Shown: positions 1 through 63,147, counted from the stretch's first letter. The stretch is 63,147 nt of DNA from an uncultured Clostridia bacterium (GCA_944388775.1 CALXKC010000003.1:1-63147), one strand, 5' to 3'. Numbers and translations are program-made. Notes: a model not told the origin generated them from the letters alone.

Positions 1-3000
1 TGTACAAAAAAGTAGAATTGCCTAAAGAAGGTTTTGTAGGAATTGAAAGACAAGTAGCAGAAGGTTGGAAGAAAAAAGACATCATAAAAAAGAACTTTGC
101 TATGAATGAAGGAAAAAGATATTTTACATTTTATGATGGACCACCAACTGCAAATGGAAAGCCACATGTTGGACATATTGAAACAAGGGTAATCAAGGAT
201 ATTATCCCAAGATACAAAGTTATGAAAGGATATAAGGTTATTAGAAAAGCTGGATGGGATACACATGGATTACCAGTTGAGCTTGAAATTGAAAAGAAAT
301 TAGGAATTTCAGGTAAACAACAAATTGAAGAATATGGAGTAGAAAAGTTTGTTAAAGAATGTAAAGAAAGTGTTTTCAATTATGTTCATATGTGGGAAGA
401 AATGACAAATAAAGTTGGTTTCTGGGTTGATATGGAACATCCATATGTAACATATCACAATGAATATATTGAGTCTGTATGGTGGGCTTTAAAACAAATG
501 TGGGAAAAAGGTCTTTTATATGAAGGTCATAAAGTTATGCCATATTGTCCAAGATGTGGAACTGCTTTATCTTCACATGAAGTGGCTCAAGGATATAAAG
601 AAGTAAAAGATTTAACATGTATTGCTAAATTTAAAGTTCTTGATGGACAAAAATTTGATGATAATACATATATTTTAGCATGGACAACAACTCCATGGAC
701 ATTACCATCAAACTTAGCACTTTGTGTTAATAAATCTTATGAATATGCTGAAGTAAAAGCAAATATCGGAACAGATGATGAACCAGTATATGAAAATTAT
801 ATTCTAGCAAAAGATTTAATTGATACAGTATTAAAAGAAACACCATATGATGTTGTAAAGACATTTAAGGGTGAGGAATTATTAGGAACAAAATATGAAA
901 GACTTATGCCATTTGGAGAAGTTGAAGGAAAGGCATTTGAAGTTATACATGGAGACTATGTAACATTAACAGATGGTACAGGTATTGTTCATATTGCACC
1001 AGCATATGGTGAAGATGACAGTTTAGTTGCAAAACAAAATGGTATTGCATTTATAAACTTAGTAGACAAAGAAGGAAAATTTGTAAAAGAAGTTGAACCA
1101 TGGGCAGGAAGATTTGTTAGAGATTGTAATGAAGATATTTGTAAATGGCTAAAAGAAGAAAACAAATTATTTAGCAAAGAAAAACACATACACTCATATC
1201 CACATTGTTGGAGATGTGACACACCACTTTTATATTATCCAAAAGAAAGTTGGTTTGTTGCAATGAGTAAACTAAGAGATGAATTAGTTGCAAACAATAA
1301 CAAAGTAAATTGGTATCCAGATACTATCAGAACAGGAAGATTTGGAAAATTCTTAGAAAATGTTATAGATTGGGGAATTTCAAGAGATAGATATTGGGGA
1401 ACACCACTTCCAATTTGGACTTGTGAAGATGAAAACTGTGGACATAGAGAATGTATAGGTTCAATTGCTGAATTAAAAGAAAAAGCAATTAATTGTCCAG
1501 ATGATATAGAGCTTCACAAACCATATATAGATGGAGTAGAGTTGAAATGTCCAAAATGTGGTAAGAAAATGCATAGAGCAAAAGAGGTTATCGACTGTTG
1601 GTTTGATTCTGGTTCAATGCCTTTTGCACAATGGCATTATCCATTTGAAAATAAAGAAATGTTTGACAACAACTTCCCAGCACAATTTATTTCAGAAGCT
1701 GTTGACCAAACAAGAGGATGGTTCTATACTTTAACTGCAATTGGAACAGCACTATTTAATAGGTCACCATTTGAAAATTGTATAGTACTTGGTCACGTAT
1801 TAGATGAACATGGACAAAAAATGTCTAAATCTAAAGGTAATGGTGTAGACCCAATGCTTCTATTAGATACAGTAGGTGCAGATGCAACTAGATGGCATTT
1901 CTATACATGTAGCGCACCATGGCTTCCAACAAGACTTGGACTAAAAAATGTACAAGAAACACAAAGAGGATTTATAAGTACATTATGGAATGTATATTCT
2001 TTCTATGTTCTATATGCAGAAATAGATCAATTCAATCCATTAAAATACAGTGATTTTAAATTAACAAATGTAATGGATAAATGGATTATTTCTAAATTAA
2101 ATACATTTGTAAAAGAAGTAGCTGAAAAATTAGATAGTTATGATATAACAAATGCAGCACTATTAATTGAAAACTTTACAGATGAGCTTTCAAACTGGTA
2201 TGTACGTAGAAATAGAGAGAGATTTTGGAGTCAAGAATTAAATGATGAAAAAATCGGAGCATATGTTACATTATATAAAGTTCTTACAACATTAATAAAA
2301 GTAGCAGCACCATTTGTTCCATTCATAACAGATGAAATATATCAAAATCTAGTAGTTAATCTAGATAAAACAGCTCCAGAAAGTGTACATTTGTGCTTAT
2401 GGCCAGGAGTAGATGAAAAAGCAATTAATCCAGAACTTGAAAAAGAAATGGATTTAGCATATAAAATTGTAAAATTAGGTAGAAGTGCAAGAAATTCTGC
2501 TAATATTAAAAACAGACAACCACTTTCAAAAATGCTTATTTCAGTTGATACATTACCTAAATATTATGAAGACATAGTAAAAGAGGAACTAAATGTAAAA
2601 GAAATCGAATTAGGAGCTGAAATGGGAGAATATGTAGATTTTGAAATTAAGCCAAACTTACCAGTTCTAGGAAGAGAATATGGAAAACTAATTCCAAGAA
2701 TTAGAGAAGAAATATCAAAGAAAAACCAAATGGACTTAGCAAACACAGTAAAAAACGGCGGAGTAGAATACATCGAAATTGATGATACTCAAATAGGATT
2801 AAATTCAGAAAATCTACTTGTAACAATGCAAGGTAAAGAAGGATTTGCATTTAGTGGAGAAGGTGAAATTGGAGTTGTATTAGATACAAAAATTACACCA
2901 GAACTTGCAGAAGAAGGAATTTTGAGAGAAGTATTATCAAAAGTACAAAATATGAGAAAAGATAGTGGCTTTGAAGTATTAGATAGAATTAATTTATACG

Positions 3001-3167
3001 TAGCTGACAACGATAAGGTTGAAAAAGTTATAAAGAAATTTGAGAATACTATAAAACATGACACATTAGCAGATAATATTTTCTACAATGAAAAGGGCAT
3101 AGAATACAAAGAAATGAATATAAACGGAGAGACTCTGTTGGGGACGTGCCAAATCGTTTCAAAATGA
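1..3167 (+). CDS. ileS: Isoleucyl-tRNA synthetase, type 2; the A of the start codon lies just outside the window
   Basis: [14 protein letters not shown] (HIGH-like), [22 protein letters not shown] and KMSKS motifs. The frame reads (A)TG TAC AAA AAA GTA from the window edge. The last codons overlap a GGGAC repeat. Confidence 0.97.
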
Positions 3168-3185
3168 AACAAAAGGGACAGACCT
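3138..3185. repeat. REP-like GGGAC element, GTTTCA subfamily, left flank of RAYT
   Basis: GGGACGTGCCAAATC-GTTTCA-AAA-TGAAAC-AAAA-GGGACAGACC; the two GGGAC are 34 nt apart. Confidence 0.85.
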
Positions 3186-3188
3186 ATA

Positions 3189-3230
3189 AAAAAGTGATAT
3201 CAACAATATAACGTGTTGATATCACTTTTT
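3189..3230 (+). terminator. Intrinsic terminator after ileS
   Basis: AAAAAGTGATATCAACA / TGTTGATATCACTTTTT perfect stem with T tract. Confidence 0.85.
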
Positions 3231-3420
3231 GCACTTCTTAAGAGTTTTGACTTTCTAACTCTTTTTAGAGGTGGTCACGGAGAACTTTGTAGTATTGCAA
3301 GTTAGATTTAGCGTTATTAATATCCTCATAACAATCATCTAAGTTTTTAAGAGTCTTGTTTAGAGAAGTCTTTGAAAAAACGTGCTCGTTAGCCTGTTTA
3401 CTATAAATGTGATAAATTAA

Positions 3421-3449
3421 TTGACAAATGGAAAAAAATGTAATAAAAT
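3421..3449 (+). promoter_or_regulatory. Sigma-A promoter of the RAYT gene
   Basis: TTGACA-17nt-TAAAAT. Confidence 0.65.
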
Positions 3450-3516
3450 GTTTGGAAATTATAATTATATTAAAAATATCAATATTTATAAATTTTATAT
3501 CAAAGGAGATTTATTT

Positions 3517-4275
3517 ATGTCTAGAATAGCAAGAAATCAGTTCGAAACAGCTTTTTTTCATAACATGACACAGGGAATTAATAAAGAATATATCTTTGAA
3601 GAAAATAGGTGTAAGAAAAAATATTTAGAATTAATAGAAGAAAAATCAAATCAATGTGATATAAGGTTGATTTCTTATACCATTATGGATAATCATTCGC
3701 ATATATTGTTATATACAGAAAATATAGAAAATATGAGTTCATTTATGAAAAAAATTAATGAAGAATTTGCAATGTATTATAACTATATAAATAATAGAGT
3801 GGGGATTGTCTTTAGGAATAGATATAGAACACAGCCTATTTTAAGCCAAAAGCAATTATTTAATTGTATAAAATATATTTATAATAATCCAGTAAGGGCA
3901 AATATGGTTTTAAATCCAGAAGAATATATTTATTCTAATTTTAAAGATTTTCAAGTAGAGCTTAAATCAAATAATTTTTTAGATATAGTATATAAAAAAA
4001 TTAATTGTCAGTTTAGTTTTCCAAAAAGTAAAGATAAAGAATTAGTAGGGCAAGAAGAATTTTTAGATACAACTGAAGATAAAGAAATATTTGTTAGAGA
4101 TTTTATTAGGGAGTATGAAAAAGAGCATAATTTTATGTTTGGAAAAAATATAGAGGAAATGAAAAAACTCGTAAAATATTTAAAAGAAAATATGAATGTA
4201 TCAAATAAGCTATTGTCAGAACTATTACATATATCTAAATCGACAATAACACGCTATTATAGAAGTTCTAAATAA
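3517..4275 (+). mobile_element. REP-associated tyrosine transposase (RAYT/TnpA-REP, HUH Y1 family) with C-terminal HTH
   Basis: MSRIAR start, FHNMTQG, IMDNHSH (HUH), FRNRY, catalytic Tyr region KYIYNNPVRANMV..Y.YS, HTH-like C-terminus. RBS AAGGAG precedes ATG 3517. Flanked by hairpin repeats. Confidence 0.88.
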
Positions 4276-4428
4276 AATTTAAAGGTCCGAAGATGTTATA
4301 TTAAGTTATAAAAATTTTATTTGATTTTGAAAAATGTAACCTTGTTTAATATTATTTCTTAATTTTTTGTATTAGGTATTGTAAAATAGTTTATTAAATA
4401 TTATAATTCTTTTGAAAAAATAAGTATG

Positions 4429-4510
4429 GGTGTGTCCCTTTTGTTTCATTTTGAGTCAGTTAGGGACGTGCCAAATTGTTTCATTTTGAAACGATTTGGC
4501 ACGTCCCCAA
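4429..4510. repeat. REP-like GGGAC elements, right flank of RAYT
   Basis: GGTGTGTCCCTTTTGTTTCA half copy followed by a 21-bp-stem palindrome GGGACGTGCCAAATTGTTTCA-TTT-TGAAACGATTTGGCACGTCCC (4463-4507). Confidence 0.88.
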
Positions 4511-4539
4511 TGGTGGCACGCCAAAAAGGAGGATAAAAG

Positions 4540-5427
4540 ATGGGATTAAAACTTGAAAATGTTTCTAAGAAGTTTGTAGGAAAACAAGCAGTAGATAACA
4601 TCTCATTTGAAGTGGACAAACCTAGTGTGTTTGGGCTACTTGGTACAAATGGAGCTGGAAAAACTACTACAATTAGAATGCTTCTTGGAATTATTAAAAA
4701 AGATACAGGTGAAATAACTTGGAACGGTAAAAAGGTTGAAAGGAAAAGTGTTAATTTTGGATATTTACCAGAAGAAAGAGGTGTATATCCAAAAACAAAG
4801 ATATATGACCAATTAATGTATTTTGCAAAATTAAAAGGTATGAACCCAAAAGATGCAGATGAAGCAATAAAAAAATGGGCAAAGGTTTTAAAAGTGGAAG
4901 AATATATACAGATGACAGCAGAAAAATTGTCAAAAGGAAATCAACAAAAAATACAATTTATGACTGCAATCATACATGATCCTGAATTAATTGTACTTGA
5001 TGAACCTTTTAGTGGATTAGATCCAGTTAATACTGAAATATTAAAAAATATTATAATAGATTTAGTTAAAGAAGGAAAATATATTATAATGTCAAGTCAC
5101 CAGATGTCATCAATTGAAGAGTTTTGTACAGATATTTTAATATTGAATAAAGGTAAAACTGTTTTGAAAGGTAATTTGAAAGAAATTAAAGAGGGGTATA
5201 AGGCTAATAGATTAGAGATTTCAACAGATTCAAATATTGATGAGTATATTAAGGATTTTAATATGGATATTGAGTTTTCTAAGAATAATGAGTATTCTAT
5301 TAAGATTGATTCTGAAGAAAATGCTCATCAATTATTAAAAAAATTGGTTGATGACCATGTTGTTGTTAATAAGTTTGAGATTAAGAAGCCAACTTTGAAT
5401 GATATTTTTATAGAGAAGGTAGGCTAA
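4540..5427 (+). CDS. ABC-2 type transporter ATP-binding protein (NatA/YhaQ-like)
   Basis: GTNGAGKT Walker A, LSKGNQQK signature, LDEPFSGLD. Confidence 0.92.
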   Translation: MGLKLENVSKKFVGKQAVDNISFEVDKPSVFGLLGTNGAGKTTTIRMLLGIIKKDTGEITWNGKKVERKSVNFGYLPEERGVYPKTKIYDQLMYFAKLKGMNPKDADEAIKKWAKVLKVEEYIQMTAEKLSKGNQQKIQFMTAIIHDPELIVLDEPFSGLDPVNTEILKNIIIDLVKEGKYIIMSSHQMSSIEEFCTDILILNKGKTVLKGNLKEIKEGYKANRLEISTDSNIDEYIKDFNMDIEFSKNNEYSIKIDSEENAHQLLKKLVDDHVVVNKFEIKKPTLNDIFIEKVG

Positions 5428-5528
5428 TTTTAGAGCTAATTAACATCTTGCGTCGTTAAACTTTGTTTGCCTAGCAATATATTAATTATCTTTAAAATTA
5501 CGAGATTTGATGAAAGGAATGTAAGAAA

Positions 5529-6773
5529 ATGAGAGATTTAAGAACAGTAATCGCTTTTACAATTAAGGATATGGCGAAAAGAAAGTCCTTTATTATTTCA
5601 ACTTTAATTATTTTAATATTAATAGTAATAGGATTTAATATTCCAAATATAATAAGTGCATTTACAGAAGATGGAGAAAATTTAGGAGAAGAAAAAATAC
5701 TAATAGTTGATAGTACAAATTTATTTGAAGGAACTTTGCAGAATTTAAATCAAATGGATTTAGGATACACATTTCAAATTGCAAATAATGATGTTTCTTT
5801 TGAGGATATAAAAACTAGAATAGAAGATAAAGATATTAATGAAGCAATTATTATAGAACAAAAAGATGATGGTAGTTACAAATTAAGATATATAGTAGAA
5901 AATATGACACAAGTTGCATCTGTTCCAGAAGATTTAATTAATGCAATAAATGCAGTTTATACAAATTTAAAAATTTCAAAATTAGGTTTAACACAAGAAC
6001 AAATAGCAAGTTTGACTCCTAATTTTGAATTTACGATAGAACAAACAGAAGAGCAAGAAGTAAGTGGAAACTTAGGTGTAATAATGTTATTATCAATTGT
6101 ATTATTCTATGCAATATACTTCTGTGCTTATCAAGTATCAAGTTCAATTACAACAGAAAAAACTTCAAAAATAATGGAAACATTAGTAACATCTACTTCA
6201 CCTAGAACAATAGTATTAGGAAAAACAATTGGAATTGGAATTGTTGGATTATTACAAATATGTGTTGTAGTTGCAACAGCCTTGATATCTGCTAAAACAT
6301 TCTTAGAACCAGAATTGTTGGATGCAGTTTTAGATATGTCTAAATTTACACCATATCTTGCAGTCATTACAATTGTATATTTTATCTTAGGATATTTTGC
6401 ATATGCTTTACTATATGCTCTAACTGGTTCAACAGTAAGCAAACCAGAAGATATACAATCTGCCAATACACCTGTTGCAATACTTGCGGTAATTGGCTTT
6501 TACTTATCATATTTTACAATGATGAATCCAACAAGTGAATTAAATAAATTTGCTGCAATATTTCCAATTTCATCACCATTTTGTATGCCATTTAGAATTA
6601 TGATGGGAATTGCATCAACTTCAGAAATTGTATTGTCAATTATAGTATTGATTATTACAATTTTGGTTATTGCAAAAGTTGCAATTAAGATTTATTCAAA
6701 TGCTATATTAAATTATGGAACTAAAATGACGTTTAAAGATATTGTGAAAGTTTATAGAGATAAAAATAACTAA
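5529..6773 (+). CDS. ABC-2 type transporter permease (NatB/YhaP-like)
   Basis: N-terminal TM helix, extracellular loop, EKTSKIMETL motif, several C-terminal TM helices; follows the ATPase. Confidence 0.88.
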   Translation: MRDLRTVIAFTIKDMAKRKSFIISTLIILILIVIGFNIPNIISAFTEDGENLGEEKILIVDSTNLFEGTLQNLNQMDLGYTFQIANNDVSFEDIKTRIEDKDINEAIIIEQKDDGSYKLRYIVENMTQVASVPEDLINAINAVYTNLKISKLGLTQEQIASLTPNFEFTIEQTEEQEVSGNLGVIMLLSIVLFYAIYFCAYQVSSSITTEKTSKIMETLVTSTSPRTIVLGKTIGIGIVGLLQICVVVATALISAKTFLEPELLDAVLDMSKFTPYLAVITIVYFILGYFAYALLYALTGSTVSKPEDIQSANTPVAILAVIGFYLSYFTMMNPTSELNKFAAIFPISSPFCMPFRIMMGIASTSEIVLSIIVLIITILVIAKVAIKIYSNAILNYGTKMTFKDIVKVYRDKNN

Positions 6774-6822
6774 AGCTGTAATTTTTTTAAAATCAATTAC
6801 TGGCGTGACATTTTGTAAGAAC

Positions 6823-6859
6823 AAGAACCAATAAATATTTGTGGTTCTTTTCTTTTTTT
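6823..6859 (+). terminator. Intrinsic terminator
   Basis: AAGAACCA / TGGTTCTT stem followed by T-rich tract. Confidence 0.65.
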
Positions 6860-6870
6860 CTCAAAAGACC

Positions 6871-6899
6871 TTGACAGTTTACGATAATAAAGATAAAAT
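6871..6899 (+). promoter_or_regulatory. Sigma-A promoter of rny
   Basis: TTGACA-17nt-TAAAAT. Confidence 0.65.
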
Positions 6900-6987
6900 A
6901 TAATAGGTAGGAAAAAATATATGAAAAGATAATTAATATATATTTTATTCGAACATTGAAAATTAAATAAGAAAGAGGTGTATAATT

Positions 6988-8529
6988 ATGACAATCGTAA
7001 TTATTATCGTCTCTGTCGTAATCTCATTTGCAATTGGAGTGCCAGTAGGAATGGCATATAGAAAAAAAGTTGCAGAATCTAAAATTCAAGGTGCAGAAAA
7101 TGAAGCAAAAAGATTAGTTGATTTAGCTAAAATAGAAGCAGAAAATTTGAAAAAAGAAGAAATTTTTAAAGCTAAAGAAGAAATTATGAATAGCAGAAAA
7201 GAGTTAGATCAAGAGATTAAAGAAAGAAGAGGCGAAGTACAAAAACAAGAGTCAAGATTAATTCAAAAAGAAGAAAACTTAGAAAGACGTTCAGAAAATT
7301 TTGAGAAAAAAGAAAGAGAGATTGAAAGAGAATTACAAGACATTGAAAATCAAAAAGAAGAAATCAAAAAACTTCATGACCAGGAAGTAATTGAACTTCA
7401 AAAAATAGCATCTCTAACAAGAGAAGAAGCTAAAAAGAAGCTATTATCTGAAATGGATAAACAATTAACTGCTGAAAAAGCAGCTTTGATTAGAGAAAAA
7501 GAGCAACAAGCAAAAGAAACAGCAATCAAGCAAGCTAAAGAAATTTTGTGTTATTCAATTCAAAAATGTGCAGCAGACCATTCTCAAGAAACAACAGTGT
7601 CAATAGTTTCATTACCTAATGATGATATGAAAGGAAGAATCATTGGTAGAGAAGGAAGAAATATAAAAGCTCTAGAAACATTAACAGGAATCGATTTAAT
7701 AATTGATGATACACCTGAAGCTGTAGTATTATCTGGATTTGATCCATTAAGAAGAGAAGTTGCTAAAATTGCTTTGGAAAAATTAATTGATGATGGAAGA
7801 ATTCATCCAGCAAAAATTGAAGAAATGGTAGAAAAGGCCAAAGAAGAAGTAGAAAATACTATAAAAGAAGAAGGAGAAAGAGCAGTTTTAGAAACTGGAG
7901 TAATTGGACTTCATCCAGACATTGTTAAATTATTAGGAAAACTAAAATATAGGACAAGTTATGGACAAAATGTTTTAAATCACTCAATTGAAGTTTCTAA
8001 CTTAGCAAGAATTATGGCTGATGAATTAGGTTTAGATCCTAAACTTGCAAGACGTGCTGGATTATTACATGATATTGGTAAAGCTTTAGACCATGATATG
8101 GAAGGAACTCATGTTGAAATTGGTGTAGAAGTTTTAAAGAAATATAAAGAAAATCCACTTGTAATAAATGCTGTTGAGGCACATCATGGAGATGTAGAAC
8201 CTCAAACATTAGAAGCAGTTTTAGTACAAGCAGCAGATGCAATATCAGCTTCAAGACCAGGTGCAAGAAGAGAAACTTTGGAGGCTTATATTAAAAGATT
8301 ACAAAATCTTGAAGAAATTGCAGATTCTTTTGATGGAGTTGAAAAATCTTTTGCAGTTCAAGCTGGTCGTGAAATAAGAATTCTTGTAAAGCCAGATAAG
8401 ATATCTGATGACCAAATGACAATACTTGCAAGAGATATTGCAAAGAGAATTGAGGATGAAATGGATTATCCAGGTCAAATAAAAGTTAATGTGATTCGTG
8501 AAACTAGAGTTGCAGATTATGCAAAATAG
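6988..8529 (+). CDS. rny: Ribonuclease Y
   Basis: N-terminal TM, coiled coil, KH domain ([12 protein letters not shown]), HD domain (LLHDIGK). Confidence 0.97.
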
Positions 8530-8676
8530 AAAGTTGTAGTGTAAAAGCTACAGCTTTTTTGTTTTTCTTCAAAATATTGAAATTATGTTAAGTGCATTGA
8601 AAAAGTATTAAAAAAGTGGTAAAATATATATAGTTCATAGATATGACAAGTATAATAATTGATAGGGAGGCAACTT

Positions 8677-8991
8677 ATGTATTTTGACAGACAAAAAGTA
8701 ATTGTGGATACAAATAATGTTGGAAAAACTTATATTATTGATATTGAATCTGGCTTTAAAGCCGAATTCAATATGGTTCATGATGTAATACATTGTTGGC
8801 CAGATGCTATAGAAGAGTCTGATATAGAGAAAGCAAAAGAGGATAGAATAGATATTTCAAGGATATCTTATAATTATAAAAATTTTACTTGCAAAGAAGT
8901 AAAGGATATATGTGAAAAAATTGAATCTTTTTTGAAATATATACAATATCCTTCTAAAAAAGTGAAAAAAGTACTTTTTCATTTTGTTTGA
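8677..8991 (+). CDS. Hypothetical protein
   Basis: RBS GGGAGG before ATG 8677; own terminator-like hairpin at 9024-9051; no recognisable motif. Confidence 0.6.
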   Translation: MYFDRQKVIVDTNNVGKTYIIDIESGFKAEFNMVHDVIHCWPDAIEESDIEKAKEDRIDISRISYNYKNFTCKEVKDICEKIESFLKYIQYPSKKVKKVLFHFV

Positions 8992-9239
8992 TAATTTAAA
9001 TTAACCCTATCTATGAACGAAACAAGTCAGTTTTGAATTCAAGACTGGCTTTTTAAAATATATTAATCCTATTAGTTTACATAGCAAGAAATGTCTTTAT
9101 GCAAGGAATTTGTTATTTATTTTTTGCTTGCATAAAAGAAAATGTTATAGTATTATAAAATAGAAAAATAAAATGATATGTTAAGAGAAGTTAAGATGCT
9201 TAAAAAATAATTACAATTTAGAAAGGAATGATAATAAAA

Positions 9240-10010
9240 ATGAAAATTTTAGCAGTAGGTGATTTAATAGGAAATGCAGGAATTCAAAAATTAAAAAAAG
9301 AAATAACTAAAATAAGACAAACAGAAAATATAGATTTTGTAATTGTAAATGGAGAAAATTCAGCCGAAGGAATGGGTATAACTCAAAAAAATTTTGATGA
9401 TATATTATCATGCAACGTAGATTGCATAACAATGGGAAATCATACTTGGGGCAAAAAAGATATCTTCAAATTTATAGACCATCCAAAATTAATTAGGCCA
9501 GCTAATTATCCAAAAGGAGTAGTCGGAAAAGGATATGGGATTTATAATTGTAAAAATAAGAAAATAGCAGTAATTAATTTAATAGGAAGAGTTGATATAA
9601 ATGTCCTTTCAGAAAATCCATTTATCATAGCAAGAGATATTATAAATAAAATAGAGAAAGATGTTGATATGATATTTGTGGACTTTCATGCAGAAGCAAC
9701 TGCAGAGAAAATCGCTATGGGATATTTCTTAGATGGTAAAGCAACAGCAGTTTTTGGTACACATACACATGTACAAACAGCAGATGAAAAAATATTGCCA
9801 AACAAAACAGGATACATTACTGATATTGGAATGACAGGTCCTAAAAATTCAGTGATTGGAATGGAGATTCAAGTTTCTATAAAAAGATTTGAAACTACAT
9901 TACCAGAAAGATATAAAATTGCAACAGGGGATACAATGCTAAATGGAGTCATATTTGATGTTGATGATAATACAAACAAAGTAAAAGATATAAAAAGAAT
10001 AAATATTTAA
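9240..10010 (+). CDS. ymdB: YmdB-family metallophosphoesterase
   Basis: GD, NGENSA, TMGNHTW, DFHAEAT, GTHTHVQT motifs; rny-ymdB-spoVS synteny. Confidence 0.94.
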   Translation: MKILAVGDLIGNAGIQKLKKEITKIRQTENIDFVIVNGENSAEGMGITQKNFDDILSCNVDCITMGNHTWGKKDIFKFIDHPKLIRPANYPKGVVGKGYGIYNCKNKKIAVINLIGRVDINVLSENPFIIARDIINKIEKDVDMIFVDFHAEATAEKIAMGYFLDGKATAVFGTHTHVQTADEKILPNKTGYITDIGMTGPKNSVIGMEIQVSIKRFETTLPERYKIATGDTMLNGVIFDVDDNTNKVKDIKRINI

Positions 10011-10211
10011 AATACATTTTGAAATTTTTGGCACAAAATAAAATATTAAAACTTAATATAAAATCTAATATGAATAATTGTCGAATAGTTATAAATTATG
10101 CGATGAGTTTTGTAAAAAATTTCCAAAAAAGACTTTACAAATATTTCCAGATAATATAAAATAAAACCATAAAAGTTGCAACAAAAAATAAATTAATAGG
10201 AGGAAAAGAGA

Positions 10212-10475
10212 ATGGAAATTTTGAAAATCTCATCAAAATCAAATCCTAATTCAGTAGCAGGAGCAATTGCTGGATTAGTGAAAGAATCAAACAAAGCAGA
10301 AATGCAAGCAATTGGAGCAGGAGCGCTAAATCAGGCGGTAAAAGCTGTTGCCATAGCAAGAGGATTTGTTGCACCATCAGGAGTTGATTTAGTATGTATA
10401 CCAGCATTTGCTGAAGTAGAGGTTGAAGGGGAAGATAGAACTGGTATAAAATTGATAGTGGAGTCAAGAACTTAA
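10212..10475 (+). CDS. spoVS: Stage V sporulation protein S
   Basis: SSKSNPNSVAGAIAG...QAIGAGALNQAVKAVAIARGF. Confidence 0.97.
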   Translation: MEILKISSKSNPNSVAGAIAGLVKESNKAEMQAIGAGALNQAVKAVAIARGFVAPSGVDLVCIPAFAEVEVEGEDRTGIKLIVESRT

Positions 10476-10712
10476 TTTACAATAAGTGATAAACATATAT
10501 GAAAAATGTCGAAAAATGCGATGAGTTTTTATAGAAAAAAGATAAAAACCATTGCTTTTTTTGACATTTTCTGGTAATATGTAAACAGTAATGATTGCAT
10601 TTCAAAAAATATATTTAAAATCTTGAAATTTTATCAAATTTAATGTATGATAGGCTAAGAATAAAGAATTATAAAAATAGAATATACAACTTATGAAAGG
10701 AATTTGATAAAT

Positions 10713-12299
10713 ATGAAATCAAATTGGATAAAATACGTTTTTATCATTTTTATCATAGGAATATTAATCTTCGCAGTTTTAAAAATCAGACAAGACCAAG
10801 AAGAAATTAATTTAGAAGAGCAAAGCACATCAAATGAAGAAGAACAAGTAAAAGAAATCAAGGTGGGAATTGCTGGGTTAGATATGATAAATCCGATTTT
10901 AAGTAATAATAAAAATGTGCAAGATATTACAAAATTGATTTATGAACCATTAGTAAATTTAACTTCAGATTATAAAGCAGAGCCATGTCTAGCAACAGAG
11001 TGGGCTAAACAGAGTGACAATTCATATTTAATTAAGTTAAGAGAAAATGTCAGATGGTCAGATGGACAAAGATTTACTGCAGAAGATGTTAGGTTTACAA
11101 TTGATAGGCTAAAAGAAGTTTCTTCAATTTATTCATATAATGTTCAATATGTAACTGCTATAGAAATAATGGATGATTATACAGTAAAAATAAGTTTAGA
11201 TAGAGAAGTTCCATTTTTTGAATATTATTTGACATTTCCAATATTGTCAAAAGATTATTATGAGGGTGAAGATTTTGTAACAACTACTAAAAATAGTCAG
11301 CCGATAGGAACAGGTAAATATAAAATAAGTACTGTTGATTCATCAAATATAGTTTTAGTGAAAAATGATTCTTGGTGGGATATAAAAAACACACCTCTAA
11401 CTTTGGAAACAATTACAGTAAATCTATATTCGTCAATAGGGGAATTATATAATAGCTTTAAAGTAGGAAACTTAGATTTAGTAGCAACAGATAATACAAG
11501 TTTATCAGAATATATTGGAACAATAGGATATACACCTAATGAAATGAAGGGAAGAGACCATACATTTTTAGCATTTAATACCCAAAATGAATTACTTTCT
11601 AACATTGAAGTAAGACGAGCAATATCTTATTCTATAGATAAAGACAATATAGTATCATCTATATTTAATAATCAAGCATATACTAGTAGTTTTCCATTAG
11701 ATTATGGTAGTTGGTTATATCAAGAAGGAACAGCTAGTAGTGGATATAATGTTGAACAGGCTAGGCAAGTGCTAGAAGATGCTGGTTGGACATATCGTTC
11801 AAGCTCTTGGCAGAAAACAATAAATAGAAGGACACAGCGAATAGAACTGAATTTGTTAGTTAAAGCAAGTGATGCTACAAAAGTTTCTGTTGCTCAGAAT
11901 ATAAAAACTCAATTGGAAGCACAAGGAATTAGAATAAATATTGTACAGGCCTCTGATGAGGAATATACAAATAGAATAAATAATAAAAATTACAATATTG
12001 CATTATGTACTTTAACATTATCTACATCACCAGATTTAACTACGTTTTTTGGAGATGGCAATTTAGCAAATTATACAAATGAAGAAATTACAAATATTAT
12101 GAATGAAGTTAAAAATACAACAGATGAAAATGTTTTAAAAGAAAGATATTCACGTTTGATAGAGATTTATAAGTCAGATGCTCCATATTTAAGTTTGTAT
12201 AATAATAAGTATGTTGTTGCTTTTAACTCTGGATTGGTTGGAGAGAAAAAGCCTAATTGGTTTTGCTCATTCTATGGAGTTGAAACATGGTATAAATAA
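10713..12299 (+). CDS. Peptide/nickel ABC transporter substrate-binding protein (family 5), membrane anchored
   Basis: IYEPLV...PCLATEW...WSDGQRFTAEDV, PIGTGKY, VRRAISYSID motifs. Confidence 0.88.
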   Translation: MKSNWIKYVFIIFIIGILIFAVLKIRQDQEEINLEEQSTSNEEEQVKEIKVGIAGLDMINPILSNNKNVQDITKLIYEPLVNLTSDYKAEPCLATEWAKQSDNSYLIKLRENVRWSDGQRFTAEDVRFTIDRLKEVSSIYSYNVQYVTAIEIMDDYTVKISLDREVPFFEYYLTFPILSKDYYEGEDFVTTTKNSQPIGTGKYKISTVDSSNIVLVKNDSWWDIKNTPLTLETITVNLYSSIGELYNSFKVGNLDLVATDNTSLSEYIGTIGYTPNEMKGRDHTFLAFNTQNELLSNIEVRRAISYSIDKDNIVSSIFNNQAYTSSFPLDYGSWLYQEGTASSGYNVEQARQVLEDAGWTYRSSSWQKTINRRTQRIELNLLVKASDATKVSVAQNIKTQLEAQGIRINIVQASDEEYTNRINNKNYNIALCTLTLSTSPDLTTFFGDGNLANYTNEEITNIMNEVKNTTDENVLKERYSRLIEIYKSDAPYLSLYNNKYVVAFNSGLVGEKKPNWFCSFYGVETWYK

Positions 12300-12304
12300 G
12301 ATAT

Positions 12305-12477
12305 TTACTAGAATGTTATATTAAATATTTTTTGTACCTTGTTGTCGCAACCTATGATTTTAAAAGAAAAATTTCATTTTTCTTTTCATAGTAAGAAGGT
12401 TGCTTCAATCGCACTCGCTTTTGCTCGTTTGGTCGCTACGCGGTACTACAAAATGATTTAATATAACATTCTAGTAA
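12305..12477. mobile_element. MITE-like fold-back element, 173 bp
   Basis: Perfect 22-bp terminal inverted repeat TTACTAGAATGTTATATTAAAT plus nested internal stems; non-coding. Confidence 0.55.
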
Positions 12478-12548
12478 GTGGAAGAGAAGGCTGGAATCGA
12501 TAAAAGTAGTTATTTAAAGCATAACGAAAAAAATTTTAAACAAAACTA

Positions 12549-12598
12549 TTGACAAAACAAAAATTTGGTATATAATGTATCTATCAAACAAAAGTTCA
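12549..12598 (+). promoter_or_regulatory. recA promoter with probable LexA (Cheo-type) box
   Basis: TTGACA-16nt-TATAAT, then AAAC-AAAA-GTTC (12586-12597), resembling GAAC-N4-GTTC. Confidence 0.65.
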
Positions 12599-12620
12599 AA
12601 TTATTTAAGGAGGAAAATTC

Positions 12621-13670
12621 ATGGGAGAAAATAATGAAAAAAAGAAGGCACTAGAAGTAGCAATGAGCCAAATAGAAAAACAATTTGGAAAAGGTTCAGT
12701 AATGAAATTAGGAGAATTTAAAGCAATGGAGGTTGAAGCAATACCAACAGGAGCTTTAAGTTTGGATATAGCTTTAGGTATAGGAGGAGTTCCAAGAGGA
12801 AGAATTATAGAAATATATGGTCCAGAATCATCTGGTAAAACAACATTAGCTTTACATGTTGTTGCAGAAGCACAAAAAACAGGTGGAGAAGCAGCATTTA
12901 TAGATGCAGAGCATGCATTAGACCCAATATATGCAAAAAAATTAGGTGTTGATATAGATAATTTAATAGTTTCACAACCAGATACAGGAGAACAAGCATT
13001 AGAAATTACAGAAAGCTTAATAAGAAGTGGAGCATTAGATGTAATTGTAGTTGACTCTGTTGCAGCTTTAGTTCCAAAAGCTGAAATAGATGGAGATATG
13101 GGAGATTCACATATGGGACTTCAAGCAAGATTAATGTCACAAGCATTAAGAAAACTTGCTGGAGCATTAAATAAAACAAAAACAGTTCTTATCTTCATCA
13201 ACCAATTAAGAGAAAAAATAGGAGTTATGTTTGGAAATCCTGAAACAACAACAGGTGGTAGAGCTTTAAAATTCTATGCATCAGTAAGAATGGATATTAG
13301 AAAAATAGAAAATATAAAACAAGATGGAGAAGTAAAAGGAAGTAGAGTACGTGTTAAAGTTATAAAAAATAAAGTTGCACCACCTTTTAGAGAAGCTGAA
13401 TTTGATATTGTATATGGGGAAGGAATATCAAAAGAAGGAAATATCTTAGATATGGCAGTAAACTTGGATATTATAGAAAAAGCGGGTTCTTGGTTTAGCT
13501 ATAATGGAGAAAGAATTGGGCAAGGTAGAGAAAACGTTAAGAAATATCTAAAAGAAAATCCAGATATCCTAAAAGAAGTGGAAGGAAAAGTTAGAGATAA
13601 TTTTGCAAAAGCTTTTGAACAAAGTTTAGGAGAAGAATTACCTAATGTAGATGAAGATGAGGAAGAATAA
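12621..13670 (+). CDS. recA: Recombinase RecA
   Basis: GPESSGKTT; [16 protein letters not shown] signature. Confidence 0.99.
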
Positions 13671-13681
13671 AAATAAAAATG

Positions 13682-13720
13682 AAAAGAACAGGACAAATTT
13701 AATTAGAATCCTGTTCTTTT
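13682..13720. terminator. Bidirectional terminator between recA and the convergent gene
   Basis: AAAAGAACAGGA / TCCTGTTCTTTT. Confidence 0.8.
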
Positions 13721-13726
13721 GAGGTA

Positions 13727-14329
13727 TTATCCGACTTCTACATCCTGCGAATTGCGTAAATCTTCAGTAACGAGAGAACCTTTTACTGAAAGACTGTTGT
13801 AGTTACAGTCATAATAGTCATCTGCATATAAATCCCTGCCACATGTAGTCACACCGACATCTGCACTAACACAGAATATGTCAAAAATGGAATCTATATT
13901 ATTACAATCTATTTGTCCATTTACATAGATTGAAAATGAATTTAATATATCATTGCATATTAAATCACCATTATCTATGAAAATGTTGCAAACATCTGCA
14001 ATATCTGAGCCGGCAATATTGAATGAACCATTTGTTACATGAATATCTCCATCGCTGACTGAGAAATATTCACATACTGCACCATCATCAGGATCAGGTG
14101 CATATCCATCAATATCTTCAGTCCATAAATCAGCAACAGTAAAATCACCATTGATAATTTCAAAAGTTGGAGCAATGATTTCATCATCGTAGTCTTTTGA
14201 TTGGGCTAAAATTAGGGTTCCAGTTACTGTAAAACTACCATCTTCAATTTTGGTTTCTCCTAAAAGCCGTAAGTCTCCATCAAAGAAAAAGTCTTCGCCT
14301 TTGACGTGCAAATTTGTCATTGTTACCAT
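13727..14329 (-). CDS. Acidic hypothetical protein, possibly a beta-solenoid
   Basis: RBS AGGAGG and TTGCAA-17-TATACT promoter upstream; repeated I-x-(V/I)-x-NG-x-(L/I/F) units. Confidence 0.7.
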   Translation of the reverse strand: MVTMTNLHVKGEDFFFDGDLRLLGETKIEDGSFTVTGTLILAQSKDYDDEIIAPTFEIINGDFTVADLWTEDIDGYAPDPDDGAVCEYFSVSDGDIHVTNGSFNIAGSDIADVCNIFIDNGDLICNDILNSFSIYVNGQIDCNNIDSIFDIFCVSADVGVTTCGRDLYADDYYDCNYNSLSVKGSLVTEDLRNSQDVEVG

Positions 14330-14504
14330 AGAAAAATACCTCCTTTTTCTAAAGACAAGTTTTTGTTACAAGAATAGTATACATTGTTATACATAAAATT
14401 GCAACAAAATAATTAAAAAATAGTTCAAACCTTGATATTTAATCTTGATTATAGTAAAATAGGTTATAGAAAAATCAACATATAAATAAAGGAAAGGAAT
14501 ATTA

Positions 14505-14951
14505 ATGTATACAATCGAAGAATTTGATAAAGAAAAAACAAAAGTACTAAAATACATAATATACAAAAAAAGAAGCGAGCAAGAAATAAGAAACAAATTT
14601 GCTAAAACAATAGACGAAAACATGCTAGAAGATATAATTGAATATCTAAAAGAAGCAAACTATATAAATGATAAAGAATTTATCGAAAAAACAATTAATA
14701 ATTTCAAAGTATTAAAAAATCTATCTATAAAAGAAATGAAATATAAGTTAATGGCAAAAGGATTAAATAAAGACGATATAGAAGACTATTTCTGTGAAAA
14801 TAAAGAAGAATTAGAAGAATATGAGACGAAATCAGCATCAAATATAATATATAAAAAATCAGATTCAATGGAGCAAGATGAAATAAAGCAATATTTATTG
14901 AAAAAGGGATATAAAATGGATAGCATAAACAGAGCTTTTGAAGAAATTTAG
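14505..14951 (+). CDS. recX: Regulatory protein RecX
   Basis: RSEQEIR..L, YIND..F, K.KLM.KG and YLLKKGY three-helix repeats; close to recA. Confidence 0.85.
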   Translation: MYTIEEFDKEKTKVLKYIIYKKRSEQEIRNKFAKTIDENMLEDIIEYLKEANYINDKEFIEKTINNFKVLKNLSIKEMKYKLMAKGLNKDDIEDYFCENKEELEEYETKSASNIIYKKSDSMEQDEIKQYLLKKGYKMDSINRAFEEI

Positions 14952-14964
14952 ATTTCGAGAGTAA

Positions 14965-15020
14965 GTGCCGTCCCTAAAGTGACCAAAAATGGTCACTCCG
15001 AACCTGTCCCCAAACTGACC
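14965..15020. repeat. REP-like GGGAC element, TGACC subfamily
   Basis: GTGCC-GTCCC-TAAAG-TGACC-AAAAAT-GGTCA-CTCCGAACCT-GTCCC-CAAAC-TGACC; ends just before the scpA RBS. Confidence 0.8.
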
Positions 15021-15044
15021 ATAACACAAAAAGGAGTAATTAAA

Positions 15045-15797
15045 ATGTCACTATTAACATTAGAAACAAAAAAATATGCAATAAAAATAGATAATTTTGA
15101 AGGACCAATAGATTTATTGTGTCACTTAATAGACAAAAATAAAATGGATATTTATGATATAAATTTAAGTGAAATAACAGACCAATACATAGAATATTTA
15201 AAAGAACAAGAAAGACTAAATTTAGAGATTGCCAGTGAATTTTTAGTTATGGCATCTACTTTGCTATATTTAAAGTCTAAAAAACTTTTACCTAAGCAAG
15301 AAGAAGAGGAAGAAGAATTAACAGAGGAAGAATTAATTAGACGTATTATAGAATATAAAAAGTTTAAAGAGATAAGCAAAGTTTTAAAAGAGAATTATAA
15401 TAAATATTCTAATAGATATTATAAGCAACAAGAAGAAATAGAACTACCAAAGCAAAAATTAGAAAAGAATTATGAAAATACTTTAATACCACAAATTTAT
15501 GAGGATTTAGTAGAAAGAAACAAAGTTAAATTAAATCAAAATGCAAAAAATATTGAAAAGATTGCAATACAAGATAATTATACAGTAGCAAGTAAAGTAA
15601 AAGAAATGTTTAAAGTATTGATAAAACAAAAGAAATTTATATTTAATAAGCTATTTTCTATTAAAACACACAACAAACAAGAAGTAGTAACAGCATTTTC
15701 AGGATTATTGGAATTATCAAGAAGAAGTAAAGTAGAAACAAAACAAGAAGAATTATTTGGAGATATAGAAGTAGAAAAATCTAAAAAAGTAGGATAA
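15045..15797 (+). CDS. scpA: Segregation and condensation protein A (kleisin)
   Basis: FEGPIDLL, ITDQY, ASEFLVMASTLL..KS, F..LLEL, Q.ELFGDI; RBS AAGGAG before ATG 15045. Confidence 0.93.
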   Translation: MSLLTLETKKYAIKIDNFEGPIDLLCHLIDKNKMDIYDINLSEITDQYIEYLKEQERLNLEIASEFLVMASTLLYLKSKKLLPKQEEEEEELTEEELIRRIIEYKKFKEISKVLKENYNKYSNRYYKQQEEIELPKQKLEKNYENTLIPQIYEDLVERNKVKLNQNAKNIEKIAIQDNYTVASKVKEMFKVLIKQKKFIFNKLFSIKTHNKQEVVTAFSGLLELSRRSKVETKQEELFGDIEVEKSKKVG

Positions 15798-15869
15798 AAT
15801 TATAAAATATTGTTTAATTTTCAAAAAAATGGAAAAACTAATTATAAACCTAAAAAGAAGGTGATATGA

Positions 15870-16496
15870 TTGGTTTTTCTTTTGGTTTTGATAGTTTTTC
15901 TAATATTAATTATTATATTTACTTTTTCAAAAATACAATTACAAATATTAAAATTTAATTATTCGTCAGCTAATAAACAACATATTAATCCAAAATATAA
16001 ATTAGTGTTGGCATGGTATATTTTAGGAAGATTACCTATAATAAAAATAAATGTAGATAAAACAAAATTTAGTAAACTAAAAGTAAAAGAAAAATTTTTA
16101 AATATAGAAATGGATTTTATACAAGGGAAAAAACAAATAGATAAAAATGTTTTGGATATTATAAAGAAATTAAAATTTAGTATAAAAAAATTAGATTTAA
16201 AAATTGATATTGGAACAGAAAATGCAGCATTAACATCTTTAATAGTACCTATAATTAGTACAATAGTAGCATTATATCTAAGAGAAAAGATAAAAAGTAA
16301 AAAGGAACAATTTTTTACGATACAACCAATTTATCAAAATCAAAATTACTTAAATATAAAACTTTCAGGTATATTTGAGTTAAAAACAAACCATATTATA
16401 AATGTCATATATTTATTATCGAGAAAAAATAAAAAAGGAGTGAAGAAATATGAGCGAACATCCAATAGAAGGTCTTATGACTACAGCTATGAATAG
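15870..16496 (+). CDS. DUF2953/YtfI-like sporulation protein
   Basis: N-terminal TM, IGTENAALT motif, directly upstream of ytfJ; sigma-F-like GGAAAAACTA at 15831. Confidence 0.7.
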   Translation: MVFLLVLIVFLILIIIFTFSKIQLQILKFNYSSANKQHINPKYKLVLAWYILGRLPIIKINVDKTKFSKLKVKEKFLNIEMDFIQGKKQIDKNVLDIIKKLKFSIKKLDLKIDIGTENAALTSLIVPIISTIVALYLREKIKSKKEQFFTIQPIYQNQNYLNIKLSGIFELKTNHIINVIYLLSRKNKKGVKKYERTSNRRSYDYSYE

Positions 16497-17064
16497 TATC
16501 CAAGACATGATTGATGTAAATACAATTATAGGAGAGCCAATTGAAACTTCAAATAATATTGTAATTATTCCAATATCAAAGGTTTCATTTGGTTTTGCAG
16601 CAGGGGGAAGTGAATTTAAAGGAGAAACAGTAGATGAATACACTAAAAAGGATAAGGAAGAAGCTATACAATATAGACTTCCATTTGGCGGAGGAAGTGG
16701 TGCTGGAGTAAGCATTAATCCAATTGCATTTTTAGTAATTCAAGCTGATAGTGTTAAATTAATGCCAGTAAATCATTCTTCTTCAATTGATAAATTATTA
16801 GATTATATTCCTGACTTGATGGAAAAAGCTAATAACATGATGAATCGTTGTATGAAAAACCGAAATGAAGAAACACAAAAAATTCTTAAAGAAATGCAAA
16901 AAAAGCATGACAAAAATATGAAAAAACAACAAGATGATAAAAAGGAAATTGAGAATAAAATTGAAAAAGAGGTTGAAAAAGTAGAAAAAGTTAGGAGAGA
17001 AGTTAAACCTAGAGAAAATATTGACTATGAATTTGAATATGATGAAACTATTGAGGATGAATAG
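16450..17064 (+). CDS. ytfJ: Sporulation protein YtfJ/GerW
   Basis: HPIEGLM, DVNTIIGEPI, IIPISKVSFGFAAGGSEF, FGGGSGAGVSINP. Confidence 0.93.
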   Translation: MSEHPIEGLMTTAMNSIQDMIDVNTIIGEPIETSNNIVIIPISKVSFGFAAGGSEFKGETVDEYTKKDKEEAIQYRLPFGGGSGAGVSINPIAFLVIQADSVKLMPVNHSSSIDKLLDYIPDLMEKANNMMNRCMKNRNEETQKILKEMQKKHDKNMKKQQDDKKEIENKIEKEVEKVEKVRREVKPRENIDYEFEYDETIEDE

Positions 17065-17074
17065 AAAAATTAAA

Positions 17075-17110
17075 AAAAGTCTAGCTATAATTATAAATAG
17101 CTGGACTTTT
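17075..17110. terminator. Bidirectional terminator between ytfJ and dacF
   Basis: AAAAGTCTAGCTAT / ATAGCTGGACTTTT. Confidence 0.75.
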
Positions 17111-17194
17111 AAATTAGTAACTTTTTTAATTTCGTTTGTAGTTTAATTAATCCATTAAATAATTATTTTTCTGTCACCAAGATTATCCTCCAAA

Positions 17195-18434
17195 TCATCT
17201 TAATAAATCAATCCACTTATAAACGACAGACTTAGTCATAGTAAATAAATTAATTTTATCAACAGAATTACTTGCAATTAAATCAACAGTTGTTAATACT
17301 TCACCATTCATAGAATATGTGGCAGTACCGAGTTTTTGACCTTCTTGAATTGGAGCAGAAATATTTTCATCGATAGAGATACTTTGTTTTATATTTTTAT
17401 CTTCACCTTTTTTTATTAAGATGCCTGCATTATCACTAAATACAATATCAACAGTAGAATTTACTCCTTTATTTACAATTGCAGTATTTGCAATATCATC
17501 CTTTTTAGCAAATTCTTTGTATACAAAATTGTTGAATCCATAATCTAATAATTTTTCTGCTTCTGCAAAGCGAACTTTGGTAGAAGGAGCCTTCATAATA
17601 ACGGCAATTAATGATAAACCATCACGAGTAGCACTTGCTGATAAATTATATAAAGCTAAACCAGTAGAACCAGTTTTTAAACCAGTTGCTCCTTTATATG
17701 TCCTAATTAGTTTGTTTGTATTAGTTAATTGAGATTTCCCGTCTCTTAAAGAATCCATCCAAATAGTAGTATAGTTAGTAATTTGAGGATGATTATTTAG
17801 TAGTTCTTTAGACATCAAAGCAATATCATAACTTGAAGTTACATGACCATCTTCATCTAAACCATGACAATTTTTGAAAGTAGTATCATTCATACCTAAT
17901 TCATTTGCTTTGTCATTCATCATTTGCACAAAAGCATCTTCAGAACCAGCAATGTATTCTGCCATTGCGACAACTCCGATCGTTAGCTGAAGCAACACAA
18001 ATAGCTTTTAGCATTTCATCAACTGTCAAAGTTTCTGTAGGATCTAGCCATATTTGTGAGCCACCCATAGAAGTAGCATTTTCACTACATGGAACAGAAT
18101 CTGTTAATGATATTTTACCACTATCAAGTGCTTCCATAATTAGCAAAATGCTCATTACTTTTGTAACAGAAGCAGGACGTAGTTGTTCGTGCTCGTTATG
18201 TGCATATAGGACTTTTCCAGTTGTTTGTTCAATTAGAATTGCAGATTCAGATTCTAGATTCAAAGAATTAGTATTTGTAGAATTTTGAACAGCATTTGCG
18301 GATACTTCCGAAATATCTGTGTCAAATGAGTCTGACCAAATATATGTAGATTCACTTGCAAGACAATTTGAGAAAGCAAAAAATGTTAAACAAAATATTA
18401 GCAATAAACAAATAAAAAATTTAAAACTTCGCAT
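17195..18434 (-). CDS. dacF: D-alanyl-D-alanine carboxypeptidase (DacF-like), interrupted by a +1 shift at CGG (17978)
   Basis: Upstream frame: signal peptide, ASVTK (SxxK), SAN (SxN). Downstream frame: HGL, KTG, C-terminal domain. Join GAT-C-GGA-GTT gives SAND-G-VVAMAE. Confidence 0.88.
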
Positions 18435-18538
18435 AAAGACCTCCACCTGAGTGACATACTCGAATATGTGATAGTACAATATATGAAAGTTTTAAATTTT
18501 TATTCATGTATAGCGGTTTTATTTTAAATTTATAAAAT

Positions 18539-19273
18539 TTAGGTTTGCAATTCAACCAAAGAAGTATAAACATAGTTACCATCTGTGCTAGCTAAAATCT
18601 TTACACTATTATTTAAATCATTTCTAAATTTAAAATCATAACTACCATATGCAACAGCAGCGTCTTTACCTTTTGCAACATAAGGCACATTATTACTATG
18701 TTCATGTCTTTCAGTAACAACGAGACTAGGAATAGCAAGAACTGCATTGTATAAAGTACTACTAACTTGGCAGTTTCCTCCACCTAAACCTTCTTTTTTC
18801 TTACCATTGTGGTCATAAATGTCAGCTTTTTCATAACCTTTACTTGTTGTTGCTTTTCCTACTGTTTGACAAAAAGAAAATGTTTCACCTGCATTTACAA
18901 TTGTACCGTTTAAAGTATTACAAGTAATTTCGATATTATTTTGTCGAGAGGAATCTTTTGTATATATTTTGGTTGAAAAAGAACTAATTGTTTGTTCTTT
19001 TGTAATTCCGCTTCTAATTTCAGTAGTTGTATTATCTGTAGCGTTATTATCTTGAGCATTGTTTTGGCCAGTTGTATTTTCTGAATTGTCCGTATCGACA
19101 GAATTATTTTCATCACTAGAATCATTGTTGGAACTGTTATCTTTTGTAGCAGTTTTTTGAGCATCATAATCATTTGAATTAGAGTTATTTGAGTTGTAAT
19201 AAAAATAAATACCAGCTCCAATTAGAGCTAAAACAATTAAAATGCATAAAATAATCCATTTTTTATTTTTCAT
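18539..19273 (-). CDS. VanW-family protein with N-terminal anchor
   Basis: R.NNI, GETFSF, GGG.CQVSSTLYNA, ER..HS, DAAV.YG..DFKFRN. Confidence 0.87.
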   Translation of the reverse strand: MKNKKWIILCILIVLALIGAGIYFYYNSNNSNSNDYDAQKTATKDNSSNNDSSDENNSVDTDNSENTTGQNNAQDNNATDNTTTEIRSGITKEQTISSFSTKIYTKDSSRQNNIEITCNTLNGTIVNAGETFSFCQTVGKATTSKGYEKADIYDHNGKKKEGLGGGNCQVSSTLYNAVLAIPSLVVTERHEHSNNVPYVAKGKDAAVAYGSYDFKFRNDLNNSVKILASTDGNYVYTSLVELQT

Positions 19274-19326
19274 TTCTTATATCACCAAAATTAGTATAAC
19301 CATAAAAAACTAAAATATTATAATCA

Positions 19327-20832
19327 TCAAAATCTTTCTTTTAAATTATTTAAAAACCTTATTTTCAATTGAATAATAACAACATAAACTAAAACAAAAA
19401 CACCAATTTTAAAAATTGTTTCAACTAAAATAGAAGAAAAAGTAAAAGGTATATTGCATATAACCAAATATGCAAAAATGCAAGCGATTATAGGAAAGAC
19501 AATAAATTTAAAAGGGTTAATATAATATTTAATTTTAGACTTCAATTGTAAAATGCTAACTGTAAAATTTAAAAGTTCACTAACAAAAATACTTAAAATA
19601 TATCCAGTAATTCCTAAATGTGGAACTACAAAGTATATAATAGCAATTGTAATTACTAAATCTAAAATATTGCAAAACATTACATTAGTCTGTTCATTTA
19701 TGCCTTTTAAAATATTATCAATTATATTATCAACATACATAAAAAACACTAAAGGGGCAAGTAATTTAATCATAGGTGCAGCTTCTAAATTTTGATATAT
19801 AGCTAGACTTAATTCATTAGAAAAAAAGAAAAAGACTCCAGTTACACATATACAAAATAAAGAAGCAGCCTTAAAAATTTTATTACATACATCTTTCATC
19901 CTTTTATAATATTTACTTGCAAGTAACCTTGAAAATTCAGGAACAAGTAAACTGCTAAAAGACGCAAAAAATACATTTGCATATAACAAAACAGGCAATA
20001 CCATTCCATTAATTAAACCATATTGAGAAACAGCCATAGAATATGTAAGTCCAGACATTTCTAATCTAATCGGAATTAAAAATTGTTTTAATGAAGAAAG
20101 ACCTGAACGTATATATGATGTTATTGCAATAGGAAAAGATATTGAAAATATTTGTTTTTTCATTTGAAGAGAAGTAGACCTTTTATTTAGATATTTTCTT
20201 ATATCAACTAAATAGAAAATCATATTTAATGAAAAAGAAAAGAATTCTGAAATTACATCTCCTAAAATTAATGAAATACAAATATATTCAATTCCTTTTG
20301 AAATGTTAAAATGCAATAAAATTAATGTTGCAACTATTTTCATAGTCATTTCTACTGTTTGTGATATTGCACCTTTATATGATTTGCCAACAGAAGAAAA
20401 ATATCCATTTATAACAGAAGAAACAGCAATAAAAGGAAGTCCAAGAGCAATTACATAAATTGGGACACTTGAAACAGTTGCTTTTAGCCAAGATTCTGAA
20501 ACCATTGGTGCAGCGAGAAAAATTATCAATCCAGAAATTAGGCTTAATATTACAGAAAACCATATACAAGTTTTTGTTGCATTTATTCCTGTTATATAAT
20601 CTTTTTTTGCAAATCTTTCTGAGACTATATAAGTACAGGCAATTCCAATTCCAGAAGTAGCAATTGTAATTGCAAAATTGTATACAGACATAATTAGGCT
20701 AAAAGTTCCAATTGCTTCTGTTCCTACTTTATTAGATATGTATATATTAAAAACTAAGCCAATTCCACGCATAAATAATGTTGTGAGTGTTAAAATGAAA
20801 CCATTTATTAAAAATATTTTTGCTTTTCTCAA
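19327..20832 (-). CDS. SpoVB-like MOP-family flippase
   Basis: Many TM helices; FNIYISNKVG.EAIG and LVPEFS motifs typical of SpoVB/polysaccharide flippases. Confidence 0.8.
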   Translation of the reverse strand: MRKAKIFLINGFILTLTTLFMRGIGLVFNIYISNKVGTEAIGTFSLIMSVYNFAITIATSGIGIACTYIVSERFAKKDYITGINATKTCIWFSVILSLISGLIIFLAAPMVSESWLKATVSSVPIYVIALGLPFIAVSSVINGYFSSVGKSYKGAISQTVEMTMKIVATLILLHFNISKGIEYICISLILGDVISEFFSFSLNMIFYLVDIRKYLNKRSTSLQMKKQIFSISFPIAITSYIRSGLSSLKQFLIPIRLEMSGLTYSMAVSQYGLINGMVLPVLLYANVFFASFSSLLVPEFSRLLASKYYKRMKDVCNKIFKAASLFCICVTGVFFFFSNELSLAIYQNLEAAPMIKLLAPLVFFMYVDNIIDNILKGINEQTNVMFCNILDLVITIAIIYFVVPHLGITGYILSIFVSELLNFTVSILQLKSKIKYYINPFKFIVFPIIACIFAYLVICNIPFTFSSILVETIFKIGVFVLVYVVIIQLKIRFLNNLKERF

Positions 20833-20973
20833 AATTTTATCACCAAACTTTTAAAAAATTATTAAAATTCATAATTTGTCATTTAAGTTTATGAAGAAAG
20901 TTCAAAAAATATTGACATTTTAACTAAATAAAAGTATAATTAATATGTACTATATAAAGAGAGGAAGAGAATT

Positions 20974-21126
20974 ATGCTTGCAAAATATTGGAAAAAAATT
21001 GGAATGTTAATTTTAATAATTGCTTGTGTATTTAATATTATGAATAAATTAGTACATAAATTATCATTAAACAAAGAAATGATTTATTCTGCAACATATA
21101 TGCAGGAAGAAAATTCTAAAAAATAA
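20974..21126 (+). CDS. Small membrane protein, 50 aa (absent from the ORF track)
   Basis: Perfect TTGACA-17-TATAAT promoter (20912-20940), RBS GAGG, MLAKYWKKIGMLILIIACVFNIM... Confidence 0.7.
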   Translation: MLAKYWKKIGMLILIIACVFNIMNKLVHKLSLNKEMIYSATYMQEENSKK

Positions 21127-21219
21127 AAAATATCTTAAAATAACACTTGAAAAAATAGATAAAATATGTTATTATAAAAAGCAGTCATGTTATTAAATAC
21201 GAGAAAGAGGTGAACTAGA

Positions 21220-21420
21220 ATGAAAGAAGGAATACATCCAAATTATAACCAAACAACAATCACATGTGCATGTGGTAATGTTTTAGAAGTTGGTTCAACA
21301 AAAAAAGATTTAAAAGTAGACGTATGCTCTAAATGCCATCCATTCTGGACAGGAAACTTAAGACAAGAGACAGTTGGTGGTAGAGCAGATAAATTCAAGA
21401 AAAAATATGGTTTAGCATAA
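21220..21420 (+). CDS. rpmE: 50S ribosomal protein L31, zinc-binding type
   Basis: [29 protein letters not shown]. Confidence 0.97.
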
Positions 21421-21422
21421 TT

Positions 21423-21460
21423 AAATGTCGTATTGGGGACGTTTCTCATACGACATTTTT
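21423..21460 (+). terminator. rpmE terminator containing a GGGGACGTTTC repeat fragment
   Basis: AAATGTCGTAT / ATACGACATTT stem with T tract. Confidence 0.75.
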
Positions 21461-21797
21461 ATTTTAATATTTAGTTTTTAAATAATTTTTTTATATTTTT
21501 TTCTGTTATAAATTCATTTTTCTAGCATCATCAGGTATATAATCATAATTTTCTAGCTTTTTTACAGGTGTAGGATGATTACAATTTATATAATATAAAT
21601 TAACAGTATTGCCTAAGTCATAATCTATATATGATTTCATATCTAATTTTGCCCATAGTTCAATTTGATTTAAAAAGAAAAAAAGTATTGAAATATTAAA
21701 TATAATAAGATATAATATTAACATAAAAATCTACAATTTGTAGTTCATATAGATGTAACTTGTAAACAAATTTGTTTTAGTTTAAGAGGAGGAGAAT

Positions 21798-22265
21798 ATG
21801 ACAGATAAAATAAAGAAATGGTTAATACGGAGAAGTGAAGGCGTAAAAAAAGTAAAGAAATGTGAAACAGTTCTTCTTATTATTTTAACAATTACATTTA
21901 TTATAGGTGTAATTGCGAATAATGATTTTTGTTTAACTATAAGTTTCTTTGGCTTCTTATTATTAGCAGTATTATTAAGATTGATAGTGATCTTTTTGGA
22001 AACTATAAATAGGAACAAAGACAAAATACTTCAGAACAATATAATTTACGTATTATTAAGTGAGGCTGAGTTTGTACAGGACTATCTTCATTATTTAGTT
22101 AATTGGCCAATAGCACTTTTTTCTTTATTTTTATACTCTAATATTCCAGAAGAAAAACATTTCATGGCAATATTATTGTTACTTATATTAGTTATTTCTT
22201 TAGTGATATTAGAGATAAAATTATCAGAAAAAATTTCAAGTATTTTTAAGGAAAAATTGTCATAA
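21798..22265 (+). CDS. Hypothetical membrane protein (about 4 TM)
   Basis: Strong RBS AGGAGG; hydrophobic segments; in-frame CGG at codon 11. Confidence 0.6.
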   Translation: MTDKIKKWLIRRSEGVKKVKKCETVLLIILTITFIIGVIANNDFCLTISFFGFLLLAVLLRLIVIFLETINRNKDKILQNNIIYVLLSEAEFVQDYLHYLVNWPIALFSLFLYSNIPEEKHFMAILLLLILVISLVILEIKLSEKISSIFKEKLS

Positions 22266-22448
22266 CCTTTACCCAACATATGAAATTCATATGTTGGGTT
22301 TACTAATATTAATAAAGCATTAAAATGGATTTGTAATAAATTGATTATTGTTAAAAATACTGTTAAAATTCCTTGCAAAATGTCCTAAAATGTAATAAAA
22401 TAGAAAAGCAGAAAAACAGCAAAAAGACGATAGGAAGGTTTAGAAAAA

Positions 22449-23864
22449 ATGAATGAAATAGAAGAACAAAAACAATACATGCAAAAAGTAAAAGAAATAA
22501 ATGAAAATAATAAAAAACTAAAATACACAATCCTAACAATGGGATGCCAATTAAATGAAAATGACTCAGAGAAACTATGTGGAATGTTAGAAGAAATGGG
22601 TTATGAAAAAACAGAAAACGGGCAAGAAGCAGATATGGCATTATTTAACACATGTTGTGTTAGAGAAAATGCTGAGGACAAATTATTTGGCAAGTTAGGA
22701 GAACTAAAAAGACTAAAAGAAGAAAAAGGAATAATCATTGCTATTGGTGGATGCATGATGCAAGAAAAACATATAACAGATAAAATAAAACAAAGCTATC
22801 CATTTGTAGATATAATTTTCGGAACACACACTCTTCAAAGATTTCCAGAGGATTTGTACAAAGTATTAACCGAAAAGATAAAATTAGAAGATATATTAGA
22901 TATTGACGGAAAAGTATATGAAGGTTTACCAATAAAAAGAGATAGTAATATAAAAGCATCTGTAACTATAATGAATGGATGCAATAATTTTTGTAGTTAT
23001 TGTATAGTTCCATATGTTCGTGGAAGAGAAAGAAGCAGAGAGCCAAGAGCAATTATTGAAGAAGTAAAAGATTTAGCAAAACAAGGGTATAAGGAAATTA
23101 CTCTTTTAGGACAAAATGTAAATTCATATTTGAGAGTAGAAAGAGAAAAACAAATACCATTTGAAGAATATGAAGGTGTACATTCATTTGCGACTTTATT
23201 AGAGGCAATTAACAAAATAGATGGAATTGAAAGAATTAGATTTGTTTCACCACATCCAAAGGATTTTACAGATGATGTGATAGATGCAATTAGCAAATGT
23301 GATAAAGTTTGTAAATTAGTACATTTACCATTACAATCTGGAAATACAAAAGTATTGAAAGAAATGAATAGGAAATACACTAAGGAGCAGTATTTAAAGT
23401 TAGTTGATAAAATGAAAGCAAAAATACCAAATTTAACTCTATCAACTGATATTATAGTTGGTTTTCCAGGTGAGACAGATGAAGAATTTGAAGATACACT
23501 TGATGTTGTAAGAAAAGTTAAATTTGAGCAAGTATATATGTTTATATATTCAAGAAGAGTTGGAACACCAGGAGATAGAATGGAAAATCAGATACCAGAA
23601 GAAATAAAGCATAAGAGATTTGATAAATTAAAAGAATTAGTTGAAAGCCAAATAGAAGAGAATAATCAAAAATATGTCGGAACAATTCAAAAAGTTTTAG
23701 TTGAAGGAGAAAGTAAAAACAATCAAGAGTTATTAACGGGAAGAACTGATAGTAATAAAGTTGTAATTTTTGAAGGTGATAAAAGTCTTATTGGGCAAAT
23801 GATTAACTTAAAAATTGTTTCAGAACATATGTGGTATTTAAAAGGCGAAGTTGTTGAAAAATAA
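22449..23864 (+). CDS. miaB: tRNA methylthiotransferase MiaB
   Basis: GCQLNENDSE, NTCCVRENAE, radical SAM CNNFCSYC, C-terminal TRAM domain. Confidence 0.95.
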   Translation: MNEIEEQKQYMQKVKEINENNKKLKYTILTMGCQLNENDSEKLCGMLEEMGYEKTENGQEADMALFNTCCVRENAEDKLFGKLGELKRLKEEKGIIIAIGGCMMQEKHITDKIKQSYPFVDIIFGTHTLQRFPEDLYKVLTEKIKLEDILDIDGKVYEGLPIKRDSNIKASVTIMNGCNNFCSYCIVPYVRGRERSREPRAIIEEVKDLAKQGYKEITLLGQNVNSYLRVEREKQIPFEEYEGVHSFATLLEAINKIDGIERIRFVSPHPKDFTDDVIDAISKCDKVCKLVHLPLQSGNTKVLKEMNRKYTKEQYLKLVDKMKAKIPNLTLSTDIIVGFPGETDEEFEDTLDVVRKVKFEQVYMFIYSRRVGTPGDRMENQIPEEIKHKRFDKLKELVESQIEENNQKYVGTIQKVLVEGESKNNQELLTGRTDSNKVVIFEGDKSLIGQMINLKIVSEHMWYLKGEVVEK

Positions 23865-23958
23865 GTACAATTTCAGTTGTGTTAAATTTTATCAACAATG
23901 AGATTATATAAAAGTATAAATATTAATAGATTAATTAGAGAAAGGAACAAATGAAATT

Positions 23959-24666
23959 ATGAGTACAAATGAAGTTAAAGAAGAAAATGTAAAAACAATT
24001 GTAAAATTAGGAATAGACGTAAAAGATATAGCTGATATATATTTAAAAGTAGCAACAAAAGGACATGACATATCAAAACAAAAATTTATTGAACAACTAA
24101 CAGAAATATTTAAGTTTTTTCAATCAAGAAATAAAGGGTTAGAAGAAACACAAGAAGTAATATATAAAGATGACGTACTTAATATGATTATGAAAAACAG
24201 AAATATGATTAATCTTAATGTAAATAAAAAAATTAAAGCAATATGTGAAAAGCTAGATTCATATTATTTTATGACACAAGAGGAAACAAATAAGTTAATT
24301 AAAGCTAATCCAAAAATATTTAATATAAACATGCTTGATTTAGAAATATATTCAACAGTGCTATCAGATTATGCAGTTGAAGTTGATAAAAGTATTGTTA
24401 ATTTATTTGAATATGTACTAAAAAAACAAAGTGAGTTATTAAGTCAAAATGTAAATGTTATATATTCAAGATTGAAATATTTAGAAGAATGTAAAGGTAC
24501 AAAGAAATTAAGTTTGGAAGATGTTTCAAACTTAGGAAATGTAAAGTTTATGGTAGATAAAAAAGAAGTGCAAGATGAAATTTTGAAAAAATATGATAAT
24601 CTACCAGAATATAATGGGGAGAGTTTAGTGGACTTTAAAGAAAAGCTTAGAAACATTGAAAAATAA
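23959..24666 (+). CDS. Hypothetical protein
   Basis: 235-aa ORF with RBS AAAGGA between miaB and mutS; host-like codon usage. Confidence 0.7.
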   Translation: MSTNEVKEENVKTIVKLGIDVKDIADIYLKVATKGHDISKQKFIEQLTEIFKFFQSRNKGLEETQEVIYKDDVLNMIMKNRNMINLNVNKKIKAICEKLDSYYFMTQEETNKLIKANPKIFNINMLDLEIYSTVLSDYAVEVDKSIVNLFEYVLKKQSELLSQNVNVIYSRLKYLEECKGTKKLSLEDVSNLGNVKFMVDKKEVQDEILKKYDNLPEYNGESLVDFKEKLRNIEK

Positions 24667-24710
24667 TTGTAATTTGGGCTAAAGGGCGTAATTTCTTAAC
24701 TATTAAAAAA

Positions 24711-24769
24711 GTGGCGTCCCTTTTATGACCAAAAATGGTCAGTCCGAACCTGAACTGACCAAACCGACC
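24711..24769. repeat. REP-like GGGAC element, TGACC subfamily
   Basis: GTGGCGTCCC...TGACCAAAAATGGTCAGTCCGAACCTGAACTGACC, nearly identical to 52824-52873; abuts the mutS RBS. Confidence 0.8.
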
Positions 24770-24791
24770 AGAGAAAGGAATGAAGAAATTA

Positions 24792-27416
24792 ATGGCAGAA
24801 AAAAATGAATTTTCACCTATGATGCAAAGATATCTTGAAACAAAAGAACAATATAAAGATTGCATATTATTCTACCGTTTAGGAGATTTTTATGAAATGT
24901 TCTTTGATGATGCAATACTTGCCGCAAGGGAGCTAGAAATAACTTTAACAGGAAAAGATTGTGGACAAGAAGAAAGAGCTCCAATGGCTGGAGTTCCACA
25001 TCATGCAGCAGAAATGTATATTGCAAAATTAGTAGCTAAAGGATATAAAGTTGCAATTTGTGAACAGTTAGAAGATCCTAAAAAAACAAAAGGCATTGTA
25101 AAAAGAGGTGTTATTAGAGTTGTAACTCCAGGAACTATTGTAGAGAGTAATATGCTTGAAGAAAGAAAAAATAATTATATAATGTCTATTTTTAAATCTG
25201 GTATTTATTATGGAATTAGTGTATGTGATATTTCAACAGGTGAATTTTATTCTGCTGAAATCAAGGATAACTATAATTTCCCAATGTTATTAGATGAAAT
25301 TGCAAGATATACTCCATCAGAATTAGTTATTAATTCAATGATGGGAGATTGTACTGATGAGATAAACAAGATAAAGGAAAGATTTGAGAATATATATATT
25401 ACACATTTTAATGATGAATTTTTTAAATATGACATTGACATATTATCTTTAAGATTTAATATATTAGATAATAAAAACAAGAAAATAGAAGATTTGGAAC
25501 AATATACATTAGCAGTTCCCTCTATAAATGCTTTAATAGAATATATAGAGCAAACTCAAAAAACAAGTTTAGACCATATAAACAAAATCAAAATATATAA
25601 ATTATCAAGATATATGGCATTAGATATAAATGCAAGAAGAAATCTTGAAATTACTGAAAAGATGAGAGATAAATCTAAAAAAGGTACACTTTTATGGGTT
25701 TTAGATAAAACAGCAACATCAATGGGAGGAAGAATGCTTAGAAGATGGCTAAGTGATCCTTTAATTGATGTTACAGAAATAAATAGAAGGTTAAATGCAG
25801 TAAAAGAGCTAAAAGATGATGTTATTCTAAGAGGAGATATAATAGATAATTTAAAAAAGGTTTATGATATTGAAAGATTATCTGGAAAAATGGCTTATGG
25901 AAATGCTAATGCAAGAGATATGATTACATTGAAAAATTCTCTATATAAATTACCAGAAGTAAAACAGGTTTTAAGTAAATGCAAATCTGAAATGTTAAAA
26001 GATTTATATGAAAATTTAGATGAATTACAGGACATGTATCAATTAATTGACAAATCTATTGTTGAAGAGCCACCTATGAGTATTACAGATGGTGGGATTA
26101 TAAAACTTGGATATGATGAAGAAATTGATAAGCTAAAAACTGCTCAGACTGAAGGAAAGAATTGGTTAATTCAATTAGAAGCGGACGAAAGAGAAAAAAC
26201 AGGAATTAAAAATCTAAAAGTTGGATTTAATAAAGTATTTGGATATTTTATTGAAGTAACAAAATCAAACTTAAGCCAAGTGCCAGAAAGATATATTCGT
26301 AAACAAACATTAACAAATGCTGAAAGATATATTACAGAAGAATTAAAGAATTTGGAAAATCAAATTTTAGGTGCAGAAGAAAAAGTTACAAGTTTAGAGT
26401 ATGAAGCATTTACAAAGATTAGAGAAGAAATAGCAAAAAATATTAGAAGGTTACAAAAGACAAGTGAAGTAGTTGCAACATTGGATGTTTTAGAATCTTT
26501 TGCACAAGTAGCTGAAGATATGAATTACTGTATGCCTGAAGTTAATTCATATGGTACAATAGACATAAAAGAAGGAAGACATCCAGTAATTGAAAAAATA
26601 TTAGGAGCAGGTGGATTTGTTGAAAATGATACATATCTTGATGAAGGGGACAATAGATTAGCAGTAATAACTGGACCTAATATGGCTGGAAAATCAACAT
26701 ATATGAGACAAGTAGCATTAATTACATTAATGGCACAAGTAGGAAGTTTTGTACCAGCGACATCAGCAAAAATAGGAGTAGTAGATAAAATCTTTACAAG
26801 GGTTGGAGCATCAGATGATTTGAGTATGGGACAAAGTACATTTATGGTTGAAATGATGGAAGTTGCAACAATACTTAAAGAAGCAACTAAAAATAGTTTG
26901 GTAATTTTAGATGAAATAGGAAGAGGAACTTCTACATATGATGGACTTTCAATTGCTTGGGCTGTTGCAGAGTATATAGCAGACAAAGAAAAATGTGGGG
27001 CTAAAACATTATTTGCAACACACTATCATGAATTAACTGAACTAGAAGAAAAGCTAGATGGTGTTAAAAACTATTCTATTGCAGTAAAAGAAAAAGGAGA
27101 AGATATAATCTTTTTAAGGAAGATTGTAAGAGGAGGAACAGATGAAAGCTATGGAATACATGTTGCAAGATTAGCAGGTGTTCCAAAAGCTGTTACACAA
27201 AAGGCTAATGAAATATTACGTTCATTAGAAAGAAAAAATATTTTAACAGGAAAGAAACAGGAAAAACAAGATAAAAAGCAAGTTGAAGGACAGTTTGATT
27301 TATATAACTACAAATTAGCAGAGATTGCCCATGAGGTGGATAAAATTAATTTAAATGAATTAACACCAATTGATGCTTTGAATACACTTGTGAAAATTAA
27401 AGAAAAGTTAAAATAG
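24792..27416 (+). CDS. mutS: DNA mismatch repair protein MutS
   Basis: FYRLGDFYEMF, TGPNMAGKSTYMRQ, STFMVEM, DEIGRGTST, SYGIHVARLAG. Confidence 0.98.
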   Translation: MAEKNEFSPMMQRYLETKEQYKDCILFYRLGDFYEMFFDDAILAARELEITLTGKDCGQEERAPMAGVPHHAAEMYIAKLVAKGYKVAICEQLEDPKKTKGIVKRGVIRVVTPGTIVESNMLEERKNNYIMSIFKSGIYYGISVCDISTGEFYSAEIKDNYNFPMLLDEIARYTPSELVINSMMGDCTDEINKIKERFENIYITHFNDEFFKYDIDILSLRFNILDNKNKKIEDLEQYTLAVPSINALIEYIEQTQKTSLDHINKIKIYKLSRYMALDINARRNLEITEKMRDKSKKGTLLWVLDKTATSMGGRMLRRWLSDPLIDVTEINRRLNAVKELKDDVILRGDIIDNLKKVYDIERLSGKMAYGNANARDMITLKNSLYKLPEVKQVLSKCKSEMLKDLYENLDELQDMYQLIDKSIVEEPPMSITDGGIIKLGYDEEIDKLKTAQTEGKNWLIQLEADEREKTGIKNLKVGFNKVFGYFIEVTKSNLSQVPERYIRKQTLTNAERYITEELKNLENQILGAEEKVTSLEYEAFTKIREEIAKNIRRLQKTSEVVATLDVLESFAQVAEDMNYCMPEVNSYGTIDIKEGRHPVIEKILGAGGFVENDTYLDEGDNRLAVITGPNMAGKSTYMRQVALITLMAQVGSFVPATSAKIGVVDKIFTRVGASDDLSMGQSTFMVEMMEVATILKEATKNSLVILDEIGRGTSTYDGLSIAWAVAEYIADKEKCGAKTLFATHYHELTELEEKLDGVKNYSIAVKEKGEDIIFLRKIVRGGTDESYGIHVARLAGVPKAVTQKANEILRSLERKNILTGKKQEKQDKKQVEGQFDLYNYKLAEIAHEVDKINLNELTPIDALNTLVKIKEKLK

Positions 27417-27460
27417 GGACGTGTCAAATCGTTTCATTTTGAAACGATTTGGTCAGACCT
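27414..27460. repeat. REP-like GGGAC element, GTTTCA subfamily, starting in the mutS TAG stop
   Basis: TAGGGACGTGTCAAATCGTTTCATTTTGAAACGATTTGGTCAGACCT. Confidence 0.83.
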
Positions 27461-27492
27461 AAAATATTAAATAAAGAAAGGAAGTTCTAAAA

Positions 27493-28002
27493 ATGGGAAA
27501 AGATGGTTCAAAAAAATTTAGAGATAGGATTAGAAAAAGTGCAGAAGTTCACTTAGAAGGAAAAGATGGTACAAGAAAAAGAAGCGAGAGCGAAATTTTA
27601 GCTATGTATTATAGTGAACAGGATATTAAAAGAGGAGAAAAGAGAATAGAAAAAAGAATAGCAAAAAATAAAAGAGAATATGAAAGACAAGGTAAAAGAT
27701 ATCCTGAAGCAGATAATTCAGAAAGAAATTATTATTATGTAAGAAAGAAAGTTGACTCTACTGGTAAAATAAACAGTATTGGAATAACAGAGGATGACTA
27801 TAATAATCCTAAATGCTTAGGATATAAAGCAAAAATGATGATTTCAGCAGTTGCTTCACCAAATGGACCTCATCAAATACAAGTAGAGCATCATGGAGAG
27901 TATACAGATGAAGAAAAGATAATATTAAAACAAATTGAGAAAATGAAAAAGAATTTAAAAGAAATGCAAGAAGCTTTTAAATATGAAGATTCTGAAAGAT
28001 AA
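27493..28002 (+). CDS. Hypothetical basic protein
   Basis: 169-aa ORF with RBS AAAGGA. Confidence 0.65.
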   Translation: MGKDGSKKFRDRIRKSAEVHLEGKDGTRKRSESEILAMYYSEQDIKRGEKRIEKRIAKNKREYERQGKRYPEADNSERNYYYVRKKVDSTGKINSIGITEDDYNNPKCLGYKAKMMISAVASPNGPHQIQVEHHGEYTDEEKIILKQIEKMKKNLKEMQEAFKYEDSER

Positions 28003-28034
28003 GATAAATAATGTGAGAAAAAATAGCTTTGAAG

Positions 28035-28072
28035 AAACAGTTTAGTAGTAATATTTTGCTACTAAACTGTTT
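28035..28072. terminator. Bidirectional terminator
   Basis: AAACAGTTTAGTAGTAA / TTGCTACTAAACTGTTT. Confidence 0.75.
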
Positions 28073-28124
28073 TAAAAGTTGTAATATCATTCATACTATT
28101 CTTTTTTCTGTTATTTAAAATAAT

Positions 28125-28760
28125 TTATTTATACAAAAGCGTTACTCTACGATTTTTCACTTCAATCAACTTTTCCTCTTTCAAATGCTTCAACTCTCTA
28201 AACATAGCAGACCTGTTAATAGCAAGATAATCAGCCAAATCCTTAAAAGAAAAAGACAAAAAAATATTATTATTCAAATGCCCCTTTTTATATTCCATCT
28301 CAAAATACTCAAGAAGTTTTTCCCTAATTTGTTTCTTTTCTAAAACCTTAATTCTTTCATTTTTTTCCTTCATCTTAATATTTATAATATCAAACAAATT
28401 CCTAAAAAAAATATTAAAATAATTATGATTCAAATTTTGTGGATTAATCAATTTATCATAATCAATAACCAAAACATCAGTATCCTGTTTTGCAATAATT
28501 TGATAATTTTCGCTATTAGTCAAAGAAATATTAGTACCAAAGACACTATCTTTATAAAGATTATCTATTACAATTTCATTTCCATTATATTCAATATTCA
28601 AAATTTGAGCATATCCCTCTAAAATAATTCCAACAATATTTTCATTTTTTATAGTAGGCAAAATCTCTTGATTTTTGTTGAATTTATAGACGTGAACGCC
28701 CAGTAAATCAAACAATTTATTTATTTGAGATTTTGTCAAACCCTCAAAAGGAGTAGCCAT
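28125..28760 (-). CDS. Crp/Fnr-family transcriptional regulator
   Basis: cNMP-binding-like N-terminal domain; C-terminal HTH DLADYLAINRSAMFREL. Confidence 0.88.
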   Translation of the reverse strand: MATPFEGLTKSQINKLFDLLGVHVYKFNKNQEILPTIKNENIVGIILEGYAQILNIEYNGNEIVIDNLYKDSVFGTNISLTNSENYQIIAKQDTDVLVIDYDKLINPQNLNHNYFNIFFRNLFDIINIKMKEKNERIKVLEKKQIREKLLEYFEMEYKKGHLNNNIFLSFSFKDLADYLAINRSAMFRELKHLKEEKLIEVKNRRVTLLYK

Positions 28761-28879
28761 AACCATCACCTGAAAAATATTTTAACAAAAAAATAAAAAA
28801 GGTGCAAGTGCAACTTGTATAATTTAAAAATTATATATAATATTTAGACATGAAAAAAATAAAAGGAGGAACAAAAGAG

Positions 28880-31069
28880 ATGAAAATTGTAAAAAGAGAT
28901 GGACACATTGTAGACTACGACCCAGAAAAGATTAGAATAGCAATAGGAAAAGCAAATGATGAGGTTAAAGGAAAGAAAAAAGTAACTAAAGAACAAATTG
29001 AAGAGATTATTCAATATATAGAAGAATTAAATAAAAAGAGAATATTAGTTGAAGATATCCAAGACATAATTGAAGAAAAATTGATGGAATTTGATAAATA
29101 TGAATTAGCTAAAAAATATATTACATATAGATACACAAGAGAGTTAGTTAGAAAAGCAAATACAACAGACAAATCAATAAAAGAATTAATAGAAGGAGAA
29201 AATGAATACTGGAATAGTGAAAACTCAAATAAAAATGCACAAGTAGTAACAACACAAAGAGATTACTTAGCAGGAATAACAAGTACAGACATTACAAGAA
29301 GATTTTTACTTCCAGAAGAAATAGTTGAAGCACATGATAAAGGAATTATTCACTTCCATGATGCAGACTATTTTGCACAAAATGCTTTACACAATTGTGA
29401 ATTAATTAACTTAGATGACATGTTACAAAATGGAACGGCCATCAATGGAGTAATGATAGAAAAACCACATAGATTTATTACAGCTGCAACAATCGCAACT
29501 CAAATTATCTTAGCAGTTACTTCATCAAGTTATGGAGGAGCAACAGTTTCATTATCACATTTAGCACCATTTGTAAAACTAAGTTATGAAAAATACTATA
29601 AGAAATATCAAAAAAGAAATTTGAGCAAAGAAGATTGTGAAAAATTTGCAAGAGAAGATACTAGAAAAGAAGTTGAAGATGGAGTGCAGACATTTAATTA
29701 TCAAGTAAATTCAATGACAAATACAAATGGACAAGCACCATTCTTATCTGTTTGTATGTATCTTGGAGAAACAGATGAATACAAAGAAGAATTAGCTATG
29801 ATAATAGAAGAATTCTTAAAACAAAGAATACTTGGATTTAAAAATGAAAAAGGTGTATATATAACACCAGCATTTCCAAAACTTCTATATATCCTTGAAG
29901 AAGATAATATACATGAGGACAGTAAATATTGGTATCTAACAAAACTTGCTGCTGAATGTACAGCAAAGAGAATGGTTCCAGACTATATCTCAGAAAAAGT
30001 AATGAAAGAATTAAAGAAAAATGAATTAGGTGATGGTGATTGCTATCCATGTATGGGATGTAGATCATTCTTAACTCCAGACAGAACAATGAGCTTAGGA
30101 AATATTGCAAAAGCTAAAAACTATGTTGAAGGAAAAGGAAAATATTATGGAAGATTCAACCAAGGAGTTGTTACAATAAACTTACCAGATGTTGCACTTT
30201 CAGCAGATGGTGATATGGATGAGTTCTGGAAAATATTTGATGAAAGATTAGAGTTATGCCATCAAGCTCTACAAATAAGACATAAAAGATTAAGTACAGT
30301 AACAAGTGATGTAGCACCTATATTATGGCAAAATGGAGCTTTAGCAAGATTAGAAAAAGGTGAGTCAATTCACGAATTACTACATCATGGATATTCAACA
30401 ATTTCTTTAGGATATGCAGGATTATATGAATGTGTAAAAGTTATGACAGGACATTCACATACAGATAATGGAGAAGGAAAAGAATTTGGACTAAAAGTTA
30501 TGCAACACTTAAATGACATGGCTAATAAATGGAAAAAGGAAGAAGATATAGATTATTCAGTTTATGGTACACCAATAGAATCTACAACATATAAATTTGC
30601 TAAATGTTTAAAAGAAAGATTTGGAACAGTTAAAGGAATAACAGATAGAGGATATATTACAAATTCATATCATGTGCCAGTATTTGAAGAAATAGATGCA
30701 TTCTCTAAACTAAAATTAGAAAGTGAATTTCAAAAATTAAGTCCAGGTGGAGCAATTTCATATGTAGAAACACCAAATTTACAAAACAACATAGATGTAG
30801 TTGTAGAAATTATTAAATTTATCTATGATAATATTATGTATGCAGAACTTAATACTAAATCAGATTACTGTCAAAAATGTGGTTATACAGGAGAGATTTT
30901 AATTGATGATGATTTAGAATGGTATTGTCCAAATTGTGGTAATAGAGATCATAATACCTTAAATGTTGCAAGACGTACTTGTGGTTATATTGGAACTAAT
31001 TTCTGGAATAAGGGTAGAACTCAAGAAATAAAAGAGAGAGTTTTACATATAGATAATAAGGAGGCATAA
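28880..31069 (+). CDS. nrdD: Anaerobic (class III) ribonucleoside-triphosphate reductase
   Basis: ATP cone (IVKRDG), MGCRSFL, two CxxC pairs, glycyl-radical motif RRTCGYIG. Confidence 0.96.
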   Translation: MKIVKRDGHIVDYDPEKIRIAIGKANDEVKGKKKVTKEQIEEIIQYIEELNKKRILVEDIQDIIEEKLMEFDKYELAKKYITYRYTRELVRKANTTDKSIKELIEGENEYWNSENSNKNAQVVTTQRDYLAGITSTDITRRFLLPEEIVEAHDKGIIHFHDADYFAQNALHNCELINLDDMLQNGTAINGVMIEKPHRFITAATIATQIILAVTSSSYGGATVSLSHLAPFVKLSYEKYYKKYQKRNLSKEDCEKFAREDTRKEVEDGVQTFNYQVNSMTNTNGQAPFLSVCMYLGETDEYKEELAMIIEEFLKQRILGFKNEKGVYITPAFPKLLYILEEDNIHEDSKYWYLTKLAAECTAKRMVPDYISEKVMKELKKNELGDGDCYPCMGCRSFLTPDRTMSLGNIAKAKNYVEGKGKYYGRFNQGVVTINLPDVALSADGDMDEFWKIFDERLELCHQALQIRHKRLSTVTSDVAPILWQNGALARLEKGESIHELLHHGYSTISLGYAGLYECVKVMTGHSHTDNGEGKEFGLKVMQHLNDMANKWKKEEDIDYSVYGTPIESTTYKFAKCLKERFGTVKGITDRGYITNSYHVPVFEEIDAFSKLKLESEFQKLSPGGAISYVETPNLQNNIDVVVEIIKFIYDNIMYAELNTKSDYCQKCGYTGEILIDDDLEWYCPNCGNRDHNTLNVARRTCGYIGTNFWNKGRTQEIKERVLHIDNKEA

Positions 31070-31071
31070 TT

Positions 31072-31563
31072 ATGAGATACAATCTAATTAGAAAAATGGA
31101 TATTTCAAATGGACCAGGAGTAAGAGTATCTATATTTATGCAAGGATGTCAATTCCATTGTAAAAATTGTTTTAATCCTGAAACTTGGGACTTTGAAGGT
31201 GGTAAAGAATTTACTGATGATACGGTTAATAAAGTATTAGATTTATGTGATAGAGATGAAATAAAAGGGTTATCTATATTAGGTGGTGAGCCTATGAATC
31301 CGTTAAACATAGAAGGTACTACAAAACTTGCAAAAGCTTTTAAAGAAAAATATCCAAATAAAAATCTATGGGTATGGTCAGGATATAATTTTGAAAAAGA
31401 TTTAAAAGATAAAGAAGTTTTAAACTATGTTGATGTATTAGTAGATGGAACATATCATGATGAATTACATTCTCCTATTTTAAAATGGAAGGGTTCATCA
31501 AATCAAAGAGTTATAGATATTCCAAAGTCATTAAAAGAGCATGAAACAGTTATATTAGAATAA
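31072..31563 (+). CDS. nrdG: Anaerobic RNR activating protein
   Basis: NGPGVRVS, CQFHCKNC, GGEP, GSSNQRVID. Confidence 0.96.
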   Translation: MRYNLIRKMDISNGPGVRVSIFMQGCQFHCKNCFNPETWDFEGGKEFTDDTVNKVLDLCDRDEIKGLSILGGEPMNPLNIEGTTKLAKAFKEKYPNKNLWVWSGYNFEKDLKDKEVLNYVDVLVDGTYHDELHSPILKWKGSSNQRVIDIPKSLKEHETVILE

Positions 31564-31659
31564 ATCTTAATTTATAAAAGATAACATTTTGACGAGCAAG
31601 TAGTTAGTTGATAATTACTTGCTTTTGTGTTAGAGTATATAAAAAAGGAAGAATGTAAA

Positions 31660-32307
31660 ATGAAAGAAAATATAAAAAAGTTTATGAAAACGAATTTAAA
31701 ATGGATAATATTATTTATATGTTTAATAGGATTCCTTGCTTTAGCAGAAGATGTATTTAATAAAGAAATAATGAATGGAGATATAATAGGATATAATTTA
31801 GTATCATATTTAATATCTGATTCTATAACACCAATAGTAAAATTTATTACTAATTTGGGAGGAACTATATGTTTAGTTTCAGTAGCGGCAATATTATTTA
31901 TTATAATAAAAAATAAAAAAATAGGTATTGCAATTTGGATTAACTTAATAGTTGTAGCAGTATTAAATGTTATACTAAAAGGCATTTTACAAAGACCTAG
32001 ACCAACCGAATATAGAATTATAAATGAAAGTGGATATAGTTTTCCATCAGGACATTCAATGGTAAGCATGGCTTTTTATGGATTCATAATATATTTAGCT
32101 TTTAAATATATAAAAAATAAGTATTTAAAATGGGGAATAATAATATTACTAGGAATTCTAATCGGTTTAATTGGAATGAGTAGAATTTATCTAGGAGTTC
32201 ACTATACAAGTGATGTTCTAGCAGGTTTTCTAGTCTCAATTTCATATTTGATTATTTACATTGCAATAATAAATAAGGTTTTATTAAATAATAATAAAGA
32301 TTTGTAA
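31660..32307 (+). CDS. PAP2-family membrane phosphatase
   Basis: K..LQRPRP, SFPSGH, SRIYLGVHY.SD. Confidence 0.9.
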   Translation: MKENIKKFMKTNLKWIILFICLIGFLALAEDVFNKEIMNGDIIGYNLVSYLISDSITPIVKFITNLGGTICLVSVAAILFIIIKNKKIGIAIWINLIVVAVLNVILKGILQRPRPTEYRIINESGYSFPSGHSMVSMAFYGFIIYLAFKYIKNKYLKWGIIILLGILIGLIGMSRIYLGVHYTSDVLAGFLVSISYLIIYIAIINKVLLNNNKDL

Positions 32308-32332
32308 AAAACTGAATTTAAGGAGGAAGAAT

Positions 32333-32845
32333 ATGGTAGAAATCAGACAAGAAAATAAAAATGATTATGAAGAAATATATAATGTTGTAAAAACAGCATT
32401 TGAAACTGCAGAACATAGTGACGGAAATGAACAAGACTTAGTAGTGGCTTTAAGAAATAGTGATAGTTTTATTCCGGAATTATCACTAGTTGCAATAAAA
32501 GACAATAAAATTGTAGGACATATTTTATTTACAAAAATAAAAATAGGAAACCATGAAGAATTAGCCTTAGCACCACTTGCGGTATTACCAGAATACCAAA
32601 AACAAGGAATAGGAAGCAAACTAATACAACAAGGTCATAAAATAGCTAAAGAATTAGGATACCATTATTCTATTGTTTTAGGAAGTGAAACATATTATCC
32701 AAAGTTTGGATATGTTCCAGCAATACAATATGGAATAAAAGCACCTTTTGAAGTATCTAATGAAAACTTTATGGCTATAAAACTAAATGACACAGATGCA
32801 GAAATAAAAGGCACTGTTCAATATGCAAAAGAATTTGGAATATAA
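32333..32845 (+). CDS. GNAT N-acetyltransferase (YhbS-like)
   Basis: LAPLAVLPEYQKQGIGS, YYPKFG. Confidence 0.9.
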   Translation: MVEIRQENKNDYEEIYNVVKTAFETAEHSDGNEQDLVVALRNSDSFIPELSLVAIKDNKIVGHILFTKIKIGNHEELALAPLAVLPEYQKQGIGSKLIQQGHKIAKELGYHYSIVLGSETYYPKFGYVPAIQYGIKAPFEVSNENFMAIKLNDTDAEIKGTVQYAKEFGI

Positions 32846-32859
32846 ATAGGAGGAATAAA

Positions 32860-33531
32860 ATGCAAAAAATTCTAATAGTCGAAGATGATAAAAAATTAAG
32901 ACAAGAACTTGAAACATTTTTGAATAAAAATGGATTTCAAGCAAAAGGATTAGAAAAATTTGATGATACTATACAAGATATATTAAATGAAAACGCAGAT
33001 TTAGTATTGTTAGATATAAATCTGCCATATGCAGATGGAGAATTTGTATGTAAGGAAGTAAGAAAATTATCAAATGTACCTATTATCATGGTAACAAGTA
33101 GAGATAATGAAATTGATGAATTAATGAGCCTAAATTACGGAGCAGACCAATATGTAACAAAACCATATAACATTCAAATATTACTTGCTAAAATAACAGG
33201 ATTATTAAAAAGAAATGAAAACTCAGGAAGAAATCCAGAAAAAATTGATTGTAATGGATTTATATTAAATGTAGCAGAAAGAGTAATAGAAAAAGATAAC
33301 AAAAAGATTGACTTGACAAAAAATGAGTATAGCATTTTGTATTATTTAAGTACTCATAAAGAAAAAGTTGTATCAAGAGATGAAATCATGGACTACTTAT
33401 GGGAAAGTGAAGAATTTATTGATGATAATACACTAAATGTAAATATAAAAAGGTTAAGAACAAAGTTAGAAGAATTAGGAGTAAAAGATAAAATAGAAAC
33501 AAAAAGAGGACAGGGGTATTTATTAAAATGA
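32860..33531 (+). CDS. OmpR-family response regulator (BceR/GraR-like)
   Basis: IVEDD, LLDINLP, DDNTLNVNIKRLR, ETKRGQGY. Confidence 0.92.
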   Translation: MQKILIVEDDKKLRQELETFLNKNGFQAKGLEKFDDTIQDILNENADLVLLDINLPYADGEFVCKEVRKLSNVPIIMVTSRDNEIDELMSLNYGADQYVTKPYNIQILLAKITGLLKRNENSGRNPEKIDCNGFILNVAERVIEKDNKKIDLTKNEYSILYYLSTHKEKVVSRDEIMDYLWESEEFIDDNTLNVNIKRLRTKLEELGVKDKIETKRGQGYLLK

Positions 33532-34541
33532 AATTTAGAGATTTTATAAAAGACAAGATATTGCTAATTGTAACCGTAATATTAGCTCTAATCAGTATAG
33601 AAATATTATTACTTGCTTATAATATTGGAATAATCGCACAAATATATATTGCTATAATAATCATTTTAGTAGTAAGTATTTCAATTTTTGTAGAATATAA
33701 AAACAAGCAACATTTTTATAATCAACTAAAAACAAACATGGACGAATTAAATGAAAAATATTTAATCTCAGAAATTATCAAGACACCAAACTTTATAGAA
33801 GGAAAAATTTTGAAAGAAACAATACAAGACACTGGAAAGTCTATGCTAGAAAACGTGAACTACTATAAAAATATTCAAGAAGAATACAAAGAATATATTG
33901 AATTATGGATTCATGAAGTAAAAATACCAATAGCTGCAAGTAAAATGATTATTGAAAACAATAAAAATGCTATAACAAAAAGCATTGATGAAGAATTAGA
34001 TAAAGTGGAAAATTACATAGAGCAAGCACTATTTTATGCAAGAAGTAATGCAGTAGAAAAAGATTATATAATAAATAAAACTAATTTAAAAGAAATAGTA
34101 TCAGGTAGCATTCTAAAAAATAAAACTACATTACTTAATGAAAAAGTAGCATTGGAGTTAAAAGATATTGAGCAAGAAGTATATACAGATAGTAAATGGG
34201 CAACATTTATAATCAACCAAATCATACAAAATGCTATTAAGTATTCTAAAAAAGAAAACAAAAAAATAGAGATATATTCTAAAACAAAGAATGATAAAGT
34301 AATTCTATACATAAAAGATAACGGAATTGGTATAAAAAAAGGCGAAATAACAAGAGTATTTGAAAGAGGATTTACAGGAGAAAATGGAAGAATTGTTGGA
34401 CAAAAATCAACTGGCATCGGTTTATATTTATGCAAAAAGTTATGTGATAAATTAGGTCTTGGTATAGAACTAAATTCAGAAAAGGATATAGGAACAGAGG
34501 TAAGAATTATTTTCCCTAAAAATAGTTATACAACATTTTAA
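33528..34541 (+). CDS. Intramembrane-sensing histidine kinase (BceS/GraS-like)
   Basis: Two adjacent TMs, WIHEVKIP H-box, NAIKY, DNGIG, GFTG.NGR, STGIGLYL. Confidence 0.92.
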   Translation: MKFRDFIKDKILLIVTVILALISIEILLLAYNIGIIAQIYIAIIIILVVSISIFVEYKNKQHFYNQLKTNMDELNEKYLISEIIKTPNFIEGKILKETIQDTGKSMLENVNYYKNIQEEYKEYIELWIHEVKIPIAASKMIIENNKNAITKSIDEELDKVENYIEQALFYARSNAVEKDYIINKTNLKEIVSGSILKNKTTLLNEKVALELKDIEQEVYTDSKWATFIINQIIQNAIKYSKKENKKIEIYSKTKNDKVILYIKDNGIGIKKGEITRVFERGFTGENGRIVGQKSTGIGLYLCKKLCDKLGLGIELNSEKDIGTEVRIIFPKNSYTTF

Positions 34542-34636
34542 TATGTATAAGTTCCAAAAAATACATAACACAATTGATTTTTTTGAACTTATCAATAATA
34601 TTATGACAATATAAAGATTAAAGCAGGTGATAATAA

Positions 34637-35143
34637 ATGATTTATACAACACATTACAAATCTCCAATAGGAGACTTATTACTAGCAAGTAAGGATAACA
34701 AACTAATAGGATTATGGATTGAAGGACAAAAATACTATATGTCTAATTTTTTAGAAGAAATGAAAGAAAATGATAATGATAAAACATTACTTAAAGCAAA
34801 GAAATGGTTAGACAGATATTTTGGCAACGAAAAACCAAACATAAACGAATTAGAACTAAATCCTATTGGAAGTAAATTTAGACAAGCAGTTTGGAAAATA
34901 TTATGTGATATACCATATGGTAAAGTGACTACATACAAAAAAATTGCTGAAGAAATTGCAAAACAAAAAGGAATTAATAAAATGTCAGCACAAGCAGTCG
35001 GAGGAGCTGTTGGACACAATCCAATTTCAATAATAATTCCATGTCATAGAGTTGTAGGAACAAATGGAGATTTAACTGGATATGCAGGTGGGTTAGATAA
35101 AAAAATATATTTATTAGAACATGAAAAAAACAGTGATATGTAA
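34637..35143 (+). CDS. ogt: Methylated-DNA-protein-cysteine methyltransferase
   Basis: IPYG..TY, AVGGAVGHNP, PCHRV active site. Confidence 0.93.
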   Translation: MIYTTHYKSPIGDLLLASKDNKLIGLWIEGQKYYMSNFLEEMKENDNDKTLLKAKKWLDRYFGNEKPNINELELNPIGSKFRQAVWKILCDIPYGKVTTYKKIAEEIAKQKGINKMSAQAVGGAVGHNPISIIIPCHRVVGTNGDLTGYAGGLDKKIYLLEHEKNSDM

Positions 35144-35158
35144 AATATCAAAAAAGTA

Positions 35159-35179
35159 TTGACTTAGAGTAAACTCTAA
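35159..35179 (+). promoter_or_regulatory. MerR-type -35 plus operator dyad, -10 missing
   Basis: TTGACT overlapping the palindrome TTAGAGT-AA-ACTCTAA. Confidence 0.6.
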
Positions 35180-35180
35180 A

Positions 35181-35327
35181 GGACAAGAATTAAAAGGAAA
35201 AGTTGCAGTAAAATTATCAACAGGAGAAGCGGGAGGACATTATTTCTTAAATCCAAATTTAATAAAAGACCTAATTCATAAAGTAAATGGAACAATTGTA
35301 GAATGTAATACTGCATATAGTGGAAAA
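35181..35327 (+). pseudogene. Fragment of a DUF362-type Fe-S protein
   Basis: Translates as LKGKVAVKLSTGEAGGHYFLNP...VNGTIVECNTAYSG; no start codon or RBS. Confidence 0.65.
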
Positions 35328-35413
35328 ACGAGCATACAAATAGATAGTTTAATGACAGTATTGGGAAATAATATATTTAAGAATAAAAAGGTATTTAGTC
35401 AAAATCAAAGGAA

Positions 35414-35638
35414 ATGTTTAAAAAGCACTGGCTCAATTCCTACATAATTCCAATATGGAATAATAGTAATTTAGATGAAGTATTACTAGATTTGAAACTA
35501 ATAAACAAATTACCAAACAATAAAGAGAAAGGCAGAGTATATAGAGGATTATTCCCAACAAACAAAGGAGAATCTGACAAGCAACATATAAGTTATATGA
35601 TATTATTTAAACAATTCCAGAAGGAACGTGTAACATAA
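35414..35638 (+). pseudogene. Probable gene fragment or short hypothetical ORF
   Basis: 74-aa ORF with a poorly spaced RBS, in a decayed region. Confidence 0.35.
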
Positions 35639-35671
35639 AAGCCTTATCAAAATTTGAAAGGAGAATAAATC

Positions 35672-35839
35672 ATGCGGATTGATATGCCAAAAAAAGCAAA
35701 AAAGAAATCAAAAGGAGTAGTATATTCTCATGAAGAAATCAAAAAAGAAGCAGCAGAATTGGAAAGTAATTTGAGAATAAGAATAGCAGAAATAGAAAGA
35801 ATTGAAAGAAATCGCAAACCAGATTTCAGACGAAGATGA
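35672..35839 (+). CDS. Small basic hypothetical protein, 55 aa
   Basis: RBS AAGGAG; MRIDMPKKAKKKSKG...; hairpin downstream; CGG at codon 2. Confidence 0.5.
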   Translation: MRIDMPKKAKKKSKGVVYSHEEIKKEAAELESNLRIRIAEIERIERNRKPDFRRR

Positions 35840-36234
35840 GCTAATTTGATGGCTATCAATTAAAAACACATAAAATTGAATGTATTCATTTTTATGTGTT
35901 CTTATATTAATTTATTTATTGTGATATAGTTGATTATACACCTGTTAAAATAAGTTTATAATCAGACAAATAACAAGTTATCAAAGAAATCTAATAAAAA
36001 TTTAGGTTTCTTTTTAATTACTACAAAATAAAAGTTTATAATAAATGATATAATTTATAAAGAAATTAAACTAATTGTCGGAAAAAAATTGACGAAAAAT
36101 TGACTTTATCCTACAATTTATAAAAAATACTACACAAACTAAAAAAAGTATGATAAAATATTTTAGAATTAACAAATTACTAAATTTGCTAAAAACAATA
36201 TAAATAAAAACAAAAACAAAGGGAGGAATAAAAA

Positions 36235-36954
36235 ATGTCAGGACACAGTAAATGGCATAACATACAAGCCAAAAAAGGAAAAGCAGACGCAGCAAGAGGA
36301 AAAATATTCACAAAACTAGGAAGAGAATTATTAATAGCAGTAAAAGAAGGTGGACCAGACCCAGCAGGAAACTCAAAATTAAAAAATGTAATAGCAAAAT
36401 GTAAAGCAGCAAACATGCCAAACGACACAATAAATAATGCAATAAGAAAAGCATCAACAAGCAATGAAAACTATGAAGAAATAACATACGAAGGATATGG
36501 ACCAAATGGAGTAGCAGTAATTGTAGAAGCTGCAACAGATAATAAAAATAGAACAGCAGCAGACGTAAGACATGCATTTGACAAATCAGGAGGGAACTTA
36601 GGAACAACAGGATGCGTATCATATATGTTCAATAAAAAAGGAGTATTAGTAATAGAAAAAGCCTCAACTGATATGGACGAAGACGAATTAATGATGCTTG
36701 CATTAGATGCAGGAGCAGAAGATTTTGTTGCATCAGAAGAAATATATGAAATTACAACAGACCCAGCAGATTTTTCAGCAGTACGTGAAAAACTTGAAGA
36801 AGCAGGTCTTGAATTCTTAGAAGCAGAAGTACAAATGGTACCAACAACAACAGTTAGTCTTGATGAAAAAGGTGTAGAAAAAATGGAAAGATTAATAGAA
36901 AGACTAGAAGACTTAGATGATGTTTCTAATATATATCACAACTGGGAAGAATAA
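36235..36954 (+). CDS. yebC: YebC/PmpR-family protein
   Basis: [34 protein letters not shown]. Confidence 0.96.
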
Positions 36955-36974
36955 AATTAATGTTGGAGGTAACT

Positions 36975-38693
36975 ATGAAGCAAAAGAAAAATAAAGAGAA
37001 CAAACAAAAAACAAGCAAAGGTTTAAAAGCCACAATAATAATTTTAATTATTATACTAGCATTAATAATTACATTTGGTTGCCTATATTTCTTTACAGAT
37101 TTATTTAAAAGCAACAAAGAACTATTTTTCAAATACACTGCACAAATAGTGCAGCAAGAAGATGGATTCATAGGTGACGGACTAAAACAATATTTAGATA
37201 AAAAGCAAAATACTCCATATGAAGATAATGGGAATATAGATTTTGATATATCACTTCCAGATTTAGGGCAAAATGATGATGTACTTGATAACTTCAATAT
37301 AAGTTTTTCTGGAAAAATGAATAAACCAAATGCAAAAAATGAACAAAACATTACATTAAACTATTCAAATGATACTAATTTTCCATTTTATTATAGAAAA
37401 TCAAATGATATGCAAGGAATACAATCAGAATATATAGGAACAAAATATATTGCAATTAGAGATGGGCAAGAACTTCAAGGAGCAGATAATATAGATTTAA
37501 GTTTTGTTGATACTGTTGCAAGTTTGCAAAATTTGCAAATACCTTATGACCAAATCCAAGCTTTAAAAACAACATATTTTGATAATATAATAAATCAAAT
37601 AGAAAATGGTAAGTTTTCTAAAATAAGTGAAGAAAATAAAGTCGGATATAGATTATCATTAACAGGTGATGAATTAAAAAATGTATTGACACAAATTTTA
37701 GAAACATTAAAAGATGATGAAAACACAATAGACCAGTTAAATGCATTATTAGGTTTACAACAAAGTTCTTCTAAAATAAGAACAACAGATATTGATAATT
37801 TAATTGAAGATTTAAATAATGCAGAAGTTGGGGAAATAGAAATTACTGTATACAAAAATAATGGAAAAGTAAGTGGACTAGAAATAAAACAAGAGTATTT
37901 AGAACTTTCTTTAGAAAGAACAGAAAGTGAAGGACAAGAAACATATAATGCAACAATTAACTTATTAAATAATACAGATAAAAATTTAAATGTAGGATTA
38001 GTAGCTAGATTTAATGGCTTAAATTCAAATAATATAAATGAAAGTTATGAAATATCAGTACAAGGAAAAAATCAAAATGAAGATTTAAATTATAAATACA
38101 CAATAAATAATTCTGTACAATTTGCAGAAGCAGTAGACATCGAAGATTTTTCAGCACAAAATGCAGTAATACTTAATGACCAAGATGAAGAATATGTTTC
38201 AGGTTTATTAAATGCAATTCAAGACAGATTAATTGCTGTAAACCAAAATCAAATGGAACAATTAGGAGCAACAGCAGAACAGAACCCATTGTATTTTGTA
38301 TTACCAACACAAATATTATCAGATGTTTTAGGAATACAATCAAGCAATCAACTTTCAGAAGTTGAAGCAACAGAATTTAATGAAAAATTCTACTTGTATG
38401 AGGGAACAAGTCAAAGAGGGGTTACTGTAAGAGGCTTATTATCAACTATAGCTTTAAATAATGGTTATGAGGATAGCAGTTCAGAAGGTGATGAATCTGA
38501 AGAAAATGAAAATAAAAGAAATAATAATCCTCAAATTACAGAAATTCATTTTGATGGCGAAGAGTATGAGGTTTCAGAACAAAACATTACTTTAATTAAA
38601 GATATGATTGAAACAGAAACTTTATATAGGGTAGAGTTTGAACTAGATTCTAATACTGGCTTAATATATAGAGTTGTTATAAATAAACAATAA
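36975..38693 (+). CDS. Membrane-anchored hypothetical protein
   Basis: Basic N-terminus, single TM, large acidic domain; RBS GGAGG. Confidence 0.75.
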   Translation: MKQKKNKENKQKTSKGLKATIIILIIILALIITFGCLYFFTDLFKSNKELFFKYTAQIVQQEDGFIGDGLKQYLDKKQNTPYEDNGNIDFDISLPDLGQNDDVLDNFNISFSGKMNKPNAKNEQNITLNYSNDTNFPFYYRKSNDMQGIQSEYIGTKYIAIRDGQELQGADNIDLSFVDTVASLQNLQIPYDQIQALKTTYFDNIINQIENGKFSKISEENKVGYRLSLTGDELKNVLTQILETLKDDENTIDQLNALLGLQQSSSKIRTTDIDNLIEDLNNAEVGEIEITVYKNNGKVSGLEIKQEYLELSLERTESEGQETYNATINLLNNTDKNLNVGLVARFNGLNSNNINESYEISVQGKNQNEDLNYKYTINNSVQFAEAVDIEDFSAQNAVILNDQDEEYVSGLLNAIQDRLIAVNQNQMEQLGATAEQNPLYFVLPTQILSDVLGIQSSNQLSEVEATEFNEKFYLYEGTSQRGVTVRGLLSTIALNNGYEDSSSEGDESEENENKRNNNPQITEIHFDGEEYEVSEQNITLIKDMIETETLYRVEFELDSNTGLIYRVVINKQ

Positions 38694-38698
38694 TATCA

Positions 38699-38893
38699 TT
38701 AGGTCAGGAGATTGTGTATAAATTTTATGAAATCACGAATGTGAATGGAAGAAATATTATAAATTCTTTAATTGTAAAGTAGGAGAATCTCAAACTTGCT
38801 TTGAGAGGTGCCTGCTTTATAATTTTAGAATTTATTTATTCTGTAATGTTAACCGAGTGATGAATAAAATTTATACACAATCTCCTGACCTAA
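38699..38893. mobile_element. MITE-like fold-back element, 195 bp
   Basis: Perfect 30-bp terminal inverted repeat TTAGGTCAGGAGATTGTGTATAAATTTTAT plus nested internal stems. Confidence 0.6.
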
Positions 38894-39008
38894 AAAATAT
38901 AATATTTAAAATTTGAAAAATCAGTTCTTAAAGAGAAAAAGGAGCATATAATAGAATGAATATGCTTCTTTTTCGTTTGCTAAAAAATCACAAAAGGAAG
39001 GGATAAAA

Positions 39009-39879
39009 GTGCACGATATAGATGAAATAATAAGATATTTTCCCAATCAATTATATCAATTACTAAAAAATGTATCACTTCAAAACCAAGCTATTCAACC
39101 ACAATTGCAAGAGATAAGGATTAGAGTTAATAGACCAATAATTTTAAAACTAAGACAAGCAGACATTCTAATAGATTATAAAATCTCTCAAACAGAAATA
39201 ATTCAAACATTAGAAAAGTTATGCGAAAATTCAATATATGCATACAAAAATCAAATTTGTAATGGATATCTAACTATCAAAGGTGGGCATAGGATTGGTT
39301 TAACAGGCACAGCAGTAGTAGAAGATGAGAAAATTATAAATTTAAAATATATAACAAGTTTTAATTTTAGAATAGCAAGACAAATTTTAGGTTGTGGAAA
39401 TAAATTTTTAGAAGAAATTATTAATAAAGAAGAAAACACCATTTATAATACCCTAATTGTTTCTCCACCAGGTAAAGGAAAAACAACTGTATTAAGAGAT
39501 GTGATAAGGAGAATTAGCAATGGAATAGAAGAAATGAATTTCAACGGAAAAACCTGTGGAGTGGTGGATGAAAGAGGAGAGCTTGCAGCAATGTATAAAG
39601 GTGTGCCACAAAATGACATAGGAATAAGAACAGATGTAATTGAAAATATATCAAAATCACAAGGAATAAAAATGTTAATTCGCTCAATGGCACCAGAAGT
39701 AATTGCTTGTGATGAAATTGGCTCTAAAGAAGATATTGATGCCATTCGGAGAAGCCATGATTTCAGGAGTAAAAGGCATTTTTACAATGCATGGAAAAGA
39801 TATGAATGATATAAAACAAAATAAATACATAAATAGTTTATTGGAAAATAAACAAATTGAAAAAATTATTTTTATATAA
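39009..39879 (+). CDS. spoIIIAA: Stage III sporulation protein AA, interrupted by a +1 shift at CGG (39747)
   Basis: EIRIR, GGHRIG, SPPGKGKTT, VDERGE, RSMAPEVIACDEIG; the conserved tail EAMISGV..IFTMHG continues in the +1 frame to TAA 39879. Confidence 0.92.
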
Positions 39880-39972
39880 TTTATTTTTTAGTTCTATTTA
39901 ATTAAGTATATGCATAAAATATTGTAAAAGTTGAAATGGACAAGATGCTAATTAGGAAAGGAAAAACTAGAC

Positions 39973-40485
39973 ATGGTGTTAGTTATAAAATATTTTATGC
40001 TCTTTTTATTATTAGTTGCATGTACTTTAATAGGCAGATTTCTGTCAAAAAAATATGTATATAGATTAAATGAATTAGAAGAAATGAAAAATGCACTAAA
40101 TATTTTTGAATCAAAAATAAAATTTACATATGAACCAATACCAGAAATATTCGAAGAAATATCAAAAAATTCAAGTTACAATATATCAAATATCTTTAAA
40201 AAATCAAAAGAAAAAATGAAAGAAAAAAACGCAAGTCAAGCATGGGAAGAATCAATAGATGAAAGCAACTGTAATTTTTCAAAAGAGGACAAACAGGTTT
40301 TGAAAACATTATCAAAACTGCTAGGACAAACAGATAGTGAAGGACAAATAAGTCAAATAGAAATAACACAAAATTTTTTAAATACACAAATTAAAGACGC
40401 CGAAGAAGAAAAAAGAAAAAATGAAAAACTATACTCAAAATTAGGGACAACCATAGGGTTAGCAATTGTAATAATTTTAGCTTAA
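39973..40485 (+). CDS. spoIIIAB: Stage III sporulation protein AB
   Basis: LGQTD.EGQ, KLYSKLG; operon position. Confidence 0.9.
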   Translation: MVLVIKYFMLFLLLVACTLIGRFLSKKYVYRLNELEEMKNALNIFESKIKFTYEPIPEIFEEISKNSSYNISNIFKKSKEKMKEKNASQAWEESIDESNCNFSKEDKQVLKTLSKLLGQTDSEGQISQIEITQNFLNTQIKDAEEEKRKNEKLYSKLGTTIGLAIVIILA

Positions 40486-40564
40486 TGCAACAAAGCTCTG
40501 GAGTTATAAATAAATTAATAACAATTGTTTGAAAAATAAAGATAAATAAAAAGGAATGTTAAAG

Positions 40565-40759
40565 ATGGATATTAATTTATTATTTAAAATAGCTGCAATA
40601 GGAATACTTGTAGCAGTTTTACATCAAGTATTAGTAAGAGCTGGAAGAGAAGACCAAGCTATGATGACAACACTTGCAGGTTTAGTAATTGTATTAACAA
40701 TGGTTATAAAAGAAATAAGTGGATTATTTGACACAGTAAGAACAATTTTCAACCTTTAG
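40565..40759 (+). CDS. spoIIIAC: Stage III sporulation protein AC
   Basis: MDINLLFKIAAIGILVAVLHQVL..AGREDQA. Confidence 0.95.
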   Translation: MDINLLFKIAAIGILVAVLHQVLVRAGREDQAMMTTLAGLVIVLTMVIKEISGLFDTVRTIFNL

Positions 40760-40803
40760 GGACATGTCAAATTGAACAATTTTTGCGTATTAGGGACAGA
40801 CCT
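40757..40803. repeat. Degenerate GGGAC element starting in the spoIIIAC TAG stop
   Basis: TAGGGACATGTC...TAGGGACAGACCT; GGGAC spacing 34 nt; central hairpin decayed. Confidence 0.72.
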
Positions 40804-40844
40804 TGAAATATAGAAAAGTTCATTGCTTTTTTAGGGAGAGTAAA

Positions 40845-41231
40845 ATGATTATTAAAATAATAGGAATTGGTTTAGTTGCCCTTATCATAATAATTTTATT
40901 AAAACAATATAAACCTGAATTTGCAATATATATAAGTTTACTTGCAGGAGTTTTAATATTGTTATTGGTAATGGACCAACTAACGCAAGTTATATCACTA
41001 TTACAATCTTTAGCATCAAAAGCATCAATAAATAGTACATTTTTAGCAATATTATTAAAAATTACAGGAATAGCATTTTTAGCAGAATTTGCAGTTAGTG
41101 TATGTAAAGATGCAGGAGAAGGTGCAATAGCAAGTAAAATCGAAATAGGAAGCAAAATCATAATAATTGCAATGTCAATACCAATAATATCAAGCCTGTT
41201 AGAAATAATATTAAAAATACTACCTACATAA
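40845..41231 (+). CDS. spoIIIAD: Stage III sporulation protein AD
   Basis: LKQYKPEFA, LLKITGIA, CKDAGEGAIASKIE. Confidence 0.95.
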   Translation: MIIKIIGIGLVALIIIILLKQYKPEFAIYISLLAGVLILLLVMDQLTQVISLLQSLASKASINSTFLAILLKITGIAFLAEFAVSVCKDAGEGAIASKIEIGSKIIIIAMSIPIISSLLEIILKILPT

Positions 41232-41232
41232 G

Positions 41233-41347
41233 TGTCCATTTGGGGACGTTTCCATTTGGACAAAAATGTCCAAACGGGGACAGATGCGTCTAAGATGTGT
41301 CCCAAAATGGACAAAAATGTCCAAAGAGAAACGTCCCCAAATGGACA
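41233..41347. repeat. Inverted doublet (REPIN-like) of GGGAC elements, TGGAC subfamily
   Basis: Two units in opposite orientation: GGGAC at 41243 and 41277, GTCCC at 41299 and 41333; fills the spoIIIAD-AE gap. Confidence 0.85.
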
Positions 41348-41360
41348 AAAGGAGTTACAA

Positions 41361-42548
41361 ATGAAAAGATTTATAATAAAATTAATTTTTTTAACATTAA
41401 TATGTATTGTAATTCCTGAAACTTTAGTAATTGCAACCGAAACATCAAACACAAGCAATTCAAATAGTACACAGGAGGCAATACAAGAACAGCAAGAAGA
41501 ATTTGGGATACAAGATTTTATAAATAACTCAAAAGAATACACATCAGGAGAGTTTTTTGAAAATATTGATATAGATGAAATATTAAACCAAGCAATACAA
41601 GGAAATATTGATAACAACAGTATATTAAAAGCCGTACTCAACTTATTAGGAATAGAAATATTTGACAGCATAAAAGCAATAGTTAGTATTTTAGTTATTA
41701 TAGTAATACATAGTTTGTTAAAATCAATAAGTGAAAACCTTGAAAATGATGGTATTGCAAAACTTATATATTATGTCCAATACATATTAATTGTGACAAT
41801 TGTAATGTCAAATTTTTCAGAAATAATAACAATGGTAAAACAAACAACGACAGATTTAGTAGCGTTTATGAATATGCTAGTTCCACTTTTAATTACTCTC
41901 ATGATGTATACTGGAAGTATTGCTACAAGTGGAATAATAGAACCAATTATACTGTTTATGATTAATTTTATTGGTAATATCATACAAACAATAATATTGC
42001 CACTTGTGCTAATTTTTACAAGTTTAGTTATTTTATCAAAATTAACTGACAAAATACAAATAAGTAAATTATCAAAATTCTTAAAATCAGGAATTGTTTG
42101 GTTTTTAGGAATTATTCTAACAATATTTGTTGGGGTGGTTTCATTAGAAGGAACAATGTCAAGCAGTGTAGATGGAATTACAGCCAAAACCACAAAAGCA
42201 ATAGTAAGTTCAGCTGTACCTGTTGTTGGAAAAATATTAGGTGATGCAGTTGATACCGTTTTGGGTGGAGGAATTATTCTTAAGAATGCAATTGGTTTAG
42301 TTGGAGTAATTATTGTAATTGGTATGTGTATTGCACCTATTTTTAAATTCGCAATACTCTGTATAACATATAAGTTTCTGGCAACAATTACAGAACCTAT
42401 TGCAGATTCGAAGATAACAGGACTATTAGAACAAATTGGAGATATTTTTAAAATACTTTTAGCTATTTTATGTTCGATTTCTTTCATGTTGATTATTGGG
42501 ACAGCTTTAGTTCTTAAGATTTCTAATAGTGGCATGATGTACAGATAA
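41361..42548 (+). CDS. spoIIIAE: Stage III sporulation protein AE
   Basis: Multi-TM; DGITAKT.K, VPVVGKILGDA, KNAIG; RBS AAGGAG before ATG 41361. Confidence 0.93.
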   Translation: MKRFIIKLIFLTLICIVIPETLVIATETSNTSNSNSTQEAIQEQQEEFGIQDFINNSKEYTSGEFFENIDIDEILNQAIQGNIDNNSILKAVLNLLGIEIFDSIKAIVSILVIIVIHSLLKSISENLENDGIAKLIYYVQYILIVTIVMSNFSEIITMVKQTTTDLVAFMNMLVPLLITLMMYTGSIATSGIIEPIILFMINFIGNIIQTIILPLVLIFTSLVILSKLTDKIQISKLSKFLKSGIVWFLGIILTIFVGVVSLEGTMSSSVDGITAKTTKAIVSSAVPVVGKILGDAVDTVLGGGIILKNAIGLVGVIIVIGMCIAPIFKFAILCITYKFLATITEPIADSKITGLLEQIGDIFKILLAILCSISFMLIIGTALVLKISNSGMMYR

Positions 42549-42604
42549 ATAAAAGTTTATAGGTAAAAGCTTAAAACCTAAATATGTAGTAATGTAGGAG
42601 AAAA

Positions 42605-43291
42605 ATGATTGAGTTTATTAGTTCTTGGGCAAAAAGTTTGGGATTAGCAATAGTTATAGTATCAATTTTAGAAATGTTGCTACCAAACAATAAAAATAAA
42701 AAATATATAAGGATGGTAATGGGGATTTATATATTATTTAATATAGTGTCACCATTTATAAGTAATAAAGATATATTTAATATAGATGATTTAGACATAG
42801 AAAAATATGCAATGGAACAGGAAACCTCATCACAATTAACAACAGAAGAAGTTGACCAAACCTCAATGAATAAAAGAATTGAAGAGTTATATATTAAAGA
42901 ATTAGAAAAAGATATAACTCAAAAATTAGAAGAACAAGGATATAAAGTAGAAAGTTGCAAAGTAAAAGCTACTATCTCAGATGAAGAGAACGAATCAGGG
43001 ATAGAAGAGATTAAAATTAAAGTCAAAAAGTCAGAAAATAGTGAACAACAAACTCAAAATAGTGAAAATCAAGAAGGAAACATAGAAAATAAAATAGTCA
43101 CTGAAATACAAAAAATCAAAAAAATAGACACAAGTATTAATAACGAAAATTCAAATAGTAGCACAACAAACGATACCAACAATGTCGATAATGAAAATAT
43201 CAGCGATGTATCAAAAGCAGACATTCAAAATATAAAAAAGTTTTTAATTGAAGAATATGAGGTGAACGAGAAATGCTTAAAGATAAATTAA
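42605..43291 (+). CDS. spoIIIAF: Stage III sporulation protein AF
   Basis: W.., ILEMLLP, KKYIRMVMG; operon position. Confidence 0.88.
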   Translation: MIEFISSWAKSLGLAIVIVSILEMLLPNNKNKKYIRMVMGIYILFNIVSPFISNKDIFNIDDLDIEKYAMEQETSSQLTTEEVDQTSMNKRIEELYIKELEKDITQKLEEQGYKVESCKVKATISDEENESGIEEIKIKVKKSENSEQQTQNSENQEGNIENKIVTEIQKIKKIDTSINNENSNSSTTNDTNNVDNENISDVSKADIQNIKKFLIEEYEVNEKCLKIN

Positions 43292-43905
43292 ATAAGTTAA
43301 TAGGCAAACACGAAAATGAAGGAGAAAACAATAATAAAAAGAAGATAGAAAATCTGGTTTTTTTAATAGTTCTGGTGATTATTACGGTCGTAATTATAAA
43401 TATAATATGGAATGGAGATAAGACAACCAATAAAGAACAATCAAATAATGATACGTCTAAACAATTAGCCACAACCAATAATCAAACAGTAAATCAAAAT
43501 CAAATTCAAGGAACAAGCGAAAGTAATTTAGAAACAAGATTAGAAGAAATTTTATCACAGATACAAGGAGTTGGAGAAGTGAAAGTTCTCTTGAATTATT
43601 CTGAATCAAGTGAAGTGGTAGCAATGTACAATGAAACTTCAAGAAGCAGCAATACACAAGAAACAGATACAGAAGGCGGATCAAGAACAATTCAAGAAAC
43701 GGACACACAGAAAGATATAATATATCAAGAGGAAAATGGAGAAAAAACACCAATAACACAAAAAATAGTGCAACCAAAAATTGAAGGAGCGATAATAACT
43801 GCAAAAGGAGCAAGTCAAGCTAATGTTAAGACTAACATTATTCAAGCAGTTGAAGCTGTAACAGGGCTAGCGACACATAAGATTCAGGTTTTTGAGATGA
43901 ACTAG
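43273..43905 (+). CDS. spoIIIAG: Stage III sporulation protein AG
   Basis: LEEILSQIQGVGEVKV, PKIEGAII.AKGA, HKIQV. Confidence 0.93.
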   Translation: MLKDKLNKLIGKHENEGENNNKKKIENLVFLIVLVIITVVIINIIWNGDKTTNKEQSNNDTSKQLATTNNQTVNQNQIQGTSESNLETRLEEILSQIQGVGEVKVLLNYSESSEVVAMYNETSRSSNTQETDTEGGSRTIQETDTQKDIIYQEENGEKTPITQKIVQPKIEGAIITAKGASQANVKTNIIQAVEAVTGLATHKIQVFEMN

Positions 43906-43948
43906 TGGGTTGAAAAATAATTACAATTTTGGCTACTATATGAAAAAA

Positions 43949-43988
43949 TGATCAAAACGGTCACTTCGAACCTGTCCCCAAAGTGACC
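43949..43988. repeat. Partial GGGAC element, TGACC subfamily
   Basis: TGATC-AAAAC-GGTCACTTCGAACCTGTCCCCAAAGTGACC, directly before the spoIIIAH RBS. Confidence 0.75.
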
Positions 43989-44004
43989 ACAAAAGGAGGA
44001 AATT

Positions 44005-44703
44005 ATGAAATTATTAAAGAAAAATCAAATTGTTATTTATGTAATTGCATTAATGTTAATGGCAGTTGCCTATTTAAATTATACAACAAATACAGCAGAA
44101 CAATCAGTACAAGCAAGCATGCAAATGGAAGCAAGAGACGATTCAAATACTGCAAACATTGGAGATGCAACATTAGTAAGCAGTAATGATGTTTTATCTA
44201 ATACGGATACTGTTAATGAATCTTCAGTTAATGATACCACTGCTAGTAATACAGAAAGTTCAAATACTATAAATAATGAAAATACTACAAATACAACAAG
44301 TGATAATTCTAATGACAATAGGGAAACTACACAGACGAATGCACAAACAAGTACAGATGATGACTATTTTACAAAGTCAAAATTAGAAAGAGATACTATG
44401 TATTCTCAAATGCTAGAAAGTTACGAAAATATATTAAATAGTACAAATAGCTTAGAAACGCAAAAACAATCAGCAACTGATGAAATTAAAAAAATAAATG
44501 ATACTAAAAATAGTATTATGATTTGTGAAAATTTGATTCAAACAAAAGGTTTTGAAAATAGTATAATTTTTGTAAATGGAGATAGTATAAGTGTTATTTT
44601 GAAAAGTGATGAATTAACTCAAGAAGAAGTTGCACAAGTGCAAAATATTATTTCAAGAGAGATGAATTGTGAAATTGAAAACATACATATTTCAACTAAA
44701 TAA
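44005..44703 (+). CDS. spoIIIAH: Stage III sporulation protein AH
   Basis: KKNQ..TM..YLNY, YF..KLER, ENLI.TKGF; last gene of the operon. Confidence 0.9.
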   Translation: MKLLKKNQIVIYVIALMLMAVAYLNYTTNTAEQSVQASMQMEARDDSNTANIGDATLVSSNDVLSNTDTVNESSVNDTTASNTESSNTINNENTTNTTSDNSNDNRETTQTNAQTSTDDDYFTKSKLERDTMYSQMLESYENILNSTNSLETQKQSATDEIKKINDTKNSIMICENLIQTKGFENSIIFVNGDSISVILKSDELTQEEVAQVQNIISREMNCEIENIHISTK

Positions 44704-44766
44704 AGTTATTAGATGTTTGTGAGAGATATAGATATAGTGTAACAAAAAATAAGAAAATGACAGAAA

Positions 44767-44973
44767 TTATGCGATTTTTTCTGTCATTTCACGTACATAT
44801 TTACCAAGTTCTTCATCTGTTAATTCTAATTCTCTAATTAATGATTTTAGCACATCTCTTCTAGGCAAATCTTCTTCATTATCTATTCTAACATATTGTC
44901 TTAAACTAATACCAAGAATAGAGGCCATCTTTTCTTGAGTATATTTTTTTGCTAATCTTTTTTCTTTTATCAT
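44767..44973 (-). CDS. XRE-family HTH regulator
   Basis: TQEKMASILGISLRQY.RI; RBS GAGGTG. Confidence 0.8.
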   Translation of the reverse strand: MIKEKRLAKKYTQEKMASILGISLRQYVRIDNEEDLPRRDVLKSLIRELELTDEELGKYVREMTEKIA

Positions 44974-45050
44974 AACTATCACCTCTTAGTAAAACTATAA
45001 AAATTATGTCATATTTTTGTCGAAAAATGTATTGACACTTAATGACATCG

Positions 45051-45100
45051 TTAGGGACGTGTCCCCAAAAAACAAAAAATCATCATTTTAGCATGTCCCA
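45051..45100. repeat. Degenerate GGGAC element
   Basis: TTAGGGACGTGTCCCC plus a second GTCCC exactly 34 nt downstream. Confidence 0.6.
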
Positions 45101-45193
45101 AAAAAGCAAAAAAATTTTTTGGAAAGTGTTGTAAAAATATTTTTTATTGATATAATAAGAAGGTGAGTGATGAAAAGAAAGGAATGATTTAAA

Positions 45194-46339
45194 ATGTTAA
45201 AGAAAGTAGGAATTCTTGCAAATGGAGGAGATGTTTCAGGTTTTAATGCTGTAATAAGAGCGATTGTAAAAACAGCTGAAAATCATGGAGTAGAATGTTA
45301 TGGAATAATAGATGGATATAATGGATTATTAAAAAAGAATTTTGAGCTATTATCAACAGCGGCAAATGGTGAAGCATTAGGAATATTACCAAAAGGAGGT
45401 TCAATAATAGGTTCTTCAACAAATTCAAACCTATTTAATTACAAAGTAGTAAATGAAGATGGAAGTGTTGAATATAAAGATTTATCTGACCAAGCAATAC
45501 AAAATATTAAAGATTTCGGATTTGATTGTATATTTACACTTGGAGGAGATGGTACACAAAAATCAGCAAGAGATTTTTCAACGAAAGGTGTTAATGTAAT
45601 TGGAGTGCCAAAAACAATAGATAATGATGTTGCATGTACAGAAATTACATTTGGATATAATACAGCTGTATCAGTTGCTATGGAAGCGTTAGACAGATTA
45701 CACACAACAGGAGCAACACATCATAGAATAATGGTACTTGAAGTTATGGGAAGATATGCTGGTTGGATTGCATTAGAATCAGCAATTGCAGGAGGAGCAG
45801 ATGTTGCATTAATTCCTGAAATTCCATATGATATAAATAGTGTTGTAAGTAAAATTGAAAACAGAAGAAAAAGAGGTAAAAACTTTAGTGTAGTTGTTGT
45901 AGCAGAAGGAGCAAAACCAAAAGATGGAGAAATAACTATTATGGGAACAAGAGATAATGGTGCAGGAGTTGACAATACAAAACTAGGTGGAATTGGACAA
46001 AAAATAGCACAGCAATTGCAAGAATTAACAGGATTAGAAGCAAGAAATACAACTTTAGGTTATATGCAAAGAGGTGGAACGCCAACAGCTTTTGATAGAG
46101 TCCTATCAACTAAATATGGAACAAAAGCAATGGAATTAGCTTTAGAAGGAAAATTTGGAACATTAGCAGTAATTAAAAATGGAAAATTAGATAGTGTATC
46201 ATTAGAAGAAGTTGTAGGAAAAAATACAAAAATTGGAGCAGTTTCAGGTAATACTGAAGAAAGTAATCTAAGAAGAGTTCAAATGGATGATGATTTGATG
46301 AAAACTGCAAGAGATATAGGAATTAATTTTGGAGACTAA
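45194..46339 (+). CDS. pfkA: 6-phosphofructokinase (mixed-substrate group III type)
   Basis: GGD, GGDGT, PKTIDND, EVMGR, GYMQRGG. Confidence 0.93.
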   Translation: MLKKVGILANGGDVSGFNAVIRAIVKTAENHGVECYGIIDGYNGLLKKNFELLSTAANGEALGILPKGGSIIGSSTNSNLFNYKVVNEDGSVEYKDLSDQAIQNIKDFGFDCIFTLGGDGTQKSARDFSTKGVNVIGVPKTIDNDVACTEITFGYNTAVSVAMEALDRLHTTGATHHRIMVLEVMGRYAGWIALESAIAGGADVALIPEIPYDINSVVSKIENRRKRGKNFSVVVVAEGAKPKDGEITIMGTRDNGAGVDNTKLGGIGQKIAQQLQELTGLEARNTTLGYMQRGGTPTAFDRVLSTKYGTKAMELALEGKFGTLAVIKNGKLDSVSLEEVVGKNTKIGAVSGNTEESNLRRVQMDDDLMKTARDIGINFGD

Positions 46340-46344
46340 TGGTC

Positions 46345-46382
46345 AGTATGGATAAATAAAATTTTATCCATACTATTTTTTT
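46345..46382 (+). terminator. Intrinsic terminator after pfkA
   Basis: AGTATGGATAAA / TTTATCCATACT plus T tract. Confidence 0.78.
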
Positions 46383-46485
46383 ACAATCATATTACATTTA
46401 TATTACGTTTCTGTTATTTTAATTGTAAAAAAAGGTTATTATGTTATAATTTGGGTAGAATAAAATTACGAAGGAGGAACGTAGA

Positions 46486-47652
46486 ATGTTAAAATCAAAT
46501 GTTGCATGGAGTACAAATGAAGACAGCTATACACAAGGAAAGGAAACTGCAGAAAAAGCAGTAGTAGATTTAGTTCAAACAAAAGTAGCATTTTTATACA
46601 CATCAGTAGATAGTGATGTAAAAAAAGTTTTAGAAGGTGCTAAATCAGAATTAGGAACAGCACCAATCATAGGATGCACATCTAGTGCTGGAATAATAAC
46701 ACCAGACGGATTTATTTCAGGAGAAAAAGGATTCACAGGAATTTTAGCTCTAGGAGATCCAGAATTAGAAGTTGGAGTAGCAGGTTCAGCAAAACAAAAA
46801 ACAGCAAGAGAAACAGGAAGAAAAGTTGCTGAAGAAGCTATGAAAAAAGCAGGTAAAGATGTACCACCAGCATATTTTTATATGGTTGCATCACCAGGAG
46901 AAGAAGAAGACTATGTAAAAGGAATTGAAGATGTAATAGGTAGAGTTCCAATCTTTGGTGGAAGTGCAGCAGATAATACTGTTGAAGGAAAATGGAGTAT
47001 TTATACAAATGATTCAGTATTCAATGATGGAGTTGCAGTAGCATTTTTCTACACAGATAAACCAATGGCAAATGTATTTACAGGAGAATACAATGAAACA
47101 ACAAATTCAGGAGTAATCACAAAAGTTAAAGATAAAAGAACATTAGTAGAAATTGATGGAGTACCAGCAATTAAAAAATATGCAGAATGGACAGGAGCAA
47201 AATTAAAAGACCTAGACGCAAATAATTTATTAGTAACAACAATAACAAAACCTTTAGGAGTTAAAGATAGATTAGGAGATTTAGTTGCAATAAGACACCC
47301 AATGTATGGAAACAAAGACAAATCAATGAATATAGGAGCAAACCTTGCAGAAAATACAGCAATAATCCAAATGGAAGCAACTGTTGATGAACTTATCAAT
47401 TCAACAGGAAAAACAATGAAAGAAGTAAATAAAGAACTACCAACAGACGCAGGAGCATACCTATTAGTTCACTGTGGTGGAAGAAGATTAGGAATTGGAG
47501 ATAGAATTGATGAAGTTGCAAAACAATTGAAAAAAGAAGCAAAAGGAGTTCCATTTATTGCAGTATTCACATTTGGTGAATATGGTGTATATGACCACGG
47601 TTCAAACACAACAGGAGGTTTAATGCTTTCATTTACAGCATTCGGTAAATGA
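46486..47652 (+). CDS. Stand-alone FIST N/C domain protein
   Basis: IIGCTSS, IFGGSAAD, EIDG.PA..Y, C.GR, FTFGE. Confidence 0.85.
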   Translation: MLKSNVAWSTNEDSYTQGKETAEKAVVDLVQTKVAFLYTSVDSDVKKVLEGAKSELGTAPIIGCTSSAGIITPDGFISGEKGFTGILALGDPELEVGVAGSAKQKTARETGRKVAEEAMKKAGKDVPPAYFYMVASPGEEEDYVKGIEDVIGRVPIFGGSAADNTVEGKWSIYTNDSVFNDGVAVAFFYTDKPMANVFTGEYNETTNSGVITKVKDKRTLVEIDGVPAIKKYAEWTGAKLKDLDANNLLVTTITKPLGVKDRLGDLVAIRHPMYGNKDKSMNIGANLAENTAIIQMEATVDELINSTGKTMKEVNKELPTDAGAYLLVHCGGRRLGIGDRIDEVAKQLKKEAKGVPFIAVFTFGEYGVYDHGSNTTGGLMLSFTAFGK

Positions 47653-47685
47653 AGAGATCTTAATTATAAAAAGGAGGGAGCAACT

Positions 47686-49119
47686 GTGAAAAATTTAATA
47701 GGATATGAATGGAAAGAAGCATCTAATGGAGCTACAATAGAAGTTGTTAATCCAGCAACTCAAGAATTAATTGATACAGTTCCAAATGTTACAGATGAAG
47801 ATGTAGATACAGCAGTAAAAGTAGCTGTGGAAGAACAAAAGAAATGGGAAAAAGTATCAATCTATGATAGAGCAGATATATTATATAAATTTGTTGATTT
47901 AGTAGAGGAAAATAAAGAAAGATTAGCAACATTATTATCAAATGAAACAGGAAAACCAATCAAAGAGGCAAGAGCAGAAGTTGCAAATGTTAGAATTGGA
48001 ACAAGAGGATTTATAGAAAAAGCAAAACATTTCTATGGAGAAAGCATACCAGCAGGAAGTGAAGCTGGACAAGAAACAACAATGCAAATAACAAAAAGAT
48101 ACCCAATAGGAGTAATTGCAGCAATAATTCCTTTCAACTTCCCAAGTGACTTATTCTGCCAAAAAGTGCCACCAGCATTAATGATGGGAAATAGCATAAT
48201 AGTAAAACCATCAAACTACAACCCATTAACATTAATTGAATATGTAAAATTAATGATTGAAGCAGGAGTACCAGCAGGATGTATTCAAATATTAACAGGA
48301 GATGGACCAACAGCAGGTCAAGCGTTAGCAAGACATCCAGGAGTTCACTTAGTATCATTAACAGGTGGAACAGCAGCTGGAATCCAAACAATGGGAACAT
48401 GTTCTCAAAACTTAACACATGTAATGCTAGAACTTGGTGGAAATGATGCATTCATCTTCTTAGAAGATGGAGATATGGATTTAGCAGTGAAAGAAACAAT
48501 CTGGGGAAGATTATATAATGGTGGACAAGTATGTTGCGCAAGTAAACGTTTCTTAATTCACAATTCAAGAAAACAAGAATTTATAGATAGAATGAAAGAA
48601 GTAATAGCAAACTTAAAAGTTGGAGACCCAATGCAAGAAGATACAGACATGGGACCAATGATTAATATAAATGCTGCAAAAAGAATAGAAGATCAAGTAA
48701 ATCAAATGGTTTCAGAAGGTGCAACAATTGTATGTGGAGGAAAAAGAGAAGATGCATACTACTATCCAACAATACTTGACAATGTAACAAAAGACATGGA
48801 AGTTGCAAAAGACATGGAAATATTTGGACCAGTAATATCTGTAATTGGATTTGACGATGTAGAAGAAGCAATTGAAATTGCAAACCAATCATCATATGGA
48901 TTATGTGGATGTGTAATATCAAAAGACTACTCAAGAGCAATGAAAATAGCAGACAGACTAGAATGTGGAGGAGCAGTAGTAAATGGAGCAAGTTTCTATC
49001 GTTCATTTGAAATGCCATTTGGAGGCTGGAAACATTCTGGAATTGGAAACGAGGGTGTAGCTACTACACTTGCAGAAATGTCAAGGTTAAAGACAATAGT
49101 GCTAAAAAATATACTTTAG
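47686..49119 (+). CDS. Aldehyde dehydrogenase (lactaldehyde-dehydrogenase-like)
   Basis: PFNFP, KPS, LTGG, LELGGND, GQVC catalytic Cys, EIFGPV, PFGG.K.SG.G.EG. Confidence 0.92.
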   Translation: MKNLIGYEWKEASNGATIEVVNPATQELIDTVPNVTDEDVDTAVKVAVEEQKKWEKVSIYDRADILYKFVDLVEENKERLATLLSNETGKPIKEARAEVANVRIGTRGFIEKAKHFYGESIPAGSEAGQETTMQITKRYPIGVIAAIIPFNFPSDLFCQKVPPALMMGNSIIVKPSNYNPLTLIEYVKLMIEAGVPAGCIQILTGDGPTAGQALARHPGVHLVSLTGGTAAGIQTMGTCSQNLTHVMLELGGNDAFIFLEDGDMDLAVKETIWGRLYNGGQVCCASKRFLIHNSRKQEFIDRMKEVIANLKVGDPMQEDTDMGPMININAAKRIEDQVNQMVSEGATIVCGGKREDAYYYPTILDNVTKDMEVAKDMEIFGPVISVIGFDDVEEAIEIANQSSYGLCGCVISKDYSRAMKIADRLECGGAVVNGASFYRSFEMPFGGWKHSGIGNEGVATTLAEMSRLKTIVLKNIL

Positions 49120-49176
49120 AGGGATTTTGGGGACGGTCCTAAAAATCCCTAAAATCAGGGATTTAGGGACGGACCT
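49120..49176. repeat. GGGAC element, GGGAT/ATCCC subfamily, directly after the ALDH TAG stop
   Basis: GGGAT-TTTG-GGGAC-GGTCCTAAAA-ATCCC-TAAAATCA-GGGAT-TTA-GGGAC-GGACCT; spacing 36. Confidence 0.8.
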
Positions 49177-49259
49177 TGAAAAGAGGGGATTAGAAAAAGC
49201 AATTTCAATCCCTTCTATGTATGTAATAAACAACTAAATGAGAAAGGAACAATATTATT

Positions 49260-49922
49260 ATGGATAAAAAGAAAAAGATAATTATAATTTCTGTTGTATC
49301 TTTAGTTATAATCGCATTAATTGTTGGACTTATAATTTTCTTTGTTACGAGAAATAATAATGGTGAAGAAGCAACGACGATTGCATCAAATTCATCCAAA
49401 ATAGCTAAATTATATGACGATTTAAACAAGGAGCAATCATTTAGTTTTACGACAACACTTGATGATAATAACAAAGAAATCTATGCAAAAAATGGCAATA
49501 CCGCATATACAGATACAATATATGATGGAGAAGAATCAAAATTCATCATAAGAGATGGAAACTCATATTTATTAAGAGATTCTGATAAAGTTTACTACAC
49601 ATATCAAAATAATGAAGTTAATCTAAATAAAATATTAGAACAGCTTAATGAAATTAAAGATACTGAGTTAGTAGAAGGTAAAGAAGAAATTGAAGGCAAA
49701 AATTACAATTATGAAGAATATACAGGTATTACAAATTTTGCAATCAAATTAACTGATGAGAATAACTCAGAAAACGTAAAAACTAGATTTTATTTTGATG
49801 GAAATGATTTAGTATATATAAAAACAATTGTAGAAAATAACCAAGAATTATTGAGAGTTGAAATTTCTAATGACGTAGATAGCAATCTATTTGAAATACC
49901 AAATGACTATGTGAGTCGTTAG
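49260..49922 (+). CDS. Membrane-anchored hypothetical protein
   Basis: Lys-rich start, single TM, beta-rich domain ending LFEIP.DY. Confidence 0.72.
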   Translation: MDKKKKIIIISVVSLVIIALIVGLIIFFVTRNNNGEEATTIASNSSKIAKLYDDLNKEQSFSFTTTLDDNNKEIYAKNGNTAYTDTIYDGEESKFIIRDGNSYLLRDSDKVYYTYQNNEVNLNKILEQLNEIKDTELVEGKEEIEGKNYNYEEYTGITNFAIKLTDENNSENVKTRFYFDGNDLVYIKTIVENNQELLRVEISNDVDSNLFEIPNDYVSR

Positions 49923-50009
49923 GGACGTGCCTTAATAATATTGCTTAAAAAATTTAATGGGAGGTGTGTCCCTTTTGTTTCAAAATGAAACGATTTGGCA
50001 CGTCCCCAA
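49918..50009. repeat. GGGAC fragment in the TAG stop plus a full inverted GTTTCA-subfamily element before the fucO RBS
   Basis: TAGGGACGTGCC (49920); GGTGTGTCCCTTTTGTTTCAAAATGAAACGATTTGGCACGTCCCC (49963-50007), the near-exact reverse complement of the element at 3140. Confidence 0.87.
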
Positions 50010-50027
50010 AAGAAGGAGGAATTTAAA

Positions 50028-51188
50028 ATGGCAACAAAATTTGTTTTAAATGAAACATCATATTTCGGAAAAGGAGCAAGAGAAGAATTAGCAGGAGAAA
50101 TCCAAAAAAGAGGTTTCAAAAAAGTATTTTTAGTAAGTGATAAATCTTTAGTAGAAGCTGGTGTAACAGCAAAAGTTGAGGAGGTTCTAAATAAAGCAAA
50201 TATTCCATATGTTTTATATGATGAAATAAAACCAAACCCAACTATAAAAAATGTAACAGATGGAGTTGAAGCTTGTAAGAAAGCTGAAGCTGATTTAATT
50301 GTAGCAGTAGGTGGAGGTTCAAGTATAGATACAGCAAAAGGAATTTCAATTGTAATGACAAATCCAGAAAGAAGTGATATTAAATCTTTAAATGGAGCAT
50401 CTAACACAGTAAATAGAGGAATGCCACTTATAGCATTACCTACAACAGCTGGAACAGCAGCAGAAGTTACAATTAACTACGTTATAACAGACGAAGATGC
50501 TGAAATCAAAATGGTTTGTGTAGATCCAAATGATATTCCAATTTTAGCAATAATAGACTCTGAATTAATGGCATCAATGCCAAAAGGATTAGCAGCAGCA
50601 ACAGGTATGGACGCACTAACACATGCAGTTGAAGGATATATAACAAAAGCACATAATGAGATGTCAGATATGTTTCATATGAAGGCTATAAAAATGATAT
50701 TTAAATATCTACCAGCAGCCGTAAATGAAAAAGATCCAGAAGCAGTTGAAATGATGGGACTTGCTCAATATATAGCAGGTATGGGATTTTCAAATGTAGG
50801 ACTTGGAATAGTTCATTCAATGGCTCACCAATTAGGTGCTGTATATGATACACCACATGGAATAGCAAATGCTATGTTACTTCCAACAGTTATGAGATTT
50901 AATGGAGAAGACCCTGCAACAGCCCAAAGATTTAGAGAAATTTTAATGAATATAGGTAGACCTGATGCTGAACACTTAAATGACCAAGATGTTATAAATA
51001 CTTTTGTATGGATGATTTCTGAATTAAGTAAAGCAGTTGGAATTACAACTACTATTAAAGATTATGGCGCTAAAGAAGAGGATTTCGAAATGCTTGCTGA
51101 AAAAGCTATGAATGATCCTTGTAAGCCAGGAAATCCAAGAGATGTTTCTAAAGAAGATTTTATTGAATTATATAGAAGAGCTATGTAA
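50028..51188 (+). CDS. fucO: Lactaldehyde reductase (iron-containing alcohol dehydrogenase)
   Basis: LNETSYFG, GGGSSID, PTTAGTAAEVT, DALTHA.EG, HSMAH, PHG.AN. Confidence 0.88.
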   Translation: MATKFVLNETSYFGKGAREELAGEIQKRGFKKVFLVSDKSLVEAGVTAKVEEVLNKANIPYVLYDEIKPNPTIKNVTDGVEACKKAEADLIVAVGGGSSIDTAKGISIVMTNPERSDIKSLNGASNTVNRGMPLIALPTTAGTAAEVTINYVITDEDAEIKMVCVDPNDIPILAIIDSELMASMPKGLAAATGMDALTHAVEGYITKAHNEMSDMFHMKAIKMIFKYLPAAVNEKDPEAVEMMGLAQYIAGMGFSNVGLGIVHSMAHQLGAVYDTPHGIANAMLLPTVMRFNGEDPATAQRFREILMNIGRPDAEHLNDQDVINTFVWMISELSKAVGITTTIKDYGAKEEDFEMLAEKAMNDPCKPGNPRDVSKEDFIELYRRAM

Positions 51189-51372
51189 TTATTAAATAGC
51201 AAGTATATTACTGAGTCGCAAAATTTGATTTTGTGGCTCTTTTTTCCTTCGAATAAATGTAAAATTTTAAAAATATTCCTTTGAAAAATGTGAAAATATT
51301 TAAAATTTTCGTTTGAATTTATGTAATAAATATGCTATAATATGTATATAATAACAGAGGAGAGTGATTTTT

Positions 51373-52675
51373 ATGTATCGTGAAAAATTAAAAGAACTCG
51401 AACTATGGAAAAATTCAAACGATAGAAAGCCACTTATTATTAGAGGAGCTAGACAAGTAGGTAAAACTTGGATAATGCAAGAATTCGGAAATAAAAATTA
51501 TGAAAAAGTTGCATATATAAATTTTGATGGAAATGAAAGAATGGAAAGATTATTCCAAGGTGATTTTGATATAGAAAGATTAATTGAAGGATTAAAAATA
51601 GAAACAGGTGTAAACATCGAAAAAGAAAATACATTATTAATTTTTGATGAAGTACAAGAAGTACCAAAAGCATTGACATCGTTAAAATACTTTTATGAAA
51701 ATGCTAATGAATATAATATTATAGCAGCAGGTTCATTACTTCGGTGTAGCTTTACATGAAGGAACATCATTCCCTGTTGGAAAAGTTGATTTTATGGATT
51801 TATATCCATTAAACTTCAAAGAGTTTCTTATAGCAATAGGAGAAGAAGAACTTTCAAAATTAATAGATAAAAAAGATTGGAATTTAATCAATATTTTTAA
51901 AGACAAATATATTGATTTATTAAGAAAATATTATTTCATTGGTGGAATGCCAGCAGCAATAAACAAATATATTGAAACAACAGATTTTAAACAAGTAAGA
52001 AAGACTCAAAATCAACTATTGAAAGCATATGAAGAAGATTTTTCAAAACATGCACCTAGTGAAATAGTACCAAGATTAAAAATGTTATGGAATAGCATAC
52101 CAGCTCAATTGGCTAAAGAAAATAAAAAATTTATTTATGGACTAATAAAAGAAGGAGCAAGAGCTAGAGAATATGAACTGGCATTATCATGGTTAATTGA
52201 TTGTGGACTTGTATATAAAATTGATAGAATCAATAAACCTAATATTCCACTTATTGCATATCAAGATACAAGTGCATTTAAACTATATACTTTTGATGTA
52301 GGTCTTTTAGGAGCAATGACAAAAATAGATGAGAAAATTCTATTAGAAGGTAGCAAGATTTTTACAGAATTTAAAGGTTCATTCACTGAACAATTTGTCT
52401 TAACAGAATTAAAGTCAAACAAGGATATCCCTATTTTTTATTGGTCAGCTGAAAAAGCAACAGCAGAAGTTGATTTTATTATACAATTAGGAATTGATGT
52501 TGTTCCAATTGAAGTAAAGGCAGAACAAAATTTAAAAGCCAAAAGTTTAAAAGAGTTTGTAACAAAATATAATACCACAAAGAATGTAAGAACATCCATG
52601 GCGGAATATAAAAAAGAAGAATGGTTAATTAATATACCACTTTACGCAATAGGAGAAATTGAAAAAATTATTTAA
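51373..52675 (+). CDS. AAA_14/DUF4143 ATPase, interrupted by a +1 shift at CGG (51742)
   Basis: Upstream frame: GARQVGKT, FDEVQ, AAGSLL. Downstream frame: G-VALHEGTSFPVGKV, GGMP, KLY.FDVG, EVDF, PIEVK. Confidence 0.88.
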
Positions 52676-52749
52676 ATATAGTAATAATTGAAAAGCTAAA
52701 AATACAAGTTCTATATATAATAGAATTTGTATTTTTTTGTTTAAAAGTA

Positions 52750-52804
52750 TTGACAAAAAAATATTAAAAGAATAAAATGAATACATGAACAAATAATCAT
52801 ATAT
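52750..52804 (+). promoter_or_regulatory. cadCA promoter with ArsR/SmtB-type operator
   Basis: TTGACA-17-TAAAAT followed by the imperfect dyad ACATGAACAAATAATCATAT. Confidence 0.7.
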
Positions 52805-52823
52805 TAATACAAATATAATAAAA

Positions 52824-52873
52824 GTGGCGTCCCTAAAGTGACCAAAAATGGTCAGTCCGAACCTGAACTGACC
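52824..52873. repeat. GGGAC element, TGACC subfamily, in the cadC leader
   Basis: GTGGCGTCCCTAAAGTGACCAAAAATGGTCAGTCCGAACCTGAACTGACC. Confidence 0.82.

Positions 52874-63147: not shown

Follow-up and report, generated by a model that had tools for sequence, protein, structure and literature searches.

A stretch of DNA of 63,147 nucleotides from an uncultured Clostridia bacterium (the window) raises the question of what its dispersed hairpin repeats are, which share the word GGGAC, differ in their stem arms and include copies on both sides of a RAYT-like transposase gene. The reading favored here, with a probability of roughly 0.8, is that the repeats are non-coding mobile elements of the REP/REPIN ("TIRtron") kind, organized as four parallel systems, each with its own single-copy domesticated Y1/HUH transposase.

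Repeat units in the window and the genome

A sequence-only reading of the window had described repeats with a GGGAC scaffold at 13 loci; all 13 carry this structure and are covered by 15 matches to subfamily HMMs (Table 1). The arm types it listed, GTTTCA/TGAAAC, TGACC/GGTCA, TGGAC/GTCCA and ATCCC/GGGAT, are found at these loci as units of subfamilies T4 (arm GTTTCA), T3 (TGACC), T2 (TGGAC) and T1 (GGGAT), respectively, and both of its decayed copies with 34-nt spacing are present. What it took for a fragment at 21434 is instead a complete single-box hairpin with compensated arms.

Table 1. Repeat units and transposase gene in the window
Position	Strand	Feature	Score or remark
3132..3189	+	T4 full unit with two GGGAC boxes and GTTTCA/TGAAAC hairpin, upstream of RAYT gene	HMM 63.9 bits
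3421..4275	+	RAYT/TIRYT-like Y1 (HUH) tyrosine transposase gene	Y1_Tnp core and C-terminal HTH-like tail
4425..4517	-	T4 copies downstream of RAYT gene	Inverted relative to 3132 copy
14961..15023	-	T3 full unit, TGGTCA/TGACCA arms, just upstream of scpA ribosome-binding site	72.6 bits
21424..21460	+	T2-type single-box hairpin, compensated arms GTCGTA/TACGAC	Box and GTTTC spacer in loop
24706..24763	-	T3 unit without box 1	
27414..27462	+	T4 long-hairpin variant	mutS stop codon TAG overlaps box 1
40747..40807	+	Decayed T4-like unit (GGGACATG.. type)	34-nt box spacing kept
41231..41349	.	T2 tail-to-tail inverted doublet	REPIN-like
43953..43991	-	T3 5' half unit	
45051..45107	-	Decayed T4-like unit, box spacing (34 nt) kept	21.4 bits
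49118..49180	+	T1 full unit, AGGGAT/ATCCCT arms	Directly 3' of aldehyde dehydrogenase stop codon
49922-49931	+	10-nt T4 box and spacer fragment	Overlaps stop codon
49961-50014	-	Full T4 unit	Just before adh ribosome-binding site
52819..52874	-	T3 unit, box-1-deleted variant	Upstream of arsR-family gene

Units are non-coding, 48-59 nt long, and run in the order arm A1 (where present), GGGAC box, 9-10-nt spacer, arm A2, short loop, A3 (a copy of A1), second GGGAC box and 6-nt tail, with GGGAC(G/A) as the conserved word. Two pairings are open to arm A2: with A1, leaving the box in the loop, or with A3. The three subfamilies described as having an additional arm outside box 1 are T1, T2 and T3; T4 lacks it. 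Stems measure 6-12 bp, and A1 and A2 form a perfect outer stem of 6 bp or more in 62 of 67 (T1), 25 of 32 (T2) and 14 of 18 (T3) full units. The pair beyond the constant T1 arm is Watson-Crick in 34 of 66 units (shuffle mean 19.6; none of 5000 shuffles reaches 34), and shared descent of sub-lineages may account for part of this covariation. Variants also recur: the 8-nt deletion in the T3 unit at 24706 is seen again at 52819 and at C4:16980, while the T4 copies downstream of the transposase gene comprise one partial unit and a near-perfect 46-nt palindrome (4463-4508) built from two halves of box, spacer and arm.

The window holds 36 GGGAC words (16.6 expected) and eight matches to GGGAC-N20-45-GGGAC, with 0.13 expected and at most one among 100 shuffles. 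The search for further copies that the sequence-only reading had called for yielded approximately 203 non-overlapping copies in the small, 1.42-Mb genome of this gut bacterium (nhmmer with the subfamily HMMs: T1 92, T2 52, T4 34, T3 25), a density of about one per 7 kb, and a two-box regular expression gave 138 genomic matches against 3+3 for the reversed-pattern control. Furthermore, perfect hairpins of 6 bp or more enclose 171 of the 669 genomic GGGAC words in their loops, compared with 11/435, 21/533, 12/401, 36/1035 and 2/110 for five control pentamers. Neighboring copies no more than 700 nt apart (40 pairs) are arranged tail-to-tail in 33 cases, 27 of them with partners of the same subfamily, in tandem in seven and head-to-head in none; the tail-to-tail geometry is also that of the copies around the RAYT genes.

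Transposase genes and their flanking copies

The genome contains exactly four Y1_Tnp genes, all RAYT-like (the window gene and those on C21, C46 and C11), and tblastn with 31 relatives revealed no fifth Y1 locus or remnant. Each is single-copy, mutual identity is 23-48%, and positions before radA, after a ferredoxin gene and before gap are conserved in several species; judging by these sequence comparisons, the four genes are vertically inherited. In the window gene, the conserved N-terminus MSRIARN starts at 3517. The HUH and Tyr-x3-NP motifs and other residues are invariant in 28 aligned sequences. A PDB profile search with the protein returned 4ER8 TnpA-REP as its sole match (E 1.3e-6), and 4er8_A is likewise the best fold match of the AF2 model (pLDDT 88.3; target TM 0.73), followed by the IS608 and ISDra2 TnpA structures. 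The window protein scores 56.9 bits against NCBIfam REP_Tyr_transpos, below the cut-off of 80. A confidently modeled helical C-terminal extension of about 110 aa is kept in 27 of the 28 sequences; residues ~216-255 give weak, sub-threshold HTH matches (HTH_24, E 0.0015; HTH_19, E 0.0041), and none of Bac_DnaA_C, HTH_23 and HTH_28 was matched.

All four genes are flanked, at 0-250 nt, by inverted repeat copies. Around the window gene these are only of the GTTTCA type (T4), as had been noted from sequence, and the prediction that TGACC-, TGGAC- and GGGAT-type copies would flank other RAYT genes is borne out by the C46 gene (T3), the C21 gene (T2) and the C11 gene (a GGGAT-arm variant). The C11 flanks share the T1 arms and have spacer GTTCTT and tail ACTCTT versus GGTCCT and GGACCT in T1; this variant is found at only about four places, while T1 is the largest subfamily. 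Two explanations are conceivable: tolerance of the difference by the enzyme, or a fifth gene in the part that the 96%-complete assembly lacks. Overall, non-coding units outnumber transposase genes about 50 to 1.

The association extends to other genomes. Among 31 genomes, all 11 with at least 17 two-box matches carry a Y1_Tnp gene, and all 13 lacking such a gene have at most two matches, a co-occurrence count that spans related genomes and is not a statistical test. Across Bacillota, inverted repeats surround the gene at 66 of 80 related loci, 60 of the 66 with GGGAC.

Arms, spacer and paralogue specificity

The arms, spacer and tail all differ among the subfamilies of this genome, which alone does not show the discriminating part. 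In a wider comparison, 101 RAYT-like proteins were arranged in a tree alongside the units at their genes; arms were assigned automatically, by the longest perfect stem close to a GGGAC, and these assignments may contain noise. The sequence-only reading had proposed that the arms may be specificity codes for different RAYT paralogues. On such a model each RAYT reads the arms as its address, and box and spacer are a common scaffold. Some observations favor it: the flanks of each RAYT in this genome carry their own arms, the ATGTCC-type arm is kept across species in the T2 clade (10 of 10 identified units start ATGTC), and the fdx-adjacent RAYT orthologues of G000, G015 and G016 all have AGGGAT-type arms. 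In addition, T1 and the C11-flank variant share arms and not spacer, so the arms would be decisive if the C11 enzyme drives T1. Others speak against it. The spacer is no common scaffold, differing among the four subfamilies, and across Bacillota the six nucleotides after GGGAC follow the protein clade: GGTTCT in 12/12 units of one clade, AGG[TC][TA]C in 7/7 of the T3 clade and GTTTC[CT] in 9/10 of the T2 clade, whereas arms vary freely inside the GGTTCT and T3 clades. Unrelated RAYTs with other spacers can have identical arms (TGAAACA/TGTTTCA in G030, TGACCA/TGGTCA in G027), G009 combines T4-type spacers with TGGACA arms, and compensated arm variants exist within T2 (TGTCTCA, TGTCGCA and TGTCGTA). 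An address residing in the arms is supported only in part and is rather improbable.

Placement, alternative origins and known systems

Copies occupy 29 of 140 convergent, 123 of 1001 co-directional and 8 of 136 divergent gaps, overlap ORFs only at gene termini, and in 42 of 193 units a long upstream ORF ends at a TAG that overlaps box 1. In the window, the spoIIIAC stop TAG overlaps box 1 of the decayed unit at 40747, the ileS reading frame enters the T4 unit at 3132 and ends at a TGA within its loop, and the T2 doublet fills the gap between the spoIIIAD stop and the spoIIIAE ribosome-binding site. This preference for gene 3' ends and stop codons, together with the T runs that follow several single-box hairpins and a plain hairpin found in G006 at the place of the G000 T1 unit, speaks for host-selected elements (terminators, mRNA-stabilizing hairpins or protein-binding sites) with an incidental transposase link, and such roles are credited to published REPs in the available text of PMC3733652. 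That origin is nevertheless quite improbable, since the bracketing of every Y1 gene by its own subfamily is not explicable by chance placement, about 47 of the 123 co-directional copies are antisense to transcription, and Rfam holds no family matching the repeats. An intrinsic terminator would be expected on the transcribed strand where an operon ends, with a GC-rich stem, a 3-8-nt loop and a T run after it. Of nine terminator-like sites at 38-56 kb, only three overlap an element, and these lie on the minus strand in operons of the plus strand.

Turnover between species also argues against host-selected elements, as the same gap holds different subfamilies or nothing. Orthologous DNA was recovered for five of seven window gaps. 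Two sites are empty in relatives (40747..40807 in G006; 41231..41349 in G001 and G006), and three hold other subfamilies or nothing: the 43953..43991 gap has a T2 doublet in G006 and none in G001, the 49118..49180 position has a different-arm unit in G001 and G013 and the hairpin without GGGAC in G006, and the 49922..50014 gap is empty in G006 and G009 and contains a T1-like inverted pair in G001 and G013. A metagenome scan bearing on strain-level presence or absence matched other species only, at identities of at most 55%. A further origin, in which the Y1 genes are ordinary autonomous IS200/IS605 elements and the repeats their solo ends or MITE derivatives, draws on the shared fold and catalytic motifs of that superfamily and on the canonical IS200-type genes, with much higher Pfam scores of 118-136 bits, present in the relatives G002, G009 and G015. 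It is very improbable in view of the single-copy state, divergence and conserved synteny of the four genes, next to which no tnpB-like partner occurs in the flanking sequence examined. IS200/IS605 members have multi-copy near-identical genes, asymmetric hairpin ends and often tnpB; here the ends are inverted copies of one unit, unlike the left and right ends of the IS608 type, and units greatly outnumber genes. Likeness to IS608 and ISDra2 lies in the transposase fold and HUH/Tyr chemistry, indicated by the fold match, in the proposed recognition of sub-terminal hairpins on single-stranded DNA, and in a short conserved word beside the hairpin that could serve as cleavage or target site.

Among known systems, TIRtrons resemble the mobile repeats and transposases described here in several respects. 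As given in the accessible parts of the sources, TIRYT genes are flanked by inverted repeats with GGGGWSAS (Di Nocera et al. 2013, PMC3733652) and correspond to TnpA-Y1 subclass 2.1 of Quentin et al. 2018 (PMC6006769), who report that REP-like sequences were not found close to genes of this subclass. Both systems combine a Y1/HUH core with a C-terminal extension, of HTH type in TIRYTs (Bac_DnaA_C, HTH_23 or HTH_28 according to the available part of PMC3733652) and HTH-like with weak matches here; in both, a single gene is bracketed by inverted repeats sharing a G-rich word, and the flanking repeat may form a moderately abundant dispersed family, one per gene in multi-gene genomes. T3 fits the GGGGWSAS consensus (GGGGACAG), T1, T2 and T4 read GGGGACG. 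and agree at 6-7 of 8 positions, and across Bacillota the consensus fits 11 of the 66 flanking repeats, far fewer than GGGAC does. The present units differ in their hairpin form, where the loop carries the box and three arms combine with two boxes, in their high copy density, and in their Bacillota hosts; the words Firmicutes and Clostridi- are absent from the text of PMC3733652 as available.

REP/BIME repeats with TnpA-REP (the E. coli REPtron, 4ER8) and Pseudomonas REPIN-RAYT systems (PMC3116915, PMC5581495) likewise consist, in the portions of the literature consulted, of short multi-copy extragenic palindromes, with a single-copy vertically inherited RAYT, inverted flanking copies, one family per paralogue, inverted doublets and copies favoring convergent and co-directional gaps; the E. 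coli enzyme is the closest protein in both sequence and fold. Differences include the lack of a GTAG (GT[AG]G) tetranucleotide at the 5' stem foot, a conserved word GGGAC placed in the outer-hairpin loop or 9-10 nt 5' of the inner hairpin, a protein about 100 aa longer and another phylum. In the available part of Bertels et al. 2017 (PMC5581495), abundant repeats are tied only to RAYT groups 2 and 3, and Clostridia are mentioned for group 1 only. CGTC-tagged REPs share one trait, as the other strand of most units ends ..CGTCCC, with CGTC beside the hairpin. Their published features, namely 8-9-bp stems starting AT, 4-5-nt loops, a CCA tail and no associated transposase (PMC3733652, available text), do not fit units with 6-12-bp stems of other sequence and an associated transposase.

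The repeats and genes are probably a new example of the known REP/RAYT, TIRtron kind. In published REP systems every tnpA-REP has its own REP family, and TnpA-REP cleaves and rejoins REPs (PMC6006769, as far as available). Mobilization of the repeats and the recognition code would, as far as sequence indicates, take the following form. Each transposase may recognize its own units on single-stranded DNA through the hairpin, the box and the box's 3' spacer, cut and rejoin at the unit, and thereby spread copies in trans. GGGAC would be a recognition or cleavage core from the common ancestor of the paralogues, which would be told apart by the spacer and possibly also by the tail and arms, with pairing as the main requirement on the arms. 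Dozens of further copies per subfamily are scattered at gene ends. Insertions would persist where they are harmless: at a stop codon or directly 3' of it, or ahead of a ribosome-binding site, with few in promoter regions between divergent genes.

Architecture of the GGGAC repeat family

The genome of the uncultured Clostridia bacterium (G000) comprises 1.42 Mb in 64 contigs (27.6% G+C, 96% complete), with sporulation genes (the spoIIIA operon, spoVS and ytfJ) located in the window, which is contig C3. The layout described by the sequence-only reading at 13 loci is present at all 13, and two GGGAC boxes separated by 20-45 nt occur eight times in the window versus 0.13 expected. This two-box pattern has 138 matches genome-wide compared with 3+3 for the reversed control, and all but three of them belong to four sharply distinct subfamilies. 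In a census by HMMs and a structure-aware script, the HMMs, built from these matches, identified 203 non-overlapping copies, bearing out the prediction of further copies beyond the window: 92 of T1 (arms AGGGAT/ATCCCT), 52 of T2 (TGTCCA/TGGACA), 25 of T3 (TGGTCA/TGACCA) and 34 of T4 (GTTTCA/TGAAAC). The copies include 149 full two-box units and 51 one-box 5' half units, and the elements make up approximately 1% of the genome.

A full unit consists of arm A1, 2-4 nt, GGGAC (box 1), a 9-10-nt spacer, arm A2, a 3-6-nt loop, arm A3, 3-4 nt, GGGAC (box 2) and a 6-nt tail, in which A1 is repeated directly as A3, and A2 is complementary to each of the two. The third arm copy suggested earlier for three subfamilies is indeed found in T1-T3, whereas A1 is missing from T4. 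Each subfamily has a specific spacer and tail as well as specific arms. Because information content drops to background ~10 nt before box 1 in T1-T3 (3 nt in T4) and 6-7 nt after box 2, unit lengths are estimated at ~58, 55, 59 and 48 nt for T1 to T4, respectively.

The outer pairing A1:A2 places GGGAC in a loop of ~18 nt. A perfect A1:A2 stem of at least 6 bp is formed by 62 of 67 T1, 25 of 32 T2 and 14 of 18 T3 full units, and by 23 of 25 T1 and 16 of 19 T2 half units (T4, 0 of 27). Overall, 171 of the 669 GGGAC words in the genome are enclosed as loop sequence by a perfect hairpin stem of 6 bp or more, as opposed to 2-4% of five control pentamers. Some T2-type half units have fully compensated arms (TGTCTCA/TGAGACA, TGTCGCA/TGCGACA and TGTCGTA/TACGACA, the last in the window copy at 21424). 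Covariation is seen in T1, only at the first pair outside the constant arm, which is Watson-Crick in 34 of 66 cases (shuffle mean 19.6; 0 of 5000 shuffles reach 34); the same test was not significant for T1 pairs +2 and +3 or for T2 and T3. The inner hairpin A2:A3 has its loop in both orientations. T1 loops are evenly divided between A-rich (26) and T-rich (26), including reverse-complement pairs such as AAAAAC (12) and GTTTTT (11), and the corresponding split is 4:28 in T2, 0:13 in T3 and 8:2 in the 10 T4 units caught by the pattern.

Several irregular forms were also observed (see the table of features). They include a T4 tandem array and three T3 copies with a common deletion removing box 1, which reflects either the copying of a box-less unit or a recurrent deletion. 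A minor fifth hairpin type and a lone two-box unit with other arms are both without a transposase gene in the assembly.

Coordinates of features in G000 and of a conserved inverted repeat upstream of related genes
Feature	Location	Strand	Remarks
RAYT-like gene	C21		T2 units 188 nt before start and 99 nt after stop
RAYT-like gene	C46		T3 units 232 nt before and 117 nt after
RAYT-like gene	C11		GGGAT-arm variant units
RAYT-like gene	window 3421-4275		T4 units at 3132-3189 and 4425-4517
T4 tandem array	C36:13311-13405		three boxes, spacing exactly 35 nt
T3 copies without box 1	window 24706-24763, 52819-52874; C4:16980-17035		common deletion
Fifth hairpin type	C8:7303, C15:18190, C23:21110, C30:3933, C9:2167		five copies; arms ATGATTT/AAATCAT around GGGAC+GGAGAA
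Lone two-box unit	C37:14775		arms TTGCAC/GTGCAA
Inverted T1 pair	C26:9169-9718		426 nt apart; encloses ~90-aa minus-strand small ORF
AGTATAGCA/TGCTATACT inverted repeat	locus L001; likewise L002, L007, L008, L009, L012		~30-90 nt upstream of RAYT start at 1435 (L001)
Second repeat family, window copy	window 38717-38887	-	18-bp inverted repeat at ~38700-38717 and 38877-38895; no T1 flanks
Second repeat family, seven full copies	C30:1422-1719, C39:4768-5065, C24:10994-11288, C19:4172-4507, C10:13302-13633, C6:10039-10381, C11:17281-17609		inverted T1 units on either side
Second repeat family, deleted copy	C1:66566-66811		inverted T1 units on either side
Type III toxin-antitoxin locus, ToxIN type	window 55177-55290 and 55412-55930		in order: 3.2 tandem copies of 36-nt repeat (97% matches), hairpin 55293-55316, ToxN_toxin ORF (Pfam E 5e-51)
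D-Ala-D-Ala carboxypeptidase, apparently split	window 17195-18479	-	Peptidase_S11 halves in 17940-18479 and 17195-17998
AAA_14 + DUF4143 ATPase, apparently split	window 51364-52675	+	ORFs 51364-51759 and 51794-52675

Four transposase genes and their flanking units

Pfam Y1_Tnp is found at exactly four places in the genome, and tblastn with 31 related proteins recovered the same four, with no fifth Y1 gene or remnant. Every gene lies between inverted units of a single subfamily, the box-1/A1 ends of which point outward. The prediction that other RAYT genes would be flanked by TGACC-, TGGAC- and GGGAT-type copies is thereby confirmed (T3 at the C46 gene, T2 at C21, a GGGAT-arm variant at C11), and only the GTTTCA type flanks the window gene, as had been noted. 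The C11 flanks possess T1 arms but have the spacer GTTCTT and the tail ACTCTT, a variant present at only about four places, while the ~88 main T1 copies carry GGTCCT and GGACCT. In the C11 orthologues of the related genomes G015, G001 and G016, the flanking spacer is GTTCCT, one base from either form.

The dispersed copies show the same tail-to-tail geometry as those around the RAYT-like genes: 40 pairs of neighbouring copies no more than 700 nt apart comprise 33 tail-to-tail, seven tandem and no head-to-head pairs, and 27 of the 33 tail-to-tail pairs belong to one subfamily. Since a T1 pair on C26 encloses a small ORF, inverted units can bracket cargo besides a transposase gene.

The four RAYT-like proteins (258-284 aa, pairwise identity 23-48%) fall into two deep clades, one with the T2 and T3 enzymes (clade A) and the other with those of T1 and T4 (clade B). 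The HUH histidines, a mid Gly, a mid Arg, Tyr-x3-Asn-Pro and a later Tyr..Ser are invariant across 28 aligned proteins from G000 and its relatives. A profile of this alignment retrieved a sole PDB match, 4ER8 (E. coli TnpA-REP with a bound REP hairpin, E 1.3e-6); a phmmer search of the PDB with one RAYT gave no relevant match. The best Foldseek match of the AlphaFold model (mean pLDDT 88.3, pTM 0.74) is likewise 4er8_A (E 5.3e-7, target-normalised TM 0.73), with the IS608, ISDra2 and IS200 transposases ranking next. The window protein scores 56.9 bits against NCBIfam REP_Tyr_transpos, for which the cut-off is 80. The last ~110 residues form a helical extension, near the C-terminus of which weak, sub-threshold HTH matches occur. 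Additionally, an inverted repeat (AGTATAGCA and TGCTATACT, ~16-20 nt apart) is conserved 5' of clade-A RAYT genes in several species and is a candidate promoter or operator, possibly for the RAYT's own HTH tail.

Turnover, gene placement and other loci

Co-occurrence was examined in 31 genomes (G000, 18 of the genus and 12 of the order); these genomes are kin, so the counts are a description and not a statistical test. All 11 genomes in which the two-box pattern matches 17 times or more have a Y1_Tnp gene, and the 13 without the gene have 0-2 matches each. Seven genomes contain the gene with six or fewer matches, and in five of these it is flanked by single-box hairpins, which are invisible to the two-box pattern. 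Other species carry different arms on the same GGGAC scaffold. A RAYT-like gene lies before radA in G000, G006, G009 and G015, after a ferredoxin gene in G000, G001, G013, G015 and G016, and before gap in G000 and G002.

Seven element-bearing intergenic gaps of the window were sought in G001, G006, G009, G013 and G016, and orthologous DNA was found for five. The site 3' of spoIIIAC is empty in G006, where the gene stops at the same codon with TAA; in G000 the stop is TAG, the G being part of box 1. Both G001 and G006 have an empty spoIIIAD/AE gap, from which the exact extent of the T2 doublet can be read as A1 to A1'. In the spoIIIAG/AH gap, G000 has a T3 half unit and G006 a T2 doublet, and G001 has nothing. 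Following the aldehyde dehydrogenase gene there is a T1 unit in G000, a unit with GGGAAAAA arms in G001 and G013, and a hairpin without GGGAC in G006. The gap before adh is empty in G006 and G009 and contains an inverted pair of T1-like half units in G001 and G013. The differing content of the same gaps indicates that copies come and go independently there.

A crude map of 1341 ORFs (86% coding) places elements in 29 of 140 convergent, 123 of 1001 co-directional and 8 of 136 divergent gaps; per kb of gap, this corresponds to 1.6, 1.14 and 0.31 elements. For 131 of 193 box-1 units, an ORF of 100 or more codons on the same strand has its end within -120 to +70 of the box; by raw offset, 42 of these cases have a TAG stop that overlaps box 1 and 18 have the stop at -13, abutting A1. 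Elements supply stop codons for dozens of genes, and in the window the ileS frame extends nine codons into a T4 unit. A role as terminators was rejected: three of nine terminator-like sites in the 38-56 kb region overlap elements, all on the wrong strand. No Rfam family reached its gathering score in the window.

A second repeat family is built on a palindromic core of ~170-210 nt. The ends are conserved, and at the centre is a 20-25-bp hairpin in which stem changes between copies are compensated. The T1 units bracketing its seven full copies and one deleted copy are ~206-221 nt apart, and about ten further copies, including that in the window, are without T1 flanks. Rfam gave no match for this family, and the T1-bracketed composites yielded chance-level matches only. 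The window also contains a ToxIN-type locus and two apparently split genes, for a carboxypeptidase and an ATPase, which are possible frameshifts or pseudogenes. Fourteen sequencing runs, labelled mostly as chicken gut metagenome, contain at least half of the sampled words; a metagenome contig scan with a 220-aa ORF returned 16 loci with identities of at most 55% throughout, indicating other species.

Recognition and relation to known systems

The repeat family is real. Nearly all work on REP/RAYT systems has, to our knowledge, been done in Proteobacteria. RAYT-like genes flanked by long inverted repeats sharing GGGGWSAS have been described as TIRtrons/TIRYTs; their repeat families reach moderate abundance in some species, and in Stenotrophomonas each gene has its own family (Di Nocera et al. 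2013, PMC3733652). Neither Firmicutes nor Clostridi- appears as a word in the text of that paper. Twenty of 26 TIRYTs belong to TnpA-Y1 subclass 2.1, which is defined by a C-terminal HTH-type domain and near whose genes no REP-like sequences were identified, according to Quentin et al. (2018, PMC6006769). The consulted portion of Bertels et al. (2017, PMC5581495) ties abundant repeats only to RAYT groups 2 and 3 and mentions Clostridia once, for group 1. The literature search on REP-RAYT repeats in Clostridia or Firmicutes found a one-line mention only.

A survey with an alignment of 12 clade-A RAYTs, covering a single genome per species, detected at least 579 relatives; clade B was surveyed within the 31 genomes. 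The best 80 of these relatives (35-68% identity, full length) occur in hosts ranging from uncultured gut Clostridia to Alkaliphilus, Desulfosporosinus, Sporomusa, Syntrophomonas and several Bacillaceae. An inverted repeat is present at 66 of the 80 loci, nine have none at score 14, and five offer too little flank. GGGAC lies in the upstream arm in 60 of the 66, while GGGGWSAS fits 11. The system is best classified among REP/RAYT-TIRtron systems, as a Bacillota variant, and we infer that the repeats are mobilised by the RAYT-like transposases.

The arms had been proposed as specificity codes for different RAYT paralogues, and in G000 each RAYT does have arms of its own. However, when automatically called units were compared on a FastTree phylogeny of 101 proteins, it was the six bases after GGGAC that followed the protein clades. 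GGTTCT is shared by 12 of 12 units in one well-supported clade, whose arms have about six unrelated cores, and AGG[TC][TA]C in all seven units of the T3 clade, each with a different arm; GTTTC[CT] occurs in 9 of 10 units of the T2 clade, where an ATGTC-type arm is kept as well. Furthermore, GTTTCA-type arms in G030 and TGACCA/TGGTCA arms in G027 flank unrelated RAYTs with other spacers, and in G009 TGGACA arms are joined to the T4 spacer. As spacers track clades while arms vary or recur with unrelated RAYTs, these sequence comparisons favour box plus spacer over the arms as the part that may be read by the protein, with the arms probably needed mainly for pairing.

It is conceivable, though we would put the probability at only about 15%, that GGGAC and the following six bases are an address read by a Bacillota-wide domesticated Y1 family (TIRYT/subclass 2.1), that the three arms constitute a two-state DNA switch through alternative pairing of A2 with A1 or A3, that this switch and the 1:1 flip/flop of T1 loops are the footprint of hairpin-primed copying unlike IS608-type peel-and-paste, and that four systems stay separate in a 1.4-Mb genome because their addresses differ.

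G000 adds to the known systems four clean paralogue-repeat pairs in one genome, a box-in-loop, three-arm architecture with flip/flop of the inner loop, and comparative evidence linking the enzyme to the bases that follow GGGAC and not to the arms. Four parallel one-to-one systems exist within one very small Gram-positive genome, and the GGGAC box recurs around related genes across Bacillota. Such elements will fragment assemblies and mislead gene calling in metagenome-assembled genomes of gut Clostridia, and together the four systems provide a natural experiment in how a Y1/HUH enzyme distinguishes its own hairpins from those of its paralogues.
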